Made by a program: the position numbers and the translations under genes
Source of the DNA: Porticoccaceae bacterium
GTDB taxonomy: Bacteria > Pseudomonadota > Gammaproteobacteria > Pseudomonadales > Porticoccaceae
Length of the DNA: 64,000 bases
Direction of reading: 5' to 3'
Assembly: GCA_028280905.1 (NCBI GenBank)
Contig: JANQKW010000331.1
Span: forward strand, 2,000-65,999
The notes under the pieces: generated by a model
The model's input: only the letters and a program-made list of their open reading frames with translations
The model's database searches: none
What the model was told of the DNA's origin: nothing
Shown: piece by piece, positions 1 to 64,000 of the stretch
Layout of the letters: each line of letters starts with the position of its first letter
How positions within the stretch are numbered: position 1 is the stretch's first letter

Positions 1-1173
1 ACTGTCGTCGATCAGTGTCGGGTTGGCTCTTATTTGGCCGGTTAAGTCCACGGGGTTGGCGCTTCGGGCAAAAGCGGGAAGCACCTGTTTCAGATCCTCA
101 GCATATTTGGGCGTGAACTCAGCCATCGGAACATCGTATTGCTCACTGTGGTCGGCGAGCAGTGCGCAGGCTCCGCCCGATGTGCTAAGGACTGATATTC
201 CGCCTTTGGGGTCGCCCGATACACGGGGGTTGGGAAAGAAGGCGAGTGTCTCTACAGCGGCAAATACCTCACCCAGACTGTCGACGAGAATAATGCCCGC
301 CTGATCGAGCAGATGCTTGTATACCGAGGTGGCAGAAGCAATTTTGCCTGTGTGGGAAGCGGTTGCCGCCTGGCCAAGTGCGGAGTTTCCGGATTTAATG
401 GCAACAATCTGCACGCCGAGCTCCCGTGCTCTTTCGGCGATTGCAAGAATGCGTCCGCCGTCGTTCAAACCCTCGATGTAGAGGACGGCGACGCGCACGT
501 CGTCCTGCTCGATTGTCCAGCGCAAACAATCGAGAATATCCACGCAGGTTTCGTTACCGACGCTGATGACGTAAGAACAGCCGATGTCATTGGACTGGAA
601 ATAGTTGGCGATGGCGCCGCCCAGAGCACCGCTTTGGCTCACAATGGCGATGGGTGCATGGACCAGGTGGTCAAGCTTGGCGGCCGCTGCGCCGAAGGTA
701 AGCATGGTTTTGTCGCGAATCGACCAGACCCCCTGGCAGTTGGGACCAAGCACTACCACATCGCTTTCGTCGGCGACCCTGGCCAACTCATTGGCAAGTT
801 CCTTGCCGTCGTCGGTTTCTTCAAACCCGGAACTGAACACCACCGCTGACGGAATTTTCTTTTCGCCGCACTGGGCGATAATTTCCGGTACGGTTTCAGC
901 GGGTGTGATCACCAATGCAACATCCGGCACGTCGGGAAGCGAGAGCACGTCGGGGTAACAGGTCAGGCCTTCAATCTCACCCTGCTTCGGGTTGACCGGA
1001 TAGATCGCGCCGCTGAAGCCGTGTTTTTGCAACACCCGCACAAGGGTGTTTCTTGCGGTCCCGACATTTTGCGAGGCGCCGACAATCGCAACTTTTCGCG
1101 CGCGAAAAATATGGTCCAACTTCGATGTCAGGGAAGGCATGCCTGAAGTGTCGGGAGCGGTTTCAACTTTCAT
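1..1173 (-). CDS. Acyl-CoA synthetase (NDP/ADP-forming) / acetate-CoA ligase-like, N-terminal ~391 aa; 3' end runs off the left edge
   Basis: Absent from the ORF track because it is open at the window edge. My minus-strand translation from ATG at 1173 reads MKVETAPDTSGMPSLTSKLDHIFRARKVAIVGASQNVGTARN...VNPKQGEIEGLTCYPDVLSLPDVPDVALVITP...LGPNCQGV...VSQSGALG. This gives a CoA-binding Rossmann domain plus a succinyl-CoA-synthetase-like domain. Plus-strand ORFs 313..849 and 605..958 are antisense shadows. Confidence 0.75.
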   Translation of the reverse strand, partial: MKVETAPDTSGMPSLTSKLDHIFRARKVAIVGASQNVGTARNTLVRVLQKHGFSGAIYPVNPKQGEIEGLTCYPDVLSLPDVPDVALVITPAETVPEIIAQCGEKKIPSAVVFSSGFEETDDGKELANELARVADESDVVVLGPNCQGVWSIRDKTMLTFGAAAAKLDHLVHAPIAIVSQSGALGGAIANYFQSNDIGCSYVISVGNETCVDILDCLRWTIEQDDVRVAVLYIEGLNDGGRILAIAERARELGVQIVAIKSGNSALGQAATASHTGKIASATSVYKHLLDQAGIILVDSLGEVFAAVETLAFFPNPRVSGDPKGGISVLSTSGGACALLADHSEQYDVPMAEFTPKYAEDLKQVLPAFARSANPVDLTGQIRANPTLIDDS

Positions 1174-1363
1174 TCTCTTTCCTCAACCAATATAAATAGA
1201 GACTAAACCCACGCTGCCGAAACTGGAATTCCGCCGGGATTTCCGTTACACCATGGCGAAGGCGAATAGCGGAAGACCTCCGGGGAAAAAAGGCTTTCTC
1301 GGTGCGGCAGGCGTTCTAGGGCCGGCTAACACTAATCTTTTACCCTAGTTTTTTACCTTCAAA

Positions 1364-1378
1364 GCAAAATACCTACCA
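1364..1378 (-). promoter_or_regulatory. Candidate sigma-54 (RpoN) -24/-12 promoter for the acyl-CoA synthetase gene
   Basis: Minus strand reads TGGTAGGTATTTTGC. GG and GC have the exact RpoN spacing (consensus TGGCAC-N5-TTGC). It lies ~190 nt upstream of ATG 1173 and points into it. Confidence 0.6.
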
Positions 1379-1573
1379 ACATTATTAAACCATAGTTTTA
1401 CGCTGCGGCACTTGCAAAGTTGCAGTCGCAGCAGGCACAACGCCGTCAAAATGTCTTTGATAAATACAATCGGATATCGGATATCAGGGTAATTCGAGAA
1501 AAGATGTTGATGGGCTTGTTTAATATCGCCGGGCCTCCAATACCCTGTCAGTCAAATGCGATGGATTCTCAGC

Positions 1574-1588
1574 TGGTATACATTTTGC
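1574..1588 (+). promoter_or_regulatory. Candidate sigma-54 -24/-12 promoter for the TRAP Q/M (and probably cobS/cobT-like) unit
   Basis: TGGTATACATTTTGC on the plus strand, ~200 nt upstream of ATG 1789. It is divergent from the element at 1364..1378. Confidence 0.6.
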
Positions 1589-1788
1589 GTTATCTGAGTC
1601 AGAAGGTGTTAAAGAGCCCGGAGTTGGGGGCAGCAATCCCGGCGGTACAGACGCTGATCCGAGCGGGAACGCATGGGTTATTATTAAGGGCGGCACAAAA
1701 AATACATTTTGTTTAAAACTATTCAGGTAAAAGCTGGGGGGGTATAGGAAATGCTGTTCAATAACATTCCGCAGGTCGAATTGCGCTG

Positions 1789-2307
1789 ATGAAGTTTGTT
1801 GATTGGATCGATTCGGCGCTGGTGGCGATTGCCGCTTTTGCGCTGACATTCATTATGCTGATGACCACGGTTTCGGTGATGGGGCGCTATTTTTTTAATG
1901 CGCCCGTGCCGGACGACACGGCGATTAACGAAATACTCCTTGTCTTCGTGGTGTTCCTCCCGCTCAGTTATGTACAGGCGAAACGCGAGCATATTTTCGT
2001 TTCGGTTTTCTCCGAGTGGATGAGCAGCAATACCAAGGTTGTTTTGGATATCTTCGGAACAGTGGTTGGCGCGGTCATTTTTAGCGTAATTGCCTGGGCG
2101 GTCTTCACCGATTTTCAGCATGCCCTGATGACGGCTGAGTTCGTCGACTCCGCATTGAGGCTTCCCACCTGGCCGGGCAAGCTGGTTGTTGCATCGGGAA
2201 TTGCGCTGTTTTCACTGCGCTTGATCATTGATTCCGTCGCAATGTCCGCGGCGCTTGTCAAGGGTACTGCGGTGCCCGCAGAGGAGCAGCGCGAGGCGGA
2301 TAAATGA
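1789..2307 (+). CDS. TRAP transporter small permease (DctQ family)
   Basis: 172 aa with four hydrophobic segments. The N-terminus (...MGRYFFNAPVPDDTAINEILLVFVVFLPLSY) is typical of DctQ-type subunits. It lies upstream of a DctM-type large permease. Confidence 0.8.
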   Translation: MKFVDWIDSALVAIAAFALTFIMLMTTVSVMGRYFFNAPVPDDTAINEILLVFVVFLPLSYVQAKREHIFVSVFSEWMSSNTKVVLDIFGTVVGAVIFSVIAWAVFTDFQHALMTAEFVDSALRLPTWPGKLVVASGIALFSLRLIIDSVAMSAALVKGTAVPAEEQREADK

Positions 2308-2309
2308 TG

Positions 2310-2477
2310 CTAATTAGTGTCTGTCCAGAAACAAGCTTCCTGCTTGTTTCTTCGGGTCAAAATGCAAAAATGCGATTTTGCATTTCTCGCATTTTCAATG
2401 ACTTAGCGTCATCGAAAATGGCAGCACATCCGTGTGCTGCAGCTAGCCCCCGTCTTTATGGACGGGCACTAATTAAC
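2310..2477. repeat. Hairpin-rich ~170-bp insert with imperfect terminal inverted repeats (MITE/REP-like or structured RNA) between the TRAP Q and M genes
   Basis: Ends are CTAATTAGTGTCTGTCC (2310..2326) and GGACGGGCACTAATTAA (2460..2476), 14/17 complementary. Internal stem-loops: AGAAACAAGC/GCTTGTTTCT, AAATGCAAAA/TTTTGCATTT, CATTTTCAATGAC/GTCATCGAAAATG, GCAGCAC/GTGCTGC, CCCGTC/GACGGG. Confidence 0.6.
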
Positions 2478-2492
2478 CGGGCAGGACACTAG

Positions 2493-3836
2493 ATGGATCC
2501 TACACTGCTGGGAGGCATTGGGCTTATCGCCATGCTGTTGTTGGTGATGGTCCGTGTGCCGATAGCATTCGGTATGGCGATCGTTGGCTTTGCCGGCATT
2601 ATCCTCAGAATTGGTTGGTCACCCGGCGGCGAATTTGATTTTGCGCGCGGCTGGCAGGCTGCATTTGCCTATCTCTCCTTCGAACCTTACGTTTTTATCG
2701 CCAATTTTACTCTGGTGGCAGTGCCCTTGTTTCTGCTGATGGGCTATGTGGCGTTCCACGCAGGGTTTACCCGAGATATTTACGACACCGCGCGAGTCTG
2801 GTTGAGCAAACTGCATGGCGGGTTGGCGATGGCGTCGGTGGTCGGTTGTGCAATGTTCGGCGCAGTCAGCGGTTCGAGCCTGGCTACCGCGGCCGCCATG
2901 GGGAAGCTGGCGGTTCCGGAAATGCTGCGTCACAAATACAATCCCGGCCTGGCCGGCGGTGTCGTGGCGGCGAGCGGCACGCTCGGTTCGCTAATCCCGC
3001 CCAGCATTCTTATGATCCTCTACGGGATATTTACTGAAGAGTCGGTGGGCCGGTTGCTGCTTGCCGGACTTATTCCGGGATTACTTTCGGCATTGGTCTA
3101 TATGCTAATGGTATGGGTGCGGGCCAAGGTTAACCCTGAACTGGCGCCCGCGGGGGGCGGCTATACATGGCGTGAGCGGTTTGCCTCGCTGCGGGGGACC
3201 TGGTCAATGGTCACGCTTTTCCTGATCGTCATGGGCAGTATTTATTCGGGACTTGTGACACCCACGGAAGCGGCGGCCGTCGGGGCAATCGGCGCGTGGG
3301 CGATTGCCCTGATGTCGCGGCGAATGACCAGGGACAACAGCCGCAACGCGATAGTTGAAACCATCAGGCAGACGGCGAGTATCTTCGCGATCGTGCTCGG
3401 CGCGAAAATCTTCGTCAGTTTTATTTCACTGACGGGTGTCGCCGGAGCGTTAACGGAATGGGCGCTATCCTTGGATATGCATCCGGTAATGGTGTTGTTC
3501 GCGCTTTCAATGATCTACATTGTACTCGGGACCTTTATGGACCCGCTCGGAATTATGTTGCTCACACTGCCGGTGGTCACGCCGGTAATCCAGGAAATGG
3601 GATTCGACCTGATCTGGTTTGGCGTCATTATGATCAAGTTGCTTGAAATTGGGCTGATCACGCCTCCCGTCGGCCTAAACGTCTATATCCTGAAAGGCGT
3701 GCTAGGCGATAGCGTGAGGTTGGAGGCGCTGTTTAAAGGTATTTTCTGGTTCCTGGCGATGGACGTCCTGACGCTGGCTATTTTGATAATATTTCCCCAG
3801 ATTAGTCTATGGTTGCCGAACCAGCTTATGAACTAA
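2493..3836 (+). CDS. TRAP transporter large permease (DctM family)
   Basis: 447 aa polytopic membrane protein of typical DctM length and pattern (...GSSLATAAAMGKLAVPEM...GTLGSLIPPS...ITPPVGLNVY). Confidence 0.9.
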   Translation: MDPTLLGGIGLIAMLLLVMVRVPIAFGMAIVGFAGIILRIGWSPGGEFDFARGWQAAFAYLSFEPYVFIANFTLVAVPLFLLMGYVAFHAGFTRDIYDTARVWLSKLHGGLAMASVVGCAMFGAVSGSSLATAAAMGKLAVPEMLRHKYNPGLAGGVVAASGTLGSLIPPSILMILYGIFTEESVGRLLLAGLIPGLLSALVYMLMVWVRAKVNPELAPAGGGYTWRERFASLRGTWSMVTLFLIVMGSIYSGLVTPTEAAAVGAIGAWAIALMSRRMTRDNSRNAIVETIRQTASIFAIVLGAKIFVSFISLTGVAGALTEWALSLDMHPVMVLFALSMIYIVLGTFMDPLGIMLLTLPVVTPVIQEMGFDLIWFGVIMIKLLEIGLITPPVGLNVYILKGVLGDSVRLEALFKGIFWFLAMDVLTLAILIIFPQISLWLPNQLMN

Positions 3837-3925
3837 ACTCATTATTAAGAGCGGTTGCACGAACATCGATTGGAACGGCGCAGGCTTGTTTACCTCTCAT
3901 ACGTTAAAGAAGCTGGAAAATTTTT

Positions 3926-4933
3926 ATGGACGTAGATAACCCGGCCATAGCGGCCGATTCCACCTTTCCTCTGGATAAGCCCGATACAGTTGTTGCGGTG
4001 CGAGAGGCGTTCGGGATTGACGTGGATATGGAAGTCCCGGCCTTTAGCAAGCGCGAGTCCCACGTTCCGGACATTGATGGTGCGTACAGGTTCGATCGCG
4101 ATACCACGCTGGCCATTTTGGCCGGATTTGCATACAACCGCAGAGTCATGGTCCAGGGGTATCACGGGACCGGAAAGTCGACGCATATTGAGCAGGTTGC
4201 GGCCCGGCTAAACTGGCCGCTTATTCGTGTTAACCTCGACAGTCACGTCAGCCGTATCGACCTCGTCGGCCGGGATGCGATAGTCTTGAAAGACGGCCAG
4301 CAGGTTACCGAGTTTCAGGAGGGAATACTCCCCTGGTGTTTGCAGCGACCCTGTGCACTTGCCTTCGATGAATATGATGCGGGGCGCCCCGATGTGATGT
4401 TTGTTATCCAGCGCATCCTTGAAGTTGAGGGCAGGCTGACCCTGCTGGATCAAAACCGGGTGATACAGCCGCACAGCTTTTTCCGCCTTTTTGCAACGTC
4501 CAACACTATTGGCCTGGGTGATACCACGGGCCTCTATCACGGCACCCAACAGATAAACCAGGCCCAGATGGACCGCTGGAACATCGTTGCCACGCTCAAC
4601 TACCTTGCGGCTGAAGACGAACAGGAGATAGTGCGGTCCAAGGTATCGAGCATGGACACGCCAGAGGGGCGCGAGCGAATAAGGATCATGGTGGCGTTGG
4701 CGGACCTCACGCGAAAGGGATTCATATCCGGCGACGTTTCCACCGTCATGTCACCCAGAACGGTTATAACCTGGGCGGAAAATTTTGAGATATTTACAGA
4801 CATCGCCTACGCGTTCCGCGTGACATTTCTCAACAAGTGCGACGAGTTGGAGCGGCCGATGTTCTGCGAGTACTACCAGCGGTGCTTTGGTACGGATCTT
4901 CCGGGCAGCATCGCCGACCGGGTGGAGCGTTAG
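3926..4933 (+). CDS. cobS: CobS-like AAA+ (MoxR-class) ATPase
   Basis: 335 aa with the blocks [60 protein letters not shown] and [20 protein letters not shown]. These match aerobic cobaltochelatase CobS-family proteins as I remember them. Confidence 0.85.
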
Positions 4934-4949
4934 GCGGGAAGGCGCTGGT

Positions 4950-6740
4950 ATGGCTGAACCCACCCATGTCCCGGACATTCTAAAGCGAGTTACTGAAGGT
5001 ACGATTCGAGCCCTCTCGGCAACGCCCGGGTTAAGCGTGTGTTTCGGGGAAGGGCAGGCCGGCAGGTCAGAGGACAGTGTGATTCTGCCCGCGCCGCTGA
5101 AGTCGGTTGATATCCGATGGTTGGCTCAGTTCCGGGGCCGTGCCGATACGCTTGCGTTGCGGCGCCGCTATCACGATCCGGTTGTTCACGGCAATATCCG
5201 CCCCAAAGGGAATTATGAGGGAGATATTTTCGATGTTCTGGAATCGGTTCGCGTCGAGGTTCTCGGTAGCCGCGTTTTCGCAGGTGTGGCCGAGAACCTG
5301 TCACAACTGCTTGCCGAAGAGTGCCGCGCTAAGGGCTATGATGTGTCCCGGGCGCTAAGCCCTGCAAGCCTGGCCGCTGCCAGTGCGCTGCTGGTGCGCG
5401 AGCGTCTAACGGGAATTGCCGCGCCGGTAACGGCGAGTGCCTTGCTCTCTGAATGGCGCCCTTTGATAGCAGAGAAGATTTCCCCATTTCTGGATGATCT
5501 GGATCGCCTTACAGAGAACCAGCACGCGTATGGCAGGGCGGTTATCAATATGCTGCGGTTTCTCGATATCAATATTCAACACAGCCGCGGAGACGAGAAC
5601 GCTGAATCCGAGCAGTCCCGCGCGGCGAATGAAGATGTGGAACAGCGGGGAGACGACAACACCCGATTAGAAGATAGCGTTACCGAAAACACCGCCATCG
5701 GGCTGGATAGCCAAGCCCGGCAAACCAACGTGATTAGGCTGCCTGGTGCAAGGGGTGCCGGGGCAGTCGCGTCCCGGCGTTCGGGCGAGCGCGGTGGCGA
5801 TCGCGCATACGATCAATCGGACTATAAGGTCTACACGGACACTTTTGACGAGATCGTTATGGCGGAGCAGTTGTGTGACCCCGAGGAGCTGACTGCCCTC
5901 AGGCAGCAACTTGACCAGCAGGTTTCACAGCTTAACAGGCTCATCAACGTGATGGCCAACAGACTGCAGCGGCGCCTTATGGCCAGACAGCGAAGGATGT
6001 GGGATTTTGATCTGGAGGAAGGGCTATTGGATGCCGCGCGCCTGTCTCGGGTGGTCGCGAGTCCAACCTACTCATTGTCATTTAAACAGGAATCTGAAGT
6101 TGCCTGCAGCGACACGGTGGTTAGCCTGTTGATCGACAACTCCGGGTCGATGCGCGGTTGGCCAATCACTGTTGCCGCTACCAGTGCGGATATTCTTGCC
6201 CGGACACTGGAGCGGTGTGGTGTCAGGGTCGAGATTCTCGGTTTTACCACAGCATCATGGAAGGGCGGCGCATCGAGGGACGCTTGGGTGACGGCGGGAA
6301 AACCGGCAGCGCCCGGGCGACTCAATGACATTCGCCATATTGTCTACAAGAGTGCTGACAGGCCCTGGAGGCGTGTGCGAAAGAACCTGGCATTGATGCT
6401 TAAAAAGGGATTGCTAAAAGAGAATATCGATGGAGAAGCACTGCTATGGGCCCACGGCAGGCTGCTGGCCCGTCCGGAACAGCGTCGGATTATGATGGTT
6501 ATTTCGGACGGTGATCCCGTCGACAACGCCACCCTCGCGGTTAATCCCGAGGGCTATCTTGAAGAGCATTTGCAGCGGGTGGCCAGCTGGATAGAAACGC
6601 ATTCGCGTGTTGAACTGCTCGCCATCGGCATCGGCCATGACGTTTCTCGCTATTATCGGCGGGCGGTGATGGTTGAGGAGGCCTCTGACCTCGGCAAAGC
6701 CATGATGCAGGCGTTTATCGAGCTGTTTGATAACAAATGA
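4950..6740 (+). CDS. cobT: CobT-like protein with acidic linker and C-terminal von Willebrand A domain
   Basis: The ORF track starts at 4887, but ATG 4950 (MAEPTHVPD) avoids overlap with cobS. It has an acidic middle region ([23 protein letters not shown]). The C-terminal VWA/MIDAS-like motif is [11 protein letters not shown]...ISDGDPVD. Confidence 0.8.
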
Positions 6741-6872
6741 CGCTGCTGCTTGGATAGATTTCTGAGTTGGGGTGTTGCAGGGAAAAGCAATGGGCCCCTG
6801 CCATTGTATCCGGGACGGACACATATCTGCTGTATTCCCGTTAAACAGGCTGTTTTAGCGGCGCTGGCGGCT

Positions 6873-6887
6873 TGGCATGGTGCTTGC
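6873..6887 (+). promoter_or_regulatory. Candidate sigma-54 -24/-12 promoter for the lactonase-SDR-SDR unit
   Basis: TGGCATGGTGCTTGC, ~140 nt upstream of ATG 7026. Confidence 0.6.
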
Positions 6888-7025
6888 GCTATCTTGCCTG
6901 CAAATTGGTTTTAAAAGCCATTTGACGTCTGCTGTTTTACGGCAAGAACGCGTAGCTTCTCCTGTTTTTTCAAGGCGAGGCTTTTACTGCTGCGCTGGTT
7001 GGAGTTCACGATTTGGAGAGTCAGA

Positions 7026-7940
7026 ATGTTTGAAGTAGTTACCGAAGGTTTATCTTTTCCCGAAGGCCCGATAGCCATGCCCGATGGCAGCGTGATCCTG
7101 GTGGAGATCTGCGCGGCCAATTTGACTCGGGTTAATGCCGATGGCAACACCGATGTGATTGCAAGCTTGGGCGGCGGACCCAATGGTGCGGCCATTGGTC
7201 CGGATGGCCATTGCTACGTTTGCAACAATGGCGGTGGTTTCGCCTGGCAGTCAGATGAAAATGGCACCCGCGTAGTCGGTCTGTCCGATGACTACAGTGG
7301 CGGCCGTATTGAACGCGTGAACCTGGAAACCGGCGAGCTGGAAACGCTTTATACGCATTGTGGTGATATTGCCATCCAGGCGCCTAATGACATTGTGTTC
7401 GATGAGCAGGGCGGTTTTTGGTTTACCGACACGGGCCGGCGCCTGCCCACCTCGGTAGAACACGGCGCTGTTTATTACGCTACCGTCGACGGCAAGCACA
7501 TCGAGCGCCGGGCATACCCGATGATGGCGCCTAACGGTATTGGCTTATCGCCCGACGAAAAAACCCTGTATGTGACAGAAACTCAGGCGGGTCGTCTGTG
7601 GCGTTTCAAAGTTGACCAGCCCGGCACTATTGCCAAAGAACCGACCATGACCGGCGGCACCTTCATGACCGGCGTATCGACTTTTAGATTCTTTGACTCC
7701 TTCGCGATGGACGTCGAAGGCGGCATCCACATAGGTTCGCTGCAGGAAGGCGGCATTACCAGCGTTTCCGCCGACGCTAAAGAAGTCACTCACACGCCGC
7801 TGCCGGATCGCCTGGTAACCAATATGTGTTTCGGCGGCGAAGGCTTAAAAACCGCTTATATCACGCTCGGTTTGACCGGTAAACTGATCAAAATGACGTG
7901 GCCTACCGCCGGTTTGCCGCTGAATTTTTTGAATAAGTAG
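7026..7940 (+). CDS. SMP-30/gluconolactonase/LRE-family lactonase
   Basis: Motifs FPEGPIAMPDGSV, PNDIVFDEQGGFWFTD and PNGIGLSPDEKTLYVTET. Start moved to ATG 7026, preceded by GGAGAG. Confidence 0.85.
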   Translation: MFEVVTEGLSFPEGPIAMPDGSVILVEICAANLTRVNADGNTDVIASLGGGPNGAAIGPDGHCYVCNNGGGFAWQSDENGTRVVGLSDDYSGGRIERVNLETGELETLYTHCGDIAIQAPNDIVFDEQGGFWFTDTGRRLPTSVEHGAVYYATVDGKHIERRAYPMMAPNGIGLSPDEKTLYVTETQAGRLWRFKVDQPGTIAKEPTMTGGTFMTGVSTFRFFDSFAMDVEGGIHIGSLQEGGITSVSADAKEVTHTPLPDRLVTNMCFGGEGLKTAYITLGLTGKLIKMTWPTAGLPLNFLNK

Positions 7941-7952
7941 GGGGGCATCCTA

Positions 7953-8705
7953 ATGAGTCTTATTGGAAAAAATGCCGTCGTCACGGGCGCGGCCATGGGA
8001 ATAGGACAGGCCGTTGCCGTCCGCTTGGCAAAAGATGGCGCCGATGTGGCCATTATCGATATCAACGAAGAGGGCCTGCGGGAAACGGCAAAGTTAGTCG
8101 AAGCGGAAGGCCGCAAGTGCCTCCCTGTGGTCTGTGATCTGCTTGATAGAGACGCCATAAAAGCGTCCTTCGACAAGATCAAAAAAGCACTGGGCTTCAT
8201 TGAAATCCTGCACAACAATGCCGGGCAAAGCGCGCGCCAGGCATCCAAGCCCTTTGGTGAAACAGACATCGAGCAGTGGGACTTTGTGGTGGACCTGAAT
8301 CTGAGGGCCACCGCAGATTGTACCCGCGAAGTTTGTAGCGAAATGCGCGAACGCGGCACCGGCCGTATTATTACCACGGCGACCTCCTACGTTTACTGGG
8401 GCGGCGAAGGCGTTACGGATTACACCGCGGCCAAAGCCGGCGTTATCGGCTTTACCCGTTCGCTTGCGTTGGAGCTGGCGCCGTATGGCGTCACGGTAAA
8501 TTGTGTCTGCCCCGGGGTGACCATGACACGTGCCTTGGAACAGGTGCCCAAGAACGTGATGGATGAGGCGATCTCCAAAATTCCCATGAAGAAGGCAGGT
8601 ACCCCCGAGTGCCTTGCAGGCGCAGTGTCCTTTTTCGCCAGTCCGGGATCCTGGTATGTAACCGGTACCCATTTGCTGGTTAACGGCGCTCAGATTTTGA
8701 TTTAA
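7953..8705 (+). CDS. Short-chain dehydrogenase/reductase (SDR), copy 1 of a tandem pair
   Basis: TGAAMGIG cofactor motif and YTAAK catalytic motif; 250 aa. Confidence 0.9.
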   Translation: MSLIGKNAVVTGAAMGIGQAVAVRLAKDGADVAIIDINEEGLRETAKLVEAEGRKCLPVVCDLLDRDAIKASFDKIKKALGFIEILHNNAGQSARQASKPFGETDIEQWDFVVDLNLRATADCTREVCSEMRERGTGRIITTATSYVYWGGEGVTDYTAAKAGVIGFTRSLALELAPYGVTVNCVCPGVTMTRALEQVPKNVMDEAISKIPMKKAGTPECLAGAVSFFASPGSWYVTGTHLLVNGAQILI

Positions 8706-8753
8706 CAAGGCTGGATTTAATCAGTCAACGAGAGTTCAATTGGAGATTATGCT

Positions 8754-9506
8754 ATGAGTCTGGAAGGAAAAATTGCCGCTGTCACGGGAGCGGCAATGGG
8801 AATCGGCAGGGCGTCAGCCATTCGTTTAGCACAAGACGGCGCCGATATCGCGGTTTTGGATATCTTTGAAGAAGGCTTGATGGAAACCGTTAAGCTGGTT
8901 GAAGCTGAAGGCCGCAAGTGTCTGCCGGTGGTTCTCGACCTGCTCGATCGCGACGCCGTCAAAGCGGCGTTTGCCAAAATCAGGGCAGAGTTGGGCGCTG
9001 TCGATATTTTGCATAACAACACCGGGCAAAGCGGTCGTGAAAAAGCGGCATCCTTTGAAGAGTCTTCCGCCGAACAATGGGATTTCATTCAAAACATTAA
9101 TGTTCGTGTCGCGGCGGATTGCGCCCGTGAAGTGATTGCCGATATGAAAGCCAAGGGCGAAGGTCGAATTATCAATACTTCATCCAGCACCGCTTACCGC
9201 GGCGGCAAAGGCTTAACGGATTATGCGACGTCCAAGGCGGCAATCCTCGGGTTGACCCGTTCGCTGGCATTGGAGTTCGCAGAAGACGGCATTACCGTCA
9301 ACGCGGTGTGTCCCGGCACTGTCGCAACGCGAGCGCTAACGGATTTGCCCGAGAGTGTCGTGCAGCCGGTAATCGACCAGATACCGATTAAGAAGGTCTG
9401 CCAGCCGGAAGATATTGCCCATGTGGTGTCCTACTATGCCAGTCCTGACGCCTGGTACACCACGGGCACGCATTTGATGGTCAATGGCGGCCGGGTGCTG
9501 ATTTAG
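8754..9506 (+). CDS. Short-chain dehydrogenase/reductase (SDR), copy 2 of a tandem pair
   Basis: 250 aa, collinear with the preceding SDR and roughly 55-60% identical by eye (shared KLVEAEGRKCLPVV, ILHNN, TRSLALE, WYxTGTHLxVNG). Confidence 0.9.
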   Translation: MSLEGKIAAVTGAAMGIGRASAIRLAQDGADIAVLDIFEEGLMETVKLVEAEGRKCLPVVLDLLDRDAVKAAFAKIRAELGAVDILHNNTGQSGREKAASFEESSAEQWDFIQNINVRVAADCAREVIADMKAKGEGRIINTSSSTAYRGGKGLTDYATSKAAILGLTRSLALEFAEDGITVNAVCPGTVATRALTDLPESVVQPVIDQIPIKKVCQPEDIAHVVSYYASPDAWYTTGTHLMVNGGRVLI

Positions 9507-9536
9507 CCGTTTTTGCCTGTTCCCGGTCATTGATCT

Positions 9537-9556
9537 CAGCGGCCGCCAGGCCGCTG
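9537..9556. terminator. GC-rich hairpin between convergent SDR genes
   Basis: CAGCGGCC-gcca-GGCCGCTG, an 8-bp stem located between stop 9506 (+) and stop 9558 (-). There is no clear U-tract. Confidence 0.45.
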
Positions 9557-9557
9557 T

Positions 9558-10316
9558 TCAGCCGGTCATCGCGCCGTCAATGCGAACCGTGGTTCCGGTG
9601 ACATAGGGGCTGGCGTCGGACAATAAAAAACAAATCAACTCGGCGGCTTCCCTGGGGTCGCCCAAACGGGCAGCGGGTACTCGTTCCTTAACCCTTTTGA
9701 TGGATTCCGGCGTTGCAAATTTATCCTGAAACGGCGTGTCAAACGGTCCCGGCGAGACGGCGTTAACACGAATTCCCTGCGCGGCAAATTCGCGACCCAT
9801 CCCAATGGTCAGGCTCAGTATGCCTCCCTTGGCCGCCGCATAGTGTACTGAATGGCCGGGGTTGCCCAGGTACGCAGCAACCGAGGCGATATTGACGATG
9901 CTGCCTTTACCCCGTTCGAGCATAAATTTCACCGCTTCCCGGGCACAGAGGAAGGTGCCGCGCAGATTCTGCGCCATGCAGGACTCCCAGGTTTCAAGGG
10001 TGCAGTCGACAAAGCTGTTTCTGCAAACCGGCCCGCCCGCTGCGTTGAGCAGCATATCGATACGACCATAGGTATCCTGGGCCTTTTTCACCATGCTAAC
10101 CACCTGATCTTCGTTGGTAACATCGGTGTGTACGAACAGCGCCTGAGTTCCGCAGGCTTCAATCTCCGCCGCGGTTTCAGGGCCGCGCGTTGCGTCAAAA
10201 TCGGCCACGACAATAGCCCGGGCGCCGCGTTCTGCGAGCAGTACCGCCGTCTCTCGCCCAATGCCGCTGGCGCCGCCGCTGATAATTGCAACCTGATCGG
10301 TAAAATTGTGAGTCAT
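9558..10316 (-). CDS. Short-chain dehydrogenase/reductase (SDR)
   Basis: Start moved to the internal ATG (MTHNFTDQVAIISGGASGIGR). Has the YAAAK catalytic motif. Last gene of the minus-strand operon. Confidence 0.85.
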   Translation of the reverse strand: MTHNFTDQVAIISGGASGIGRETAVLLAERGARAIVVADFDATRGPETAAEIEACGTQALFVHTDVTNEDQVVSMVKKAQDTYGRIDMLLNAAGGPVCRNSFVDCTLETWESCMAQNLRGTFLCAREAVKFMLERGKGSIVNIASVAAYLGNPGHSVHYAAAKGGILSLTIGMGREFAAQGIRVNAVSPGPFDTPFQDKFATPESIKRVKERVPAARLGDPREAAELICFLLSDASPYVTGTTVRIDGAMTG

Positions 10317-10385
10317 AAAATACCTGTATTCTTTGTTGGGTGTATTGTTGTTGCCCGCGTGGCTCCGGGGCGCTGCTGCGCCCAC

Positions 10386-12695
10386 CTATATTTTTAAGGC
10401 TTCACCGGCTGCTCTGGCCGCAGCTATTTTTTTGCGGACATTTGGAGGTGACAAGGGCAGGTCGTCAAACCACAAACCCGTGGCATCTCTCACGGCATTT
10501 GCCACCGCCCCGACAGACGGCACGATAGAAATTTCGCCGACCCCTCGCACGCCAAACGGGTGCAGCGGATTTGGAACCTCGACTATTTCGGTTTCAATCA
10601 TCGGCAGGTCGGAGGCAACCGGTACACGGTAATCCAGGAAGCCGGGATTCTGCATCCTGCCATCATCGCCGTAGACATACTCTTCGTTCAGTGCCCAGCC
10701 AATGCCCTGAGTAGCGCCCCCCTGCATTTGCCCCTCGACATAATCGGGATGAACGGCGGTGCCGGCATCGGCAAACGTTGTGTAGCGGACAATCGAGACT
10801 CTGCCCGTTTCGGAATCGACTTCAACATCGACCAGATGGGCGCCGAAGGTTGGACCGTAGCCGGCGCCGTCCGTGGTGGTGGCGCTGGTAATGGGACCGC
10901 CGGTAGAGGCAAATCTGCCGGCGATGTCGGCCAGCGACATAGGTTCCTGATCGCCCGCATTAGAACTCGCCGGACGGACATAGCCATCTTCGTAGATTAC
11001 GGCATCTTCGGGAATATCCCAGATTTTTGCGGCCCGCTGGCAGACGTCTTTAATGATGCTCTGCGTCGCCTTGAACGTCGCGACACCGTTTGCATAGGCC
11101 GTGCGACTGCCCGCGGTAACGAAATTGAAGCCCAGCTGGCCGGTATCTCCTATCATCGGATTGACTTTCTCATAATCTATGCCCATGGACTCTGCCGCCA
11201 TAAGCGCGAGAGACGCCCGAACACCGCCGATATCCGGTGTGCCGGCATTTACGCTCAGCGTGCCGTCTTCGTTCAGGGCGGCGCTAACGGATGTTTGGCC
11301 CCCTAAACATTTCCAGAACGCCGTAGCCAGTCCCCGCCCCTGGTTGGGGCCAATCGGTGAGTTCCAATGATCTGATTTTTTAATCGCTTCGAGCGTTTCG
11401 AGATACCCAATGGGCCCGTAATGGAGTCCGTGTAAGGCAGTATCTCCCTCCTTGACGCCGTTCTTGAGCCGCAATTCGATTTCGTCCATGCCAAGTTTTT
11501 GTGCTACTTCGGTTATTACGCTTTCTACGGCGTAGCAGGCGATTGGTCCGCCCGGCGCTCGGTAGGGAGACACACTGGGCCGGTTTGACACAACGTCCAT
11601 ACCCACAACACGTTGGTTTTCGATAGTGTAGTGAGCAAAGGAAATAGTAACGGCGTTCATGACCGGTGAGCCGGGAAATGCGCCCGCCTGGAAAATGAAT
11701 TCAGCGTTAGCGGCCACCAGAGTTCCATCGTTTTTTGCGCCAATCTTTATTCTGTTAACGCTACCGGAAGTCGGCCCGGTAGTTCTGAACACCTCATCGC
11801 GGTTCATGACCATTTTCACCGGGCGCCGGGCTTTCTGTGATAGTTTCAAGGCGACCGGTTCTTCATACACCGGGATTTTACCGCCGAAACCACCTCCGAT
11901 TTCTGTCGGAATAACGCGCAGCTGCGAAATATCCCAGCCCAGGACGTGAGCGCAGTAGGCTCGCGCTACCCATTGCCCCTGGGTCGTGGTCCAGAGCTCT
12001 GCTTTACCGTCTTCCTGGACGTTGGCGACGCAGGCGTGGGGCTCAATATAACCCTGGTGGACGGGTTTGGTTCTCAGCTCCCGCTCGACAATGATGTCGG
12101 CTTCCGCAAAGCCTTTCTCCATGTCGCCGCGACTGTTTTCTAAACGCAACGCCATATTGGACGGTTCAGTGGGGCGGGGTTTCACGCCCATGGTACGCAG
12201 ATTGTCATGCAACAGGGGTGCATCCGGTTTGAGAGCGTCAATTGGATCCAGCACGTGCGGCAAGATCTCGTACTCAACCTCAATCAACTTTAGCGCCGCC
12301 GTGGCAATGGATTTTTCCGTCGCCGCGACGGCGGCCACCGGGTGGCCTTCGTACAGCACCTTTTCCCGCGCCATGATGTTCCTGGAGAAATAGTAGAGAT
12401 TCACCACCATATCGCCAATCGCCGTAGCTTTTGACGGCAGGTCGGGGAAGTCGGCGGCCGTCACTACCGCCTTGACGCCGGGCAGCGCTTCGGCCCTGGA
12501 CGTATCGATACCAATAATTCGCGCATGGGGATGTGGCGAGTGAAGCGCTTTGCCCCATAATTGGCCGGACAGATTATAGTCGGCACCGAAGCGGGCGCGC
12601 CCCGTCACCTTGTCAACCCCGTCGGGGCGAACCGGTCGCTTTCCGACCCATTTATATTGCTTTGCTGCGGACGACTGCTCGTCTTTTTCTTGCAT
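10386..12695 (-). CDS. Xanthine dehydrogenase/aldehyde oxidase-family molybdopterin-binding large subunit (no Fe-S or FAD partner nearby)
   Basis: 769 aa. The N-terminus KWVGKRPVRPDGVDKVTGRARFGADY is typical of CoxL/XdhB-like large subunits. Start set at ATG 12695, which has AGGAG 11 nt upstream. Confidence 0.85.
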   Translation of the reverse strand: MQEKDEQSSAAKQYKWVGKRPVRPDGVDKVTGRARFGADYNLSGQLWGKALHSPHPHARIIGIDTSRAEALPGVKAVVTAADFPDLPSKATAIGDMVVNLYYFSRNIMAREKVLYEGHPVAAVAATEKSIATAALKLIEVEYEILPHVLDPIDALKPDAPLLHDNLRTMGVKPRPTEPSNMALRLENSRGDMEKGFAEADIIVERELRTKPVHQGYIEPHACVANVQEDGKAELWTTTQGQWVARAYCAHVLGWDISQLRVIPTEIGGGFGGKIPVYEEPVALKLSQKARRPVKMVMNRDEVFRTTGPTSGSVNRIKIGAKNDGTLVAANAEFIFQAGAFPGSPVMNAVTISFAHYTIENQRVVGMDVVSNRPSVSPYRAPGGPIACYAVESVITEVAQKLGMDEIELRLKNGVKEGDTALHGLHYGPIGYLETLEAIKKSDHWNSPIGPNQGRGLATAFWKCLGGQTSVSAALNEDGTLSVNAGTPDIGGVRASLALMAAESMGIDYEKVNPMIGDTGQLGFNFVTAGSRTAYANGVATFKATQSIIKDVCQRAAKIWDIPEDAVIYEDGYVRPASSNAGDQEPMSLADIAGRFASTGGPITSATTTDGAGYGPTFGAHLVDVEVDSETGRVSIVRYTTFADAGTAVHPDYVEGQMQGGATQGIGWALNEEYVYGDDGRMQNPGFLDYRVPVASDLPMIETEIVEVPNPLHPFGVRGVGEISIVPSVGAVANAVRDATGLWFDDLPLSPPNVRKKIAAARAAGEALKI

Positions 12696-12736
12696 ACGCC
12701 TTTTAACTCCTATCAAACAAACTCCGGCGGTCGCAG

Positions 12737-13531
12737 TTATCTCCCCTTATAGACGGGATCGCGCTTTTCGGCGAAAGCCTTTGGCCCCTCTTTGGCATCT
12801 TCGGTTTGACCGATAGCCCAACGCAGCGCGCCCCCCAGCCTCATTGACTGATCAAATGTCATGTCCAGGGAAGCCTGGGTTACCTCCTTGGCGGCGCGAA
12901 CCGCAAGCGGCGCATGTCCGGCAATGCGCGCGGCTATTTTCATAGCCGTAGGCATCAATTCTTGTTGCTCAACGATGCGGCTGACCAGGCCTGAACGTTG
13001 AGCGATTTCCGCGTCGACGCGGTCGCCGGTCAGCACCATCTCCATGGCGATCGATTGCGGAACATATCTCGCCAGTCGCTGTGGACCACCGCCGCCCGGA
13101 AAGAATCCGCGAGTGATTTCCGGCAGGCCAAACTTCGCTTGAGGCGTGCATATTCTGATGTCGCAGATGAGTGAAATTTCAAAACCTGCGGCCAGCGCGT
13201 ATCCATCCACCGCGGCGATCAACGGCTTTTCAAGTTTCATCGACCACCATTGCGATGACAGATCAGCCTCAATAACGGTGGCTGCCGTTTTGTCCAGCCC
13301 CCGTCCACCACCTGCGGATGCGCGCTCCTTGAGGTCTGCGCCGGCACAGAACTCTCCACCTGAGCCGGTGATTACACCAACCCGAATATCATTGTCCTCT
13401 CGGATTCGGTGAAGGCAGTCCATAAAATCGCGATACATATCCCGCGTCATCGCGTTTTTCTGGGCGGGTCGGTTTAGCGTGATCACGGCGATTTTGTCTT
13501 TGATTTCGAATAACAGGTTCTCGCTGCTCAA
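12737..13531 (-). CDS. Enoyl-CoA hydratase/isomerase (crotonase) family
   Basis: AVITLNRPAQKNAM, FCAGADLKE, DGYALAAGFE. TTG start with GGAGAAG upstream. Confidence 0.85.
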   Translation of the reverse strand: MSSENLLFEIKDKIAVITLNRPAQKNAMTRDMYRDFMDCLHRIREDNDIRVGVITGSGGEFCAGADLKERASAGGGRGLDKTAATVIEADLSSQWWSMKLEKPLIAAVDGYALAAGFEISLICDIRICTPQAKFGLPEITRGFFPGGGGPQRLARYVPQSIAMEMVLTGDRVDAEIAQRSGLVSRIVEQQELMPTAMKIAARIAGHAPLAVRAAKEVTQASLDMTFDQSMRLGGALRWAIGQTEDAKEGPKAFAEKRDPVYKGR

Positions 13532-13589
13532 TGTCTTCTCCTTGTTGAGGGCGCTATATCAAGGCTATGCTAATTGTCTAACCATTTAC

Positions 13590-13604
13590 GCAAAATACAT
13601 ACCA
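13590..13604 (-). promoter_or_regulatory. Candidate sigma-54 -24/-12 promoter for the crotonase-Mo subunit-SDR operon
   Basis: Minus strand reads TGGTATGTATTTTGC, ~60 nt upstream of start 13531. Identical to the element at 13936..13950. Confidence 0.65.
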
Positions 13605-13935
13605 GAGTTGACTTGCCTGGTTTGACCATATCTGGCAATACCACGGATGCTGACAGTGTCTTCAATGTAGGCACTTTCGATGGTAAGTGTCTTTTTTGCA
13701 AACGAAAAACGCTTAAATTCCTGTCGGGGCATTGAGATTGGCGGACAGTTCTGTACCTCCCATGGGTGTATGGAAATAATGGATCATTGCGTTCGGTTTA
13801 GCCAGTGGCACCCTGGATTATCATTGCGGGTACAATCTGGAAATATGGGGCCGGCTCACAACCGTTCCCGGTCCTACAGGATTATTAGACTAATTAATGC
13901 CTTAGACAGCCGCGGTGGCGTTGAGGGATGATTAT

Positions 13936-13950
13936 TGGTATGTATTTTGC
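13936..13950 (+). promoter_or_regulatory. Candidate sigma-54 -24/-12 promoter for the TRAP-SBP/PrpD/CoA-transferase operon
   Basis: TGGTATGTATTTTGC, ~120 nt upstream of ATG 14070. Divergent partner of 13590..13604. Confidence 0.65.
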
Positions 13951-14069
13951 TGCATCACACAGGTATAAGCGGCAAAAATAGGTATGTAGGTATAGCGCAA
14001 CATGGACTCCAATTTTGAATCCGGCATACTCAGCCGGATGAAACCCAGCAGGCGTGTAAACAGGTGAAT

Positions 14070-15197
14070 ATGAGGGTAACCAGCCTGGTTTGTTTTGTAG
14101 GTCTTCTAGGTTGTGGTATTTGGTTTACTTACCTTGCGATTCAGCCGCAGCAGGGTCAATTCGGCGTCAACCAACCGGCCGAGTTTAATATTTTATTTGC
14201 CGAGACTGCCGCGTCTCGCGGGCCTCGCAGCAAGGCGTTAAAGTGGTGGGCGCAAGAGCTTCAAAGGCGTTCGCAAGGGCGCATATCGGTAGAAATTTTC
14301 TGGGGAGGGTCGTTGGTAAGGGGGCCCGAAGTACTCCGTGCAACGGGTGCCGGAATGGCTGACGCGGGAACAATAGTCGGGCTTTTTAATCCGGCCGATT
14401 TGCCCATTTGGATGGTTTCCAATACCCCGTTTATGTTCACGGATACCTGGGTTGGGATGCGCACCATGATGGCTGCGCTCAACCAGATTCCGGAAATGGT
14501 CGAGGAAATCGAGAGAAATAATATCAAAATTCTGGCTAACAACAGCACCGGGCCGGTGCAATTATTGAGCGCAAAAAAGCCAATTGTCAAAGCTGAGGAT
14601 ATAAGGGGTATGAAAATTAATACCGCCGGTGGCTGGACGACCCTGTTGAAATCTCTGGGTGCTGTTCCTGTTACGGTTGATGGTACAGAGAGCTACCCCG
14701 CACTTGAACGCGGAACTGTCGACGCGACGCTTCATTACATACCGCTAGTAAAGACATATAAGCTCTACGAAGTAGCCAGGTATTTGGCTGAAGTCAACAT
14801 GGGGCAAACCCTGGGCTACGGTATCTGTATTAATCGGGATCTTTTCGAATCTATGCCCGGGGACTTGCAGGAGATAATGGTACAAACCAGTCAGGATTAC
14901 ATGGATGTCTATGCGCGATTTTCTATTGAAGAAATGAAATCAGCGCGTACTGATTTGGTGGCAGGCATCGACGGTTACAAGATGGAAATCAATCAACTGG
15001 CGCCGGAGGAACACAGCAAGTTTGTGGAGGCCGCACAACCGATTATAGAGGGATGGCTGGCTGATATGGCCGAGCGCGGCCTGGACGGACAACGTATTCT
15101 TGCAGACATCAAAGCGCTGCAAGCGCATTATCAGCAGGAATTGAAAGACAAGGGATATCCGTGGGAGCGGCAGGGTTGGTCAGACACAAAACACTAA
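14070..15197 (+). CDS. TRAP transporter solute-binding protein (DctP family)
   Basis: N-terminal hydrophobic signal/anchor. ...KALKWWAQELQRRSQGRISVEIFWGGSLVRGPEVLRATGAGMADAG is the typical DctP-family pattern. The start could be GTG 14064 or ATG 14070. Confidence 0.75.
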   Translation: MRVTSLVCFVGLLGCGIWFTYLAIQPQQGQFGVNQPAEFNILFAETAASRGPRSKALKWWAQELQRRSQGRISVEIFWGGSLVRGPEVLRATGAGMADAGTIVGLFNPADLPIWMVSNTPFMFTDTWVGMRTMMAALNQIPEMVEEIERNNIKILANNSTGPVQLLSAKKPIVKAEDIRGMKINTAGGWTTLLKSLGAVPVTVDGTESYPALERGTVDATLHYIPLVKTYKLYEVARYLAEVNMGQTLGYGICINRDLFESMPGDLQEIMVQTSQDYMDVYARFSIEEMKSARTDLVAGIDGYKMEINQLAPEEHSKFVEAAQPIIEGWLADMAERGLDGQRILADIKALQAHYQQELKDKGYPWERQGWSDTKH

Positions 15198-15260
15198 TCA
15201 GTAGCATTTCAAAAGTCGAGGCGTTTGACCGTGCCGGGTTTACCAAATCAGGAGAGTAGA

Positions 15261-16658
15261 ATGAATGATGTCGCTATCAGCAGCTTGTCGCTGGCGGAGG
15301 AAATGGTTGCGCTTAACGCCGACGCCCTGTCGCCTGATGACCTGGCGCAATTACAGAACCTGTTGCTCGATTATGCTGCGGTGGCATTGTGTGGGTCAAT
15401 GCAACCCTGGGGGCAAAAACTGACTTGCTGGGCATCCCGGCACGGCGCCCATGGCGATGTTCGTCTGATAGGCAGCGGTCAAACAGCGGGTGCCGCCACC
15501 GCCGGGCTGGTAAACGGCACCTCAGCGCATGGCTATGAAGTCGATGACACCCACGAATTGTCCTTGACACACCCGGGCGCGGTAGTGATAAGCGCAGCCC
15601 TGGCGGTGGCAACCGAACAGGGATCGAGTGGCCGTGAAGCCCTGTCTGCTATGGCCGCCGGATATGAGGTAATGACCCGGCTGGGGCTGGCTGCACATTC
15701 TCGCGATTTGGTTGACCGGGGTTTCCACGTCACTTGCCTATACGGAACCTTCGCCGCGGCCACCGCGGCGGCCAAGCTGATGGGGCTTGATGCAAACGCG
15801 ATGGCTCGAGCATGGGGGCTGGCGCTGTCCATGACCGGTGGCGCATCCCAGTTTGCTTTCGAGCCTGAGGGCACCATGGTCAAACGTATGCATGGCGGTA
15901 TCCCGGCGCATAACGGTATTGTTGCGGCCCAACTAGCATCCCTGGGGATGACCGCGCCGGTGCGCGCCTTTGAAGGTGAATTCGGGTTTTTGCATCTCTA
16001 TGGCGCTGACACTGATCCGGAGCGGCTTTTCAAGGCAAAGGGAACGCCGCTGGAGATTCACCAGATGAGCCTGAAACCCTACGCCTGCTGCCGGAAATTT
16101 CATTCGCTTATAGACGCTTTGGAGCAGGCGACCGGGGGGTTCAGTTTGTCGCTCGACAACATTGCGGCGATCGAAGTGCATACCCCACAGAATTCGATTA
16201 CCAAACATCAGATGCGCAGGCCGGAATCCGTAATGGCCGCGCAATATTCGATGCCGTATATTGCGGGCGCGACGCTTGCCTACGGCCCCAACCGATTTGA
16301 CGCCTATGAAGAAGCGTATCACCGCGACGCGAAAATTCTCAGGGTGATTGACAAGGTCACGGCGCACCGCGATGAAAATTTAGAACAGCAAGCGCCCGGT
16401 CGCATGTCGGCCCGGGTGGTATTGCGCCTTGAGAGCGGTGATGTGCGGGAAGCTAAGGTGATAGAGGCGTTGGGCTCGCCCGCGCGACCTCTCGACAGAC
16501 AGCGCATTTTGGCCAAAGCCCGGGCGCTGTTGGCGATGGTCGCTCCATCGGTGGATATTGACGCTATAGCAGCGGCCGTCGATGGCTTAACCGATGCAGA
16601 CACGGTCACGTTATTGACGGAAAAACTTGTTGTGCCGGGATACCGGATTAATTCATAA
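15261..16658 (+). CDS. MmgE/PrpD-family protein (2-methylcitrate dehydratase-like)
   Basis: 465 aa from ATG 15261 (AGGAGA upstream). LLDYAAVALCGS...GSGQTAGAATAGLVNGTSAHGYEVDD is the typical PrpD-family N-domain. Confidence 0.8.
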   Translation: MNDVAISSLSLAEEMVALNADALSPDDLAQLQNLLLDYAAVALCGSMQPWGQKLTCWASRHGAHGDVRLIGSGQTAGAATAGLVNGTSAHGYEVDDTHELSLTHPGAVVISAALAVATEQGSSGREALSAMAAGYEVMTRLGLAAHSRDLVDRGFHVTCLYGTFAAATAAAKLMGLDANAMARAWGLALSMTGGASQFAFEPEGTMVKRMHGGIPAHNGIVAAQLASLGMTAPVRAFEGEFGFLHLYGADTDPERLFKAKGTPLEIHQMSLKPYACCRKFHSLIDALEQATGGFSLSLDNIAAIEVHTPQNSITKHQMRRPESVMAAQYSMPYIAGATLAYGPNRFDAYEEAYHRDAKILRVIDKVTAHRDENLEQQAPGRMSARVVLRLESGDVREAKVIEALGSPARPLDRQRILAKARALLAMVAPSVDIDAIAAAVDGLTDADTVTLLTEKLVVPGYRINS

Positions 16659-16687
16659 AGATGGGCATAGATAGTAAGAGGTTATAG

Positions 16688-17848
16688 ATGAAAGGGCCAC
16701 TTGACGGATATCGCATACTCGATTTAACCGCTTTTATTTCGGGACCTTACGGAAGTCAGCTACTGGGAGATCTGGGCGCCGATGTCATTAAGGTGGAGCC
16801 GCCCAGAGGGGATGAAACTCGAGAGAAGGGCACCAGTCCCTCGCAAAATATGGGCCCGGGCTTCATGAACCTGAACCGCAACAAGCGCAGTATTACCATG
16901 AACTTAAAGGATCCGGCCGACCGGGAAAAGTTCTATGCGTTAGTCGATTCAGCGGACGTGTTGTTTCACAATATGCGGCCGGAGGCGATGGCCCGCCTCG
17001 GTGTTTCCTATCAGGATCTGATCAAGATTCGCGGGGATATTATTTACTGCCAGATCGTCGGCTTTAATTCCGATGGGCCTTATGGCGGTCGTCCGGCCTT
17101 TGAGGACGTGATTCAGGGAGTTTCAGCCTATACGGCGTTGCAGGGCAAAGCCAGCGGCGAGCCCGCCTATGCGGCTTTCGCGATGATGGATACGATTGCC
17201 GGCGTATTCGCCGCCAAAAGTATCATCGCTGCATTGCTGCATCGTGAGCGCACCGGCGAAGGCCAGCAAATTGAAGTGCCGATGTTGGAAACAGGGCTGG
17301 CTTTTTACATGCCCTCCAATATGTGGGATCGCACTTATCAGCCTGACGGGGAGCTGGGTTATCCCCGTTACCTGACGCCCAGCCGCAAGCCGTTCAAAAC
17401 CAAAGACGGCTATATCTGCACTGTCTTCTCGGGTGAACGGCAGTTTAAAGCCTTTTTCCGTGCAGGGGGCCGTCCGGAACTTATCGAAGATCCCAGGTTT
17501 GCCACCAATAAAGCCAGGTCAATTAATTCCGATGAGCTGTGGTCGGTGGTCGGCGAGATTTTTGCGGGCAAGACGACTGCGGAGTGGGTAGCCGTAATGG
17601 CTGAGGCCGATCTGCCGGGTATGCCGATGAATCAGATGCAGGATTTATTTACCGATACGCATCTGACTGAGGTGGGGTTTTTCAGGGATATGCAACACCC
17701 CACGGAAGGGCCGGTAAAACTGTTGGCAACGCCGATTAAGTTCTCCAGGTCTCCCACGGCAATTCATCGCATGCCGCCCCGCCTTGGCGAGCACAACGAG
17801 GAAGTGTTGGGACCATTGGACAAAGGAACCGGCGACAACCCGGCTTGA
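16688..17848 (+). CDS. Family III (CaiB/BaiF) CoA-transferase
   Basis: GYRILDLTAFISGPYGSQLLGDLGADVIKVEPP...NRNKRS is the hallmark N-terminus of the family. Confidence 0.9.
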   Translation: MKGPLDGYRILDLTAFISGPYGSQLLGDLGADVIKVEPPRGDETREKGTSPSQNMGPGFMNLNRNKRSITMNLKDPADREKFYALVDSADVLFHNMRPEAMARLGVSYQDLIKIRGDIIYCQIVGFNSDGPYGGRPAFEDVIQGVSAYTALQGKASGEPAYAAFAMMDTIAGVFAAKSIIAALLHRERTGEGQQIEVPMLETGLAFYMPSNMWDRTYQPDGELGYPRYLTPSRKPFKTKDGYICTVFSGERQFKAFFRAGGRPELIEDPRFATNKARSINSDELWSVVGEIFAGKTTAEWVAVMAEADLPGMPMNQMQDLFTDTHLTEVGFFRDMQHPTEGPVKLLATPIKFSRSPTAIHRMPPRLGEHNEEVLGPLDKGTGDNPA

Positions 17849-17950
17849 TTATGTGCCCGGTGTAGACAATTTTCATAGGCAATGTTTGTCCCTTGGACAT
17901 AGATCCCGATCATTGAGCGGTTTTACGTCGAGTGACCCCGCTGTTCCGCT

Positions 17951-17965
17951 TGGTATGCTTCTTGC
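17951..17965 (+). promoter_or_regulatory. Candidate sigma-54 -24/-12 promoter for hydantoinase A/B genes
   Basis: TGGTATGCTTCTTGC in the 173-bp gap, ~55 nt upstream of start 18022. Confidence 0.6.
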
Positions 17966-18021
17966 GCGTTGATGGATAAGAGCTGGATGCAGCCAATTAG
18001 TAATTACAGGAGACAGACTAA

Positions 18022-20115
18022 GTGAGTTCGAACATGCGTATGGGTTGCGATATCGGCGGCACCTTTACTGATTTCGTGGTATTTGATGAGGACACGGGGA
18101 CGCTGCGGGTTGAAAAGTGCCTCACCACGCCCAGGGACCCTTCTGATGGGGTCATGGAGGGTGTGCGTTTGCTCGACGAAGACGCCCCGGGGTTTTTAAC
18201 ACAAACAGGGCAGGTATTTCACGGTACAACCTTGGTCATAAACGCCGTGTTGGAGCGCAGAGGCGCTAAAACGGCTTTATTGACAACCGAGGGTTTTCGG
18301 GACGTTCTGGCGATAGGAACGGAGCGTCGCTATGACCTGTACGATTTGCAACAGCAATATCCTGAACCCCTGGTGCCGCGACGATTGCGACTGGGAGTTA
18401 ATGAGCGAATCCGCAGTGACGGCAAAGTCATACGCGAACTCGATCAGGCGCAGATAAAGAAGCTTGCGGCCGAACTCAAATCAGAGGATGTGGAATCCGT
18501 AGCGATTTGTCTGCTTCACTCCTATACCAATCCGCAACATGAACAACAGTTACGCGTGATGTTTGAGGAAGCCCTGCCCGGCGTGAATATCTCTCTGTCG
18601 TCTGAAGTGTTGCCGGAAATAAACGAGTATACGCGTACCTCGACAACGGTGGTAAACGCCTACTGTAAACCCTTGATGACCAGCTATTTGACCAGCTTGA
18701 AAGAGCGAATGAATGACAATGGGTTGGCCGGCCAGTTGCTGGTGATGCTGTCCAGCGGCGGTGTCACTTCGATTGACACCGCGAGTCGCAATCCGGTTCG
18801 GCTGATTGAGTCCGGGCCGGTGGGCGGGGTGATTCTGGCCCAGCATGTCAAGGCTCTGTGCGGAATGAAGGACGCTTTTGCCTTTGATATGGGTGGCACC
18901 ACGGCAAAAATTTGTATTATGGAGGGAGACACGCTGCCGCGCACCAGCGTCTATGAAGTGGCTCGCACCCAGCGTTTTAAAGTCGGCAGTGGTCTGCCGA
19001 TCAAGGTGCCCTGTGTCGATCTGCTGGAAATAGGTACCGGCGGCGGCAGTATCGCCGGCATCAACGATCTTGAATTGCTGCAGGTGGGTCCGCGCAGCGC
19101 CGGTTCGGAGCCAGGCCCGGCCTGTTACGGGCTTGGGGGTGAAAACCCGACGGTTACTGACGCCGACCTGGTATTGGGTTACCTTGACCCGAATTTCTTT
19201 CTCGGCGGTGAAATGAAGCTGGATGTTGACGCCGCTCAAGCTGCAATTGAGGCTAAAGTCGGCCAGCCGCTGGGATTGGACGTCGCCCGGGCGGCCTTCG
19301 GTATTCATGATTCCGCCAACGAAAGTATGGCCGCCGCTACCAGGATGTATGCGGCAGAGCGCGGCGTTGATCCGACCGAACTCGCACTGGTGGCATCCGG
19401 CGGCGCCGGTCCGGTACATTGCTACGGATTGGCCGCCAAGCTGGGTGTGCGGGAAATCATTATTCCGGTTGCGGTAGGCGTGGGTTCGGCGTTGGGCTTT
19501 TTGGTGGCGCCGATATCCTACGATTTGGTTCGCACCCACAAAGTACCGCTGCCGGATGCTGATTTATCGGAAGTGGAATCGCTGTTCCGTGGCCTTGAGG
19601 CGGATGCGCGTGGGGTTATGAAAGAAGCCGGACAAACCAAAGAGCCCGAATTTGTCAGGTCCCTCGATGTGCGTTACGTGGGGCAGGGATACGAAATTAA
19701 CGTTGTGCTTCCGCGAGGGGCTGTTGATTCGCAGGGCATGAGTGCCTTGGCCGAGCTGTTCCAGGCCACCTATGAGGAACTCTTTGGCCGCTCATTCGAA
19801 GGCAACGCCTTTGAAATAGTCAACCTCAGAATCATTGCCAGTGGACCGATACCACCGAGCCCGATAGTGCCGCGCGCCGGCACCGGGAGTGACTACAGAA
19901 AAACAGCGAGGCAGGCATGGTGCCCAATCGCGGATGGGTACGTTGAACATCGGGTTTACGACCGCTACTCGGTCCCCACCGGGCTGACCTTGGAAGGCCC
20001 CGCTATCTTCGAGGAGCGCGAATCTACGGTGGTTGTCGGGTCGGGGGCGACGGCCTGGGTGGATGAGCAGGGTTTATTGAGAATTCGACTTCCCGAAGAA
20101 GGAGTGACACCATGA
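18022..20115 (+). CDS. Hydantoinase/oxoprolinase A-family subunit (HyuA-like; ATP-dependent lactamase/carboxylase beta-type)
   Basis: CDIGGTFTDFVV N-terminal ATPase motif, ~690 aa. The start is ambiguous (GTG 18022 with AGGAGA upstream, or ATG 18034/18040). Confidence 0.9.
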   Translation: MSSNMRMGCDIGGTFTDFVVFDEDTGTLRVEKCLTTPRDPSDGVMEGVRLLDEDAPGFLTQTGQVFHGTTLVINAVLERRGAKTALLTTEGFRDVLAIGTERRYDLYDLQQQYPEPLVPRRLRLGVNERIRSDGKVIRELDQAQIKKLAAELKSEDVESVAICLLHSYTNPQHEQQLRVMFEEALPGVNISLSSEVLPEINEYTRTSTTVVNAYCKPLMTSYLTSLKERMNDNGLAGQLLVMLSSGGVTSIDTASRNPVRLIESGPVGGVILAQHVKALCGMKDAFAFDMGGTTAKICIMEGDTLPRTSVYEVARTQRFKVGSGLPIKVPCVDLLEIGTGGGSIAGINDLELLQVGPRSAGSEPGPACYGLGGENPTVTDADLVLGYLDPNFFLGGEMKLDVDAAQAAIEAKVGQPLGLDVARAAFGIHDSANESMAAATRMYAAERGVDPTELALVASGGAGPVHCYGLAAKLGVREIIIPVAVGVGSALGFLVAPISYDLVRTHKVPLPDADLSEVESLFRGLEADARGVMKEAGQTKEPEFVRSLDVRYVGQGYEINVVLPRGAVDSQGMSALAELFQATYEELFGRSFEGNAFEIVNLRIIASGPIPPSPIVPRAGTGSDYRKTARQAWCPIADGYVEHRVYDRYSVPTGLTLEGPAIFEERESTVVVGSGATAWVDEQGLLRIRLPEEGVTP

Positions 20116-21776
20116 GCCAAACATTCGACGCGCTGACACTGGAACGCGCCTGGTCGCGCCTGAAATCGATCGCCGACGAGGCCGACGCCAGCGTTATGCG
20201 CACGGCCTTCTCCAGCATTATTCGCGACTCTCATGATTATTCCTGTGCCTTTTATGATGCTCGCGGCTACCTGATGTCGCAGCCCGGCTTTGTGACACCG
20301 GGATTGCTGGGCGGCATGACGGCGGCTATTCGCGCCATAAACGACTATTTCCCGTTTCAATCACTGGTCGAAGGGGACGTGATTATTACTAACGATCCGT
20401 GGCTTGTTTGCGGCCATCTGCCTGATGTCATGGTCGCGGCGCCAGTCTTCCACCACGGCAAACTGGTCGCTTTCGCCGCCTGTGTTTTTCACCATCAGGA
20501 TATCGGCGGTCGTCTGGGCGTCGATAACCGCGAGATCTTTGAAGAAGGTCTGCAAATTCCGCCGTCGATGTTGTGCCGCGCCGGCCAATTTAACGAAGAC
20601 CTGATAGGCGTTATGAGCGCCAACTCCCGTATGCCGGAGTTGTTAGTCAACGATATTCGCTCGCAGGTTAATACCGTTCAGTTTACCGGCAGCCGCATCC
20701 GGGCATTTCTCGATGAATTTGGCTGGGACAGCCTGGAGCCTATCGCCGACGCTATTTTTGAGCGCACTGAAGTTGCGTTACGCAAGTCGATTGAGGAGAT
20801 TCCCGACGGCGTGTACAGGTCCGAATACCCGATTGAAACCGGCGACGGTGACCGGACGGTTTTGGTTAAGCTGGCGTTGACCGTGGACGGTGGCAGCGTT
20901 ACCGCGGATTTTGAGGGTTCCGACCCGCAGATCGATCGCGGAATCAACTGTGTATTGAATTTCACCATTGCCTATTGCCTGTTCGCCTTGAAGTCAGTGA
21001 CCGCGCCATTCCTGCCAAACAATCACGGTTCTACCAAACCCTTTACGGTGAAAGCGCCGGAAGGCTCCATTGTCAATGCAAAGCGGCCCGCAGCGGTGAT
21101 TGCGCGTAACACGGTTGGCCATTTTATTCCCTCGCTGGTTTACGAGGCGCTTGCGGAAGTTGTCCCGGAAAAAGTGATTGCCGAAAGCGGTTCCCTGCCA
21201 ACCTGGTGGTTGACACTGGCGGGAACGCGTCACGACGGCCGTCCGTTTATGGTCGGCCCGATGTTTTCCGGCGGCATAGGCGCGCGAAGCTCCTCCGACG
21301 GCGTCTCCTGCTTAACCTTTCCGGCCAATGTCAACAACACCCCGGTTGAATTGCTGGAATCCGATAGCCCGCTTATTGTCGAGCGCCGTGAATATCTGCA
21401 GGACTCCGGTGGTGCGGGTCGCTACCGCGGCGGGCTCGGGCAGGAGTTCGCGCTGCGAGTGCCGGATGACGATATGGCCCCGGACGGACCTGTAGTGGAA
21501 TTTCTCACCGCGGGCCGCTTCTCAACGGTGGCGAAAGGTGTTTCCGGCGGCGGCGAGGGTTCGTTGGCGTCGGCCATACTTAACGGCGAGCCGATCACCT
21601 GGGGTAAATCTTTTCTGCTAAATGCCGGTGATCGCATCAGCTACCGTACTGCAGGGGGTGGTGGTTACGGTGCTCCCGGGGAGCGCGACCGGGAGCTGGT
21701 GGCGGAAGAGCTGCGGGAGGGTTTGATCTCCGCAGAAGCGGCGTTCGACCTGTACGGACTGAAATCTCACGGGTAA
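20112..21776 (+). CDS. Hydantoinase B/oxoprolinase-family subunit (HyuB-like)
   Basis: 554 aa. ATGA overlap with the A subunit. ...SIIRDSHDYSCAFYDARG...GGAGRYRGGLG matches the family pattern. Confidence 0.9.
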   Translation: MSQTFDALTLERAWSRLKSIADEADASVMRTAFSSIIRDSHDYSCAFYDARGYLMSQPGFVTPGLLGGMTAAIRAINDYFPFQSLVEGDVIITNDPWLVCGHLPDVMVAAPVFHHGKLVAFAACVFHHQDIGGRLGVDNREIFEEGLQIPPSMLCRAGQFNEDLIGVMSANSRMPELLVNDIRSQVNTVQFTGSRIRAFLDEFGWDSLEPIADAIFERTEVALRKSIEEIPDGVYRSEYPIETGDGDRTVLVKLALTVDGGSVTADFEGSDPQIDRGINCVLNFTIAYCLFALKSVTAPFLPNNHGSTKPFTVKAPEGSIVNAKRPAAVIARNTVGHFIPSLVYEALAEVVPEKVIAESGSLPTWWLTLAGTRHDGRPFMVGPMFSGGIGARSSSDGVSCLTFPANVNNTPVELLESDSPLIVERREYLQDSGGAGRYRGGLGQEFALRVPDDDMAPDGPVVEFLTAGRFSTVAKGVSGGGEGSLASAILNGEPITWGKSFLLNAGDRISYRTAGGGGYGAPGERDRELVAEELREGLISAEAAFDLYGLKSHG

Positions 21777-21874
21777 GCCGGCATTGCTTGCCGGGACCGT
21801 CGTCGGCAGGGATGCCGACGTCGAGCTTACAAGGACGTATTCACAGCGCGTCCTGGCAAGCAATGCCGGCTTAC
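21773..21874. repeat. 102-bp nested palindrome overlapping the hyuB-like stop codon
   Basis: Arms are GTAAGCCGGCATTGCTTGCCGGGAC (21773..21797) and GTCCTGGCAAGCAATGCCGGCTTAC (21850..21874), 24/25 complementary. An inner hairpin CGTCGGCA-ggga-TGCCGACG is present. No U-tract follows. Confidence 0.7.
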
Positions 21875-21931
21875 CAACGTTCGGGTTAGTCATTAATAAC
21901 GACTACCATTGCTGACGAAATAGAGAATATC

Positions 21932-22657
21932 TTGAGCACGGACACTTTGTTGTTTGATGTTAGCGAGCATGTGGCGGTGATTACATTGAATCGCCCGGCA
22001 AAGCGCAATGCGATGAGCGGCGCGATGTTCCGTGCGTTTATGGATTGTCTCAATAGCGTGAGGCGGGACAGTGATATTCGCGCCGCTGTGATTAACGGCG
22101 CAGGAGGCGCTTTTTGTGCCGGTGTCGATCTCAAGGAGCGGGCAGCGGGTGACGATGGCCGCAATTTTGATAGAACGCCGGCGGCGTTGATTAACGCCAA
22201 CCCCTCCGATCGTTGGTCAACCATGACCGTTGAGAAACCGCTGATTGCCGCTGTCGACGGTTACGCCCTGGGCGGTGGTTTTGAAATATCACTGATGTGT
22301 GACATCAGAATTTGCTCCCCCGAGGCGCAGTTTGGTCTGCCGGAAATCGCGCGGGGTTTTTTTCCTGGAGGCGCAGGCCCGCAACGACTCGCTCGGGCGA
22401 TTCCCCAATCCATGGCCATGGAATTGTTGCTGACCGGTGATCGCATCGACGCCCATACCGCGCTGCGCTGCGGTCTGGTCAGCCGTGTCGTGCCCGGCGA
22501 GCAATTGCGAAATGCGGCGCTGAAAATCGCCAGACGCATCGCCGGTCACGCGCCTCTCGCCGTGCGAGCCGCAAAGCAAGTGACGCTGGCGTTCCCGGAT
22601 CAAACCCTTGATCAAGCCATGCGGCTCGGCGGGGCGCTGCGCTGGCCCAGTTGTTGA
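21932..22657 (+). CDS. Enoyl-CoA hydratase paralog, C-terminally truncated (possibly decaying)
   Basis: Collinear with the 12737..13531 product up to ...MRLGGALRW, then ends PSC*. It lacks the last ~25 aa (AIGQTEDAKEGPKAFAEKRDPVYKGR in the paralog). Its stop directly abuts the stop of the convergent hydrolase gene. Confidence 0.65.
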   Translation: MSTDTLLFDVSEHVAVITLNRPAKRNAMSGAMFRAFMDCLNSVRRDSDIRAAVINGAGGAFCAGVDLKERAAGDDGRNFDRTPAALINANPSDRWSTMTVEKPLIAAVDGYALGGGFEISLMCDIRICSPEAQFGLPEIARGFFPGGAGPQRLARAIPQSMAMELLLTGDRIDAHTALRCGLVSRVVPGEQLRNAALKIARRIAGHAPLAVRAAKQVTLAFPDQTLDQAMRLGGALRWPSC

Positions 22658-23329
22658 CTATGCGTTCATGTGTTTCGCCATAAAGGCCAGGGTTCTTTGC
22701 CAAGCGATTTTGGCATGCTCCTCCGAGTAGCTTGCTCGGTGATCACAGTTGAAACCGTGCTGAGCATCATAGGTCCGGATGTCTGCATTCGGTTGCGCCT
22801 CGCGAATGGCGTTGACGTGATCCATTGGGATAGAGTGGTCTTGCTCGCCGAAATGCAGCAATAGCGGGCAGCGGGGCGTCTCGTTGCGCATTTCCATTAT
22901 TTTGCCGCCATAGTAGCCTATTGCGCAGGCAAACCCGTCCAACCGGGTTGCAGCGGCGAAAGCAACCGAGCCGCCCAGGCAGAATCCGGTGACCGCGATG
23001 GGTTTGTTGCCGTTCAGCATGTCTCTTGCGGCGGCTGCGTCTCGCATATAGTCATCAAAGTTACCGTTGGCCATAAATCCCCGAGCGATATCAACCTTTT
23101 CTCCTTCGTAGCCGCACTGAAAATCCCGCTGCTGTCGGTCAAAGATAGAGGGCGCCACGGCAACATAGCCTGCGTCGGCAAAGCGATCTGTGACTTCGCG
23201 GATATGCTGATTTACACCAAAAATTTCCTGAACAACCACAATGGCGCCTTTTGTAACACCTGTTGGGCGGGATATATAGCCCCCCAGCTCAAAGCCGTCA
23301 GAAGCTGTTAACCTGATGTTTTCTCCCAT
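22658..23329 (-). CDS. Dienelactone hydrolase-family protein
   Basis: GAIVVVQEIFGVNQHIREVTDRFADAGYVAVAP and the nucleophile motif GFCLGG. Start moved to the ATG with GAGGA 8 nt upstream (MGENIRLTASDG). Confidence 0.85.
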   Translation of the reverse strand: MGENIRLTASDGFELGGYISRPTGVTKGAIVVVQEIFGVNQHIREVTDRFADAGYVAVAPSIFDRQQRDFQCGYEGEKVDIARGFMANGNFDDYMRDAAAARDMLNGNKPIAVTGFCLGGSVAFAAATRLDGFACAIGYYGGKIMEMRNETPRCPLLLHFGEQDHSIPMDHVNAIREAQPNADIRTYDAQHGFNCDHRASYSEEHAKIAWQRTLAFMAKHMNA

Positions 23330-23368
23330 AAGCACTGTCCTCATGTGTGTTTGGCTACAAATTGCTAC

Positions 23369-23383
23369 GCAATTTTCGCACCA
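23369..23383 (-). promoter_or_regulatory. Candidate sigma-54 -24/-12 promoter for the dienelactone hydrolase gene
   Basis: Minus strand reads TGGTGCGAAAATTGC, ~40 nt upstream of start 23329. Confidence 0.5.
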
Positions 23384-23534
23384 GTGCAAATTCACGCCCC
23401 TTGAGTTTCGCAAGTGTCTTCTTCGCGGACGTTCCGGGCGGATAATCTGAACATCCCGAAAACACAATTCAGTTTTGTAAAGATGATTTCCAGTAAAACA
23501 CCGGTATTCAACCGGTTCTTAGTGAGGCTTTTGG

Positions 23535-23549
23535 TGGCACAGAATTTGC
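23535..23549 (+). promoter_or_regulatory. Candidate sigma-54 -24/-12 promoter for the 9-gene acyl-CoA operon
   Basis: TGGCACAGAATTTGC, a near-perfect match to TGGCAC-N5-TTGC, 46 nt upstream of ATG 23595. Confidence 0.75.
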
Positions 23550-23594
23550 TGAACTAAAAAATCGTACCTCCACAGGAATAAGTAACTGGTTGCT

Positions 23595-24854
23595 ATGAGT
23601 CCTAAAGGGTCACATCAGGAAGAGCACGACTTGGAACTCCCCTATGCCGGGCTGCCGCAGGTTAATGCCGGTGGTGCGTTCTCATTAATTTCAGGTATCC
23701 GGGTACTGGACCTGACGACATCGGTCGCCGGTCCCTATGCTACGATGCTACTATCTGATTTTGGTGCGGAGATAATAAAGATAGAACGCCCTGAGGGTGA
23801 CGATGCCCGCCATTGGGGGCCGCCGTTCTTAAACGATCAGGCGCTTTGGTTTAGCGCCGTAAATCGAAACAAAAAAAGCGTCGTTGTAGATTTGACAACG
23901 CCCGCGGGAAAAGCTGAAATCAACAGGCTTTTAGCAACCGCCGATGTCGTGGTTACCAATCAGCCGCTCAACGTTCAGCGCAAGCTAGGCCTAGACTATG
24001 AATCAATGAAGGCGATTCGCGAAGACGTGGTATTTACATCCATTTCCGGCTTTGGCCTCAGTGGGGCAAGGGGGGATCTCACTTGCTACGATCTGATCGC
24101 TGAAGGCTACTCGGGCATTATGGATGTCACCGGCGCGGCAGATAGCGCCCCCCAAAAAATTGGTGCCCCCGCGGCGGATATGCTGGCCGGTCAGGATGCT
24201 GCAATGGCTACCATGGCCGCGTTATTTGACAGGCAGCGGTCCGGTAGGGGCCGGTTAGTTGACGTGAGCCTGGTGGAGAGCATGACCCGGTTTCTATCAT
24301 GCAGGATATCTTCCTACATGGGTTCCGGAGAAGTGCCCACGCGGTCGGGTGGCACAGATAGCGTGATTGCGATTTACCAGGCATTTGATACGGCCGATCA
24401 TCCTCTCACGTTGGGGCTTGGGTCGGACGCCATATGGCAGCGTTTCTGGAAGGCGCTTGGCGAGGCCGGCTATGCTGACAACCCGGACTTTAAAACCAAT
24501 GCCTCCAGGCGTAATTATCGCAAGGTCATTGTCGATCACATTCAGTCGATTCTGGTCACGCGCGGACGGGACCAATGGTTGAAGCTATTTGCCCAAGCGC
24601 GCATACCTGCCGGTCCGATCTATCGTGTCGATGAAGTTGTTGCGGATAAAGCGTTACAGGATAGAGGGTTGTTCTTTTCACTGGTAACGGGCGAGCGGGT
24701 CGTTCCCCAGGTCGGTCTCGGGATTCATATCGACGGGCAACCCTGTATTCCCCGTTCAGCGCCGCCCAACCTGGGAGAACACAGCAGCGAATTTCTGGGT
24801 CAGCCCTCCGCCATGACGGGCGAAGCCGACGTTGACCCGGGCACCGGCGATTAA
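23595..24854 (+). CDS. Family III (CaiB/BaiF) CoA-transferase
   Basis: GIRVLDLTTSVAGPYATMLLSDFGAEIIKIERP...NRNKKS. The N-terminal 30 aa extension is uncertain. Confidence 0.85.
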   Translation: MSPKGSHQEEHDLELPYAGLPQVNAGGAFSLISGIRVLDLTTSVAGPYATMLLSDFGAEIIKIERPEGDDARHWGPPFLNDQALWFSAVNRNKKSVVVDLTTPAGKAEINRLLATADVVVTNQPLNVQRKLGLDYESMKAIREDVVFTSISGFGLSGARGDLTCYDLIAEGYSGIMDVTGAADSAPQKIGAPAADMLAGQDAAMATMAALFDRQRSGRGRLVDVSLVESMTRFLSCRISSYMGSGEVPTRSGGTDSVIAIYQAFDTADHPLTLGLGSDAIWQRFWKALGEAGYADNPDFKTNASRRNYRKVIVDHIQSILVTRGRDQWLKLFAQARIPAGPIYRVDEVVADKALQDRGLFFSLVTGERVVPQVGLGIHIDGQPCIPRSAPPNLGEHSSEFLGQPSAMTGEADVDPGTGD

Positions 24855-24879
24855 CATTACCACTTTCCAAGAGGGACAT

Positions 24880-25659
24880 ATGAGCTTCAGCGAAATTCTG
24901 TACCAGGAAGAGGGTCCGATCGGGACCATCACAATTAACCGCCCGGACAACGGCAACATGTTTACCGAAACCATGTGCCATGAAATTCGGGACTGCATTG
25001 AGGCGATCCGCCGTGAAACTCGCACAAGGGTTGTGGTATTGACCGGCGCGGGCGACAAGTTCTTCTGTATCGGCGGCCAGAAGGATGGCATGGAGAAAAC
25101 CAAGCTGTACGCCGGGGTTTTACCCACTTTGGAAATGTATGAAGCCATTGATAAGTTGCAGAAGCCCGTTATTGCAAGCGTCAATGGCTTTGCGGTCGGT
25201 GGCGGTAATGTGCTGCAAATGGTTTGTGACGTGACTATCGCCAAGGAAAGCGCAATTTTTCGTCAGGTGGGCCCGATGATGGGTTCATTTGACGCCGGCT
25301 ATGGCACCTGGTATTTGGAAGACCTGGTCGGCAAAAAGCGCGCTAAGGAAATCTGGTACGCCAATCCCAAAATGAGTGCCAGCGAAGCCAAGGAAATTGG
25401 CCTGATCAACCGTGTCGTACCGGATGAGCAATTGGCGGAAAAAACACGGGAATTTGCGCTTGAAATTGCCGACCGCGGTGCCTTTGCCCTGGCGTCAATC
25501 AAAGCTGCGTTCAACGCCCGGCATGGCGGTGTTGGGGGCTTATCCAGAGTTTCCCACGATTTGCTCCTTAGCCAGTACCTGGGCACTGAAGAGCATAGGG
25601 AATTGAACAAGAGCTTTAACGAGCGCGCTAAGCCGGATCCGTCCAAATTTGGACAGTGA
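24880..25659 (+). CDS. MenB/BadI-subgroup crotonase (candidate ring-cleaving 2-ketoacyl-CoA hydrolase)
   Basis: VVLTGAGDKFFCIGGQ...VNGFAVGGGNVLQMVCDVTIAKESAIFRQVGPMMGSFDAGYGTWYL resembles MenB/BadI (GPKVGSFDGGWG region) as I remember it. Start at ATG 24880 (GAGGGA upstream). Confidence 0.65.
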   Translation: MSFSEILYQEEGPIGTITINRPDNGNMFTETMCHEIRDCIEAIRRETRTRVVVLTGAGDKFFCIGGQKDGMEKTKLYAGVLPTLEMYEAIDKLQKPVIASVNGFAVGGGNVLQMVCDVTIAKESAIFRQVGPMMGSFDAGYGTWYLEDLVGKKRAKEIWYANPKMSASEAKEIGLINRVVPDEQLAEKTREFALEIADRGAFALASIKAAFNARHGGVGGLSRVSHDLLLSQYLGTEEHRELNKSFNERAKPDPSKFGQ

Positions 25660-25668
25660 GCATGTAGC

Positions 25669-27279
25669 ATGCGGCCATTTCTCACATTGCATGATCCGTT
25701 GCGAACGTCGGCTTATTATGAAGCGGGTCTCTGGACCGGCGATACGTTTTACAGCCTGCTGGCTCGGAACGAAGCCAGAAGTCCGGTATCGTCCGCGCTG
25801 CGGGATGGGCGACAAAACCTCAGTTGGCAGGAGTTAAAAGCACGCGTTGACGCAATGGCGGATGACCTGGCTTCGGAAGGCCTGGTGGCCGGTGATCGCG
25901 TGTCGATCTGGATGTCGAACAAAGCTGAGGCCGTTATCGCCTTTCTCGCCTGTTCCCGCGAAGGATATGCCTGTAACCCCTCGCTTCACAAAAGCTACAC
26001 CTGTGCCGAGATTGTAGAACTGCTGGAGCGATTGCAGACCGCCGTTCTGGTAACCGAGGATGGTTGGGGAGCCGACCGGGAGGCGCAAGACTTTGACGAG
26101 ATGTTAAGTGGCCTGGCGTTTTTGAAAAAAGTATACACGCCCGAATCGTTTCCGAAACATATCATCAGCCAGGACCGGGAGGTGCATGCAAATCCGGACA
26201 GCGTGGCCTACCTGGCCTTTACCTCCGGCACCACCGGCGCGCCGAAATGCGTTATGCATTCGTGCAATACGCTGCTGGCCAATGCCCGTGATCTTGTCAC
26301 GGACTGGTCCCTGGGGCCGGAGACAGTCATTTTGACGCTCAGTCCACTTTCACACCACATCGCCTGGGTTGCCGTCGGGCAGTGGCTGGTGGCGGGGTGT
26401 CGGTTGGTAACGGATGACCCAGCTGACGGCGTCAGCAGCCTGGACTGGATCGTCGATACCGAGGCGACCTATGTGCTCGGCGTGCCAACCCATGCGATGG
26501 ACATCTTGCAGCAGCAAAAGTCGCTTGGAATTGACCGGATTGGAAAGGTCGAAATCTTTTACATGGCAGGCTCGCCTATTCCCGCCGTTGTGGCGGAAGC
26601 GTTTGTCAAGCAGGGGATCACACCACAGAATGTTTACGGGATGACCGAATGTTCATCCCATCAATACACGCATCCCGACGATTCCCCCGAGACCTGGATA
26701 GCAACCTGCGGCCGCGGCGGCCCCGGTTATGAAGTCCGCATCTTCGACCCCGAAGATGACGACCGGCCGCTTACGGATGGTAAAACAGGTCAGATCGCCG
26801 GGCGCGGTGCGGTGTTGATGCTGGGATATTTTGGCAATCAGCAGGCCACCGAGAAAAGCTTCAACAAGACAGGCTGGTTCCTATCGGGAGATCTCGGATC
26901 ATTCGATGCGGAGGGCAACTTGCGAATTGAAGGGCGATTAAAAGACCTGATTATTCGAGGCGGCCACAATATCTATCCTTCGCGGATCGAGGCGCTGGCG
27001 CTGACCCATGGCGGGGTTGAAAAAGCAGCGGCGTTTGCCAAAGCGGACGAGCGTCTTGGAGAAAAGGTCTGTCTTGCGGTAATCGGCAGTGTATCAGCGG
27101 AGGAAATGCTCGACCATCTCGCGGCAGAGGGGTTGTCAAAATTTGACATGCCTGAGTGGTTTATCTCGGTGGAATCATTTCCTCTCACCGCGAGTGGCAA
27201 GATATTAAAGCGTGATTTAGAAACCATGGTGGCCTGTGGGGAACTTTCTCCTCAGCCGGTGCGCTACCTGGAGAAATAA
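25669..27279 (+). CDS. AMP-dependent acyl-CoA ligase (AliA-like by context)
   Basis: AMP-binding motif LAFTSGTTGAPK, plus ...GWFLSGDLG...GRLKDLIIRGG. Confidence 0.9.
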   Translation: MRPFLTLHDPLRTSAYYEAGLWTGDTFYSLLARNEARSPVSSALRDGRQNLSWQELKARVDAMADDLASEGLVAGDRVSIWMSNKAEAVIAFLACSREGYACNPSLHKSYTCAEIVELLERLQTAVLVTEDGWGADREAQDFDEMLSGLAFLKKVYTPESFPKHIISQDREVHANPDSVAYLAFTSGTTGAPKCVMHSCNTLLANARDLVTDWSLGPETVILTLSPLSHHIAWVAVGQWLVAGCRLVTDDPADGVSSLDWIVDTEATYVLGVPTHAMDILQQQKSLGIDRIGKVEIFYMAGSPIPAVVAEAFVKQGITPQNVYGMTECSSHQYTHPDDSPETWIATCGRGGPGYEVRIFDPEDDDRPLTDGKTGQIAGRGAVLMLGYFGNQQATEKSFNKTGWFLSGDLGSFDAEGNLRIEGRLKDLIIRGGHNIYPSRIEALALTHGGVEKAAAFAKADERLGEKVCLAVIGSVSAEEMLDHLAAEGLSKFDMPEWFISVESFPLTASGKILKRDLETMVACGELSPQPVRYLEK

Positions 27280-27291
27280 CGGAGACTGTTA

Positions 27292-28062
27292 ATGGCCGTC
27301 GAGCTTACACAAAATGGTGATTGCGCCGTTATTACGCTCAATCGCCCCGAGGCGCTAAATGCGTTGTCATTCCAAATCTTGCGCGACATAGGCGCGGCAA
27401 TTGATGAAGTTGCAACGCGGAAAGATGTGCGCGCGTTGCTGTTTACCGGTGCGGGAGACAAGGCTTTCTGTGCCGGTGCGGATATCAAGGAATTGCGAAA
27501 CCGTTCTTTGGTCGACCAAAAAAGGGGCGCGGAGTTGGGCCAGTCGGTGTTTGCAAAGCTGGACACTCTGCCGGTGGCCTCCGTTGCGCTGGTCAACGGC
27601 TATGCCTTTGGCGGCGGTCTGGAGCTGGCGCTGGCCTGCAGCTTCCGCCTGGCGTCGGTCAATGCGAAATTCGGTTTGCCGGAAGTCAAACTGGGTTTGA
27701 TCCCGGGTTACGGAGGCACCCAGCGCCTACCCCGCATAGTGGGTGAGTCCCGGGCGTTGGAAATGATTTTGACCGGCAAGACGGTTGACGCTGCAGCCGC
27801 CGAACAAATGGGCCTTGTCAATGCCGTGGTCGAAGGTGACATTGTAGCGGCCGGGCTTAAATTTGCCGCTGGTTTCACCGGCTATAGCCTGCCGGTACTG
27901 GAATTGGCCCGCCGCGCCGTGCAGCGCGCGGGCGACCTGTCGTTGGCTGAAGGCCTGCGGGTTGAAGCGGATTTGTCAACGCTCGCTTATTGTACCGCAG
28001 ACGCAGAAGAGGGCATGGCGGCCTTCCAGGAAAAAAGAAAAGCGGAATTCAAAGATGGATAA
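27292..28062 (+). CDS. Enoyl-CoA hydratase (crotonase; BadK-like by context)
   Basis: AVITLNRPEALNAL, FCAGADIKE, NGYAFGGGLELALAC. Confidence 0.9.
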   Translation: MAVELTQNGDCAVITLNRPEALNALSFQILRDIGAAIDEVATRKDVRALLFTGAGDKAFCAGADIKELRNRSLVDQKRGAELGQSVFAKLDTLPVASVALVNGYAFGGGLELALACSFRLASVNAKFGLPEVKLGLIPGYGGTQRLPRIVGESRALEMILTGKTVDAAAAEQMGLVNAVVEGDIVAAGLKFAAGFTGYSLPVLELARRAVQRAGDLSLAEGLRVEADLSTLAYCTADAEEGMAAFQEKRKAEFKDG

Positions 28063-28759
28063 ATCGCAGATTATTGTAACCGGCGCAAGCAAGGGTATCG
28101 GTGCGGCGATAGCCGCCGAGTTCGATAAGCGGGGTTATCCGGTGGTTTGCGTTTCCCGTTCAGGCGGCGCACCTGCTGGAACGGGATATTGCTGCGATAT
28201 GACCAATGAGGATTCGGTAAGGGAAACCTTTGGCAAGATTGCGGCCAATGGTCCGATTGCAGGGTTGGTCAATAACGCGGGGCTGCATATTCCGGGTTCG
28301 GCGGCCGGCTTGCAAACCTCCGACTACGATAAAGTCATGCGGCTTAATGCCACCGCGGTGATGGTTGCCGCCCGCGAGGTTTATCCGTACCTGAAGGAAA
28401 ACGGCGGCACTGTTGTCAACATTGGTTCGTTTTTCGACAAGCTCGGTGTTCCGGATAACCTGGCGTATTGTGCATCCAAGGCTGCGGTTGCGGCAATGAC
28501 ACGCTGTATGGCGGTCGAATGGGGCAAAGACGGTATCAGCGTTGTCAACGTGGCGCCCGGCTACATCGAAACGGATCTTAACCGTGACTTCCTCTCTCGC
28601 GAGAAAACCCAAGCATGGCTCAGAGGGCGAGTACCCGTGCAGCGGGCCGGTACAGCCGATGAAGTCGCCCGCCTGGTGGCGGCCATTTTCTGCGAGAAAA
28701 TCAACTTTTTAACCGGCGAAACCATCTATATGGATGGCGGGCAGGGGATGAATCATTAA
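28055..28759 (+). CDS. Short-chain dehydrogenase (BadH-like by context)
   Basis: Start moved to ATG 28055 (MDKSQIIVTGASKGIGAAIA), giving an 8-nt overlap ATGGATAA with the upstream gene. Has the YCASKAA catalytic motif. Confidence 0.85.
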   Translation: MDKSQIIVTGASKGIGAAIAAEFDKRGYPVVCVSRSGGAPAGTGYCCDMTNEDSVRETFGKIAANGPIAGLVNNAGLHIPGSAAGLQTSDYDKVMRLNATAVMVAAREVYPYLKENGGTVVNIGSFFDKLGVPDNLAYCASKAAVAAMTRCMAVEWGKDGISVVNVAPGYIETDLNRDFLSREKTQAWLRGRVPVQRAGTADEVARLVAAIFCEKINFLTGETIYMDGGQGMNH

Positions 28760-29925
28760 TGAACCTGTTTGAGCAGATTGACCGCGCGCGACATTGGAAC
28801 CATGAGCAACGCCTGATTCTTGATCAGGTCCGGCGCATGGCTGATGAGGTTATCGCACCCAATGCGGAAAGGACTGACGCAACGGGCGAGTTTCCCTGGC
28901 ACAATGTGAAGGCAATCAACGAGCTTGGCCTGAACACAGTCTTTATCCCTGAACAGTTCGGCGGTATGCCGATGTCCTACAAGCTTTACCTGGAAATTGT
29001 TTCAATTATCTCCGAGGCGTGTGCTTCTACCGGCATCATCTATGCCACAAACTTTCACGGCATGAAGCCGCTAATCGATTTTGGTTCCGATGAGCAGCGC
29101 GCACGCCTGCTACCGAAGATTGCCGAAGGCGGCCTCGGTGCACTGGCCATTACCGAACCCACCGCCGGTTCCGACGCTACCGGCATGAAGACCAAATTTA
29201 GGCCGGATGGCGAGGATATCATCGTCACGGGTTCCAAAGTTTTTATTACCAATGGCGATGTGGCCGATCGCATTCTGCTATTCGGCAAGTGGTCGGAAAT
29301 AGATGATGCAAAAAAAGCCATTTCGGTGCTTATCCTGGAAAAGGGCATGCCGGGATTTAATGTTATCGGTAAAGAAAAGAAAATGGGGCACAGTGGTTCT
29401 TCTACCTGCGCACTGTCGTTTGAGAATATCCGGGTACCCAGGGCAAACCTGATCGGGGAGCCCGGCGACGGACTCAAAATACTGCTCGCGTCTTTGAATA
29501 AATCGCGCCCTTCCGTAGCCGCGCACGCCCGTGGAATTGCCAGAGCCGCATTTAAAGACATGGTTGCCTATAGCAACGAACGTGTGCAATCGGGCCGAGC
29601 GATCTTGGATTTCCAGGGCAATCAATTTACCTTGGCTGATCTGGCCGGAGAATTGGCAATGGTGGAGCGCTGGATCGATTATGTCGCCGAACTGGTGGAT
29701 GGCGGCTCCAGCAATTTCGGTATGGAGGCATCACTTGCCAAGCTGCGCGCGTCTGACCTGGCGATGAAGATGGCCACCGAATGTGTGCAGTTTTATGGCG
29801 GCTATGGTTACTGTCGCGATTACCGCGCGGAACGATTAATGCGCGACGCAAAAATTACCCAAATCTGGGAGGGTACAAACCAGATTCATCGACAATTGAT
29901 TGGACGGAGTTTCAGAACTAAATGA
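28759..29925 (+). CDS. Acyl-CoA dehydrogenase (AliB-like by context)
   Basis: 388 aa with ...LAITEPTAGSD...QFYGGYGYCRDYRAERLMRDAKITQIWEGTNQI. TAATG overlap with the SDR gene. Confidence 0.9.
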   Translation: MNLFEQIDRARHWNHEQRLILDQVRRMADEVIAPNAERTDATGEFPWHNVKAINELGLNTVFIPEQFGGMPMSYKLYLEIVSIISEACASTGIIYATNFHGMKPLIDFGSDEQRARLLPKIAEGGLGALAITEPTAGSDATGMKTKFRPDGEDIIVTGSKVFITNGDVADRILLFGKWSEIDDAKKAISVLILEKGMPGFNVIGKEKKMGHSGSSTCALSFENIRVPRANLIGEPGDGLKILLASLNKSRPSVAAHARGIARAAFKDMVAYSNERVQSGRAILDFQGNQFTLADLAGELAMVERWIDYVAELVDGGSSNFGMEASLAKLRASDLAMKMATECVQFYGGYGYCRDYRAERLMRDAKITQIWEGTNQIHRQLIGRSFRTK

Positions 29926-31436
29926 CAACGGAAATACACAAGGTGGCGGTCTGCGGCGCCGGTGGAACCATGGGCGCAGGCATTGCTTTGGTTGCTGCGC
30001 GGGCGGGTTTTCAAACGGTTTGTTTCGATACGTCCGCCGAGGGTTTGGCGCGGTCTCGGGAGCAGGCTGAAAAATTCTTTGGCAAATCGGTTGAGCGCGG
30101 CAAAATGAGCGCGGAAGATCGCGACGCGGCGCTTGCAAGAATGGCGGATACCACCTCCCTGGACGACCTGGCTGATTGTGATTTGGTCATTGAAGCGGTT
30201 TTCGAAAACCTTGAGGTAAAACAAAAATTGTTTGCAGACCTCAACGGAATTTGTGCCGACAAAACCATTTTTGCCTCAAATACGTCGACCCTGTCCATCA
30301 CCGAGATAGCTTCCGGTTGCGGTCGTGAGGACAAGGTAGTGGGCATGCATTTTTGCCTGCCGGCCCAGTTGATGAAGTTGATCGAAATGTCGCGGGGCAT
30401 TAATACCTCTGACGATATTTTTCAGGCGGCATGGGCGTGGACCCAGGCCGCCGGACAATTGCCGGTAGAGACGCAGGACAAGCCGGGTTTTATCCTGAAT
30501 GCGCTATTGGTGCCGTATAACAATGATGCTATTCGAGCCATCGAAGCCGGTTTGGCGAGCCCTGAAGATATCGACTTGGCCATCAGATCCGGCCTGGGTT
30601 ATAAAATGGGACCCTGCACGCTTCTGGATTTAGTTGGGTACGACACCCAGGTGCGTCTGTGCGAGGCATTCTACCCTGTGACCCTTGATGTTCGCGCGTC
30701 AGCCCCACCGCTATTGCGGCGCATGGTGGCTGCCGGCCATCTAGGCAACAAGTCCGGTAAGGGTTTATTGGCGGGGCGCAGTGTCGATACCGAAAAAGCC
30801 GGCGAAGCGCCGGCGTATCAGCTGGTTCGTTCAGGTGAAAGTCGCTCCTTTCCCGAAGGCGACCCCTTCCTGAATAGTGGCGCGAACAGCGCCGATGTGG
30901 TGATTTATCTTGGTGGTGGTTATCAACCGGATCCGTCCAAGACGGCATTATTGATAGAACTGGATACCGAATGCCTGGGGGTGCACACGGGCGAAAAAGA
31001 AGGTAACGAAGGCTCCAACGCGGTTGGTTTCGCCCGCTATCGCAACGGCAATGACGCCCCTTCGAACCTTATCGAAATTGTGCGGCAGCCCAATACCTCG
31101 GCCGACGCCGTCGCCGCTGCGAAGGCATTATTTGAGGTTGCCGGTTTTGACGTGGCGGTTTGTGCCGACCAGCCGGGACGCATTGTCGACCGTTTAGTAC
31201 GGCCGAAGTACAACGCCGCACTGCGATTTCTTGACGAGGGTTTGGCGACGGCAGAAGCCATGGATATGACATGCCGATTGGGGCTTGGATATGCCGACGG
31301 TCCTATCGAGCGCGTCGCGCGCGGTGATTTGGCGCGGCACTACGACGTCAGCATGGCTATCTATGAGATGACCGGTCTGGCGGCCTATTCTCCCGCCAGG
31401 CGAGCGGTAGTTGCGAAAGCGCGCCAGGGCAGTTAA
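29922..31436 (+). CDS. 3-hydroxyacyl-CoA dehydrogenase, long form (NAD-binding plus duplicated C-terminal domain)
   Basis: KVAVCGAGGTMGAGIA Rossmann motif and ...FASNTSTLSITEIA...GMHFCLPAQLMKLIE. ATGA overlap with the upstream gene. Confidence 0.85.
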   Translation: MTTEIHKVAVCGAGGTMGAGIALVAARAGFQTVCFDTSAEGLARSREQAEKFFGKSVERGKMSAEDRDAALARMADTTSLDDLADCDLVIEAVFENLEVKQKLFADLNGICADKTIFASNTSTLSITEIASGCGREDKVVGMHFCLPAQLMKLIEMSRGINTSDDIFQAAWAWTQAAGQLPVETQDKPGFILNALLVPYNNDAIRAIEAGLASPEDIDLAIRSGLGYKMGPCTLLDLVGYDTQVRLCEAFYPVTLDVRASAPPLLRRMVAAGHLGNKSGKGLLAGRSVDTEKAGEAPAYQLVRSGESRSFPEGDPFLNSGANSADVVIYLGGGYQPDPSKTALLIELDTECLGVHTGEKEGNEGSNAVGFARYRNGNDAPSNLIEIVRQPNTSADAVAAAKALFEVAGFDVAVCADQPGRIVDRLVRPKYNAALRFLDEGLATAEAMDMTCRLGLGYADGPIERVARGDLARHYDVSMAIYEMTGLAAYSPARRAVVAKARQGS

Positions 31437-31445
31437 TGCAAGGCG

Positions 31446-32885
31446 ATGAGTGCGCTGTCAATTTCAACAGTGGTCGGTGTTGTCGGTGCAGGCACCATGG
31501 GTGCTGGGATCGCCCAGGTTGCAGCTGCCGCAGGACACCCGGTATTGCTGTTTGACGCTTGGGAGGGCGCTGCCGTTAACGGGCGGGAGCGCATCGGCAA
31601 GGGCCTGGCCAAGTTGGTTGAACGGGGGAAAATGTCACAGGCTGATGTGGAACAGCTGATGGGCCGCATCCTGGTCTGTGATGACTTGTCGGAACTGGCG
31701 GATGCCGGGCTTGTGGTGGAAGCTGTGGTGGAGGATCTTCAGGTCAAGCGGGATCTGTTTGCCCGGTTGGAGAAGATTACCGAAGACGATGCGATTCTCG
31801 CCACCAACACCTCGTCCATTTCGGTGACATTGATTGCCAGTCCTTTAGCGAGGCCGGAGCGGTTTGCCGGTATGCATTTTTTTAATCCCGCACCGGTGAT
31901 GAAACTGGTGGAAGTGGTGTCGGGTCTGGCGACTGCGGATGACGTTGCACAAACGCTCTACGCAACCGCCGGGGCCTGGGGAAAAGTGCCCGTTCATGCA
32001 AGCTCGACCCCCGGATTTATTGTAAACCGTGTCGCGCGACCGTTTTACGCAGAAGCACTGCGCCTTTTTGAAGAGCGGGTTGCAACGCCGGCAACTATCG
32101 ACGCCCTGATAACCCAGTGCGGCGGTTTTCGAATGGGGCCGTTCGCGCTGATGGATATGATAGGCCATGATGTGAATTACTCCGTCACCAAATCCGTTTT
32201 TGATGCCTATTACCAGGACCCGCGGTTTCGTCCATCAATCACGCAATTGGAGCTGGTCAATGCCGGCTGGTTAGGGCGTAAGTCCGGCCGGGGGTTTTTT
32301 GATTATTCTGAAGGTGCGGGCCGGCCCAGCGCGGCGACATTAGCTGTGCTTGAGAATGCCGGCTGCTTTGAGCAATCGCCGATCAGCGCGGCGCCGGTCA
32401 AACTCGACGGCGTGCTGTTTTCTCTTACCGACGGCCGACCGGCCCGGGAACGGGCAGAGGCGGAAGGCATGCCCACCGTTCTTTACGACTTGATGCTTGA
32501 TTCAGGCAAGGCCCCTCGAATCGGCTTCACTGCCTCTGACGAGGTCCCGGATAAAATAATTGATTGTTTTGTAGCGACGCTCCAGAACAATGGCAAGGCC
32601 GTCACGCGCCTTAAAGACTGGCCGGGTTTAGTGGTTATGCGCACGGTGGCCATGCTTGCCAACGAAGCCTTTGAAGCAGTAATGCATGGGGTATCCGATG
32701 AAGCGGGCATAGATGCGGCAATGAAATTTGGCGTCAATTACCCGCTGGGCCCGGTCGAATGGGCGAGGCAAATTGGCCTCGACCACGTACTAGGGGTGCT
32801 GGATGTTTTGTATAAGGCGACGGGCGATGCCCGCTATCGAGCGTCCTATATGTTGCGCACATTATGCGGCGTGACACAACGGTGA
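31446..32885 (+). CDS. 3-hydroxyacyl-CoA dehydrogenase, long form (PaaH-like size), tandem paralog
   Basis: VGVVGAGTMGAGIAQVAA, ...TNTSSISVT...GMHFFNPAPVMKLVEVV...PGFIVNRV. Confidence 0.9.
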   Translation: MSALSISTVVGVVGAGTMGAGIAQVAAAAGHPVLLFDAWEGAAVNGRERIGKGLAKLVERGKMSQADVEQLMGRILVCDDLSELADAGLVVEAVVEDLQVKRDLFARLEKITEDDAILATNTSSISVTLIASPLARPERFAGMHFFNPAPVMKLVEVVSGLATADDVAQTLYATAGAWGKVPVHASSTPGFIVNRVARPFYAEALRLFEERVATPATIDALITQCGGFRMGPFALMDMIGHDVNYSVTKSVFDAYYQDPRFRPSITQLELVNAGWLGRKSGRGFFDYSEGAGRPSAATLAVLENAGCFEQSPISAAPVKLDGVLFSLTDGRPARERAEAEGMPTVLYDLMLDSGKAPRIGFTASDEVPDKIIDCFVATLQNNGKAVTRLKDWPGLVVMRTVAMLANEAFEAVMHGVSDEAGIDAAMKFGVNYPLGPVEWARQIGLDHVLGVLDVLYKATGDARYRASYMLRTLCGVTQR

Positions 32886-32991
32886 GTTCAAGAGCCGCAT
32901 CCCCGGCGATATCCATGTCGAATGGCACCATGACATAAGCTCTGGATTCAATTAGACTCCCGGCATTTAACAAGAAAACAGGGGAGCTGGC

Positions 32992-34929
32992 ATGACGCTT
33001 CTTCGCCAGTTGATTATTGCCGTTGTGATACTTTTTGCCACGCTTTACGCGGTGAACACGGTAGTGAGCGTAGACAACAACCGCGGGTTGGTCGGCGAGC
33101 AGATGAAGGTACACGCTCAGGATACCGCCAACTCACTGGGCTTTTCGATGGCGCACGCCGCCGCGGGCAATGATCAGGCCACGCTGCAAGCCGTGCTGGA
33201 TGCTGTTTCGGACAGCGGCTATTTTAAGCGCATGGTTTTCCGAGACCAGTCCGGGGAAATCCTCGCGGAACGGCATTTCCCGCAAAAAACTAACGGTGCT
33301 CCGGATTGGTTCGTCGACGCCGTAGCGTTGCCCGCCTATCAGGTTAGCGCGCAAATTATTGCCGGCTCAGCGCAACTCGGCACCCTGACCGTGGAGAGTC
33401 ATCCGGCAAAGGCGTACCAGAAACTCTGGCAACTCACGGTTACCCAACTCACCTGGTTTGCCGTGGTCACTGCTTTGGTCTGTGTGTTTGCCGGCATGGC
33501 GTTGCGCTGGCTGGTGGGGCCGCTGCAGCGCCTGGAGGCACAGGCCAACGCGATAGTAGACGGCCGTTTTGAGTTGCAAACCGAGCTGCCCAGCGCTCGC
33601 GAGCTGAAAACAGCAGTGCAGGCGATGAATAGGATGTCGTCCAGGCTGAAGAGCCTGTTTAACGAACAGGTGGCCTTGATCGGGCGGCTGCGGGAGCAAG
33701 CGACGCACGACCCTGTTACCGGATTGTGCAACCGCGCGGAGTTTGATGCGCAACTGGCTAGCGTCGTTACGCCGGAAGGCGGTCCACGCGCCGGGATGTT
33801 GTTCATCATCAGGCTGGACGACTTGCAGGGGATCAACGACTACGCCGGTCGCACAGAAGGCAATGCCGTGCTTGCCAGCGTTGGCCAGGCCATAACCGAC
33901 GCCATTAAATCACCGGAGGGCGGCATTGTTGCACGCCGGCAGGGCGCCGAGATTGCCGTGTTCCTGCCAGATGTGGAGATCTCCGAAGCCGAACAACTGG
34001 CCGCCACTACCTTCGATGAGGTAAAACGGCTGACCTGGCAGCACAGTGATAGGTGGCCGCTGGTTTTTTCCATGGGTTTCACCCATAGCGAGGCGATGGA
34101 AACACCGCGGAATCTGTTGGGCGAAGCCGATGTCGCGCTAAAGAAGGCGCAGAGCGCCGGCGCCAACCAGTGGTGCAAGTTCGCGGATGTCACGCTGGAT
34201 GAGCCGCCCGTGATCAGCAAGCCCATCGCCGCGTGGCGCGACTACCTGGAGCCTTGCATAGCGGAGCGCGAGATAGAACTTCATCTGCAGCCGGTGGTCT
34301 CGGTGGTGGATAAAAAACCGTTGGCTACCGAGGCCTTTGTCAGATTTCATTCAGACAACGGCTTGATGCCCGCCGGCGTCGTGCTTCCCGCGGCTGAAAA
34401 ACTTGGACTGATGCCGGCGCTGGAGCAGCTGATCGTGGAGACCGCAATCCAGAAAATGCAAGACTCGGACAGCGATTTCATTCTCAATTTATCGTCGGCA
34501 TCCATTTGTTCCGAGCGGTTTATGGCCTGGCTAGATGACACCCTAAAAGCCACCGATAACGCCAGCCGCTTGTATTTTGAGGTTTCCGAGCGCAGCCTGC
34601 AAACCAGCGTCACTCAGATTGAGGCGCTGAATAATCTGCTGTTCAAGCAGGGTTCTAAACTGGGAATCGACCACTTTGGCCTGAACACCTCTTCCTTCTC
34701 CTATTTGAGCCGCTTGTCCCTGGCGTATCTCAAGGTGCACCGCAGTTTCGTCGCGGGCCTGCTGAATAACCCCGACAACCAGTTTTATATCCAGATGCTT
34801 GGCAATCTGGCGAAAAGCCTCGAAATACAGATTTGGGTGGAGGGCGTGGAAACCCAGGAGGATTTCGACGTGCTGGCCAGCCTGGGCGCGGATGCAGCCC
34901 AGGGTTACTTCCTCGGCGCCCCTGAGTAG
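32992..34929 (+). CDS. LapD-like inner-membrane signalling protein: periplasmic domain, HAMP, degenerate GGDEF and degenerate EAL
   Basis: 645 aa. Two TM segments flank a ~130-aa periplasmic domain. The GGDEF position reads RRQGAEIAV. The EAL block reads EAFVRF and the DDFG position reads DHFG, while EGVE and QGY are retained. Confidence 0.7.
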   Translation: MTLLRQLIIAVVILFATLYAVNTVVSVDNNRGLVGEQMKVHAQDTANSLGFSMAHAAAGNDQATLQAVLDAVSDSGYFKRMVFRDQSGEILAERHFPQKTNGAPDWFVDAVALPAYQVSAQIIAGSAQLGTLTVESHPAKAYQKLWQLTVTQLTWFAVVTALVCVFAGMALRWLVGPLQRLEAQANAIVDGRFELQTELPSARELKTAVQAMNRMSSRLKSLFNEQVALIGRLREQATHDPVTGLCNRAEFDAQLASVVTPEGGPRAGMLFIIRLDDLQGINDYAGRTEGNAVLASVGQAITDAIKSPEGGIVARRQGAEIAVFLPDVEISEAEQLAATTFDEVKRLTWQHSDRWPLVFSMGFTHSEAMETPRNLLGEADVALKKAQSAGANQWCKFADVTLDEPPVISKPIAAWRDYLEPCIAEREIELHLQPVVSVVDKKPLATEAFVRFHSDNGLMPAGVVLPAAEKLGLMPALEQLIVETAIQKMQDSDSDFILNLSSASICSERFMAWLDDTLKATDNASRLYFEVSERSLQTSVTQIEALNNLLFKQGSKLGIDHFGLNTSSFSYLSRLSLAYLKVHRSFVAGLLNNPDNQFYIQMLGNLAKSLEIQIWVEGVETQEDFDVLASLGADAAQGYFLGAPE

Positions 34930-34999
34930 TCCGGTAGCCGCTGGAAGGATTGCGGCTTGTGCGTATAATACGCCGCCTGGATAACTGTCGGATTGATAT

Positions 35000-36496
35000 A
35001 TGACCGTTCGAACTCGCATAGCGCCGTCGCCCACTGGCGACCCCCACCTGGGCACCGCCTATATCGCGCTGTTTAACCTGTGCTTCGCCCACGCCAAAGG
35101 CGGAGAATTCGTGTTGCGTATTGAGGATACCGACCAGCTGCGCAGCACCTATGAATCGGAGCAGAAGATTTTGCAGTCCCTGCAATGGTTGGGGCTGGAG
35201 TGGGACGAAGGCCCGGACGTCGGCGGTGACTATGGTCCGTACCGCCAGAGCGAGCGGATGCCTATCTACCGAACCCACGCCATGGAGCTTGTGGCGAAAG
35301 GGCATGCGTTTTACTGTTTCGCCACCCCGGAAGAGTTGGACGAAATGCGCCGCGAACAGATGGCCAGGGGTGAGACGCCCAAATACGACGGGCGCGGGCT
35401 GCTGCTGACTGACGAAGAGGTGCAAGCCAGGCTCGATGCCGGCGAGCCCTATGTGATACGGATGAAGGTGCCGGAGCGGGGGACCTGCACCTTCAGCGAT
35501 ATGCTGCGCGGGGAGGTGCAAATACCCTGGTCGCAAATCGATATGCAGGTGTTGTTAAAAGCCGACGGCATGCCCACCTATCACCTCGCCAATGTGGTTG
35601 ACGACCACCTGATGAAAATCAGCCATGTTATCCGCGGTGAAGAGTGGCTTAACTCGGCGCCCAAACACCAGCTGCTCTACCAGTACTTCGGTTGGGAGAT
35701 GCCCGAGCTATGCCATATGCCGTTGTTGAGAAACCCGGATAAAAGCAAGCTGAGCAAACGCAAGAACCCCACCAGCATCAACTACTACCGGGATATGGGT
35801 TACCTGCCGGAGGCGGTGCTTAACTACCTGGGCCGCATGGGTTGGTCGATGCCGAACGAGGAGGAAAAGTTCAGCTTCAGGGAGATGCTGGATAATTTCG
35901 ATATCTCCCACGTGCACCTCGGCGGCCCGGTATTTGACACGGAAAAGCTCGATTGGCTCAATGGCCGTTGGATCAGAGAGGAGCTGGATGAGCACGCCTT
36001 CGCCGATCGCGTTACCGACTGGGCGCTAAACCGCGACCACCTGCTGCAGATGATTCCGTTGGTGAAAGAGCGGGTGGAGAAGTTTACCGATCTGGCGCCC
36101 ATGTTGAGCTTCCTGTTGTCAGGCCTGCCGACGCTGGACAATTCCAGCTTTGAAAATAGCCGCGTAGATAACGAGACGGTTAGAAAAATCCTCCAGTTCA
36201 GCGCCTGGCGGCTGGATGAAACCGCCGCCTGGGAGCGGGATGTCTTGTACCGGGAACTCGACCAGATTGCCGGCGCCATGGAGATGAAGCTCAAGGACTT
36301 CCTGTTTCCGTTGTTTGTGGCGATTGCCGGGTCCAGTTCGGCGCCGCCGCTGTTCGATTCCATGGTGATACTCGGCCCGGATATGTCCAGGGCTCGGGTC
36401 AGGCATGCGCTCAATGCCGCCGGTGGCGCTTCCAAGAAACTGTTGAAGAAATGGGATAGGGAATACCAGTCGATCTGCGCATCCCGCGATGCTTGA
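35000..36496 (+). CDS. gltX: Glutamate--tRNA ligase
   Basis: [16 protein letters not shown] (HIGH-type) and KLSKRK (KMSKS-type) motifs; 498 aa. Confidence 0.95.
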
Positions 36497-36542
36497 CACC
36501 CAACGGGGCGATACTTAGAATGCGCAGCCTTCAATCGATTTA

Positions 36543-36618
36543 GGGGCTATAGCTCAGCTGGGAGAGCGCAACACTGGCAGTGTTGAGGTCAGCGGTTCGA
36601 TCCCGCTTAGCTCCACCA
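36543..36618 (+). tRNA. tRNA-Ala (anticodon GGC)
   Basis: Folded by hand. Acceptor GGGGCTA/TAGCTCC with the G3:U70 alanine identity pair. D arm GCTC-AGCTGGGA-GAGC. Anticodon arm CAACA-CTGGCAG-TGTTG. T arm AGCGG-TTCGATC-CCGCT. CCA is encoded. Confidence 0.95.
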
Positions 36619-36626
36619 AACACAAA

Positions 36627-36657
36627 CCCTCGCATGTAAGTGCGGGGGTTTTTGTTT
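36627..36657 (+). terminator. Rho-independent terminator after tRNA-Ala
   Basis: CCCTCGCA-tgtaag-TGCGGGGG followed by TTTTTGTTT. Confidence 0.8.
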
Positions 36658-36707
36658 GGGCGCCCTTTAGGGCGATCCCGAAGGGACGACGAATGAAATG
36701 AGGAGCA

Positions 36708-36731
36708 ATCCCGCTTAGCTCCACCAAACAC
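36708..36731 (+). repeat. 24-bp direct repeat of the tRNA-Ala 3' end (att-like scar or remnant of a second tRNA copy)
   Basis: ATCCCGCTTAGCTCCACCAAACAC at 36708..36731 is identical to 36600..36623 (T-arm 3' half, acceptor 3' strand, CCA and 5 nt of trailer). Confidence 0.85.
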
Positions 36732-36825
36732 TTCGCTTGTAGCGTTAGTAGGTACTAACGGGACAAAAACTCCCAAGAGTATTTCAAGCTACAAACACGA
36801 CGTTCCTTGCGTTGTGTAAGTGTAG

Positions 36826-36857
36826 AAAAGGGCTGCCTTTGGGTAGCCCTTTTCTTT
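36826..36857. terminator. Orphan bidirectional terminator-like hairpin
   Basis: AAAAGGGCT...AGCCCTTTT stem flanked by an A-run and a T-run. No intact gene lies on either side. Confidence 0.5.
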
Positions 36858-37001
36858 AACATTAGTAATTCCGGCTCGACCTGACAGCGGCGTAGGTTGT
36901 TTCTAGCAGTACTTTTCTATGTCACTTTCCTAATAGGGCCGCTGAAATATCTATGCACAGGGATACTAGTCTACCTAAATTAGGCTTGGCATAGCACAGC
37001 A

Positions 37002-37265
37002 TTGGGCAGCAAACGGTTAACTGAAGGGGATTTAAAAGAGTCTATCATCAAGGGAACCGGCCTGTGCGTGCGTTCGGTGGTGATGACAGCTACCGCCGTC
37101 ATCGTTGGTCTATTACCTACTCTCTATGGCGCTGGAACGGGTTCTGAGGTCATGAGCCGTATAGCGGCCCCCGCAGTTGGCGGAATGATAAGCGCTGTTC
37201 TATTGACGTTGGTTGTGCTTCCGGCCATATTCTTCGTTTGGAAGAAAAAAGGCACGCGAACATGA
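37002..37265 (+). pseudogene. 3'-terminal fragment of a CusA/CzcA-type heavy-metal RND efflux pump gene
   Basis: The 87-aa frame ...[62 protein letters not shown] matches the last ~85 aa of ~1040-aa CusA-family pumps ([22 protein letters not shown] in E. coli CusA, from memory). There is no upstream coding continuation and stops lie in frame. Confidence 0.75.
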
Positions 37266-37298
37266 AAGTAGTTAACAAATGGAACTAAAAAATACGGG

Positions 37299-37715
37299 TC
37301 AGTTATTCTCTTTCACATATAGAACAAGTGAATAATCCTCTAATTCATAGCCGTGTTCAAGCGCTAGTTCTGCCAGGCGATTTTCGATAGCCGCGTCGAA
37401 GAACTCGTATATGCGCCCGGTTTTCTGGCAAACTATATGGTTGTGGTGCGTGGTGTTGTTTAGCTCATACACTGTTGAATTAAGGTTAAATTTTTGACGC
37501 TTCAAAATCCCTGCTGTTTCTAGCGTAGCTAAAACTCTATGGACTGTCGATATGCCCATGTTTATATCGGATTTTCTAAATAATTTAAATACTTCTACGG
37601 CGCTCATATGATGTTGCCCGATATCTGCGCCCTCAAACAGTTCCAGTACTTTTATTCGGGCGGAAGTAATTTTAAGGCCTGCTTCTCGTAATTTTTGTTG
37701 AGCTGCTGTTGACAA
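37299..37715 (-). CDS. Fur-family metalloregulator (divergent metal-site residues)
   Basis: 138 aa: LKITSARIKVLELF..., winged helix, HHNHIVC block. TTG start with GAGG upstream. It lacks the C-terminal Cys pairs. Confidence 0.8.
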   Translation of the reverse strand: MSTAAQQKLREAGLKITSARIKVLELFEGADIGQHHMSAVEVFKLFRKSDINMGISTVHRVLATLETAGILKRQKFNLNSTVYELNNTTHHNHIVCQKTGRIYEFFDAAIENRLAELALEHGYELEDYSLVLYVKENN

Positions 37716-37839
37716 ATGTTAACCTCGAATTATCTGACTGATTGAAAAGGGCGTGGCGAATAACTTTGGTTGAGCGTGAAAACTGGCTTGAATATTCTCA
37801 AATGCATTTCTTATTTAAAATTAGATTGCATTGAAAAAT

Positions 37840-39279
37840 CTAGCGCTTTGCCGGGGAGTAATTCTTAAGCCGGTTAAAGCCAAAAGCGAAAGTGACGGCA
37901 GCAAAGAGTATAAGTGCAAGGGCATCTTTAAGAAGCCTAGAAAGTACAACTGATTGTTCTTCTGGTACATAAGTAAATCGAGGAACATTGACCATTTCAT
38001 CCCTTGTGAGATTCCTGTGTTCCATTACAGGTTTCATAAAATATTCACGCCAAATTTTATGATAGTCCTCGACTTGCGCCTTATAGTGCTCGAAATTCAG
38101 AGCACTATGATTGGCAAGTTCGCCAAGTGCAATCTGCGTCACGGCGGCCGGGCTGAGATACTTCAGGTTTCCCGCTAGCTCACGCTGTTGCCTTTTTTGG
38201 TTGTTAAATTTATCGAATACCGGGCCAGCGATTTCTTCTGCATGCAACTCAAGCGGTAGCGTCTTTAAGTAAAAATCGACTGTGCTCGCTTCCAACGCCG
38301 CCTCTTCGCTTTTACGCAGTAAATCCGCATAAAAGGCCCGTTCAAAACCGCTTTCCTTTGCCGCCTGTTCATCGGCACGGCGAACCGCTTCAACCAGCTC
38401 AATACGCGAAGGTAGCGGATATAAGGATTTCGCACTTATGTTAGAAACTGCCGGTGTGATCGGGACCAGAACAAGCCAACATGCCATCATTACAAGCGCG
38501 TTGGTAGCCGATTTCATTTCAAGCGCATTAACGGCGACCGCGAGTCCGAACCAGAAAGCGCCATAAAGAATGAGAATGGCAGCAAGAATCCCTATACGCC
38601 ATAACGAGTTGGCTTCGAAAATATCCGGATTGGCAACAAGCAGTCCGACCAAAGATATGCCCACGGCAAGGCCGATAATCAAAACGCCGCGCAGCGCAAT
38701 TTTGCCCATCACAAATTTGCCAACCGAAAGCGGCTGTGACAACAATAGAACTTGCGTACCATCCTCGCGCTCCGCTGACAATATGTTGTAACTGAGAGCA
38801 ATGATGAGTAACGGAAAAAGATAGACGAGAACAAAAGCCAGGTCGAACGCGCCAACAGCGAGGTTTTGCGGATTTTCGACTTCGTCCACATTCCGCTGCT
38901 TGTGCATCGGTTTCCATTGTACTTTCAAATAGGAAGGGGCTAGGTCGCTTTGCCCTACGGAAATTGCCGCTGTAGGCATAGGTGGTTTAATCGCAAACTC
39001 GTACCCCAACCAACGAGCATAAGGAGCGGCAAGGCGTGGGTCTTCCCTATAACTATAGGGCTCACCCGCGAGAATCCTATCGAGCTTAGCTACTTTTTTC
39101 TGAATGCCCTCGTCAGCTAGCGCTCTGGCTTCTAGCGTATTTTCTATAACGAAATTTTTCCAGGTTGTGCCGCTAGCTATACCGTAAGCCAGTAGTAGCA
39201 CATAAATCGGTATCGATATATAGGTTGCCCACTCGCGACTCAACAACCTCCATTCATTCACCATTATCTTCTTAATCAT
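37840..39279 (-). CDS. ABC-2-type transporter permease with a long C-terminal extension (recalls the DUF3526-containing family)
   Basis: 479 aa. An N-terminal TM, a large loop and a five-TM ABC-2 core, then a soluble segment and a terminal TM. Paralog of the upstream gene. Confidence 0.65.
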   Translation of the reverse strand: MIKKIMVNEWRLLSREWATYISIPIYVLLLAYGIASGTTWKNFVIENTLEARALADEGIQKKVAKLDRILAGEPYSYREDPRLAAPYARWLGYEFAIKPPMPTAAISVGQSDLAPSYLKVQWKPMHKQRNVDEVENPQNLAVGAFDLAFVLVYLFPLLIIALSYNILSAEREDGTQVLLLSQPLSVGKFVMGKIALRGVLIIGLAVGISLVGLLVANPDIFEANSLWRIGILAAILILYGAFWFGLAVAVNALEMKSATNALVMMACWLVLVPITPAVSNISAKSLYPLPSRIELVEAVRRADEQAAKESGFERAFYADLLRKSEEAALEASTVDFYLKTLPLELHAEEIAGPVFDKFNNQKRQQRELAGNLKYLSPAAVTQIALGELANHSALNFEHYKAQVEDYHKIWREYFMKPVMEHRNLTRDEMVNVPRFTYVPEEQSVVLSRLLKDALALILFAAVTFAFGFNRLKNYSPAKR

Positions 39280-39326
39280 GGTATTAAACCTTTATATAAG
39301 TGTTTCCAGAGAAGGAGTGTTGTTCT

Positions 39327-40778
39327 CTACTGGTTGACAGTTTTTACGCGGCGAGCCGAATAAGACAGCAAAGCCAAACTACCGACAAGCCAGATTATTA
39401 AGATGAAGATCGGCAGTTTATTGTGTCCCAGAACCGTGGCGAGAGGCGGTGGATCATAATCGAAAGGTGGGATCTGCTCCCACAATGACTTGTTGGCTTT
39501 ATAGCCCCAGGTGGACTCGTACTTGCTCATTCCAACGGCTTTTTTCTTGATATCCTCGTTAAGAATAGTCACCATTTGACGACGATACGCTTCCGCCGAT
39601 TTAGAAAAATCATTGGAATGATATACATCGGTGCCGGCTATTGCGTTCGACAATGTTTTAACCGCAATAAATGGAGAGAGTAAACCGAATATCTCATGAA
39701 GCTGGTTCTGTTTGACGAATGTTCTGCGCACGTGACCGTAGGTTCTATCAAACACCTCATAACCGACCTTTTCGTCCTCTTCTAAGGCTAGCCCGAGAAA
39801 GCTGAAAGGAAGGTCTTCGACTCGTTCAACGTTGTACTTTTCCAGCATCTTCTTCTTGAATGCCTTGTGGTTCGGATGGTTTGGAGAATGCGCATGTGGG
39901 CCCTCAGCCCGCCCTTTCTGTACTGCTTCGGCAAGTTCAAAAGAAGATGGCAGATCGTAAATAACTTTGCTGAGGTCGGAAGCGATGCGCGGAACGAGCA
40001 AAGCAGTGACAATCCAAAAGGCAAGTAGTGTAGTCAATGCTGCAGCTGACGATTTCGCGCGAATCGAAACTGAAAGTGCAATCGCGGTCAATGTAATAAA
40101 AAACACGACGTAAACGAGCGTAATGACCACCAGTTTCGTGGGAAATCCAATCATGAGGTGGGGATCATCGACCTTTATAAAAACAGCCGCTAACACCGCA
40201 CCAATCAGTACGCAAGGCAATACGACAGCACTCAGAGCGAGTCCGGCTCCTGCTGCTTTTCCCCAAATCAGTTTGCTTCGCGCTACCCCGATACTCATCA
40301 ACTGCCGCAAAGTACCATCTTCCCGCTCACCAGTGACCATGCCGAAACATAGAAGAAAAATTAGTAACGGAATTAGTAACTGCAACACCATAGCGCCTGA
40401 AAGGTCACCAAAGCGCTGTAAAGCTGTTCCGTCTGTCGCAGGCTTGAAGCTTGCCTGGTTCTCTCGGTGGGCCTCTAGATATTGTAATGTGCCAGTGTAG
40501 TCATTATAACCAGGGTCAAAAAATGCTAGTGGTGTCGCTGGTTTGAAAGCATAAACACCGTAGTGGCCAGCTGCGTGTGGTCCTTTCTTTCCCTGATTCA
40601 ACCATAATTCACGCTCTTCTGCGGTTGCATCCTGGCGCATCGCCTGGTCTTCCGTATAGCGGATCGCGCCAACGCCAATGGCCGAGATAAATAGAAAAAA
40701 CACGACGAATCCGGTCAAGAGAAAACGCCCATCTCGGACGGTTTCGGTAAACTCTTTACGCGCAATTATCCAAATCAT
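39327..40778 (-). CDS. ABC-2-type transporter permease with a long C-terminal extension (paralog)
   Basis: 483 aa with the same architecture. ...GEREDGTLRQL in this protein corresponds to AEREDGTQVLL in the paralog. Confidence 0.65.
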   Translation of the reverse strand: MIWIIARKEFTETVRDGRFLLTGFVVFFLFISAIGVGAIRYTEDQAMRQDATAEERELWLNQGKKGPHAAGHYGVYAFKPATPLAFFDPGYNDYTGTLQYLEAHRENQASFKPATDGTALQRFGDLSGAMVLQLLIPLLIFLLCFGMVTGEREDGTLRQLMSIGVARSKLIWGKAAGAGLALSAVVLPCVLIGAVLAAVFIKVDDPHLMIGFPTKLVVITLVYVVFFITLTAIALSVSIRAKSSAAALTTLLAFWIVTALLVPRIASDLSKVIYDLPSSFELAEAVQKGRAEGPHAHSPNHPNHKAFKKKMLEKYNVERVEDLPFSFLGLALEEDEKVGYEVFDRTYGHVRRTFVKQNQLHEIFGLLSPFIAVKTLSNAIAGTDVYHSNDFSKSAEAYRRQMVTILNEDIKKKAVGMSKYESTWGYKANKSLWEQIPPFDYDPPPLATVLGHNKLPIFILIIWLVGSLALLSYSARRVKTVNQ

Positions 40779-40789
40779 TGAATATCCCT

Positions 40790-41584
40790 CTAATCGTGCA
40801 TGTGTTTCAAATAGAGGGCTTCAAGGTCAGCGTGGCCGATATCTTCAGTATGAAGATCGTCAACTAAGTTGCCATGTTTCATAATTCCGACTCTGGTGCC
40901 CGTTTCCTTTGCGCGAAACAGGTCATGTGTAGCCATCAGGATGGACACCCCATTTGCGCTCATGCTCAACAATAGCTCGGAAAATTCATTTGATGCTTTT
41001 GGATCGAGCCCGGATGTCGGCTCATCCAGAAGGAGGACTTTGGCTTTCTTGGCTATAGCGATGGCTATCCCTACTTTTTGTCTCATGCCCTTGGAATAAC
41101 CGCCGACTCGCTTATTCGATGCGTCATTTTGTAGACCTGCATGATCAAGAAAGCCGTAGAGTTCTTCATCTGTGTAATGATTATGTCCGGCAAGAGTACT
41201 GAAGTAGCGCAAATTCTCTATGCCGGTCAAGTTTCTATAGAGCATTACAATTTCAGGAATATAAGCGAGTGATTTTTTTGTTTCAATCGGGTGCTTCTGA
41301 ACATCCATACCGTCAATAAAAGCATGTCCGGAATTGGGTTTAATGAAGTCAAGAAAAAGGTTGATAGTAGTGCTCTTTCCTGCCCCATTTGCACCCAATA
41401 AGCAATAGATTTCACCGGGCGCTATATTCAAATTTAAGCTGTTAAGGGCCGGCTGACCATTATATTTTTTGCATAGTTGAACCGCTCTAATCAACGATTG
41501 GTTAGCCTTATCAGTCTGTGATTTACTCACACAAACTCCTGTCTCGGAGTCAGCAGATTTAACAGGTGTTTGCAGTGTTGACAT
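40790..41584 (-). CDS. ABC transporter ATP-binding protein
   Basis: Walker A GANGAGKST, signature YSKGMRQKV, Walker B LLLDEPTSGLD. The start is either ATG 41584 or GTG 41596. Confidence 0.9.
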   Translation of the reverse strand: MSTLQTPVKSADSETGVCVSKSQTDKANQSLIRAVQLCKKYNGQPALNSLNLNIAPGEIYCLLGANGAGKSTTINLFLDFIKPNSGHAFIDGMDVQKHPIETKKSLAYIPEIVMLYRNLTGIENLRYFSTLAGHNHYTDEELYGFLDHAGLQNDASNKRVGGYSKGMRQKVGIAIAIAKKAKVLLLDEPTSGLDPKASNEFSELLLSMSANGVSILMATHDLFRAKETGTRVGIMKHGNLVDDLHTEDIGHADLEALYLKHMHD

Positions 41585-41919
41585 ACTAGAACCCACTTAT
41601 ATTAGTAGTTTGTTATTGTAATAGCGGAGATGTTTCAGCTTTGCCCAAGCAGAGCTTAATGTTGCTCACTCTGCTGTGCGTATAAAAACCAAAGGTATGG
41701 AATTATTAATTCCTGCGCAAATGAAATATTGGAATGGAGGTTCGTAGTTATGGAATGCTAGCTGTCGTTAGGGGAACGTGTATATTGAGTCGGTCATTCC
41801 CTGGCCATATGCTGTCTACGTTCCATTTCTCGTCGAGTAAACCACGATGGAATAGCAGGATAAATAGCCGCTGCCGTTTCAACCGAGCTTAAGTAGGATT
41901 TTATCGAGCAATGCCCGAA

Positions 41920-43050
41920 TTAGTTAGCAACAGCCTTGTCAGATTCGGTATAACGGGTAATCCGAAAAGCATCGATTGGTGTTGTAGATTCTCCTTTTAC
42001 AATTAGTTCTCCAATCACTTCGCCTGTTGATGGCCCAAGCTGAAACCCATGACCACTCATGCCAAATGCGTGAACTAAATTTGGCGTGGTGTCACTAAAC
42101 CCCAATACAGGCATCCGATCTGGCATATCGGCCTCAAGCCCCGACCACGAACGAATAATATTAACGCCTTTGAGGGCGGGAACAAGGTCGACTAATTTCT
42201 CGAAAGCCGCAATACTGGTTTCAGTTACCGGACGTGAACGCTCGGCTTCGAGGTCCCCCCAACCAGGTCCTCCGCCAAATACCACATTGCCTCTATCCAC
42301 TTGGCGAAAATAGGGTACACCTCCGACGATGGCGACAGAACGATTCATTAATGGGGAAATAGGTTCTGTGACTACCAAGTTAGGTGAGCGCAGTCTGACA
42401 GGAGGGTGTTCGTCGAACCATTCACATATACTTTTTGCCCAAGCACCAGTGCAGTTGACAAGGAAGCGGGACTTCAAAGTAAATGTATCTGTCGAAACTT
42501 CAAATAGCTCTCCCGTCTGTTGCGCAAATTTTGCAGCAGTGAACTCGTGGATCTCTGCTCCCATACTTTTCGCTTTCCTAGCGAGGGCGGGCGTTACAAG
42601 GCGAGGATTTGCCAATCCACATTCTGCTGAGAAAGATGCACCGACCACCTTGTCACTTAACCAAGGGAAATTGTCTCTAACGTATTTGAGACCAAATATC
42701 TCCAGGTTAAGTCCGTAATCACGGACTTTCTCTGCATGATCCTCGAGCACGGCCATATCTTCTTCGTTCTTGGCCAGGCGAATGTGGCCAACAGCTCGAA
42801 ACCCAATATCCTCCCCCAGCATTTCGTTCATACTATGCCAGAGGGGTACAGCGCGCCTGGAAAGGGGTATCTCTGGGAGCGATCGGCCTTGCTGTCTTAC
42901 TCCTCCGGCGTTATTGCAGCTGGCTTGAGCGCCGCACATGCCTTTTTCGATAACCGCTACCGATAGTCCCGATCGACGCAGTGCGATAGCTGCTGAGCAG
43001 CCAATGATTCCGCCGCCCAAAATAGCGACGTCAACTTTCTTTTCTGTCAT
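41920..43050 (-). CDS. FAD-dependent oxidoreductase, DAO family (D-amino-acid dehydrogenase / sarcosine-oxidase-beta / HcnC / OoxB-like)
   Basis: Start moved to the internal ATG (MTEKKVDVAILGGGIIGCSAAIALRRSG, a dinucleotide fold). The 74-aa N-terminal extension in the ORF track overlaps the upstream gene. Confidence 0.85.
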   Translation of the reverse strand: MTEKKVDVAILGGGIIGCSAAIALRRSGLSVAVIEKGMCGAQASCNNAGGVRQQGRSLPEIPLSRRAVPLWHSMNEMLGEDIGFRAVGHIRLAKNEEDMAVLEDHAEKVRDYGLNLEIFGLKYVRDNFPWLSDKVVGASFSAECGLANPRLVTPALARKAKSMGAEIHEFTAAKFAQQTGELFEVSTDTFTLKSRFLVNCTGAWAKSICEWFDEHPPVRLRSPNLVVTEPISPLMNRSVAIVGGVPYFRQVDRGNVVFGGGPGWGDLEAERSRPVTETSIAAFEKLVDLVPALKGVNIIRSWSGLEADMPDRMPVLGFSDTTPNLVHAFGMSGHGFQLGPSTGEVIGELIVKGESTTPIDAFRITRYTESDKAVAN

Positions 43051-43886
43051 TTGTTTGCTTCCGTCTTTATAGGGTGAGTCTGAACCTTGTTTAACGATTG
43101 CGTGTCGATCTGACGCCACTTTTCTTCTTCGGGAAGGTCTACTGGTATGTCTCGAAAGGACTTTTTGCCAGTAAACGTTGCAGAGATTATATTGACATCT
43201 AAGTTGATTTCGGATAATACCACCGCCGCGATATGAAGTGCGGCCAATAACAATAGCAGGTAGTAACACCAAATATGCATAGTAACAACAGGATTGCGAA
43301 CAGCGAGCATTTTCGTATATGTTACAGGGTTGACTGTCGCTAACATTTCAGCTCGAAGTGATGTCATAAATCCAGGCACATTGGGCTTTACTTCCGAAGG
43401 GTCTACTTCCGGGGCAGCAATATACTGTGATATTGCACCTCCAAACGGTGGCATATAGATGTCAGTTCCGGTAAGTAATAGCCCGCTTGACCCTTGAATA
43501 ATAAAAAGTACAATGAATAAAGAAACTGCGAGACGCCCCAAAGGGTTATGCCCCAGGAAAGAGGGCTTATGTCGTCCGAACATTCCACGAATATACTCTA
43601 AGAAAGACCTGGCATAGCCCTGCCTGAACGGTAATATATGTCGCCATTGAGCGTAATAACTGCCTGTCCATCCCCAGACTATTCGCCACAAAAGATTAGC
43701 TATAAATATATAGCCAACTAATGTATGAATTTTTTTTAGAAGAACATAACCGTCGAGCGATAATCCTAATTCCATTCCATAATGAACGACGCTTCCACTG
43801 AATATTAGGAGCAGAAAGCTGATGAAGTTTATCCAATGGAATACACGTACAGAGCGACCCCACACGTGAAATTCATTCAGGCTCAT
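43047..43886 (-). CDS. Membrane b-type cytochrome (cytochrome b561 / Ni-Fe hydrogenase b-subunit-like family)
   Basis: 279 aa. RSVRVFHWINFISFLLLIFSG..., four TM helices with conserved His (HW, KIHTLVGY, LGHNPLG, ALHIAAV). Its stop overlaps the next start (ATGA). Confidence 0.7.
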   Translation of the reverse strand: MSLNEFHVWGRSVRVFHWINFISFLLLIFSGSVVHYGMELGLSLDGYVLLKKIHTLVGYIFIANLLWRIVWGWTGSYYAQWRHILPFRQGYARSFLEYIRGMFGRHKPSFLGHNPLGRLAVSLFIVLFIIQGSSGLLLTGTDIYMPPFGGAISQYIAAPEVDPSEVKPNVPGFMTSLRAEMLATVNPVTYTKMLAVRNPVVTMHIWCYYLLLLLAALHIAAVVLSEINLDVNIISATFTGKKSFRDIPVDLPEEEKWRQIDTQSLNKVQTHPIKTEANK

Positions 43887-44221
43887 ACGCTTTCTCGCTA
43901 AAAAATGCCTGGTGCCGCATCTCTTAGATTTATAGACGACGGGTAAATATCGGCATCAAATTTATTGGTCAGACTACCCGTTAAATGTACGACGGTAGAT
44001 ACTTCTAATACCAATTACTTTTTGTTATGCACTATCTTCAAGATTGAATTTGGAGAGGGCTGGTAAAAGTGCCAGAATCCGACTGATGCTAACAAAGATT
44101 CTTTTAGTCAGCAGGTTAAACTAATTCAACATCTACACAAGATCAATTTTGAGCCCGGTATAGAGTTATTTGACGGGCAAACAACAAACCAGATTAAACC
44201 GATTATCGGGGGATAATAGAT

Positions 44222-46351
44222 ATGTGTCACAGATATAGTAGACTTGCATTAGCAGTTCTTTTCACCGCCGGACCAGTATCTGGAATTGCTGAAACAGGTG
44301 CAGGAAACGACACCAAGGCGACGAATAGTAGCAGCCAGTACATTGAAGAGATTACGGTAACCGGTCGGCCGGCTTTCGTGGACAATCAATCAGCGACTAT
44401 TGGTGCGCTGGGCAATAAAGATGCATCGGAAATACCACTGGCTATTAGCTCGTACGGCTCGGTTCTGATTCAGAACCAGCAATTGCGTACGCTAACGGAA
44501 ATTTCAAAAAATGACTCGTCGATTCAGGATGCTGCCTTTAACGCATCATATTCGAATGTCAGTATTCGCGGATATATAACCGATTGGACGAATTCCCTAA
44601 AACGTAATAACTTGCCATTAGCTCCTTACCAGGACATACCTATTGAGGGTATTGAGCAAGTGGCTATCCTCAAAGGGCCGTCAGGCTTCTTGTATGGTCT
44701 GACTCCTCCTGGCGGTACGGTCAATTATATATCCAAGCGCCCGACAAGGGATTCTTTTACCTCTTTGACCATCGGCGGCGGAAGTTTTGGGCGTTGGTAT
44801 GTCGCAGGTGATGCCAGCCGTAGAATTAACGATAATGTTGCTGTTCGGGTTAATGCAGGACATGAGCGACAGGGCGATGACTTTGACAAAAAAGATGATT
44901 TTGAGCGTAGCTTTGTAACTGCAGCAGTTGATTGGGTTATCAACGATCAGGCAGTGTTACAGATTAATGGCGACTTCCAAAACAAGAAGGTAGCAGCGCA
45001 CACGCCGCTAGGTACTAGAAATGGCTTGCTACCGCCGTTGAATGATCCTCGTACACTAATAGGTTTGCCTTGGTTGAATTACGAGACCGATGTCTACAAC
45101 TTAAATCCACGTTTGGATTACAACATCAATGATAATTGGTCATTTACCATTCAGGCCGGTTACTCTTCCAATACACGGTTTACTGCATTTCCGGGTGTTG
45201 GGTCAGTCGATCCAGCAACGGGCGATATAATCTCGGCTGATTCACGTACCCGTATAAGGATTTCTCCAGATCAGACTTATCGTTCATTGTCTGGCGAAGC
45301 GTTCATGACGGGCAATTTTAACACCGGCGGTATCAGTCACGAGCTAGTAATTGGTGCTTCTGGAGTCCGTTATCGGGCTAAGGAAAGTGGATATTTCATT
45401 ATTCCCGACCTCCCTATCGGTAATATATTTACGCCAGATTACAGTTTTCCTGAGCCGGCGTTGCCCGATCCGCTTCCGACTAAGACCCATAATGATGTAG
45501 ATCAGGACGGGCCATTTTTCAGCGACATGATTAGTCTTAGTGAGCAGGTGCAGTTGCTGCTAGGCGGCAGGCATGTGACATTCGACAACACCCAGTCTCG
45601 AGCAGGTGCCGTGCTAAAAGAATTTAATCGCAAAAAGTTTGTGCCAAATGTGGGCTTGATCTATCGACCTACTCAGGATGTTATGTTTTATGCCAATTGG
45701 ACTAAAGGTATAGAACAATCTAATGTGGCGCCACCAAGTGCGAATAATGCAGGCGAGCAATTCGGTCCTCTAGAGAGCGATTCATATGAAATTGGGGCCA
45801 AGGCTTCTGTAACGGACGATATAAGCGTTACTTTGTCGCTTTTCGAGATTACCAAATCCCTGGAGTTCATTAATCTTGCCGGAGACTTTGGGCAAGATGG
45901 AGAACAGCAGCATCGAGGTATCGAACTTTCCGCAAATGGCCGAATTCTCGATAACCTGCATTTCATTGCAGGTGCAACGTACCTCGATACCGAGCAACTG
46001 AACTTGGCAGATGTGGATGTAATCGGTAAGCGGTCTCCCAACGTGCCGGAATTTCAAGCTAACCTTTACCTTGATTATCAGGTGCAAGCCGTTGAAGGGC
46101 TAAATTTGACTGCGTCTATTTATCATAATGGCGATAAAGCTGTTAACGCCGCTAATACGCTCTTCATCCCCTCTTATACGACGGGCGAAGTTGGAGCTCG
46201 TTATGCAACTAAATTAGGGGATAAACATATTGTCTATCGCGCGACCATCAGAAATATAACGGACAAGGATTACTGGGCTGCTGCACAGTCCGGTCAGGTC
46301 ATGATATCTCAGCCGCGTACATTTATGCTCTCGGCCCAGATTGAATTGTAG
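44222..46351 (+). CDS. TonB-dependent outer-membrane receptor (siderophore-receptor type)
   Basis: Signal peptide, plug region (EEITVTGR...VAILKGPSGFLYG), a long beta-barrel and a terminal aromatic residue region (...FMLSAQIEL). Confidence 0.9.
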   Translation: MCHRYSRLALAVLFTAGPVSGIAETGAGNDTKATNSSSQYIEEITVTGRPAFVDNQSATIGALGNKDASEIPLAISSYGSVLIQNQQLRTLTEISKNDSSIQDAAFNASYSNVSIRGYITDWTNSLKRNNLPLAPYQDIPIEGIEQVAILKGPSGFLYGLTPPGGTVNYISKRPTRDSFTSLTIGGGSFGRWYVAGDASRRINDNVAVRVNAGHERQGDDFDKKDDFERSFVTAAVDWVINDQAVLQINGDFQNKKVAAHTPLGTRNGLLPPLNDPRTLIGLPWLNYETDVYNLNPRLDYNINDNWSFTIQAGYSSNTRFTAFPGVGSVDPATGDIISADSRTRIRISPDQTYRSLSGEAFMTGNFNTGGISHELVIGASGVRYRAKESGYFIIPDLPIGNIFTPDYSFPEPALPDPLPTKTHNDVDQDGPFFSDMISLSEQVQLLLGGRHVTFDNTQSRAGAVLKEFNRKKFVPNVGLIYRPTQDVMFYANWTKGIEQSNVAPPSANNAGEQFGPLESDSYEIGAKASVTDDISVTLSLFEITKSLEFINLAGDFGQDGEQQHRGIELSANGRILDNLHFIAGATYLDTEQLNLADVDVIGKRSPNVPEFQANLYLDYQVQAVEGLNLTASIYHNGDKAVNAANTLFIPSYTTGEVGARYATKLGDKHIVYRATIRNITDKDYWAAAQSGQVMISQPRTFMLSAQIEL

Positions 46352-46370
46352 TTGCTCCAATAAATATTTG

Positions 46371-46407
46371 TCCCCGCTTTTCTGTTGTAAAGCGGGGATG
46401 TTTTTTT
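46371..46407 (+). terminator. Rho-independent terminator after the receptor gene
   Basis: TCCCCGCTTT-tctgttgt-AAAGCGGGGA followed by TGTTTTTTT. Confidence 0.85.
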
Positions 46408-46442
46408 GGAAATGCCTAAATAGACATTGATGAGGAAGATCT

Positions 46443-47876
46443 ATGCCAGAAACCATCCCGAATCTGATTGCTGGAGAATGGGTTGAGTCTTCAAACACCA
46501 TTACAAATATCAACCCCTCGGACACCACCGATGTTATTGGTCAATATGCGTCTGCGTCTGTCGAAGATGTGGACAATGCTGTCACAAATGCCCATGATGC
46601 ACAAAAGACATGGGCTGGATTGACGCCTCAACAGCGAAGCGAGGCGCTTGATCGTGTGGCAACAGAATTGCTTGAAAGACGGGAAGAGATTGCCAGACAA
46701 CTTTCACGGGAAGAGGGAAAAACCATTCCCGAATCTACGGCGGAGGTAACAAAATCTTCACACCTATTTAAATACTATGCTGGAGAGGCAGTTCGTGTTT
46801 CCGGTGAGCATCTAAGCTCTATCAGGCAGAACATTGACGTAGATATAGCACGTAAACCCGTAGGTGTTGTCGGTCTTATCACGCCGTGGAATTTTCCGAT
46901 TTCGATTCCTGCCTGGAAGTCAGCGCCTGCGTTAGCGTATGGAAATGCAGTCATACTGAAGCCTTCTGAGCTGACATGCGCCAGTGCATGGACACTTACA
47001 GAGATTGTTGAAAAGCACCTGCCCAAAGGCGTTTTTCAGCTAACAATGGGTGATGGATCTACAGGCGGTGCGCTTTCCTCTCATCCCGGAGTTAAAGCGG
47101 TAAGCTTTACCGGCTCAACTCAAACAGGATCAAAAATTGCCGAAGCTGTGCACAAAAGGGGAGCTCGGCTTCAGATGGAAATGGGCGGGAAGAATCCGCT
47201 TATTATTATGGAAGATGCGGATTTGGAACTCTCTGTAAAGTATGCGATCTCTGGTGCGTTTTACAGTACCGGCCAACGATGTACGTCATGTAGTCGGATG
47301 GTCGTTGAAGAGCAGGTCTATGAAGCGTTTGTCGACAAAATGTTAAAAGGCATGGAGGAACTCAGGATAGGTCATGCGTTGGAATCGGACTCAAATATAG
47401 GCCCGTTAATCAGTGAAAATCAGTTGAATCGCGTTCTTGGCTATATCGATATCGGCCGTCAGGAGGGTGCTACCCTCGCAGTTGGAGGTGAAGTGCTTGA
47501 TCGGCCGACCCCGGGCTTCTACATTAGTCCAGCGCTGTTTGTCGATACGGACCCATCCTTTCGGATAAACCAGGAAGAAATATTCGGACCGGTAGCCTCA
47601 ATTATCAAAGTGAAAGGGATTGAACAAGCGATCTCGGTAGCGAATGACGTTCCTTATGGGCTTTGTGCGGGAATAATGACTAACTCGCTGGCTTACACTC
47701 AAAAATTCCGTGATGAAATAAGCAGCGGTATGGCTATGGTTAATATGCCGACAGTTGGCACTGACTACCATGTGCCGTTTGGCGGTGCGAAAGGTTCTGG
47801 CTACGGACCGCGAGAAATGGGAACCTATACCCGCGAATTCTATACTGTGACAAGAACGGTTTACACAGCAAAATAA
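46443..47876 (+). CDS. NAD(P)-dependent aldehyde dehydrogenase (ketoglutarate-semialdehyde-dehydrogenase-like)
   Basis: 477 aa with ...ITPWNFP...KPSELT...EMGGKNP...GQRCTSCSR...EEIFGPV. Confidence 0.9.
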   Translation: MPETIPNLIAGEWVESSNTITNINPSDTTDVIGQYASASVEDVDNAVTNAHDAQKTWAGLTPQQRSEALDRVATELLERREEIARQLSREEGKTIPESTAEVTKSSHLFKYYAGEAVRVSGEHLSSIRQNIDVDIARKPVGVVGLITPWNFPISIPAWKSAPALAYGNAVILKPSELTCASAWTLTEIVEKHLPKGVFQLTMGDGSTGGALSSHPGVKAVSFTGSTQTGSKIAEAVHKRGARLQMEMGGKNPLIIMEDADLELSVKYAISGAFYSTGQRCTSCSRMVVEEQVYEAFVDKMLKGMEELRIGHALESDSNIGPLISENQLNRVLGYIDIGRQEGATLAVGGEVLDRPTPGFYISPALFVDTDPSFRINQEEIFGPVASIIKVKGIEQAISVANDVPYGLCAGIMTNSLAYTQKFRDEISSGMAMVNMPTVGTDYHVPFGGAKGSGYGPREMGTYTREFYTVTRTVYTAK

Positions 47877-47912
47877 TTTTATATTCCCGTTTGCTTTGAC
47901 AATAAAAGATTT

Positions 47913-47935
47913 GCCGCCTTAACTAGGCGGCTTTT
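47913..47935 (+). terminator. Rho-independent terminator after the aldehyde dehydrogenase gene
   Basis: GCCGCC-ttaacta-GGCGGC followed by TTTT. Confidence 0.75.
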
Positions 47936-48000
47936 CCTGCTTTTGAGATATGATGTTTACATCCCAGCCGGGTAGCTCTCTGGGCTTAACATTTATCGTG

Positions 48001-48138
48001 TCACCCATAGTTCTGCAATATGGCTCTCTCCGGCATGACTTCGGATTGATTATAACCAGCGTGACTAAAACCAGGGTGGCTAAAAGCCGTGTGGGTGGAA
48101 AGTAGCGCTATGGCTCCAATTAGACGAGCGCTTTTCAT
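48001..48138 (-). CDS. Hypothetical 45-aa secreted peptide (below the ORF-track cutoff)
   Basis: My translation: MKSARLIGAIALLSTHTAFSHPGFSHAGYNQSEVMPERAILQNYG. A signal-peptide-like N-terminus with GGGG 6 nt upstream of the ATG. It starts 42 nt after the OMP gene on the same strand. Confidence 0.3.
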   Translation of the reverse strand: MKSARLIGAIALLSTHTAFSHPGFSHAGYNQSEVMPERAILQNYG

Positions 48139-48180
48139 ACTACCCCATAGATTTGAAACGGCTGAGTATCGTCGACCTAA

Positions 48181-48960
48181 TTAGAACGTAAACAATAGCG
48201 AGAAATATCCAGTCGCTTCATTTGTTTCTGAATGGTTTCGTACGCCGGTTCCTGCGTAAAGCAGTATGCTGGTTTTTTCATTGAGCCCGTATGTAAGGCC
48301 TATTCCCATGCCGGTTGATGCTTTTCCTTCATCTGAATCCTTAGTTTGATAAAAGATCTCGAGACCCGCTTCAAGATTGGGGCTTAGTCGTGTTGTTGCA
48401 GCCAGTCCCGCAAAACAATAATTTTTAGAATCATTATTTCGAGTGAGGGTACAGCCGCCGCCACCAAAAGTGGTCCATCGCTCTCCCTCGCTCCCCACCC
48501 AAAAAGGCAGGGTCAGCGAAGCGCGGTCGTCCCCAATACTAGACGATAGGCTTGGTAAGGATATAGAAGGTCCAAAAGCAATAGATAATCCGTCTTTACC
48601 TCGATTAGAAAACAAATATTTGCCGGCGAGGACTACATTTGCAATGCCGTTCTCTGAGGGTTCCCCGTCAGCATTTTCATAGGAAACCGGCACTACCATG
48701 GCTAATTCAAGGTTGCTCGAAATGCCATAGGCGTAGTCAATGCCTATATTTCCTTCCGATCCTCCGTCTGTTGTTGTTGCATCTGTATAAAGAAAAAGTT
48801 CGTGATGCCCTTTTTTTGTAGTCCAAGGGTCATCGGTAAAGAAAGGAGGGCCGGCATAGGCCGCTTGAGATACGAATGTACCCGCAAGGGAGCCAAAAAT
48901 CACTAACTTCAAAAGTAGGGGGGATGACGGCCTATATCGTTCACTATTTTTTGTAAACAT
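48181..48960 (-). CDS. Outer-membrane beta-barrel protein (resembles the 'MetA-pathway of phenol degradation' transporter-like family)
   Basis: Signal peptide ending AYA, PPFFTDDP motif, alternating beta-strand pattern and a C-terminal F (...YFSLLFTF). Confidence 0.55.
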   Translation of the reverse strand: MFTKNSERYRPSSPLLLKLVIFGSLAGTFVSQAAYAGPPFFTDDPWTTKKGHHELFLYTDATTTDGGSEGNIGIDYAYGISSNLELAMVVPVSYENADGEPSENGIANVVLAGKYLFSNRGKDGLSIAFGPSISLPSLSSSIGDDRASLTLPFWVGSEGERWTTFGGGGCTLTRNNDSKNYCFAGLAATTRLSPNLEAGLEIFYQTKDSDEGKASTGMGIGLTYGLNEKTSILLYAGTGVRNHSETNEATGYFSLLFTF

Positions 48961-49241
48961 CTATAACAATCTGTCTAAAACACTCAGAATTTGACTTTAT
49001 ATTTGCCCACAAATTTATACTGAGAGTACAGACTATAAATAACAACGTCTAATCACATTTATGGTAAACCCAATTACTACACTTAATAGGTAAGGTAGAT
49101 AATGTTAATTCGGTTTTTAATGATAAAAACGTTTGTAAGATGTTGAAATGAAAGATATAAAGAGAAAGCTGTTCATTCTTGATTTCAAATAAAAGAGTTA
49201 TAATAACCGGCTGTTAAAATATTTTGGTTTGAACTACAAAA

Positions 49242-49615
49242 ATGTCGATACGAAACAAAAAAATGCCTTTGTATATTCCTCAAGCTGGCCCTGTCCTTGT
49301 AGAAACTCCGTTGCTAAACAAAGGTACTGCTTTTAGTAAAGAAGAACGGAACCTATTTAATCTCACTGGATTGATTCCTCCCACTTACGAAACCATAGAA
49401 GAGCAGGTAAAACGCGCTTATGTGCAGTTTTCCAGCTTCGTAGAAAACATTAACAAGCATATTTATTTAAGAGCAATACAGGATACTAATGAAACGCTAT
49501 TCTTTCGACAAAGCAACAATTGGCTCTAGAGATTCCAGATGAAAAGCTCAAACAAAATATCGAAGATAACTTTTGGGTGCCAGAATATAAGCAATATAAG
49601 CGGGTGAGTAATTAA
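49242..49615 (+). pseudogene. NAD-malic enzyme gene remnant with a large internal deletion
   Basis: The N-terminal 88 aa ([52 protein letters not shown]...[19 protein letters not shown]) match MaeA/SfcA ([24 protein letters not shown]... from memory). A stop follows at 49527. A different frame from 49529 then reads EIPDEKLKQNIEDNFWVPEYKQYKRVSN*, which resembles a malic-enzyme C-terminus. About 450 codons are missing. Confidence 0.75.
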
Positions 49616-49667
49616 CTAGCACAAAATGTTGCTGAAGAGCATATACAGCTTATTGAACAGCTCGGAT

Positions 49668-50567
49668 TTAGTCTATTGTCATATTAAGGTCATCTTTGGC
49701 GCTTTCGAGTAATCGGGCCGCAAATTCTTCAGCCAGTCGCGACATTCTTCGGTTGCGCGCGGTTAAAAGGAAAATTTGGAAACTAATCTTGGGTCTAAAT
49801 CTTCTGATTTCATAATTTAGGTGAGAAAACTCGGCGGCGCTATAGGCGTTAACAAGAGAAACGCCGGCACCTGCTGCTACAAAGCTGCATGTCGTCGACG
49901 AAAATATAGCTTCAAACCTTTTATTTACTGAGACGTTTAAAGCCTTGAACAGGCCTTCAAGCCTTTGGCGTGTGCCATCGACGCCACCCGTCAGGATAAA
50001 GGTTTCACCATTCAGGTCTTCAGGAGATATGGTATCTTTCTCTGATAACGGGTGTCCTTGCGGTAAGATGCAGACAGCCTCCACTTCAGCTAGAAGTTCT
50101 GCATTCACTCTGTCACTATCTGCGATCATACCGATTCCTAAATCGGCTTGACCGCTTATAATCCAGTCCTGAATCTTCGTTGAACTATGGCTGTGAAGAG
50201 ATAGATTTACAGTTTCTTTCCCCTCAATAAACTGTGTACATTGATTTGGAAGCCAGTTAGTCGAAAGAAGCGGGAGTGCGGCAATAATTAGACGGCCCCT
50301 ATTGAGGCCTTTTATATCTTTTGCAATTTGGTCAAGATTTTCCAGCGCTTCAAAAGTCCGCAAAACGTGTTGGTAGAAAATTTTAGCGTCTTCCGTCGGT
50401 TCAATACGCCCCTTGGATCGTTCAAATAGCGGCATTTTAATATCGTGCTCTAGCTGCGCTATGAGCTTGGTTACTGCGGGTTGTGTAACGAATAACTTGT
50501 CAGCCGCAGCGGTCATAGAGCCACTTTCCATTACGACTTTAAATGCTTCAATTTGTTTCGTCTTCAT
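49668..50567 (-). CDS. LysR-family transcriptional regulator
   Basis: N-terminal wHTH IEAFKVVMESGSMTAAADKLFVTQPAVTKLIAQLE; 299 aa. Confidence 0.9.
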   Translation of the reverse strand: MKTKQIEAFKVVMESGSMTAAADKLFVTQPAVTKLIAQLEHDIKMPLFERSKGRIEPTEDAKIFYQHVLRTFEALENLDQIAKDIKGLNRGRLIIAALPLLSTNWLPNQCTQFIEGKETVNLSLHSHSSTKIQDWIISGQADLGIGMIADSDRVNAELLAEVEAVCILPQGHPLSEKDTISPEDLNGETFILTGGVDGTRQRLEGLFKALNVSVNKRFEAIFSSTTCSFVAAGAGVSLVNAYSAAEFSHLNYEIRRFRPKISFQIFLLTARNRRMSRLAEEFAARLLESAKDDLNMTID

Positions 50568-50649
50568 TGAGAAGCTCGTATTGACGATATTAGAGTTTTA
50601 CTAATATAGCACAACCCTGGGATAGTAAAGTCATCGGTATGCCAATGGT

Positions 50650-52155
50650 TCACTCGCTAGCGAGCATTTTGATATCTTTCTTGAGCGTGACCCTGGCGTT
50701 ATCCAGGGAACCCCTTAGTTTCTTCTCATATTCGATATCTTTTGCCAGTTTCTTTTCAGCGGTAGCGAGGATCCGCGAGACCTCCTTGTGCGAAGGGCCT
50801 CCTCTTGACCGCCTACTCTCAACAGACTGATTGGGGTCGAGAAGTTTCTCTACATCTGAGTCTTTAATATAAAGTTGCGTACCAATAGTCTCCATAGCTG
50901 CGCTTTCAATGATAGCTGAACTAATCGCATCGGCCGAGATGTTTTGCTCCATCATCAGTCTTACAACAGTGCCGGCAATATGGTGAGAATCCCTGAAACT
51001 AATTCCATAATCCTGTACCAACGATTCAGCAAGATCAGTTATTGTTGAAAAACTTTCTCTGACCCGTTTAAGCATGTTTTCGGGTTTCGGCTTGATGGTT
51101 TCCATGATAAGGCTAACCAACACAAGGCTGTCCGCGGTTGTCTGCAGAACTTGCCAAGCTCCTTTCGGCGAAGCGCGCACGCCATCAATTGTATTGGTGA
51201 AATGCGTAGCCCTTATGGTGGAGCACATTGAAACCATATCGCCAATTATCTGTGCGCCAGTTGCTTTCAAGTACTCAAGGACAACAGGATTCTTTTTGTG
51301 GGGCATAATACTTGAAGCACCGGAAACCCTGTCGGGAAATTCGATCAGGTTGAACTCATCTGTAGCCCAAATATAAAGATCTTGAACCAAACGAGTCCAG
51401 GTTGTTCCCAGCGTGACACACGCCATGCACGACTCGCTCAAAAAATCACGGGAGGCCACTGCGTCAAGGCTATGCTCTACAATCCCGTCAAAGCCAAGAA
51501 GTTCAGCAACCATCGGGCGATTGACCGGGAATTTTGTGCCTGAGAAAGCGGCGGCACCCATAGCCGAATGGTTCATTCCTATGATGCTGTTTTTGAACCT
51601 AAGGTAATCACGCGCGAGAGCTTGTTCGATACCCAAGCAATAGAAGCCCAGGGTAATTGGCTGGGCGGCCTGGAGATGGGTATATCCTGGCATCACTACC
51701 TTGGCATGGCTGCGCGCCTGTTCCAGCGTGTTGAGGCGAACCCCATTTAGCCGCTCAGATATAAGCAGGCATAGTTTCCGCGCTCGCATTCGGTCAATGG
51801 TTGCACCCATGTCATTGCGGCTTCTTCCTACATGAAGGCGTCCGCCGGCGTCCTGGCCAACCATATTCATTAACGTGGCTTCAAAATTGAAGTGCGCATC
51901 TTCCCGGGAAGCGTCGCGTGAAATAAAAGCAGCGCCACGACACTCTATATCTATTAATGCCTTTGCAAGCTGCCTGCCAATCTCGGCAGAAATTAACCCC
52001 TCCTTGGCAAGCATTAGCAGATGTGCCTGGTTGACATCTACGATGTGTTCAAAGTTGTTCTCAATTTCATTGTCTAGTCGGGGCTGGTAGATCAGTTCTT
52101 GGACCTCGCGCGCCATACTCTCAGTGAGACGCTTGCTTACGGACGACGCAGGCAT
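50650..52155 (-). CDS. Argininosuccinate-lyase-like class I (aspartase/fumarase superfamily) C-N lyase
   Basis: GRLHVGRSRNDMGAT and the signature SSIMPHKKNP. Start set at the ATG with GGAGG 5 nt upstream (MPASSVSKRL); the track ORF extends to 52221. Confidence 0.75.
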   Translation of the reverse strand: MPASSVSKRLTESMAREVQELIYQPRLDNEIENNFEHIVDVNQAHLLMLAKEGLISAEIGRQLAKALIDIECRGAAFISRDASREDAHFNFEATLMNMVGQDAGGRLHVGRSRNDMGATIDRMRARKLCLLISERLNGVRLNTLEQARSHAKVVMPGYTHLQAAQPITLGFYCLGIEQALARDYLRFKNSIIGMNHSAMGAAAFSGTKFPVNRPMVAELLGFDGIVEHSLDAVASRDFLSESCMACVTLGTTWTRLVQDLYIWATDEFNLIEFPDRVSGASSIMPHKKNPVVLEYLKATGAQIIGDMVSMCSTIRATHFTNTIDGVRASPKGAWQVLQTTADSLVLVSLIMETIKPKPENMLKRVRESFSTITDLAESLVQDYGISFRDSHHIAGTVVRLMMEQNISADAISSAIIESAAMETIGTQLYIKDSDVEKLLDPNQSVESRRSRGGPSHKEVSRILATAEKKLAKDIEYEKKLRGSLDNARVTLKKDIKMLASE

Positions 52156-52529
52156 TTGAACCTCCATGGTCAAGTTGAGTTGGAATTTGTATTTTCGCTT
52201 CAATGGCGATGAACGCGCCAATTCATAATGCGCCGCAAACTATTCCATATTGTTATCGTGCGTTTTTGCTAGACCAGCGGATTTCGCTATTTGGGTGCCA
52301 AAGTTGGGCTAAATAGCGCCCATTGGCAGCCTATAACTTTTCGGAATACTATACTTAGATTAAGCGATTGGACACGGTGCGCAATTACAAACAACATATT
52401 GGAAACAGCGTAGAGATTGTGAATCTCCGCATAAAAATATTACACCGTGCAAGCAGAAGAATTGACGCCCGAAGCTAGAAATAGTCAAGCGGCTTAAGAT
52501 AGCCGCTGTCAAGCATAAGAGCAAAAGTT

Positions 52530-52859
52530 ATGGTAGAAAGGCCACAGCAGTTTCAACGCTTATATGAATTTGGGGCAGAACCTTTAACGTTTTCAGTTGA
52601 TGGAAAGACCCTGGAGGCGAGGCCTGGCGAACTGCTATTAACAGCTATTCTGTTGCATCGAGGGCATGTCCGTGATTTCGAATTTACCGATGCCAAACGC
52701 GCAGGGTTTTGTTTTATGGGTGCCTGTCAGGATTGCTGGGTGACACTGTCAGACGGTAGCCGAGTCAGGGCATGTGACACACTAGTTGAAAACGGAATGG
52801 AAGTCTTAACAACATATGAACGGAACGCGGCTTTAGAGGGGCAGGAAGATGTCTCCTAG
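52530..52859 (+). CDS. Small (2Fe-2S)-binding subunit, HcnA / opine-oxidase gamma-like
   Basis: 109 aa with the Cys pattern FCFMGACQDCWVTLSDGSRVRAC. Confidence 0.75.
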   Translation: MVERPQQFQRLYEFGAEPLTFSVDGKTLEARPGELLLTAILLHRGHVRDFEFTDAKRAGFCFMGACQDCWVTLSDGSRVRACDTLVENGMEVLTTYERNAALEGQEDVS

Positions 52860-54213
52860 TGTCGTTGTTGTAGGTGCGGGGCCTGCTGGCGTAAGAGCTA
52901 CGGCGGCTATTGCAGGTAAAGGTGTTCCTGTAACCCTGATAGATGAAGGTGCGCGTGTTGGCGGGCAGATATACAGGCAGCCCCCGCCCGGCGCTGAGCG
53001 CCCCCCCAAAGATTTATATGGCTCGGAAGCGGCAAAGGCTGTTGCAGTACACGGCTGTCTTAAAGAATTCAAAGGGTTAATTGATTATCGGCCCAGTACG
53101 CTTGTTTGGAATGTATTCAAAGGGCAGTTGGATCTAAAGAGTGCTGGAGGTGAGGAGAAGGTACCATTCGATCGCCTACTGATTGCCACCGGAGCCTTTG
53201 ACCGTGTGATTCCTTTTCCTGGCTGGACGTTGCCCGGCGTATTCACATTGGGCGCTGCGCAAATCGCATTAAAAGCTCAGGGCGTTGCCATTGGTCGAAA
53301 AGTAGTGTTGGTGGGTGCAGGTCCTTTATTGCCTCTTGTAGCCAGCCAGTACTTGAAGGCTGGCGCCGAAGTAGCCGCCGTAATCGACGTAACGCCCTTT
53401 TCTGCAAAGGTTGCCGGCTTTTGGCAAATGATGTCGAAGCCAGATGTTGTGCTTCGCGGGCTTGGCTACTTATATGAAATACGCAAACATCGAGTTCCCG
53501 TGTTTTATGGGGCCCGCAACCTGGCTGTTGACGGGAGTCAAAACGTTGAAAGCTTTAGTTGGACCTCATCGGGAGGCAAGTCTCATCGCGTGGACTGCGA
53601 TGCCGTCGGTGCTTCATTTGGCCTGCGGAGCGAAACGCAGCTGGCAGACTTGGCCGGTTGCGAGTTTGAATTTGACCATTTGCTGAGGCAGTGGCTTCCT
53701 ATTGCGCGTGAGGGTGGCCGAACAACCCAGGAAACTGTGTATGTAGCGGGTGACTGTGCAGGAATTGGCGGCGCAGATGTTGCTGAGTTACAGGGGGATT
53801 TGGTAGCGAATTCAATTCTTGAAGACCTTGGTGTGTCAGTTGACAAAGAAAGACTGACTGTAGTCGAAAAGCGGTTGCGCCAATATTCGAGGTTTCGTGC
53901 GGGCATGGAGCGTGCGTATCCCTTTCCGCACCATCTTTTAGATGACCTTCCCGAAGACTTGATGTTATGCAGATGTGAGGGCATAAAGCTCGGGCATCTT
54001 ATGGAAGTCGATGCGAAGACCTCTCCGCATGACGTCAATAGGCAAAAGGCGTTCAGTCGCGTTGGGCTGGGTCGCTGTCAAGGCCGGGTGTGCGGTATGG
54101 CGGCAGCAGAGATACTGTCTAAATTCAACGGAAGTTCTATTGAATCTGCCGGACGCCTTCGGGGGCAGCCACCGGTGAAACCTATAACCTTTACCGGCTC
54201 ATCAGCTACATAA
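52849..54213 (+). CDS. FAD/NAD(P)-binding oxidoreductase subunit, HcnB / OoxA-like
   Basis: VVVVGAGPAGVRAT and VVLVGAGPLLP dinucleotide folds. C-terminal BFD-like Cys cluster CRCEGI...GRCQGRVC. 11-nt overlap with the upstream gene. Confidence 0.8.
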   Translation: MSPSVVVVGAGPAGVRATAAIAGKGVPVTLIDEGARVGGQIYRQPPPGAERPPKDLYGSEAAKAVAVHGCLKEFKGLIDYRPSTLVWNVFKGQLDLKSAGGEEKVPFDRLLIATGAFDRVIPFPGWTLPGVFTLGAAQIALKAQGVAIGRKVVLVGAGPLLPLVASQYLKAGAEVAAVIDVTPFSAKVAGFWQMMSKPDVVLRGLGYLYEIRKHRVPVFYGARNLAVDGSQNVESFSWTSSGGKSHRVDCDAVGASFGLRSETQLADLAGCEFEFDHLLRQWLPIAREGGRTTQETVYVAGDCAGIGGADVAELQGDLVANSILEDLGVSVDKERLTVVEKRLRQYSRFRAGMERAYPFPHHLLDDLPEDLMLCRCEGIKLGHLMEVDAKTSPHDVNRQKAFSRVGLGRCQGRVCGMAAAEILSKFNGSSIESAGRLRGQPPVKPITFTGSSAT

Positions 54214-54316
54214 TCCTGGGTAATGATGCAAAGAAGTTAGAAATACCATGTTAATAACCAGGCGCAGTTAATTAGGAATATGTATAACTCCGCACTTTCA
54301 TATTTAGGAGAACTTT

Positions 54317-55210
54317 GTGAACACAGAGGCTGTAACACCCCCCAGTGGTATTAATATTTTCTCATCATTTCCACCTGGCGTGTTCATGCGTTATGAGCCG
54401 GCTATTGGTTCTACTCCGGTGGTAGTTGACGTTTCCCGTAGTGGACATCGTTACCCTGTCGATTTTAGACCAGATGCACCGTTTAGCGCTGTGCATACGA
54501 AGATTTCAATGTATGTGGACGAGCTTCTTTCCTATGCTCCTGAAGCCGGTGCTACGTTGCTGGTTGCTGAATTTCCGATAACAGTCATAGATACCAATCG
54601 CCTGCCAGATGATGTTGATCCCGCGATAGTTGACGGAACATTATCCTTCACACCGAATCCGACAGACCGGTCACTTAAGAACGGTGCTGGCCTAATACAT
54701 ACCCTGGGAGCGGGCAGAGTCCCGCTATACGAAGGCAAACTCAGCGCGGCCCAGATTATGGCGCGTATACAGCGATACTATGACCCTTACCATGCCGAGC
54801 TAAAACGTCTCTTGGAAAAAGCCAAGGAAGGACAGAATAAGGCATACCATCTTAGCTTCCATTGCATGTCGTCGATCGATCCTAAAAACCCGGACGGCGC
54901 TGATGCTCGTCGACCGGATATTTGCCTTGGTGATCTAAATGGCCAGACCTGTGGCACCGAATTTCGTGAAATTGTTGCTGAGTATTTTGGAAAGCAGGGC
55001 TACGAGGTAGCGATTAACTCACCGTTTAAAGGTGGACAACTTATTGAGCGGTATGGTAAGCCGGAGGCAGGAACCGAAAGCCTTCAAGTAGAGTTGTGTA
55101 AGCGGCTTTTTATGAATGAGGCAAATGGAGAGCGTAGCGAGAAATTTTGTGAATTGCAGCGGCAACTTGGGGAAGTTGTCCGGCAGGTCTGTGAATATTC
55201 TAAACGATGA
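54317..55210 (+). CDS. N-formylglutamate amidohydrolase (FGase) family hydrolase
   Basis: VVDVSRSGHRYP..., ...SFHCMSS... pattern and the ~300 aa size fit the family. GTG start with AGGAGA 5 nt upstream. Confidence 0.6.
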   Translation: MNTEAVTPPSGINIFSSFPPGVFMRYEPAIGSTPVVVDVSRSGHRYPVDFRPDAPFSAVHTKISMYVDELLSYAPEAGATLLVAEFPITVIDTNRLPDDVDPAIVDGTLSFTPNPTDRSLKNGAGLIHTLGAGRVPLYEGKLSAAQIMARIQRYYDPYHAELKRLLEKAKEGQNKAYHLSFHCMSSIDPKNPDGADARRPDICLGDLNGQTCGTEFREIVAEYFGKQGYEVAINSPFKGGQLIERYGKPEAGTESLQVELCKRLFMNEANGERSEKFCELQRQLGEVVRQVCEYSKR

Positions 55211-55237
55211 TTTCGACAAATATCACAAAGGTGCCAA

Positions 55238-56854
55238 ATGAAACGTAGAGAATTCCTATATGGATCCGCCGCTCTTTTGGGGGCGGCCCAACTGGGCCTT
55301 ACTGGCTGCTCTAGCGGTAGTAACGACACCGAAAAAAAATCCAAAGCTGTCGTTATAGCGTGGAAGATAGACGATATTTCATCGCTTGATCCGGCCATAG
55401 CATTCGAGAAGGTTTCGTCCGAGGTTTGCCGTAATATTTATAACACACTCGTTGTCTATAAGATGGAAGACACAACACAGTTTGAGGGATTGGCGGCGGA
55501 AAGTTGGGAGGATGCAGGTGATGGTAAAAACTATACCTTCCATATCCGAAAAGGGATGACCTTTCATTCGGGCCGTCCTGTGACGGCGCATGACTTCGTT
55601 TATTCCATTGAGCGAGCGCTTGGATTGGGTCGCGCACCAATTATTATCCCGGCTGGGTTGGGGTTCACAAAAGAAAATGTCCGTGAGTGTGTCAAGGCAG
55701 TAGACGACTATACGATTGGCATCTCTCTTCCCGAAGAGCGCGCATTGACCTTTGTGCTGGCCTGCTTTACAACCTGCGTAATGGCTGTTGTTGATAGTGA
55801 AGAAGTTAAAGCGCACGAAATGGACGGCGATTGGGGTTCGGAATGGCTGCGAAAAAATTCTGCCGGATCCGGTCCGTTCAAGCTCCGCAACTGGGTAGCA
55901 AATGAATCCGTTGCCTTCGAGCGATATGATGGTTACTGGCGTGGCCCTGCGGCGGCAGAAATTATTTTGCTGCGACATCTTCCCGAACCCTCCACACAGC
56001 AGCTTTTGCTGGAGAGGGGTGATATACATGTAGCTCGAAATTTAAATACCACGCAAATCAACCGATTTACGGATGATCCAAATTTTGACGTAGTAGCCGC
56101 GCCTTCATTTCGCCTGGTTTATATGAATTTAAATACGAAGTATGAGCCGTTTCAAAATTCAAAAGTCCTCAAGGCGCTCAAGTACCTAATAGATTACGAA
56201 GGCATCAACAATACCATTCTCAAAGGATTTGCCGATATTCACCAAACGTTGGTGCCCCAAGGTATCTGGGCTTCGCTACGGGAGAATCCATATACGTTTG
56301 ATCCAGAGCGTGCAAAGACACTCCTAGCTGAAGCGGGTTATCCGGATGGTTTTGAAGTTGCGCTTGATGTTCGCGGCTCTTCGCCTGATCTCGAAATGGC
56401 GCAAACGGTCCAGGCGTCATTTGCGCTGGCTGGCGTTAAAATGGTGATAAATACGGCCGACTATAAACAGATGTTGACTAAATATAAGTCTAGACGGCAC
56501 CAGATAGTACTGGCGAACTGGGGCGCTGACTATCCCGACCCCCAGGCAATGGCGCTTCCGTTTGCCGGTAATCCCGATAACTCAAATGCTGCAACGCTGA
56601 AGACGGTTGCTTGGCGGGCGTCTTGGCAGGACGAAGAGCTAACAGCGCGTATCCTGGCCGGAGCGAAAGAAGTTGATTCCGCAAAACGCAAAGCCCTATA
56701 TGAAGATGTGCAGCGCGAGCAAGCGGACAAAGGACCGGTTATCCAGATGTTCCAACTGAGACAGGTTATCGTCGTTCCGAAAGGATTCCGAGGGCCTCTG
56801 TTAAGTCCGAGTTCTCGTTGCGATACCTATCTGAATATGGGTAAAAAAGTTTAG
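55238..56854 (+). CDS. ABC transporter solute-binding protein, family 5 (peptide/opine/nickel type), probable lipoprotein
   Basis: KRREFL twin-arginine-like signal with the lipobox LTGC; 538 aa, with ...DISSLDPA...YNTLV... family 5 features. Confidence 0.85.
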   Translation: MKRREFLYGSAALLGAAQLGLTGCSSGSNDTEKKSKAVVIAWKIDDISSLDPAIAFEKVSSEVCRNIYNTLVVYKMEDTTQFEGLAAESWEDAGDGKNYTFHIRKGMTFHSGRPVTAHDFVYSIERALGLGRAPIIIPAGLGFTKENVRECVKAVDDYTIGISLPEERALTFVLACFTTCVMAVVDSEEVKAHEMDGDWGSEWLRKNSAGSGPFKLRNWVANESVAFERYDGYWRGPAAAEIILLRHLPEPSTQQLLLERGDIHVARNLNTTQINRFTDDPNFDVVAAPSFRLVYMNLNTKYEPFQNSKVLKALKYLIDYEGINNTILKGFADIHQTLVPQGIWASLRENPYTFDPERAKTLLAEAGYPDGFEVALDVRGSSPDLEMAQTVQASFALAGVKMVINTADYKQMLTKYKSRRHQIVLANWGADYPDPQAMALPFAGNPDNSNAATLKTVAWRASWQDEELTARILAGAKEVDSAKRKALYEDVQREQADKGPVIQMFQLRQVIVVPKGFRGPLLSPSSRCDTYLNMGKKV

Positions 56855-56882
56855 TACATTTCAATCACTGAAATTGGCAGCC

Positions 56883-57908
56883 ATGTATATAAATAAGACA
56901 TTCTTCCGTGAAATGGCCAAAGTGCTCTTCTCTGCGCTGGTCACCTTGTTCGGACTTCTTATACTAACTTTTTTTATTGCACGGTTATTGCCAATCGACC
57001 CTGTTCTCGCGGTTGTGGGAGAACAGGCCTCGGAGGCGGCATACGAAAGGGCTCGGCAAGATCTTGGGTTGGACAAGTCTCTTTTCCAACAACTGATCCT
57101 TTACTTACAAAATATTGTTCAAGGAGATCTAGGTCAATCGTTTCTCACCAGAAACGATATTGTCGATGATCTAAAAAGGGTCTTTCCCGCAACCATCGAG
57201 CTTGCGACAACGGCGACAATTATTGGCGTACTGATTGGCGTTCCCTTAGGAACATGGGCAGCTGCTAAACAAGACGGATGGCCAGACCACGTCGCTCGTT
57301 TCCTTGGAGTATTGGGGCATTCTGTGCCAGCCTTTTGGCTCGGCATGATAGCACTGCTGATTTTTTACGCGAAACTCGGCGTCGTGCCTGGACCAGGTCG
57401 CGTAGATGATATCTATTACGGGCTTGTCACGCAGCAGACCGGATTAATATTGGTCGATTCTTTAATGCAGGGGCAAATTGAAGTATTTCGCAATGCTGTT
57501 TCACATTTGATATTGCCTGCCACTGTGTTGGGTATTTTCTCCGTTGCTAACATCAGCAGAATGACGCGAAATTTTGTTCTTGCGGAATTGCGTCAGGAAT
57601 ATGTGACGACGGCCAGGGTAAAAGGCATGGATATGCGCACGATAATAATAAGGCAAGTGCTTCCCAATACATTTGTTTCTTTGATAACTGTCATAGCACT
57701 GCAGTTGGGTGCGCTTTTGGAGGGGGCGGTACTGACCGAAACTATCTTCGGATGGCCGGGGTTGGGATTGTATATGAAAAATTCGCTCCTTAATGCGGAC
57801 ACCAATGCAGTGCTCGGCGGTACGCTATTGGTTGGTGTGACGTTTATTCTGCTCAACACCGGTGCCGATGCGCTGTACCGAATTCTCGACCCTAGAGCTA
57901 GAAACTAA
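56883..57908 (+). CDS. ABC transporter permease (DppB/OppB type)
   Basis: ...ARLLPIDPV...LGLDKS...GDLGQS. Six TM segments. Start is ATG 56883 (the track uses TTG 56874). Confidence 0.9.
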   Translation: MYINKTFFREMAKVLFSALVTLFGLLILTFFIARLLPIDPVLAVVGEQASEAAYERARQDLGLDKSLFQQLILYLQNIVQGDLGQSFLTRNDIVDDLKRVFPATIELATTATIIGVLIGVPLGTWAAAKQDGWPDHVARFLGVLGHSVPAFWLGMIALLIFYAKLGVVPGPGRVDDIYYGLVTQQTGLILVDSLMQGQIEVFRNAVSHLILPATVLGIFSVANISRMTRNFVLAELRQEYVTTARVKGMDMRTIIIRQVLPNTFVSLITVIALQLGALLEGAVLTETIFGWPGLGLYMKNSLLNADTNAVLGGTLLVGVTFILLNTGADALYRILDPRARN

Positions 57909-57926
57909 CCACCGGTAAGAGAATCT

Positions 57927-58829
57927 ATGAACGTAAAATCTACTATAGAATGGCTCGTTTCTGATGAGCCTCAATCAGCCCGACAGGCGTGGTTAGGTCA
58001 GCTTTTTATAGGGTTCAGGGCATTTCAACAAAATGTGCTAGGTATGACTGGGCTGGGAATTGTCCTGGGAATTATTATCATCGCGGCGCTGGCGCCAGTA
58101 ATTGCACCCTATGCCCCGGATGCACAGGATTTGTCACATCGCCTCGAACCCTCAAGCGCACAGCATTGGCTTGGAACTGACGAGTTTGGCCGGGATATTT
58201 TTTCACGAATAATATATGGAACGACGTATACACTGCAATTTGTCACCCTGGTGATTGTTGCAATAGCACCCATAGGCTTGCTCATCGGTGTAACCGCGGC
58301 TTATGCCGGTGGCGTTGTCGACCACATACTAATGCGCATAACGGATATTTTCCTGTCATTTCCCAGATTAATTCTGGCCTTGGCTTTTGTGGCGACTCTG
58401 GGGCCCGGCTTAGGTAACGCGATGATTGCGATTGTTCTAACTGCATGGCCACCTTATGCCAGGGTTGCAAGAGCCGAAGCACTCAGAATTCGCAATAGCG
58501 ATTTTATTTCAGCAGCAAAGATTGCGGGTGCTCCACCCAGACGAATTGTGTTGGGACATATCGTTCCCCTCTGTATTCCAACCATCATTGTGCGGGGCTC
58601 TCTTGATATGGGTAGCATTATTCTGACAGCGGCAAGTTTGGGCTTCTTGGGGCTGGGCGCCCAGCCTCCCCAACCGGAATGGGGCGCAATGATTTCTGCA
58701 GGGCGACAGTACTTTCTTGAACAATGGTGGATCTCGACAATCCCGGGGATTGCCATATGTATCGCCACTATTGGGTTTAACCTGTTAGGCGATGGATTGC
58801 GCGACGTACTGGACCCCAAATACCGCTGA
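57927..58829 (+). CDS. ABC transporter permease (DppC/OppC type)
   Basis: ...HWLGTDEFGRDIFSRIIYG... is the hallmark of OppC-type permeases. Confidence 0.9.
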   Translation: MNVKSTIEWLVSDEPQSARQAWLGQLFIGFRAFQQNVLGMTGLGIVLGIIIIAALAPVIAPYAPDAQDLSHRLEPSSAQHWLGTDEFGRDIFSRIIYGTTYTLQFVTLVIVAIAPIGLLIGVTAAYAGGVVDHILMRITDIFLSFPRLILALAFVATLGPGLGNAMIAIVLTAWPPYARVARAEALRIRNSDFISAAKIAGAPPRRIVLGHIVPLCIPTIIVRGSLDMGSIILTAASLGFLGLGAQPPQPEWGAMISAGRQYFLEQWWISTIPGIAICIATIGFNLLGDGLRDVLDPKYR

Positions 58830-58837
58830 GTATATTT

Positions 58838-59644
58838 ATGAATAGATCTGCTAACGACGGCATGAATAATCTGATTGAGGTCGAAAACCTGCGCGTCAGT
58901 TTTAGAACACGTTTAGGTGAGGAATCAGAAGTTTTACATGGCATATCATTCAATGTCGGTCATGAAAAACTGGGAATCGTTGGAGAATCTGGTTCTGGAA
59001 AGTCCATCACAGCGCGATCTATCCTGCGGATCATGCCGCCCGGCAGTTCAACCACAGCCGACAGCATCAGTTTTAAAGGCCGTGAACTAACGACTCTTTC
59101 TGAGAAGGAAATGTGTAAATTCAGGGGTAAACACATTTCAATGATAATGCAGGATCCTAAATATTCTCTGAACCCAACCATGCGTATTGGAGATCAGATC
59201 GCAGAGATGCTCAGGCTACACACAAAAATTGGCAAGAAAGAAGCCCTTGATAGGTCGCTCGCTGCGCTTGAATCTGTACATATGAGAGATCCAGAACGAG
59301 TTATGCGGGCATATCCTTTAGAGTTGTCTGGTGGAATGGGGCAGAGGGTGATGATAGCGATGATGTTAATTACGGCGCCAGGTCTATTGATCGCAGACGA
59401 ACCGACGTCGGCCCTGGACGTCTCCGTGCAATTGCAGATTTTGAGTTTGCTCGATGAACTGGTCACCAAAAGCAATATGGGACTGATGTTTATCAGCCAT
59501 GCCCTCCATATGGTGTCGTCGTTCTGTGATCGGGTAATCGTGATGTATAAAGGGAATATTGTGGAGACATGCGCAGCGTCTGAACTGGCGAACGCCACGC
59601 ATCCATATACACGTCGCTTGCTCGATGCAACGGAAACTATATAA
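58838..59644 (+). CDS. ABC transporter ATP-binding protein (DppD type)
   Basis: GESGSGKS, LSGGMGQRV, LLIADEPTSALD. Confidence 0.9.
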   Translation: MNRSANDGMNNLIEVENLRVSFRTRLGEESEVLHGISFNVGHEKLGIVGESGSGKSITARSILRIMPPGSSTTADSISFKGRELTTLSEKEMCKFRGKHISMIMQDPKYSLNPTMRIGDQIAEMLRLHTKIGKKEALDRSLAALESVHMRDPERVMRAYPLELSGGMGQRVMIAMMLITAPGLLIADEPTSALDVSVQLQILSLLDELVTKSNMGLMFISHALHMVSSFCDRVIVMYKGNIVETCAASELANATHPYTRRLLDATETI

Positions 59645-59680
59645 CGCGCTTACCGCCACGAAAGGAGCTTAACTAAGAAA

Positions 59681-60448
59681 ATGATTAGTGTTCGAGGGCT
59701 TACAGTTACTTTTACTAACGGCGAGGAGAAATTCGTCGCCGTTGACGATGTGTCATTTGATATTGCAGAGGGCGAATCTTTTGGTCTTGTTGGAGAATCA
59801 GGTTCCGGAAAAAGCACAATATTAAAGGCCATGACGGGTCTGGTGACATCCTGGACGGGTGAAGTTTCGATCAACGGAATGGGCGTTACGCCGAACTCGC
59901 GATCAAAGTCATTTTGCAAGTTAGTACAGATGGTCTTTCAGGACCCTTACGGATCGCTACACCCACGCCACACGGTGCATCGTGTGTTGTCTGAAACGCT
60001 GGCAATTCATGGGCTTGATAAAAGCGCAGACTCGGAAACCAAGATTACGGAGGTGCTCGAGTCCGTTGGACTGGAGTCTGCAATGCGGTTTAGATACCCG
60101 CATCAACTGTCGGGTGGGCAAAGACAGCGTGTCGCTATCGCGCGTGCCGTCATATTGGAACCGTTAGTTCTTCTTCTGGATGAGCCGACATCTGCATTAG
60201 ATGTTTCGGTGCAAGCGGAGGTTCTTGATCTCTTCGAGAAGTTACGTGACGAACGCGGATTAACAATGCTTCTCGTGACGCACGATTTGGCTGTTGTTGC
60301 GCGAATGTGTGGCAGAATAGCTGTTATGCGTGCTGGAAAGCTGGAAGAGCAGGTTACCGCGAATCAACTCAGAGCCGGCGATACGGATAACGCTTACACT
60401 CAGCATTTACTTGTTGCAAGCAGGGGGTTTCAACGGTCTGAGGTTTAG
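59681..60448 (+). CDS. ABC transporter ATP-binding protein (DppF type)
   Basis: GESGSGKST, LSGGQRQRV, LLLDEPTSALD. Confidence 0.9.
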   Translation: MISVRGLTVTFTNGEEKFVAVDDVSFDIAEGESFGLVGESGSGKSTILKAMTGLVTSWTGEVSINGMGVTPNSRSKSFCKLVQMVFQDPYGSLHPRHTVHRVLSETLAIHGLDKSADSETKITEVLESVGLESAMRFRYPHQLSGGQRQRVAIARAVILEPLVLLLDEPTSALDVSVQAEVLDLFEKLRDERGLTMLLVTHDLAVVARMCGRIAVMRAGKLEEQVTANQLRAGDTDNAYTQHLLVASRGFQRSEV

Positions 60449-60562
60449 TCAATCTAATTCATGTAGAAGGTCATTGACTATATGAAGCGCGATAAAAGAC
60501 GTGTATATGTGGGCGGTGGATGGACTCTCGTTTAAATTACCGTTCTGGAAGTAAAGCTTTCG

Positions 60563-60748
60563 TCAAATTACAGAGGATGGGTCCCAATCAGAAAAAATTG
60601 GATTATGGTTGAACCTGTTTTTAGGGTAGTAGGCTTGTGCTTGCTTCGTTCGACAATTCTTATTCCTTATATTTTCTCCTGTTGGCAATATTAATGGATG
60701 GCTAAGCAGTCTTAGCACCGAGTCCAGTGATATTACAGTTATAATCAT
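60563..60748 (-). CDS. Hypothetical 61-aa ORF overlapping the gcvP stop (ATGA)
   Basis: The ATG overlaps the gcvP TGA, and GAGGAGAGAG lies immediately upstream (inside the gcvP 3' end). No recognisable motif. Confidence 0.2.
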
Positions 60749-63642
60749 GATTCTCTCTCCTCATATTCGGAAATAGCTGGACATGAGCAGACCAGATTGC
60801 GATCGCCAAACACGTTGTCTACGCGACCAATCGGAGGCCAATATTTGCTTTCATACAGAGAGGCGGTAGGGTAGGCGGCCTGTTCACGGGAATATTTACG
60901 AGTCCAGTCTTCGCTGAGAAGCGTTGCAGCAGTATGGGGAGCCTGTTTGAGCGGATTGTCATGCGGATCTGACATGCCAGATTCTATCGCACCAATTTCT
61001 TGCCTGATCAAAATCATGGCCTCACAAAATCGATTCATCTCTGCGAGCGATTCACTTTCAGTGGGCTCGATCATAAGTGTTCCGGCTACGGGAAAAGACA
61101 TGGTAGGGGCATGGAAACCAAAATCAATTAATCGCTTGGCCACATCATCCACCGTCACACCAGTTGATTCCGTGATAGGCCTTAAATCGATGATGCACTC
61201 ATGGGCCACACGACCGTATGCGCCCGTATACAGGACGCGATAGTGAAGCTTTAAGCGTTCGGCGAGGTAATTTGCATTGAGAATGGCGGCCTGTGTTGCT
61301 TTCTTTAAGCCATCTCGGCCCATCATCTTGATGTACATCCAACTGATGGGCAGAATGCCTGCGCTTCCCCAAGCTGCTGCAGCCACCGGATTGGTGCCGC
61401 AACCATGTTCAAGTTGAGCTAGACTTGCGTGGCCTGGCAGGAAAGGCTTGAGGTGCTCCCGCACGCCAATAGGGCCAACACCGGGTCCTCCACCACCGTG
61501 CGGTATGCAAAAAGTCTTATGGAGGTTTAGGTGGGATACATCGCCGCCAAATCGCCCTGGGTAACAAAGGCCCACCATTGCATTGAGATTCGCCCCATCC
61601 ATATACACCTGTCCACCGTGATCATGTACGATGCTACAAACCTCTTTGATTTGTTCCTCAAATACGCCGTGAGTAGACGGATAGGTGATCATTATGGCGG
61701 ACAGTTCCCGCTGATGTTTGTCTGCATTTTCGCGTAAATCATCAATATCGACGTTGCCCTGGTCATCACACTTGACCACCACGACCTTCATGCCACACAT
61801 TTGCGCCGATGCCGGGTTGGTGCCGTGGGCAGAGCTGGGTATGAGGCATATGTTACGCCGACCTTCTCCGCAGCTCTGGTGGTAGGCTTTTATAGCAAGC
61901 AGGCCTGCGTACTCACCTTGGGAGCCTGCGTTAGGCTGCAGTGAGATGGCATCATAACCCGTTACCGCGGCAAGCATTTGCTCCAACTCATCAATTAGCT
62001 GTATATATCCCTGGGCTTGTTCGAGCGGTGCAAATGGATGCACATTGCAGAATTGCGGCCATGTGATTGGCAGCATTTCAGCAGTTGCATTGAGTTTCAT
62101 CGTGCAGGACCCCAACGGAATCATTGCCCGATCAAGCGCAATATCCTTGTCGGCCAGTCGTCGCAGGTAGCGCAGCATTTCGGTTTCCGAATGGTAGCGA
62201 TTAAAGGTCTCATGGGTCAGCACACTATCGCGCCGCATCAGGTCTTCGGGGAGTGAGGGTTGCAAGGAAGTGTACAGTTGATCTGCGGTGAAATTTTCCT
62301 CATCACCGAGTGAAAATACCTTCCAAAGGGTAGTGATATCGGACAAGGATGTGGTCTCGTCCAGTGATACTCCCAGATGTGCGTCATCCACCTCGCGCAA
62401 ATTGATTTTATTTGCGCGGGCGGCGGCATGGATGGCAGAGGTCTTTTCGTCTGTATTGATTGTCAGTGTGTCGAAGAAAGTCTCGGTAGTAGTGGTGAAG
62501 CCCTGCTTGCTCAAACCCTGAGCAAAAAGCCGCGCGAAATGGTTGACCCTTTGTGCAATAGCCTGCAGTCTCTTCGGCCCATGATAAACGGCGTACATGC
62601 CCGCCATTACGGCGAGTAACACCTGCGCAGTACATATGTTGCTCGTCGCTTTCTCGCGCCGGATATGTTGCTCACGTGTCTGCAGTGCCAATCGGTAGGC
62701 CTGTTGGCCTTTGTCGTCGATGGAAATACCCACGATGCGTCCTGGCAGCGCTCGCTTATATGCCTCCTTAGTCGCCATATAGGCAGCATGCGGACCACCA
62801 AACCCAAGTGGCACACCGAATCGCTGGCTGGAACCTATCGCGACATCAGCGCCCAGTTCACCGGGTGATTTGAGGAGCATGAGGGCGAGCAAGTCCGCGG
62901 CCATAACAACTAATGCATTTTTCTTATGCGCTTTTTCAATGATGTGCCGGTAATCGCAAACCTCGCCGTTTACCGTCGGGTATTGCAACACGACTCCGAA
63001 AGGGTCTGTTTCCGAGAGTTCAGTGCAAGGGTCGCCGACAATTACGTCTATGCCGATAGGCTTGGCGCGTGTTTTGATGACTTCGATGGTTTGTGGCAAA
63101 CAATCCCGTGACACAAAAAAGGTATTACTTTTGGATTTGCTCATCCGTTGGCAAAGCGTCATCGCTTCAGCTGCCGCCGTAGCTTCGTCCAGCAGAGATG
63201 CATTTGCCATGTCCATGCCGGTCAGGTCTGAGATCATGGTTTGAAAATTGAGTATCGCTTCGAGTCGACCTTGGGATATTTCGGGTTGATAGGGTGTGTA
63301 TGCTGTATACCAGCCGGGGTTCTCCAATACATTCCGCAATATCACGTTGGGGGTATAGCAGTTGTAATAGCCCTGTCCGATATAAGATCGGTATGGCTTA
63401 TTTTTGTTTGCGATCGCTCTGATGGAGTCGAGCGCGTGCTGTTCGGTGCAGCTTAAATCGAGATCTAGTGGCGCGCCCGAAAGGATCGCATCAGGAACCA
63501 CTTGCTCTATCAGTGCTTCGACGGAATCCAACCCGAGTGCGCTCAACATCTCTTGTTGCTCGTCTGCAGTCGGCCCAATATGCCGACGGATAAACTCCGC
63601 GTTCTGGTTAAATCGAGAAAGAGATGGATCTAATTGCGTCAT
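60745..63642 (-). CDS. gcvP: Glycine dehydrogenase (aminomethyl-transferring), glycine cleavage P protein
   Basis: 965 aa single-chain P protein: ...FIRRHIGP...YIGQGYY...[20 protein letters not shown]...[16 protein letters not shown]. Confidence 0.95.
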
Positions 63643-63739
63643 TAATTTCGCCTGTTACACTGTTTCCGACATCCAAGATAGGCGCCGGTAAAAGAGTTTT
63701 GGGGATGCAGCTTTTCTAAAGTTCTTATCTTGCGATGAT

Positions 63740-64000
63740 TTAACTTTGATTCACCAGCTCCGTATAGGCATCTTCATCCATTAACTCAACGAGAGCTGCG
63801 GAGTCGCTACACTTCAATTTGATAAACCAGCCGTCACCCATTGGATCCAGATTAATGCGGTCCGGCGCTTCAACCAACTGCTTATTGACTTCAATGACAG
63901 TACCCGCTATCGGCGATTTAATCTCTCCCGCGGCCTTTACCGATTCAACCACAGCGGCTTCTTCGCCCTTTTCAAGCTCGCTACCTATTTCAGGCAGATC
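63740..64000 (-). CDS. gcvH: Glycine cleavage system H protein, C-terminal ~86 aa (5' end beyond the right edge)
   Basis: The frame is open to the window edge: DLPEIGSELEKGEEAAVVESVKAAGEIKSPIAG..., with the lipoyl-lysine motif ESVKAA. Confidence 0.9.
   Translation of the reverse strand, partial: DLPEIGSELEKGEEAAVVESVKAAGEIKSPIAGTVIEVNKQLVEAPDRINLDPMGDGWFIKLKCSDSAALVELMDEDAYTELVNQS

Follow-up and report, generated by a model that had tools for sequence, protein, structure and literature searches.

Does the degradation cluster at the left of this stretch of DNA carry a set of sigma-54 promoters, and where is the activator on which they would depend? RNA polymerase with sigma-54 waits at its promoters as a closed complex, which an AAA+ enhancer-binding protein (EBP) must remodel. 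The original prediction for the 64-kb stretch analysed here (the window) listed eight copies of the pattern TGG-N8-TTGC and treated the lack of a local activator as an anomaly. We consider it likely, with a probability of roughly 80%, that the eight elements are RpoN −24/−12 promoters and that an EBP of a family of ~550 aa, encoded past the left edge of the window or elsewhere in the genome, acts on them.

All eight 15-mers were found with the coordinates and strands that had been given for them. We scored them with a matrix of 17 columns, which was built from the published sigma-54 consensus independently of the eight sites and which approximates that consensus rather than being a curated matrix. 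The sites are listed with their score and the distance from the GC element to the start codon:

P1, 1364..1378, minus strand: TGGTAGGTATTTTGC, 16.3 bits, 190 nt from the ATG at 1173
P2, 1574..1588, plus strand: TGGTATACATTTTGC, 14.0 bits, dctQ 200 nt downstream
P3, 6873..6887, plus strand: TGGCATGGTGCTTGC, 16.6 bits, 111 nt to the start codon
P4, 13590..13604, minus strand: TGGTATGTATTTTGC, 15.4 bits, 58 nt to the start codon
P5, 13936..13950, plus strand: TGGTATGTATTTTGC (the same 15-mer as P4), 18.1 bits and thus the top match of the window, 113 nt to the start codon
P6, 17951..17965, plus strand: TGGTATGCTTCTTGC, 15.3 bits, 56 nt to the start codon
P7, 23369..23383, minus strand: TGGTGCGAAAATTGC, 11.6 bits (rank 15), 39 nt to the ATG at 23329
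P8, 23535..23549, plus strand: TGGCACAGAATTTGC, 16.6 bits, 45 nt to the start codon

Every site is located 39–200 nt before the first gene of a unit and on the same strand, which agrees with the 40–200 nt proposed earlier. The three divergent pairs (1364/1574, 13590/13936 and 23369/23535) are indeed arranged back-to-back, with a spacing of 331 nt between P4 and P5. The weakest of the eight sites is P7. It appears to be intragenic only when the longest ORF is taken as the gene; its Pfam domain does not start until residue 62, and position 23329 offers an ATG with an AGGA motif.

All eight sites share the invariant GG and GC at the fixed −24/−12 spacing. The positions that the original prediction had left open also show a preference: an A follows TGGY in 7/8 sites, a G occupies the next-but-one position in 6/8 and a pyrimidine precedes TGG in 7/8. 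The sigma-54 consensus is quoted as TGGCAC-N5-TTGCT in PMC12316311; five of the eight sites have TGGTAT instead of TGGCAC and G instead of A or T after TTGC. The flanks beyond the 17-mer are not conserved between the eight sites; they differ from site to site and we therefore rejected a dispersed repeat as the origin of the elements. In the spacers that carry them we detected no convincing sigma-70 sites.

We counted 24 copies of the bare pattern in the window compared to 12.5 ± 3.4 in shuffled sequence. The matrix separates the sites more clearly: seven of its top nine matches on both strands of the window (128 kb of strand) are sites of the list above. The intergenic DNA between 1 and 35 kb (2,557 nt) has 8 matches of at least 11 bits, whereas 2,000 shuffles of this DNA gave 0.28 on average and never more than 3. 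The remaining 10 matches of at least 11 bits in the window are within chance expectation (7.5 in total for whole-window shuffles), so that coding DNA is at chance level. The original prediction had put the intergenic DNA at ~2.3 kb, compared to the 2.56 kb measured here. As the rank in the matrix scan, the confinement to intergenic DNA and the orientation point the same way, we favour sigma-54 promoters.

These results also bear on whether the motif could be an ordinary transcription-factor operator, or merely reflect chance or the base composition of AT-rich spacers. Compared to the genes the spacers are richer in AT, TGGTAT-N5-TTGC departs from TGGCAC and the 15-mers of P4 and P5 are identical, all of which would fit such an origin. 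However, shuffles of the same spacers yield 0.28 matches rather than 8, the positions left open earlier follow the sigma-54 consensus, the motif has no dyad symmetry and the strand of the site matches the gene direction in every case. In addition, orthologous operons in clusters that encode an EBP and RpoN have the canonical TGGCAC-N5-TTGC in the same place. An operator or chance origin is already disfavoured and we regard it as very improbable.

The predicted regulon comprises the eight promoters and ~27 genes in the 33-kb degradation cluster:

P1 unit, minus strand: NDP-forming acyl-CoA synthetase (1-1173 of the window), running past the left edge, then an MFS transporter
P2 unit, plus strand: dctQ (1789-2307), dctM (2493-3836), CobS-like AAA+ protein (3926-4933), CobT-like VWA protein (4887-6740)
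P3 unit, plus strand: SMP-30/gluconolactonase-like protein (6999-7940), two SDRs (7953-8705, 8754-9506)
P4 unit, minus strand: enoyl-CoA hydratase (12737-13531), stand-alone molybdenum (Mo) subunit of the xanthine dehydrogenase family (10386-12716), SDR (9558-10385)
P5 unit, plus strand: dctP (14064-15197), MmgE/PrpD-family protein (15225-16658), family III CoA-transferase (16688-17848)
P6 unit, plus strand: hydantoinase/oxoprolinase-family hyuA (18022-20115) and hyuB (20112-21776), possibly enoyl-CoA hydratase (21932-22657)
P7 unit, minus strand: dienelactone-hydrolase-family gene (22658-23329)
P8 unit, plus strand: eight-gene operon (23595-32885) with CoA-transferase, enoyl-CoA hydratase, AMP-ligase, enoyl-CoA hydratase, SDR, acyl-CoA dehydrogenase and two 3-hydroxyacyl-CoA dehydrogenases

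There are nine apparent transcription units, of which eight are headed by one of the promoters; the hydratase gene at 21932 lacks its own site. The left window edge cuts the cluster and the P1 operon continues beyond it. The cluster is a CoA-dependent catabolic one, with TRAP uptake, a lactonase and SDRs, a Mo-hydroxylase subunit, a hydantoinase-family ATP-dependent enzyme and a beta-oxidation-like operon. Following the established mechanism, sigma-54 holoenzyme would sit at the window promoters as a closed complex until an EBP acts.

The claim that no activator or other DNA-binding regulator is encoded between 1 and 32.9 kb was borne out: Pfam scans of the ORFs read as genes gave no PF00158 domain, and no HTH domain is present in any of the 27 cluster proteins. 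Six-frame searches of the 64 kb and a further 2 kb to the left found no GAFTGA/GSFTGA loop and no looser G[AS][FY][TS][GD][AS] loop either. No Sigma54 domain was detected by Pfam in the ORFs of the window that were read as genes. Neither an EBP nor an rpoN was found in the window or in the adjoining 2 kb on its left side. None of the best 120 EBP homologs is a protein of the source contig (69,244 bp); therefore, the remaining ~5 kb of this contig probably hold no close ortholog.

The only AAA+ ATPase in the cluster is the CobS-like protein, and together with the CobT-like VWA protein (3926-6740, P2 operon) it might act as an unconventional sigma-54 activator. We find this hardly credible. The match is to AAA_5/CobS_N and not to PF00158, the pair has neither a GAFTGA-type loop nor a DNA-binding domain and tblastn found no counterpart on the related loci L009, L014 and L016 or on three stretches of plasmid pP73A, all of which have the promoters.

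We compared the window with related loci: L009 (a 7.9-Mb metagenomic contig), L016 (a JGI contig), L014 and the Celeribacter indicus plasmid pP73A. In L009 two divergent operons behind sigma-54 sites contain seven orthologs (60-75% identity), and an EBP (PF00158 and HTH_8) and a complete rpoN follow; all seven matrix matches that reach 15 bits in L009 are located between genes or at their ends. In its ortholog of the P4 operon (62-65% identity), CTGGCACGGTATTTGCT is found at a distance of 53 nt from the start. The hyuAB genes of L009 (70% and 67% identity to the P6 genes) have a sigma-54 site at L009:8413-8429 and precede the EBP and rpoN, and the two SDRs before them, behind a sigma-54 site, are 60-75% identical to the SDRs of the P3 unit. 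In the window a perfect hairpin of 104 nt directly follows hyuB, where L009 has its EBP and rpoN. In L016 the EBP gene comes first, then rpoN and other genes, and after these a CoA-transferase, a hydratase and an AMP-ligase that are 71-82% identical to those of the window; TTGGCACAGAAGTTGCT lies 37 nt before the CoA-transferase (71% identity), a promoter nearly identical to P8. On pP73A TTGGCACGGGGATTGCG is found 36 nt before the CoA-transferase ortholog of the P8 operon. Altogether four of the eight sites (P1, P4, P6 and P8) have positional counterparts before orthologous operons on pP73A, L009 or L016. The spacers that hold these counterparts cannot be aligned outside the element, and non-syntenic control loci totalling 127 kb gave no match of at least 14 bits. 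As these four sites recur in clusters that encode both EBP and RpoN, the conservation of promoter position further supports sigma-54 promoters; we infer that the eight act in a sigma-54-dependent manner in vivo.

The relatives also suggest which activator to expect. An EBP of ~550 aa with a GSFTGA loop and HTH_8 is encoded in L009, L014, L016 and twice on pP73A, though not in the window, and these EBPs are 58-76% identical to each other over their full length. For the L009 protein Pfam reports only AAA+, lid and HTH_8, and the XylR-type V4R sensor domain gave no Pfam match in the EBPs of the relatives. A linked rpoN paralog is present in L009, L014, L016, pP73A and a Salipiger abyssi plasmid and absent from the window. 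The paralogs of the relatives retain the ARRTVAKYR box. They are themselves preceded by a sigma-54 site and share their cluster with a DUF35/ChsH2-like gene, which is adjacent in L009, in L014 and on pP73A. The activator would most likely be an ortholog of this ~550-aa sensor-AAA+-Fis family with its GSFTGA loop, which in related clusters often stands beside a dedicated rpoN paralog and a DUF35/ChsH2-like gene. Its gene would then lie either shortly beyond the left end of the window, into which region the cluster extends, or at another locus of the genome.

Alternatively, a global host EBP (NtrC- or CbrB-like nutritional control) could drive the promoters with no pathway-specific activator at all. 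Many catabolic operons that lack a local activator are known to be driven by global EBPs, and the window shows no local regulator and no pathway-specific common upstream site: k-mer and dyad searches of the window spacers gave no shared activator site above shuffle level, nor did a k-mer search of 21 promoter regions from four loci. The sole candidate was a weak AGTGTCTT[CT] motif in three spacers. Against this, the dyad search gave no NtrC-type TGCACC-N5-GGTGCA, and every syntenic related cluster examined has a dedicated EBP from one coherent family, which makes global control quite unlikely.

The original prediction further regarded control of so many promoters by one activator as unusually centralised, a view that finds no support in the relatives. 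They have one or two EBPs among 7 to ~24 such promoters, and therefore centralised control is the norm of the family and no oddity of this cluster. The missing activator loses its status as an anomaly as well, given that the left edge cuts the cluster and that the position of the regulators varies: they follow hyuB in L009, precede the CoA-transferase operon in L016 and are found mid-cluster and 23 kb away on pP73A. In the relatives EBP and rpoN are within the same supercluster, up to tens of kb from some sigma-54 sites. The activator is thus probably encoded in trans or beyond the window edge, an explanation into which the activator-less, oddly centralised regulon mostly dissolves.

It is unlikely that the promoters are real and that the cluster has been parted from its EBP/rpoN module, leaving it an orphan that is silent, decaying or rewired to an unrelated host activator. 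Such a separation would account for the hairpin in place of the EBP and rpoN after hyuB, the drift of the window sites from TGGCAC to TGGTAT and the absence of the source contig from the best 120 EBP homologs. However, each of the 27 cluster genes is an intact ORF with a full-length Pfam match. All eight promoters keep GG and GC at the exact spacing, which argues for continued selection. The absence after hyuB also has to be read against the differing position of the regulator genes in L009, L016 and pP73A, and sequence past the left edge was covered for 2 kb only.

More tentatively, and with considerable doubt, the window could represent part of an undescribed class of large, horizontally moving catabolic superclusters, uncoupled from its own rpoN/EBP/DUF35-like control unit. 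Such superclusters would be transcribed almost entirely from sigma-54 promoters (~24 on pP73A), and the travelling unit would consist of a sigma-54-dependent rpoN paralog, one or two EBPs of ~550 aa and the DUF35-like gene. In the present genome the cluster would then be run by the host RpoN and a distant activator, or be inactive. If true, catabolic islands with their own sigma-54 paralog and activator would be one example of a portable, insulated transcription system for metabolism. The main interest is at the level of the family rather than the single locus, and the family with its own rpoN is the more interesting lead. For the locus itself the eight promoters and ~27 genes are a testable regulon prediction for an uncharacterised degradation pathway, tied to a cultured and tractable relative, Celeribacter indicus P73, through its plasmid pP73A.

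Catabolic operons under sigma-54 and an EBP are known from XylR with Pu/Ps (TOL plasmid), DmpR with Po and AcxR with acetone carboxylase. They resemble the window in the exactly spaced −24 GG/−12 GC before degradation operons and in the requirement for an AAA+ activator, and the AcxR system also places a hydantoinase-family ATP-dependent enzyme under sigma-54, as predicted for the window. These systems have one or two sigma-54 promoters and an adjoining regulator gene, whereas the window has eight promoters, which head 8/9 units, and no local regulator.

Pairs of RpoN paralog and EBP have been described for Cereibacter sphaeroides (RpoN1/NifA, RpoN2/FleQ and RpoN3/AprX), where the base after TTGC (−11) is reported to be relevant for telling the paralogs apart (PMC11999139). 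The same −11 base is unusually G-rich at the window sites. Like C. sphaeroides, the relatives of the cluster have an extra rpoN beside a specific EBP, of which the window has neither. The C. sphaeroides pairs serve nitrogen fixation, flagella and a repressor gene and not a catabolic supercluster.

The catabolic region of pP73A (NZ_CP004394.1, ~50-135 kb) is annotated, with no function assigned in the genome paper (PMC4291564). It differs from the window in its EBPs (P73_RS22555 and P73_RS22675) and rpoN (P73_RS22670), in its GC content (68% compared to 55%) and in its canonical TGGCAC where the window mostly has TGGTAT; hyuAB and the CobS/T-like genes of the window were not seen on the parts of pP73A examined. 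Both have the eight-gene operon from CoA-transferase to 3-hydroxyacyl-CoA dehydrogenase (62-83% identity), with seven of the eight orthologs in the same order in each of two operon copies on pP73A. They also share an acyl-CoA synthetase (57% identity) with a −24/−12 site, on pP73A 122 nt upstream, as well as TRAP systems, MmgE/PrpD and a stand-alone Mo subunit. Of the ~24 intergenic sigma-54 sites on pP73A, back-to-back pairs occupy nearly every divergent spacer, as they do in the window.

We recovered all eight 15-nt elements that the original prediction had read as sigma-54 (RpoN) promoters, each with the -24/-12 pattern TGG-N8-TTGC. They are listed here as P1 to P8 with the units that they head, the gene content of which was taken from Pfam scans of all large ORFs.

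P1, 1364-1378, minus: NDP-forming acyl-CoA synthetase, running past the left window edge
P2, 1574-1588, plus: dctQ, dctM, CobS-like AAA+ protein, CobT-like VWA protein
P3, 6873-6887, plus: SMP-30-type lactonase, two SDRs
P4, 13590-13604, minus: enoyl-CoA hydratase, stand-alone molybdenum (Mo) subunit of the xanthine-dehydrogenase family, SDR
P5, 13936-13950, plus: dctP, MmgE/PrpD, CoA-transferase
P6, 17951-17965, plus: hydantoinase-family hyuA and hyuB, perhaps a hydratase too
P7, 23369-23383, minus: dienelactone hydrolase
P8, 23535-23549, plus: CoA-transferase, hydratase, AMP-ligase, hydratase, SDR, acyl-CoA dehydrogenase, two 3-hydroxyacyl-CoA dehydrogenases

As had been proposed, the sites stand upstream of the first genes, with 39-200 nt between GC element and start codon, and three pairs of them are divergent, back-to-back. 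P7 falls inside a gene solely under the longest-ORF reading; the Pfam domain begins at residue 62 of that ORF and an alternative start is found at an ATG at 23329 with an AGGA motif. A sigma-70 scan of the promoter spacers gave no good site. The tRNA was the sole match of an Rfam scan, which found nothing in the promoter spacers, and the 532-nt spacer held no plausible ORFs for small regulators.

The bare pattern occurs 24 times in the window compared to 12.5 ± 3.4 times in dinucleotide shuffles. For a finer comparison we used a sigma-54 matrix of 17 columns built from the published consensus (TGGCAC-N5-TTGCT, as quoted in PMC12316311) with approximate frequencies of our own. Seven of the nine top scores across both strands of the 64 kb belong to the proposed sites, and these seven all lie in spacers within the first 24 kb; P7 ranks 15th in the same scan with 11.6 bits. 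The intergenic DNA of 1-35 kb (2,557 nt) contains 8 matches of at least 11 bits, where 2,000 shuffles averaged 0.28 and never exceeded 3. The remainder of the window contains 10 such matches against a total of 7.5 in whole-window shuffles, and coding DNA is thus at chance level. The original prediction had named equally good matches at similar density inside genes as grounds for its refutation, and the scan did not show them. Positions that the original prediction had left open also agree with the consensus: A follows TGGY in 7/8 sites, G stands two bases beyond that A in 6/8 and a pyrimidine precedes TGG in 7/8. The sites could in principle be copies of a dispersed repeat. This was ruled out because the sequences flanking the 17-mer are unrelated among the eight. 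Two strong matches lie within genes, one at 51964-51980 (minus, 16.5 bits) within a lyase gene (50650-52221) and one at 791-807 (plus, 14.2 bits) antisense inside the acyl-CoA synthetase gene; both are probably due to chance.

We then compared the promoters with their counterparts at orthologous operons. These come from L009 (a locus on a 7.9-Mb metagenomic contig), L016 (a JGI contig) and pP73A, the plasmid of Celeribacter indicus P73 (NZ_CP004394.1; stretches L019-L021). Distances are to the start codon.

P1, 190 nt: pP73A L020:44880-44896, 122 nt
P4, 58 nt: L009:8368-8384 (minus), 53 nt
P6, directly ahead of hyuA: L009:8413-8429, heading SDR-SDR-hyuAB
P8, 45 nt: L016:8844-8860, 37 nt
P8, 45 nt: pP73A L019:30635-30651 (minus), 36 nt

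The site is GTGGCACAGAATTTGCT for P8 in the window and TTGGCACAGAAGTTGCT ahead of the L016 CoA-transferase. Beyond the -24/-12 element the orthologous spacers cannot be aligned, and MAFFT misaligned the promoters. An element kept in otherwise unalignable spacers is the pattern one would expect of a functional element. The matrix scores, the restriction to spacers and the counterparts at orthologous operons all support the sigma-54 reading, and we regard all eight elements as very probably genuine promoters of this kind. No shared upstream activator site could be found: searches for k-mers with mismatches and for dyads in five promoter spacers of the window, as well as a k-mer search across 21 promoter regions of four loci, gave nothing above shuffles, and reading the pP73A spacers by eye gave none either.

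Among plasmids, pP73A is the best annotated relative. It carries the eight-gene operon of P8 at 62-83% identity in two copies, each with 7/8 genes in window order, an acyl-CoA synthetase with 57% identity to that of the window, and further TRAP systems, MmgE/PrpD and a stand-alone Mo subunit. Across ~100 kb it shows ~24 intergenic sigma-54 matches, mostly in back-to-back pairs. Sigma-54 promoters need an AAA+ enhancer-binding protein (EBP, PF00158); pP73A encodes two (P73_RS22555 and P73_RS22675) together with an rpoN (P73_RS22670) beside a DUF35-like gene. The genome paper gives no function to this catabolic region of the plasmid (PMC4291564). The block of hydratase, AMP-ligase, hydratase, SDR, acyl-CoA dehydrogenase and 3-hydroxyacyl-CoA dehydrogenase occurs twice, in L020 and L019 (66-75 kb and 103-111 kb of the record), with identical protein accessions, which indicates a recent internal duplication.

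L009 was found via the hyuA homolog P0126 (70% identity). Seven window genes have orthologs there, with identities of 60-75%, arranged as two divergent operons, one with hydratase, Mo subunit, SDR and hydratase and the other with SDR, SDR, hyuA and hyuB. Directly after the hyuB operon follow a protein of 551 aa that combines Sigma54_activat, AAA lid and HTH_8 domains and then a complete rpoN with AID, CBD and DBD domains. All matches of at least 15 bits in this locus (7/7) are in spacers or at gene ends; they include one before rpoN and two that stand back-to-back where the operons diverge. The 389 nt that separate hyuB from the EBP gene contain a site of 16.3 bits (L009:13998-14014, minus) that points at the hyuB end and is followed by no annotated gene. 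It could be a chance match, or else drive transcription of an antisense or small RNA.

A homolog search with the L009 EBP revealed a large family of proteins of ~550 aa. In L016 the order is EBP, rpoN, NMO, ETF genes, DUF35 gene, CoA-transferase, hydratase and AMP-ligase, the last three with 71-82% identity to window 23595-27279. L014 (GCA_964271585.1) has DUF35, rpoN and then a divergent EBP, and one plasmid of Salipiger abyssi carries rpoN and EBP side by side. The EBPs of these relatives share 58-76% identity from end to end, with GSFTGA as their form of the EBP loop motif. Their rpoN paralogs keep the ARRTVAKYR box, with a mutual identity of only 41-62%. In 4/4 relatives the cluster-linked rpoN lies behind a strong sigma-54 site (L009:15833-15849, L016:2639-2655, L014:2277-2293 and L021:4849-4865). 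This arrangement implies that the paralogs would be positively autoregulated and would need another sigma-54 to start. Non-syntenic loci served as negative controls (L006, L007, L010, L012 and L018; 127 kb) and gave 0 matches of at least 14 bits. The MmgE/PrpD contexts L006-L008 and two other hyuA contexts (L010-L013) lack synteny, and neither an EBP nor sigma-54 sites occur in them. One genome and one metagenome scan with the acyl-CoA synthetase returned only homologs of 61-63% without synteny (L002, L004).

The original prediction held that no activator is encoded in the cluster, and indeed 0/27 cluster proteins have a sigma-54 interaction or HTH domain in Pfam. A six-frame search of the 64 kb and of L001, which extends the window 2 kb leftward and is, like L003 and L005, a short Logan contig from run SRR20820735 found by exact protein match, detected no GAFTGA-type loops (including GSFTGA), ESELFG or Walker motifs. 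Only two DNA-binding regulators are encoded in the window, both of them in its AT-richer right half: a protein of the Fur family (37299-37715) and a LysR protein (49668-50567). What holds locally is no anomaly, though, as the cluster is cut by the left window edge and continues leftward (in L001 the synthetase under P1 has 710 aa and an MFS transporter is next), and the EBP position varies in the relatives: it follows hyuB in L009, precedes the CoA-transferase operon in L016, and is both mid-cluster and 23 kb away in pP73A. The most likely activator is an ortholog of the ~550-aa EBP family, encoded outside the window and possibly accompanied by a dedicated rpoN. The best 120 homologs of the L009 EBP include none from the 69,244-bp source contig (the candidate P0310 is from another sample), which makes a close ortholog within the contig's other ~5 kb appear unlikely. 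The activator may instead lie farther away in the genome or have been lost. The control that had been called unusually centralised is the norm in relatives, with one EBP amid at least seven sites in L009 and two amid ~24 in pP73A.

Several other features of the window were noticeable. The CobS-like AAA+ (AAA_5, CobS_N) and CobT-like VWA pair (3926-6740) sits within the TRAP operon without a neighbouring CobN gene, and has no counterpart in the tblastn matches on L009, L014, L016 and the three pP73A stretches. The Mo-binding subunit (10386-12716, minus) has no adjoining genes for 2Fe-2S or FAD subunits and likewise stands alone in L009 and pP73A; on pP73A, FeS, FAD and CoxG genes adjoin the synthetase instead. 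Its top match, on the Ruegeria pomeroyi megaplasmid, proved to be an ordinary, unrelated three-subunit xanthine-dehydrogenase locus. Right after the hyuB stop codon a near-perfect hairpin of ~104 nt (21772-21875; dG -74 kcal/mol, z -8.9) occupies the exact place of the L009 EBP and rpoN genes. It may represent a terminator, a REP/MITE-like element or the scar of a rearrangement. While dctQ and dctM normally abut, here they are separated by 185 nt (2308-2492) that form five hairpins in series (dG -81.7 kcal/mol, z -9.6) without an Rfam match. The GC content drops from ~57% to ~47% exactly at tRNA-Ala(GGC) (36543-36618); genes on the left of it, gltX among them, have GC3 values of 0.62-0.76, and those on the right mostly 0.39-0.54. 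Given this step, the AT-richer right half may be an island, or the contig a chimeric MAG join.

Control of catabolic operons by sigma-54 and an EBP is classical, as in XylR, DmpR and AcxR. In our literature searches we came upon neither a description of this cluster family nor one of an rpoN-linked hydantoinase cluster. Catabolic superclusters that would depend on sigma-54 only, with their own, self-dependent rpoN, are a more novel thread than the window locus. In Cereibacter sphaeroides dedicated RpoN paralogs are paired with cognate EBPs, and the -11 base contributes to the discrimination between paralogs (PMC11999139). This base, directly after TTGC, is A/T in the general consensus, mostly G on pP73A, and G in 5/8 and T in 3/8 of the window sites, a likeness that we take as a lead and not as a test.

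Follow-up and report, generated by a model that had tools for sequence, protein, structure and literature searches.

The last bases of the tRNA-Ala(GGC) gene in a Porticoccaceae metagenome-assembled genome (MAG) are duplicated a short distance downstream, at the point where the GC content of the contig drops. We give a probability of roughly two in three to the reading that the second copy of this tRNA tail is the end of a decayed element of the RtT type, and that the low-GC region abutting it is a separate matter. Both the proposed relic and the island border belong to known kinds, and the border is ordinary.

The window, meaning the whole stretch of 64,000 nucleotides that was analysed, covers positions 2000–65999 of contig C338 in a 420-contig assembly of 3.74 Mb with a mean GC content of 54.4% (0.544). 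Labels such as C34, C181 and C338 denote contigs of this MAG, and G003, G008 and the like denote genomes of relatives. The MAG, which represents a marine bacterium, is placed in the Porticoccaceae by gltX, which is 73–78% identical to its counterparts in Porticoccus and related Porticoccaceae MAGs.

Duplication of the tRNA-Ala tail

The tRNA-Ala(GGC) gene (36543–36618, + strand) was called by ARAGORN as the sole tRNA of the window and scores 63.5 bits with the Rfam tRNA model. It is preceded by a putative sigma-70-like promoter (36493–36521, +; TTGACA, 17 nt, TAGAAT), called from the consensus match alone (11 of 12 positions). The 24-mer ATCCCGCTTAGCTCCACCAAACAC occurs exactly twice in the window, at 36600–36623 and 36708–36731 (both +), with an 84-nt spacer between the copies. 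No further window copy was found with up to three mismatches, and shuffled versions of the window give an expectation of zero matches. The exact search and the shuffles thus confirm the 24-nt tail duplication, 84 bp apart, from which the preliminary description of this DNA had started.

The repeat comprises the final 19 nt of tRNA-Ala, from the T-loop through CCA, plus five trailer bases (AACAC), and copy 2 begins exactly at tRNA offset −19. A third copy, which the preliminary description had proposed to look for in the genome, is absent: the whole 3.74-Mb assembly holds no 19-mer core beyond these two at up to one mismatch, and a relaxed search (up to five mismatches) of C338, C181, C117 and C153 added none. 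A repeat and MITE search of 36619–37020 against the genome returned nothing except the 24-mer itself.

The duplicate could be the remnant of a second tRNA-Ala from a tandem array, a truncated copy of the sort that had been suggested earlier. Tandem tRNA-Ala(GGC) genes do occur in G035, and an Ala-Glu-Ala arrangement in L067, from the same order. However, identity breaks off abruptly at the left boundary of the 24-mer, and upstream of copy 2 there is no sequence resembling a tRNA body. A single tRNA-Ala is found at all eight loci of the family, and only two of 75 gltX-linked tRNA-Ala(GGC) loci, sampled from Porticoccaceae to Acinetobacter, have any downstream tail copy (the window and G008). 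We reject this origin as extremely improbable.

RtT-type units in this genome, its order and E. coli

RtT is a known, structured non-coding repeat of approximately 130–180 nt that sits behind tRNA genes and invariably ends in a copy of the last 19 nt of the tRNA. RtT RNA is described as a stable RNA that is processed from the tRNA transcript. In E. coli K-12, the tRNA-Tyr 3'-end 19-mer AATCCTTCCCCCACCACCA recurs at 178-nt spacing through rttR in tyrT-tyrV-rttR, and once more in the tyrT-tyrV spacer. Two articles (PMC8144298, PMC3318445) describe RtT RNA, or rttR, as 178-bp repeats distal to tyrT-tyrV and credit them to Egan & Landy (1978) and Bosl & Kersten (1991).

A scan of the remaining low-GC borders in this genome turned up two loci with the same layout, behind tRNA-Ser(GCT) on C34 (spacer 150 nt, repeat 39 nt) and behind tRNA-Arg(ACG) on C374 (spacer 149 nt, repeat 14 nt). 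In both the copy starts from offset −19, and the two spacers are homologous to each other. An ARAGORN call of tRNA-Gly(CCC) antisense to the C374 unit was set aside as false, the Rfam tRNA model giving it no support. A search with the two spacers retrieved a family at more than 10 loci. In all, this MAG carries approximately 13 RtT-type units (13 good copies with our own model) behind at least nine other tRNA genes, and the layout of tRNA, terminator, structured spacer and 19-nt tail copy recurs behind these genes as it does behind E. coli tyrT/tyrV. Units also follow tRNA-Asp, tRNA-Lys (two in tandem), tRNA-Tyr (two), tRNA-Val and a Ser-type tail (two). A further unit lies at the distal end of a tRNA-Phe island, tRNA-Leu(GAG) on C149 is followed by an inverted copy, and C113 has tandem copies with no ARAGORN tRNA call nearby. 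The −19 offset of the tail is common to the window, C34, C374, C301, C259, C335, C165 and E. coli rttR, and every tail copy in this genome that is fully resolved begins there.

Three units exceed the 45-bit gathering score of the Rfam RtT model RF00391 (C335, 62.2 bits; C165, 59.4 bits; C259, 46.2 bits), and those on C269, C34 and C374 fall below it. Members of RF00391 are therefore present well outside the enterobacteria, behind many different tRNAs. An alignment of eight Porticoccaceae and three E. coli units has GATGAGAAC, GGTTCGAC, ACCCGAAGGGCGA and GAGTAATCC in common, and its consensus fold shows compensatory changes in 14 of 17 pairs. The bases before TTCGA pair with CC(NN) after AAT in an outer helix, and the unit therefore resembles a T-arm whose loop carries a four-hairpin cassette. 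The architecture against which loci were compared has a 5' strand that pairs with the tail, the motifs GATGAGAAC and GGTTCGAC, four hairpins of which one is CCCGAAGGG, and GAGTAAT ahead of the tail. Of 41 genomes sampled from the family and order, 25 contain copies according to our own model, frequently in tandem.

Type V-K and I-F3 CRISPR-transposon homing spacers and TnpB or IS110 guide RNAs were also considered for a design that joins a scaffold to a tRNA-matching tail. These candidates were rejected because the 32 kb contain no transposase or cas gene and because the scaffold is RtT. The RtT units may themselves have originated by site-specific recombination.

A probable truncated RtT-like unit behind tRNA-Ala

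The candidate unit in the window (36660–36731, +) was delimited by covariance model, hairpin HMM and folding. It lies on the same strand as tRNA-Ala and immediately downstream of it, ends 108 nt past the tRNA tail, and closes with the last 19 nt of the upstream tRNA within 36708–36731. It contains the hairpins CGCCC-TTTA-GGGCG (hairpin 2; 36661–36674, +) and TCCC-GAA-GGGA (hairpin 3; 36676–36686, +), followed by a degenerate hairpin 4 and the tRNA-tail copy. The 5' half and hairpin 1 are missing, and the register of hairpins 2 and 3 is kept.

Our covariance model was built from the 11 aligned sequences (eight Porticoccaceae and three E. coli units), with the window copy left out. It matched 36572–36726 at 17.7 bits (E = 6e-4), the best match in the 15 kb from 30000 to 45000, and its alignment runs through the CGCCC-TTTA-GGGCG and TCCC-GAA-GGGA hairpins into the tail. 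This is a weak score for the architecture and is partly due to the tRNA-Ala T-arm and the tail copy themselves; genome-wide, the E-value of the locus is 0.15. The plain tRNA-Ala loci of ten relatives reach 6.8–8.9 bits in the same model, and approximately 10 bits at the window locus are therefore due to the spacer. A hairpin-only HMM gave its top match of the whole window inside the spacer and in the right register, at 36664–36685; the E-value of 5.6 is not significant window-wide, and the match is persuasive solely because the site had been predicted beforehand. The stretch folds at −46.9 kcal/mol (z = −4.4). RF00391 returned no RtT match at the window locus at E ≤ 10, which places the unit below the 45-bit gathering score and any family threshold. 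In G008, the spacer behind tRNA-Ala shows by eye the RtT-like GTGAGCCGAACC, GAGTTCGAT, a hairpin with an AGGA loop, and GCACAAGGATGTGC; our covariance model did not recognise this tail duplication.

The window unit resembles E. coli RtT in its place directly behind a tRNA gene, in its exact 19-nt tail including CCA with the −19 offset, and in sharing the CCCGAAGGG hairpin and the GC hairpin ahead of it. Full-length units of the same MAG reach the Rfam gathering score. Unlike E. coli RtT, it is approximately 70 nt long, not 130–178 nt, and has neither the GATGAGAAC/GGTTCGAC 5' half nor hairpin 1. It is also a single copy, comes after an intrinsic terminator, and scores below every family threshold. 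The tRNA is Ala(GGC) rather than Tyr, and the host belongs to the Porticoccaceae rather than the Enterobacteriaceae.

Judged from these sequence features, and at the odds given at the outset (about two in three), 36660–36731 would be an RtT relic, truncated by loss of the 5' half and of hairpin 1. We take it to be non-functional, because the 5' half is gone and because it lies behind tRNA-Ala's own terminator. In an intact unit, the tail pairs with an upstream strand to form a helix like that of the T-arm and acceptor, with the four-hairpin cassette in the T-loop. Decay of the window unit would have removed the 5' half, ruined hairpin 4, and spared hairpins 2 and 3 as well as the tail. The tail repeat would then not have been made by integration of the neighbouring low-GC DNA. 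For annotation, this means that a short-spaced duplicate of a tRNA 3' end is not automatically an att scar; the signature here is probably of the RtT type.

The native side of the border

The last native gene on the left is gltX, encoding glutamyl-tRNA synthetase (498 aa; 35000–36496, +), identified by homology and Pfam; tRNA-synt_1c was assigned to it on a contig of the Logan assemblies. Its identity to the gene that precedes tRNA-Ala(GGC) in eight family members is 58–78%, and the order GGDEF/EAL gene, gltX, tRNA-Ala(GGC) is kept in all eight family genomes examined. Behind the tRNA lies its native intrinsic terminator with a T-tract (36624–36662, +), recognised by a terminator scan (12 pairs at 36624–36651) and by homology to the trailers of relatives. 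Up to 36662, the trailer is 96% identical to that of G003 and homologous also to those of G008, G023, G022 and others. Single alignments join the promoter region upstream of tRNA-Ala and the terminator downstream of it (to 36662) with the same family members, so the DNA on the left, the terminator included, is native. The preliminary description had held that the native side could not be decided from the window. Synteny and trailer homology in relatives answer the question: on this comparison the native side is the left, with gltX, tRNA-Ala and the terminator, and is syntenic in 8/8 relatives.

The right-hand side is different. GC content drops from about 56% to about 46% directly after repeat copy 2, and 1-kb windows give 0.53–0.60 over 24001–37000 and 0.38–0.53 over 37001–64000, so the abrupt step reported at the repeat holds. 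In six of eight family members, gltA(−)-sdhCDAB-sucAB-lpd-sucCD follows gltX-tRNA-Ala at a distance of 0.2–7 kb. None of 22 proteins encoded downstream in the window was found within 17 kb past tRNA-Ala in the eight family genomes, and the synteny comparison thus favours a border. The gltA-sdh-suc block of this genome is on C181, where it is preceded by gcvT-gcvP; C181 overlaps C117 by 29 nt. The low-GC region would have replaced or displaced this ancestral neighbour, now on C181. We conclude that the GC step is probably a real border between native DNA and non-syntenic low-GC DNA that was probably acquired. The earlier proposal of an integration hotspot or island border therefore stands as to the border, which synteny, composition and patchy cargo support, and is unsupported as to the repeat being the footprint of integration. 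The border tells which side of the contig is native, and shows that the opine-type catabolic genes and the additional glycine-cleavage cluster are accessory.

A border of this kind could also be an artefact of assembly, in which two organisms of the metagenome were joined at their common 76-nt tRNA-Ala; the GC step would then be spurious, and the repeat a real feature of the right-hand organism. The MAG is in 420 contigs, and the join at 36570–36686 rests on the MAG assembly itself. Two contigs from an independent Logan assembly of SRR20820735 are identical to the window over 27687–36569 and 36687–47715 and leave 36570–36686 unbridged; they stop inside tRNA-Ala and resume 21 nt before copy 2, and so neither confirm nor refute the join. 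JGI metagenome contigs, searched for exact matches to the spacer junction, contained none. The bin contains two gcvP genes, and many MAG contigs of relatives end at tRNA-Ala. Against a chimera, native-type sequence runs past tRNA-Ala to 36662, and at least seven further contigs of the bin pass from high-GC DNA through a tRNA to low-GC DNA in the same way; on two of these, an integrase stands where one would be expected. The estimated contamination of the MAG is low (2.35%). In Pseudomonas, an additional gcv cluster that includes sdaA and glyA is an ordinary accessory feature. Because of the native sequence to 36662, the recurrent transitions and the low contamination, we regard a chimera as improbable.

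The low-GC region

The accessory region starts 1 nt past repeat copy 2 and, by Pfam content and GC profile, fills the window from 36732 to 64000; up to the contig end it measures at least 32 kb (about 32.5 kb). Its GC content is 0.46–0.47, against the genome mean given above, and the first 20 kb right of the border lie 2.3–2.6 SD below the genome mean for 10-kb chunks on the first tetranucleotide axis. Past gcvP the contig carries on with gcvH, gcvT, sdaA and a cut glyA, and the right border is therefore not visible. This agrees with the earlier observation that the lower GC persists to the right edge of the window and that the other border is out of sight.

The first low-GC DNA is an AT-rich non-coding stretch (36732–37001) with a 14-nt inverted repeat at 36824–36855, the orphan hairpin noticed before; the stretch has no repeat elsewhere in the genome. 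It is followed by an 87-aa ORF (37002–37265, +) that preserves ~75 codons from the 3' end of a CusA/CzcA-type RND pump gene (PF00873 positions 948–1019 of 1021). The match to the AcrB/CusA profile is confined to its final ~70 positions, and the ORF is therefore a 3' gene fragment, as had been proposed. Plasmid-borne cusA genes of Salinimonas and Alteromonas are 73–78% identical to the fragment, and a plasmid search with 36732–37300 found nothing beyond weak cusA/silA matches. The cusA stub marks where the acquired region has been eroded or truncated on its left; the integrase-proximal end of that region would have been lost, leaving the stub at the edge.

The first intact gene encodes a Fur-family regulator (37299–37715, −; PF01475, E = 1e-31). 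Further cargo identified with Pfam includes a DUF3526 ABC-2 exporter, a TonB receptor, an aldehyde dehydrogenase, an opine-dehydrogenase-like set with an Opp-type importer, and a second gcvP-gcvH-gcvT-sdaA-glyA cluster. The DUF3526 permease beside the border has its nearest named homologues in Sphingomonadales. Its closest homologue (68%, GCA_028284345) stands in a different neighbourhood and gives no clue to a donor. The opine-dehydrogenase-like subunit is present in 10 of 201 genomes of the order. The window gcvP is 57–69% identical to those of relatives; its top match is 78% identical and its best named homologue, in Kineobactrum sediminis, 76%. The second gcvP of the genome (C117/C181, 60% GC) is 74–77% identical to those of Porticoccus-type genomes and is therefore the orthologue. 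By these identities the window gcvP is a xenologue, and the two cargo genes checked are, on sequence comparison, patchy or xenologous.

Pfam scans of the 20 main ORFs over 37002–59644 found no integrase. No tyrosine recombinase is present on C338, and the six PF00589 matches of the genome are all on other contigs, in agreement with the earlier remark that an integrase is missing. The low-GC region probably arrived by horizontal transfer.

tRNA-linked islands and the att reading

At least eight tRNA or tmRNA loci of the genome have low-GC DNA behind them, and transitions from high-GC DNA through a tRNA to low-GC DNA are found on at least eight contigs. The loci flanked by low-GC DNA include some with an RtT unit (Ser, Lys, Phe, Ala and Arg(ACG)) and others with none (tmRNA, Arg(CCT) and Met). 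Integrases stand in the classical position at tRNA-Phe, tmRNA and tRNA-Leu. An integrase island of 13.7 kb separates tRNA-Phe from a degenerate core, past which come the native terminator, an RtT unit with its tail, and then further low-GC DNA. From this layout, the RtT module belongs to the host tRNA trailer, and islands insert before or after it.

The window locus is like tRNA-linked islands of the P4 type in that low-GC, foreign-looking, patchy cargo starts just 3' of a tRNA. Its composition differs from that of the host, and it is absent in relatives, which keep a different conserved neighbour at this place. Canonical examples are present in the same genome at tRNA-Phe and tmRNA. In such islands, repeats of the tRNA 3' end flank the insert and an integrase lies by the tRNA-proximal end. 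In contrast, both tail copies of the window are to the left of the low-GC DNA and so do not flank it, no distal repeat was found, and the window has no integrase at the tRNA-proximal end or elsewhere. Its left end is eroded to the cusA stub and its right end is off the contig.

The two copies could nevertheless be the attL and attR of an element reduced to 84 nt, with a second island inserted in tandem at the distal copy and its far att beyond the contig. CIMEs, formed by tandem accretion of integrative elements, are of this kind, as with the ICESt3-type elements of Streptococcus thermophilus. As in a CIME, a very short segment between two att-like cores adjoins a larger element. The repeat spans exactly the segment from T-loop to CCA, which is typical of tRNA-targeting integrases, and the low-GC DNA follows the second copy at the very next nucleotide. 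Real integrase islands exist in this genome at tRNA-Phe, tmRNA and tRNA-Leu, and among the RtT tails with enough flank, five of nine are directly followed by low-GC DNA, so that tails might serve as secondary attB sites.

Unlike a CIME, however, the short segment opens with a host terminator and carries hairpins of the RtT family, and the same short module is found at many different tRNAs, also where no island is adjacent. An attL would have island DNA after copy 1, where the native terminator stands, which argues against the att reading. Short-spaced layouts of the same sort occur where there is no island, on C259 (inside a tRNA operon), C335 and C301 and at E. coli tyrT. The junction between tail and following DNA also differs by locus, at about −10, −5, 0, +5 or +20 and more, and a low-GC block that ends inside contig C34 has no far repeat. 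Because the low-GC DNA is unflanked, the genome has no third copy and the contig has no integrase, we do not read the repeat as attL/attR. We consider this alternative unlikely, and with it the footprint of island integration suggested by the preliminary description, since the copies do not bracket the low-GC DNA.

The preferred reading, a decayed RtT-type unit beside an acquired region, leaves room for a link between such units and acquired DNA. RtT tail copies could act as secondary attB sites for tRNA-targeting islands, or RtT could consist of protein-less elements that home to the T-loop; we regard either version as rather doubtful. The varying junction position and the C34 block with no far repeat make the tail as attB a mere possibility. 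If the tails were landing sites, acquired DNA would pile up behind the RtT unit and not in the tRNA gene. If RtT were a mobile element, the 19-nt tail would be a copy of the target, and the relic in the window would mark the entry point of the low-GC DNA. These ideas are kept because five of nine tails adjoin low-GC DNA and because a cassette-only form (model positions 41–118) is dispersed in several relatives.

RtT-type units across the genome

RtT-type elements (Rfam RF00391), structured repeats behind tRNA genes that end in a copy of the tRNA's last 19 nt, form a family of approximately 13 units in this Porticoccaceae genome. Three of the units exceeded the RF00391 cut-off, and the range of the family therefore extends far outside the enterobacteria. 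The majority lie behind a tRNA gene, whose last 19 nt are repeated at the end of the unit; tandem arrangements occur in several cases. Units were located on contigs C34 (5532-5811), C374 (11136-11395), C301 (18677-18919), C204 (2006-2435), C259 (417-864), C335 (6017-6281), C165 (34911-35160), C113 (9752-10067; no tRNA called nearby), C149 (841-932; inverted relative to tRNA-Leu) and C269 (4962-5125).

We searched related genomes with a covariance model built from eight Porticoccaceae and three E. coli units, leaving out the window's copy. In three relatives (G015, G033 and G037), many matches spanned model positions 41-118 only (for example, G033:C1:371416-371490 and G037:C2:140824-140895). 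Thus, the internal four-hairpin cassette also exists alone, as a dispersed repeat of ~75 nt lacking the tRNA-like ends, which suggests a possible small element of mobile or REP-like type. At C259:719-864, upstream of the real tRNA-Tyr inside a Thr-Tyr-Gly-Thr tRNA cluster, a tRNA-Tyr-like sequence contains the cassette within its T-loop and an additional insert at its anticodon loop.

ARAGORN called an 80-nt tRNA-Gly(CCC) antisense to the C374 unit (C374:11195-11274), and on the strand of that call the loop of the unit's first hairpin reads TTCCCGA. The call is probably false, as the Rfam tRNA model found no match there.

The tRNA-Ala border

Independently assembled Logan contigs of run SRR20820735 stop at window positions 36569/36570 and 36686/36687. 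The latter break falls 21 nt ahead of the second repeat copy (36708-36731), and a 24-nt repeat does not explain a break at k = 31; population heterogeneity at the border may be the cause. In several related MAGs (loci L051, L058, L073, L074, L049 and L055) the contig ends at or just past the gltX-linked tRNA-Ala, so this locus is a frequent assembly break point within the family. In G008, which belongs to the same family, the orthologous tRNA-Ala(GGC) locus (C1:967099-967371; L016/L135) carries a separate duplication. There, the tRNA's last 14 nt and the terminator (~58 nt, one mismatch) recur ~135 nt downstream. RtT-like pieces are present in the G008 spacer, and the RtT covariance model returned no score for it.

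Accessory regions

The genome carries two glycine-cleavage sets. The low-GC gcvP-gcvH-gcvT-sdaA-glyA cluster (window 60745-64000 and C338:65742-69244) is a xenologue, with Kineobactrum as its nearest named relative, and the high-GC gcvT-gcvP beside gltA (C117/C181) is the orthologue.

Canonical integrase islands occupy tRNA-Phe (C269:4900-18953), tmRNA (C52:8000-19323) and tRNA-Leu (C278:9864-11797). The tRNA-Phe island is 13.7 kb long at 42-46% GC, and a terminator, an RtT unit and a tail follow its degenerate distal core.

Behind tRNA-Arg on C374 lies a low-GC block (1-11000, reverse strand) whose genes, judged by N-terminal sequences only, look like a zinc-limitation set: putative FolE2-like, dihydroorotase-like and HisI-like proteins, a short Fur/Zur-like ORF and a putative TonB receptor. 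A TonB receptor and a regulator of the Fur family likewise stand at the start of the window's low-GC block.

Follow-up and report, generated by a model that had tools for sequence, protein, structure and literature searches.

A conserved uptake-and-catabolism module with a predicted three-subunit amine dehydrogenase and a candidate opine-like or aminopolycarboxylate substrate

Background

The heterooligomeric flavin-containing opine dehydrogenases include OdhABC of Pseudomonas putida and Bradyrhizobium and the Oox and Nox enzymes of Ti plasmids. The subunits of characterised enzymes in this family assemble as one complex, and complexes without the γ-subunit are low in activity (Watanabe et al. 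2015, PMC4575208). In Chelativorans, the uptake of aminopolycarboxylates relies on an ABC transporter whose periplasmic binding protein is EppA, and the oxidase IdaA cleaves them (PMC7312458). The residue roles described for EDDS lyase (PMC6973171, PMC7586795) provide the reference for the catalytic serine, fumarate binding and the amine pocket.

Here we compare these systems with a locus in a stretch of 64,000 nucleotides, referred to as the window, from a marine Cellvibrionales-like gammaproteobacterium.

Gene content and conservation of the module

The region 37840-60448 of the window is one conserved uptake-and-catabolism module of approximately 23 kb, which was probably acquired horizontally. 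It contains the following genes:

37840-39279, minus strand: ABC-2 family permease with DUF3526, first of two (Pfam ABC2_membrane_2, DUF3526; 52-55% identity and syntenic in L088 and L091)
39327-40778, minus strand: ABC-2 family permease with DUF3526, second of two (Pfam; 58-59% identity in L088, L089 and L091)
40790-41596, minus strand: ATPase of the ABC-2 transporter (Pfam ABC_tran; 72-73% identity in L088, L089 and L091)
41920-43050, minus strand: DAO-family FAD protein, predicted catalytic β-subunit (Pfam DAO 1e-68)
43047-43886, minus strand: four-helix b-type cytochrome of the b561 type (PF01292; Pfam Ni_hydr_CYTB 3e-25)
44222-46351, plus strand: TonB-dependent outer-membrane receptor, siderophore subfamily (TIGR01783 passed, 276 > 223.5)
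46443-47876, plus strand: NAD(P) aldehyde dehydrogenase, co-transcribed with the receptor (Pfam Aldedh 1e-157)
49668-50567, minus strand: LysR-family regulator (Pfam HTH_1, LysR_substrate 4e-36)
50650-52155, minus strand: C-N lyase of the aspartase/fumarase superfamily, long argininosuccinate/EDDS-lyase-like subfamily, 500 aa (Pfam Lyase_1 4e-44, ASL_C2 7e-15)
52530-52859, plus strand: γ-subunit, [2Fe-2S], 109 aa (Pfam Fer2_4 3e-21)
52849-54213, plus strand: α-subunit, FAD/NAD-binding with a BFD-type cysteine cluster at the C-terminus, 454 aa (Pfam Pyr_redox_2 2e-25, SO_alpha_A3)
54317-55210, plus strand: FGase-family (zinc) amidohydrolase (Pfam FGase 2e-53)
55238-56854, plus strand: family-5 periplasmic binding lipoprotein (Pfam SBP_bac_5 4e-84)
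56874-57908 and 57927-58829, plus strand: two importer permeases (Pfam BPD_transp_1, OppB and OppC N-terminal domains)
58838-59644 and 59681-60448, plus strand: two short importer ATPases (Pfam ABC_tran)

The eight-gene operon on the plus strand, the divergent lyase gene and the LysR gene that an earlier note on this DNA had described are all present at the coordinates it gave, with strong Pfam matches, and its family assignments hold. It had left out the TonB receptor, the aldehyde dehydrogenase and the ABC-2/DUF3526 transporter, all of which belong to the module. The DAO and cytochrome b genes that it placed at a distance from the operon are real, but their membership of the same conserved module was overlooked.

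The same gene set is present in the related loci L002/L088 and L089/L091, with identities of 47-73% and a permuted gene order. A conserved core, consisting of the lyase, the aldehyde dehydrogenase and the γ-, α- and β-subunits, recurs in at least four architectures, three of which also have the LysR gene. This core was found in L005, L047, L073 and L092, where the importers vary in family (SBP5, SBP3 and SBP8) and a LysR relative is recognisable in L047 and L092. The lyase and the aldehyde dehydrogenase co-occur in every case, and relatives of the latter show 52-66% identity in L005, L047, L073, L088, L089 and L092. The gap between the receptor and aldehyde dehydrogenase genes is 92 bp in the window and 37-92 bp across three lineages, and a hairpin with a T-run is located 3' of the aldehyde dehydrogenase gene, at about 47905-47935. 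No link of the module to the catabolism of hydroxyproline or to a different known pathway was found, nor any characterised orthologue or member of its sub-clade. A Fur-family gene (37299-37715) and the remnant of an RND pump flank the module.

The dehydrogenase and its displaced β-subunit

The γ-subunit has a CX4CX2C...C pattern that is readable in the translation, and its relatives show 52-61% identity. Its gene overlaps that of the α-subunit by 11 nt, as noted earlier, with the α start codon (ATG) at 52849 and the γ stop codon (TAG) at 52857-52859. The α-subunit has 5915 relatives, the nearest of which are 76% and 66% identical, and its residues C374, C376, C410 and C415 are invariant (alignment A1).

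The β gene is located directly after the α gene in 79 of 82 related loci. The three nearest metagenomic lineages have it displaced by 6-10 kb, always within the same module, as it is in the window, where it lies about 9.5 kb from the α gene in a transcription unit of its own with the cytochrome gene. The DAO protein of the window is 54-56% identical over its full length to the products of the DAO genes directly 3' of the α gene in L005-L007, but only 23% identical to a second, paralogous DAO protein in L005. It is 55% identical to its counterpart in L002 and 65% identical to that in L089. Furthermore, the identities of the β-subunits co-vary with those of the α-subunits (r = 0.82, 82 loci). 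Because of these identities, the co-variation and the synteny, we assign the gene at 41920-43050 to the cognate β-subunit. The best solved matches of the α- and β-subunits, 1Y56_A and 1Y56_B, are two chains of one solved complex. The three proteins are thus predicted to constitute a complete heterotrimeric flavin/iron-sulfur amine dehydrogenase of the opine, D-hydroxyproline and archaeal proline dehydrogenase family. The earlier note had considered the enzyme incomplete and an unusual split enzyme, while naming a β-subunit encoded elsewhere as evidence against itself, and the comparison of loci points to such a subunit. What remains of its claim is the gene order, which is truly split, with the β gene co-transcribed with that of a cytochrome b and this arrangement kept in the nearest lineages; there is no missing subunit.

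The cytochrome contains four hydrophobic segments with histidines within them. The end of its gene overlaps the start of the β gene (ATGA), and the two are translationally coupled. The same pair, cytochrome b followed by DAO, occurs in L089 (47% identity). The cytochrome is a candidate electron acceptor or membrane anchor of the dehydrogenase; since it is missing from L088 and the alphaproteobacterial clusters, it would not be essential to the enzyme.

The module resembles the opine dehydrogenase systems in the DAO-type β-subunit, the Pyr_redox_2-type α-subunit with a BFD-like cluster and the small 2Fe-2S γ-subunit, and in that these genes cluster with those of a LysR regulator and of an importer that depends on a binding protein. 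The same logic of β-γ-α, LysR and transporter is seen in the nopaline region of pTiC58. The gene order γ-α-β in the relatives of the module is that of the "type-2" Burkholderia cluster, and the similarity of the β-subunit to archaeal proline dehydrogenase has also been reported for type 2 (PMC4575208). However, the identity of the window proteins is only 32% to NoxA and 26% to NoxB, both of which are genetically characterised, and 37% to the 2Fe-2S protein of Nox. The window also differs in the displaced β gene coupled to a cytochrome b, and in having a family 5 rather than a family 3 importer. Its partner genes encode a C-N lyase, an aldehyde dehydrogenase, an FGase-family hydrolase and a TonB receptor, while the arginase and ornithine cyclodeaminase that accompany the Ti-plasmid opine genes are absent from the module.

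LhpBEF and HcnABC, compared by description, share the three-subunit architecture and the cofactor motifs, and the hydroxyproline pathway of LhpBEF likewise includes a downstream aldehyde dehydrogenase step. Unlike that pathway, the module has neither an epimerase nor a pyrroline-hydroxy-carboxylate deaminase. It also differs from both systems in its lyase, hydrolase, importer and receptor, which suggest that the substrate is larger and multiply N-substituted.

The lyase and its regulator

The open reading frame of the lyase extends over 50650-52221 on the minus strand, and the probable start codon is the ATG at 52155, which is placed behind a GGAGG motif. This start gives a divergent spacer of 374 bp to the γ gene, in agreement with the earlier note. 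Among solved structures the protein matches EDDS lyase (6G3D/6RX8) best, with an alignment over the entire length (E 1e-68) at 30% identity, and EDDS is indeed among the substrates that the note had listed for lyases of this type. Ser280, the catalytic serine, is kept, as are the SRND motif, the K/N motif and the fumarate-binding residues. The amine pocket is altered, with D290 replaced by V and Y320 by N. Relatives of the adjoining LysR gene show 61-64% identity in L088 and L089, whereas those in L047 and L092 show 53%, and the lyase gene adjoins it each time.

Chelativorans sp. BNC1, with EDDS lyase, EppABCD and IdaA, offers a second comparison. Its lyase is likewise a long argininosuccinate-lyase-like protein of about 500 aa with the same serine and fumarate pocket, its chelators enter via a binding-protein-dependent ABC importer, and secondary amines are cleaved oxidatively by a flavoprotein (PMC7312458, PMC7586795). 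The differences, in addition to the low identity and altered amine pocket of the lyase, are that EmoA/EmoB monooxygenase is absent from the module and that the window adds an outer-membrane receptor and an aldehyde dehydrogenase. Moreover, the oxidase of the window is a predicted three-subunit dehydrogenase, whereas IdaA, a DAO-type flavoprotein, is a single protein.

A proposed catabolic route

With moderate confidence, we propose that the module serves the uptake and catabolism of a candidate opine-like or aminopolycarboxylate substrate, with a complete α-β-γ amine dehydrogenase whose β gene is placed in a separate cytochrome-b unit. We infer that the substrate is most likely an opine-like or aminopolycarboxylate (chelator-like) amino-acid compound, possibly a metallophore, that is imported and dismantled stepwise. 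The anionic compound, with or without a metal, would enter via the TonB receptor, be captured by the lipoprotein binding protein and be imported by the ABC system. The α-β-γ enzyme would then oxidise a secondary-amine C-N bond, with electrons passing from the iron-sulfur clusters via cytochrome b to the quinone pool. A cut on the methylene side would yield an aldehyde, which in the case of a 3-amino-3-carboxypropyl link would be an N-substituted aspartate semialdehyde. The aldehyde dehydrogenase may convert this into an N-substituted aspartate, from which the EDDS/argininosuccinate-type lyase would release fumarate and a free amine. LysR may induce the genes on sensing the compound or an intermediate. 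From the earlier note this route retains the import of an N-carboxyalkyl or N-succinyl compound and its stepwise dismantling, to which a C-N lyase, a hydrolase and a flavoprotein dehydrogenase would contribute, though not the unusual split enzyme. Several features weigh against the route: the low identities to NoxA, NoxB and EDDS lyase, the traits that the lyase shares with argininosuccinate lyases, the nearness of the binding protein to DppA/HbpA, the semialdehyde dehydrogenase model that lies nearest to the aldehyde dehydrogenase, and the lack of the cytochrome in some related loci.

The FGase-family protein has no obvious role in this three-step logic, and may strip an N-acyl or amide group particular to the substrate of this sub-lineage. 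It does not reach the HutG equivalog TIGR02017 (93 < 279), its best solved match is 2Q7S, and its relatives in L002 and L091 show 58-62% identity, those in L005-L007 41-45%. The vitopine-type Ti plasmids pTiS4 and pTiCA75/95 carry an FGase-family gene with a product 38-40% identical to that in the window, directly beside genes for an FAD oxidoreductase, an ABC importer and a regulator. These plasmids differ from the window in having a single FAD oxidoreductase, with hydantoinase/oxoprolinase and MmgE/PrpD genes, and in lacking the α- and γ-subunits, the lyase and the TonB receptor. The presence of FGase relatives beside FAD oxidoreductase, transporter and hydantoinase-type genes supports the idea of dismantling.

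Alternative explanations

The outer-membrane receptor bears on a different reading, which we regard as rather unlikely, namely that the module serves primarily in metal acquisition by piracy of xenosiderophores or metallophores, whereby a chelate is imported, its ligand destroyed and the metal freed. The cytochrome b would then be a ferric-chelate reductase like PepSY_TM/FoxB, and the ABC-2/DUF3526 transporter would export the fragments. Consistent with this, the receptor passes the siderophore-receptor model, with FemA (9e-79) and BauA (1e-68) as its best solved matches. Orthologues with 48-49% identity occur in L002/L088 and L089, and one with 44% in L092, where its gene adjoins that of a PepSY_TM protein, with a FecR/ECF-sigma/receptor set alongside. 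A DUF4198 gene follows the β gene in L047, with a 4-nt overlap, and in L092, the importer is of the Nik/Cnt/Opp class, and the Fur-family gene and the pump remnant lie at the flanks. However, L088 and L091 have no conserved counterpart of the Fur-family gene, a search that allowed up to three mismatches to the consensus yielded no Fur box, and the regulator of the module is a LysR protein, which indicates control by substrate rather than by metal. The receptor also lacks an STN signalling domain in Pfam, the TonB receptors of marine Cellvibrionales serve many nutrients, and the binding protein is nearer to the dipeptide and haem binders (DppA/HbpA) than to NikA, CntA or opine binders.

The binding protein is, on the other hand, an argument for the degradation of peptides with D-amino or imino acids, such as hydroxyproline- or proline-like residues or cell-wall peptides, which we consider improbable. 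The module would then combine a Dpp-type importer, a peptidase-like FGase, an LhpBEF-like D-imino-acid dehydrogenase and an alpha-ketoglutaric semialdehyde dehydrogenase. The binding protein, which contains a Tat-like RREFL motif and an LTGC lipobox, has its best solved matches in HbpA/DppA (6e-47), followed by AgaA (3.5e-28) and NikA (1e-20), and the ATPases are nearest to NCBIfam models of the OppD/NikD/CntD type, all under the cut-off. The best solved match of the β-subunit is a subunit of an archaeal L-proline dehydrogenase, and the nearest NCBIfam model of the aldehyde dehydrogenase is alpha-ketoglutaric semialdehyde dehydrogenase (511 bits, below the cut-off of 770), which fits imino-acid pathways too. 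The alphaproteobacterial clusters L005 and L006 add an M19 dipeptidase, and L006 a D-serine-dehydratase-like gene. Yet no proline racemase/epimerase or DapA-type deaminase was found in the module or the scanned open reading frames of at least 150 aa in the window, the lyase that always accompanies the aldehyde dehydrogenase would be left without a role, and the SBP3 and SBP8 importers of the sister architectures are not peptide systems.

The distance of 9.5 kb between the α and β genes, the separate transcription unit with the cytochrome and the maintenance of this separation in three lineages could also mean that the γ- and α-subunits act without a canonical β-subunit or with another partner, and that the DAO protein and cytochrome b are an independent membrane-linked amino-acid dehydrogenase. 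This is highly improbable, since orthology and co-variation tie the DAO gene to the α-adjacent β genes elsewhere, it is never found outside the module, and in L088 the β gene is displaced without any cytochrome. It is also at odds with the single complex formed by the characterised subunits of the family and its low activity without the γ-subunit (PMC4575208).

Finally, that the lyase is an ordinary argininosuccinate lyase (ArgH) which adjoins the operon by chance can be given hardly any credence: it passes the cut-off of the argH model TIGR00838 (365 > 279.5) and keeps the histidine of "YTHLQ", a motif that we take to be typical of argininosuccinate lyases, but the model does not discriminate, since a verified EDDS lyase passes it as well (345 bits), and the 500-aa protein has N- and C-terminal extensions like those of EDDS lyase, is paired with LysR and with the aldehyde dehydrogenase and α-β-γ genes in at least six loci, and is encoded in a low-G+C island.

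Gene inventory of the dehydrogenase operon and the divergent lyase unit

Every gene that the earlier note had named in the operon and in the divergent lyase-LysR unit was reproduced, with its coordinates, in the ORF list of the window.

52530-52859, plus strand: gamma subunit (ORF, Pfam Fer2_4)
52849-54213, plus strand: alpha subunit (ORF, Pyr_redox_2-type)
54317-55210, plus strand: FGase-family gene (ORF, Pfam)
55238-56854, plus strand: family-5 binding protein (ORF, with a Tat-like RREFL motif and an LTGC lipobox)
up to 60448, plus strand: two permeases and two short ATPases (ORFs)
50650-52221, minus strand: lyase ORF, probable start ATG at 52155, preceded by GGAGG
49668-50567, minus strand: LysR gene (ORF)

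The gamma and alpha genes overlap by 11 nt, as had been noted, with the ATG at 52849 and the TAG at 52857-52859, and the 374-bp divergent spacer follows from the lyase ATG at 52155. The Pfam E-values of these genes range from 1e-15 to 1e-84, so that chance matches are of no concern. The proteins do not reach their specific NCBIfam equivalogs (HutG, DppA, NikA and CntA), with the sole exception of the lyase, which passes the argH model.

The DAO-type gene as the beta subunit

Genes for all three dehydrogenase subunits are present in the window: the DAO-type gene at 41920-43050 (beta), the Pyr_redox_2-type alpha gene and the Fer2_4-type gamma gene. This is the subunit set of the heterooligomeric flavoprotein dehydrogenase family, which includes opine dehydrogenase, D-hydroxyproline dehydrogenase, HCN synthase and archaeal proline dehydrogenase. 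The dinucleotide folds are located at the N-termini, with the motifs GAGPAG in alpha and GGGIIG in beta. The gamma translation contains four cysteines (C-x4-C-x2-C...C), and the four residues of the BFD-type cluster of alpha (C374, C376, C410 and C415) are invariant in A1, the alignment of alpha relatives. Among the 5915 alpha relatives scored, the closest are two metagenomic proteins with 76% and 66% identity, followed by many from Alphaproteobacteria with 55-60%. The best alpha match in a scan of GTDB species representatives was 57% identical, and the window proteins are the only members of their 90% clusters.

The gene order gamma-alpha-DAO-FGase was found in two alphaproteobacterial-type contexts that also contain, in the vicinity, genes for LysR and a family-5 ABC importer, and locus L005 additionally contains an aldehyde dehydrogenase (ALDH) and an argininosuccinate-lyase-like gene. 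Over its full length, the window DAO protein shares 54-56% identity with the alpha-adjacent DAO proteins of these contexts, compared with only 23% for the second, paralogous DAO of L005. A scan with one genome per species gave 80 loci, and, together with the earlier loci, 82 have both alpha and a DAO homologue. In nearly all of these (79 of 82), the DAO gene immediately follows alpha in the same orientation, and its identity to the window DAO tracks the identity of alpha to the window alpha (Pearson 0.82 across the 82 loci). The best solved relatives of alpha and DAO are 1Y56_A and 1Y56_B, the two chains of the Pyrococcus L-proline dehydrogenase complex. Because of the orthology, the adjacency, the co-varying identity and the paired solved chains, the window DAO gene is, on sequence grounds, the beta subunit.

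The earlier note had described an incomplete or split enzyme. This description is not supported, as the distant DAO gene is the orthologous beta gene, kept inside the same module. The separate position of beta relative to gamma and alpha is real, but it does not amount to an enzyme lacking its beta subunit, and a truly partnerless alpha-gamma pair is unlikely given the orthology of beta. An “incomplete” call on a multi-subunit enzyme from local gene order alone can mislead.

A paralogous DAO-Fer2_4-Pyr_redox_2 set in the order beta-gamma-alpha is located near the module in the metagenomic locus L088 (461-3333) and in L005 (15615-18548), where it adjoins an amidase gene. The alpha protein of this set shares about 31-32% identity with its window counterpart.

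Displacement of beta and synteny of the module

The subunit genes do not adjoin in one operon in the window: beta is located 9.5 kb from alpha, on the opposite strand and together with a cytochrome b gene. The three loci with a non-adjacent beta gene (L002-L004) are the nearest relatives of the window, and the displacement is common to the window, L002-L004 and the metagenomic loci L089/L091. L088 is the contig of L002-L004 read to its end. It contains gamma-alpha-FGase-binding protein-permeases-ATPases followed by beta in the opposite orientation, and, as further units, TonB receptor-ALDH, LysR-lyase, and an ABC ATPase with two ABC-2/DUF3526 permeases. L089 and L091 belong to one contig from a further lineage with the same genes as the module. 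Here, the block DUF3526-DUF3526-ATPase-beta-cytochrome b / receptor-ALDH / LysR-lyase is colinear with 37840-52155 in the window, and the gamma-alpha-FGase-importer operon is placed on the other side of this block. The proteins of L088 and L089/L091 are 47-73% identical to those of the window. Based on this synteny, the module in the window spans 37840-60448.

In all three lineages, beta is located 6-10 kb from alpha and never outside the module. A subunit gene has moved 6-10 kb within the module, and the arrangement was then kept across lineages. A four-helix b-type cytochrome gene precedes beta in the window and in L089, and in the window its stop codon overlaps the beta start as ATGA; the L088 module has no cytochrome b gene. 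The gap between the receptor and ALDH genes is 37-92 bp in the three lineages, which suggests that the two are probably co-transcribed. We know of no description of a conserved displacement of beta, or of a beta gene coupled to cytochrome b.

A 44-aa DAO fragment just upstream of gamma in L002 (8099-8233) may have been left behind by the rearrangement that separated beta from alpha. Further upstream of the module in L002 (772-6000) are genes for a cupin, a YqcI/YcgG-plus-condensation-domain protein and a FecR/ECF-sigma pair, which may represent a small natural-product or siderophore-related set.

The lyase, the receptor and the other module proteins

The best solved match of the lyase is the EDDS lyase of Chelativorans (6G3D and 6RX8; PMC6973171), to which it aligns end to end with 30% identity (E 1e-68). 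The catalytic Ser280 in the SS loop is identical in the two proteins, and so are the aligned residues of the fumarate carboxylate pocket (Ser111, Arg112, Ser281 and the Lys/Asn of KKNP). In the EDDS lyase, Asp290 and Tyr320 position the distal amine of EDDS (residue roles according to PMC7586795), and these amine-pocket residues correspond to Val and Asn in the window lyase. The score against the argH model TIGR00838 was 365 with a cut-off of 279.5. This score is uninformative, since the verified EDDS lyase passes the same model with 345, and a plain ArgH identity is unlikely. A metagenome scan with the lyase alignment gave mostly canonical argininosuccinate lyases with 31-35% identity among the matches listed; these matches also included about nine loci at 38-47%, none with alpha-beta-gamma. 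The lyase sub-family, with its altered amine pocket, may be useful in biocatalysis, where EDDS lyase is already in wide use for hydroamination.

The TonB receptor contains both the plug and the barrel domain and passes the siderophore model TIGR01783 (276, cut-off 223.5); its best solved matches are FemA and BauA. The ALDH is nearest to the alpha-ketoglutaric semialdehyde dehydrogenases, below their cut-off. The binding protein is assigned only at the general family-5 level, with scores below the equivalog thresholds for DppA (157 vs 1005), NikA (133 vs 393) and CntA (114 vs 800), and is nearest to DppA/HbpA, then AgaA and then NikA. Similarly, the FGase protein belongs to the Pfam family but does not reach the HutG equivalog TIGR02017 (93 bits, cut-off 279), and there are no hut genes in the module or among the scanned window ORFs of at least 150 aa. 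Its best plasmid relatives are 38-40% identical and encoded on vitopine-type Ti plasmids, where they adjoin genes for an FAD oxidoreductase, an importer and hydantoinase-type proteins.

A conserved core with different importers

Homologs of the lyase (40-62% identity) and the ALDH (52-66%) co-occur with gamma-alpha-beta in L005, L047, L073, L088, L089 and L092, and a LysR relative (53-64%) adjoins the lyase in four of these (L047, L088, L089 and L092). Importers and accompanying genes differ between the loci.

Importers and accompanying genes in loci with the dehydrogenase, ALDH and lyase
Window, L088 and L089/L091: family 5 importer; FGase, cytochrome b (not in L088), ABC-2/DUF3526
L005: family 5 importer; FGase, M19 dipeptidase
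L047: family 3 importer; DUF4198
L092: family 3 importer; DUF4198, ornithine-cyclodeaminase-like, aminotransferase and cupin genes; also a 44% receptor orthologue beside a PepSY_TM protein, and a FecR/sigma/receptor set
L073: family 8 importer; GMC oxidoreductase, sugar-isomerase-type TIM barrel, aminotransferase

The constant core and the differing importers suggest that the dehydrogenase, ALDH and lyase act on a substructure that is common to differently imported compounds. The module, with a siderophore-type receptor, an opine-dehydrogenase-type enzyme, an EDDS-lyase-like lyase and an ALDH together, recurs in marine and soil Proteobacteria.

In the two clusters with family-3 importers, a DUF4198 gene directly follows beta (L047, 12558-13439; L092, 3641-4405), with a 4-nt overlap between the two genes in L047, whereas the window lineage has cytochrome b ahead of beta.

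Relation to known systems and a possible pathway

All components come from known families, and the overall logic of the module is that of opine or aminopolycarboxylate catabolism. The nopaline region of pTiC58, with the order beta-gamma-alpha, a LysR gene and an importer, follows the same logic. However, NoxA, NoxB and the 2Fe-2S protein of pTiC58 (Oox/Nox type 1) are only 32%, 26% and 37% identical to the window proteins, and the order in the relatives of the window is gamma-alpha-beta rather than the beta-gamma-alpha of the Ti-plasmid Oox/Nox systems. In Chelativorans, aminopolycarboxylates are taken up by a binding-protein-dependent ABC importer and cut by the oxidase IdaA and EDDS lyase (PMC7312458, PMC7586795). 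Literature searches on DUF3526, on FGase together with opine oxidase, on EDDS biosynthesis and on bacterial phytosiderophore catabolism gave no characterised orthologue or function, and a search on new functions of Odh/Lhp/Hcn homologues gave no characterised orthologue. To our knowledge, no module that unites a TonB receptor with an alpha-beta-gamma dehydrogenase, an EDDS-lyase-like lyase and an ALDH has been described.

The earlier note had also proposed import and stepwise dismantling of the substrate, an idea that is reasonable but unproven. In the most likely scheme, the dehydrogenase would oxidise a secondary-amine C-N bond. A cut on the methylene carbon of a 3-amino-3-carboxypropyl link would yield an N-substituted aspartate semialdehyde, which the ALDH would convert to an N-substituted aspartate, and the lyase would split the latter into fumarate and an amine. 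These three steps would explain why the lyase and ALDH genes travel together. The logic would fit nicotianamine-, staphylopine- or EDDS-type aminopolycarboxylates and other opine-like compounds. Cytochrome b is a plausible route of electrons to the quinone pool. The enzymes of this family work as dehydrogenases rather than oxidases, and artificial acceptors have been used in their assays (PMC4575208).

The module would provide testable candidate genes for the bacterial consumption of its substrate if this is a natural aminopolycarboxylate chelator or a marine opine. In that case, cytochrome b would be a candidate natural acceptor for a class of dehydrogenases that has to date been assayed exclusively with artificial dyes. 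As of 2021, no genes for phytosiderophore consumption had been identified (PMC7786132). A more specific version, which we regard as speculative and rather unlikely, is that the trio forms a dedicated pathway for dismantling aminopolycarboxylate metallophores with 3-amino-3-carboxypropyl or N-succinyl links, fed by the siderophore-type TonB receptor and wired to the membrane by a dedicated b-type cytochrome. The metallophores envisaged are of the nicotianamine/mugineic-acid, staphylopine/pseudopaline and EDDS/aspergillomarasmine types. Oxidative cleavage would here lead via the semialdehyde to the N-substituted aspartate, from which fumarate would be eliminated. Flavin-containing opine dehydrogenases have long lacked a physiological electron acceptor, and the cytochrome could fill this gap; alternatively, it could link the oxidation of the ligand to the release of the metal. 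Should this version be correct, it would offer genetic access to the degradation of aminopolycarboxylate metallophores by bacteria for the first time.

That metal acquisition is the first purpose of the module is doubtful. The siderophore-type receptor, the PepSY_TM, FecR and DUF4198 neighbours in L092 and L047 and a flanking Fur gene are in line with such a role. However, the module is under LysR control, no match to the Fur box was found within three mismatches of the consensus, and the sister loci L088 and L091 have no Fur gene at the corresponding place, for which reason it was not counted as a module member. Catabolism of peptides, D-amino acids or imino acids is improbable: it agrees with the DppA-like binding protein, the proline-dehydrogenase-like beta subunit, the type of ALDH and the M19 dipeptidase in alphaproteobacterial clusters, but leaves the lyase without a role, and the epimerase and deaminase of the hydroxyproline pathway are absent from the module and from the scanned window ORFs of at least 150 aa.

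Genomic setting of the module

At 36 kb, precisely where a tRNA-Ala gene is located, the G+C content drops from about 0.55-0.58 to 0.45-0.50. The features near this point and between the ALDH and LysR genes are as follows.

36543-36618: tRNA-Ala(GGC), where the G+C content falls from about 0.57 to 0.47
37002-37265, plus strand: RND efflux-pump remnant (87-aa ORF; ACR_tran positions 948-1019 of 1021 only)
37299-37715, minus strand: Fur-family regulator (PF01475, 110 bits)
48181-48960: outer-membrane-channel-like gene (Phenol_MetA_deg), between ALDH and LysR
49242-49616, plus strand: internally deleted malic-enzyme gene, between ALDH and LysR

The 24 bases ATCCCGCTTAGCTCCACCAAACAC spanning the 3' end of the tRNA-Ala gene recur exactly at 36708-36731, 108 bp downstream, where no repeat is expected by chance. 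The repeat has the appearance of a scar left by the integration or excision of a mobile element. It was rejected as a marker of the two ends of the island, as the two copies are only 108 bp apart and the window contains no further copy. The match of the RND remnant is confined to about 70 residues at the C-terminal end of the pumps, and by eye the remnant is CusA/CzcA-like. In the malic-enzyme remnant, the N-terminal part of about 90 residues matches NAD-malic enzyme (101 bits) and joins almost directly to what, by eye, resembles a C-terminal tail. Together, these scars fit a mobile, rearranged island.

The Fur-family gene is located directly downstream of the ABC-2/DUF3526 genes. The nearest model is Fur, below its cut-off, and the protein has only one cysteine where CxxC is usual. 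The outer-membrane-channel-like gene, which neighbours the malic-enzyme remnant, is absent from the sister modules. An Rfam search of the window identified one tRNA and no riboswitch, and a search of E. coli genomes with the 11-kb region gave no match. The flanking gcvP shares 76% identity with its Kineobactrum sediminis counterpart and 68-69% with those of Porticoccus and Maricurvus, which suggests that the host is a marine Cellvibrionales-like gammaproteobacterium.

Since pTiS4 groups hydantoinase, PrpD and FGase genes, the hydantoinase and PrpD genes in the left half of the window were considered as part of the same opine system, but they are only 27-38% identical to those of pTiS4 and have CoA-dependent neighbours, and were rejected. 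The region 14064-32885 is a large CoA-dependent catabolic cluster with genes for a TRAP binding protein, MmgE/PrpD, two family-III CoA-transferases, hydantoinase/oxoprolinase A and B, an acyl-CoA ligase, four enoyl-CoA hydratases, an acyl-CoA dehydrogenase and two 3-hydroxyacyl-CoA dehydrogenases.
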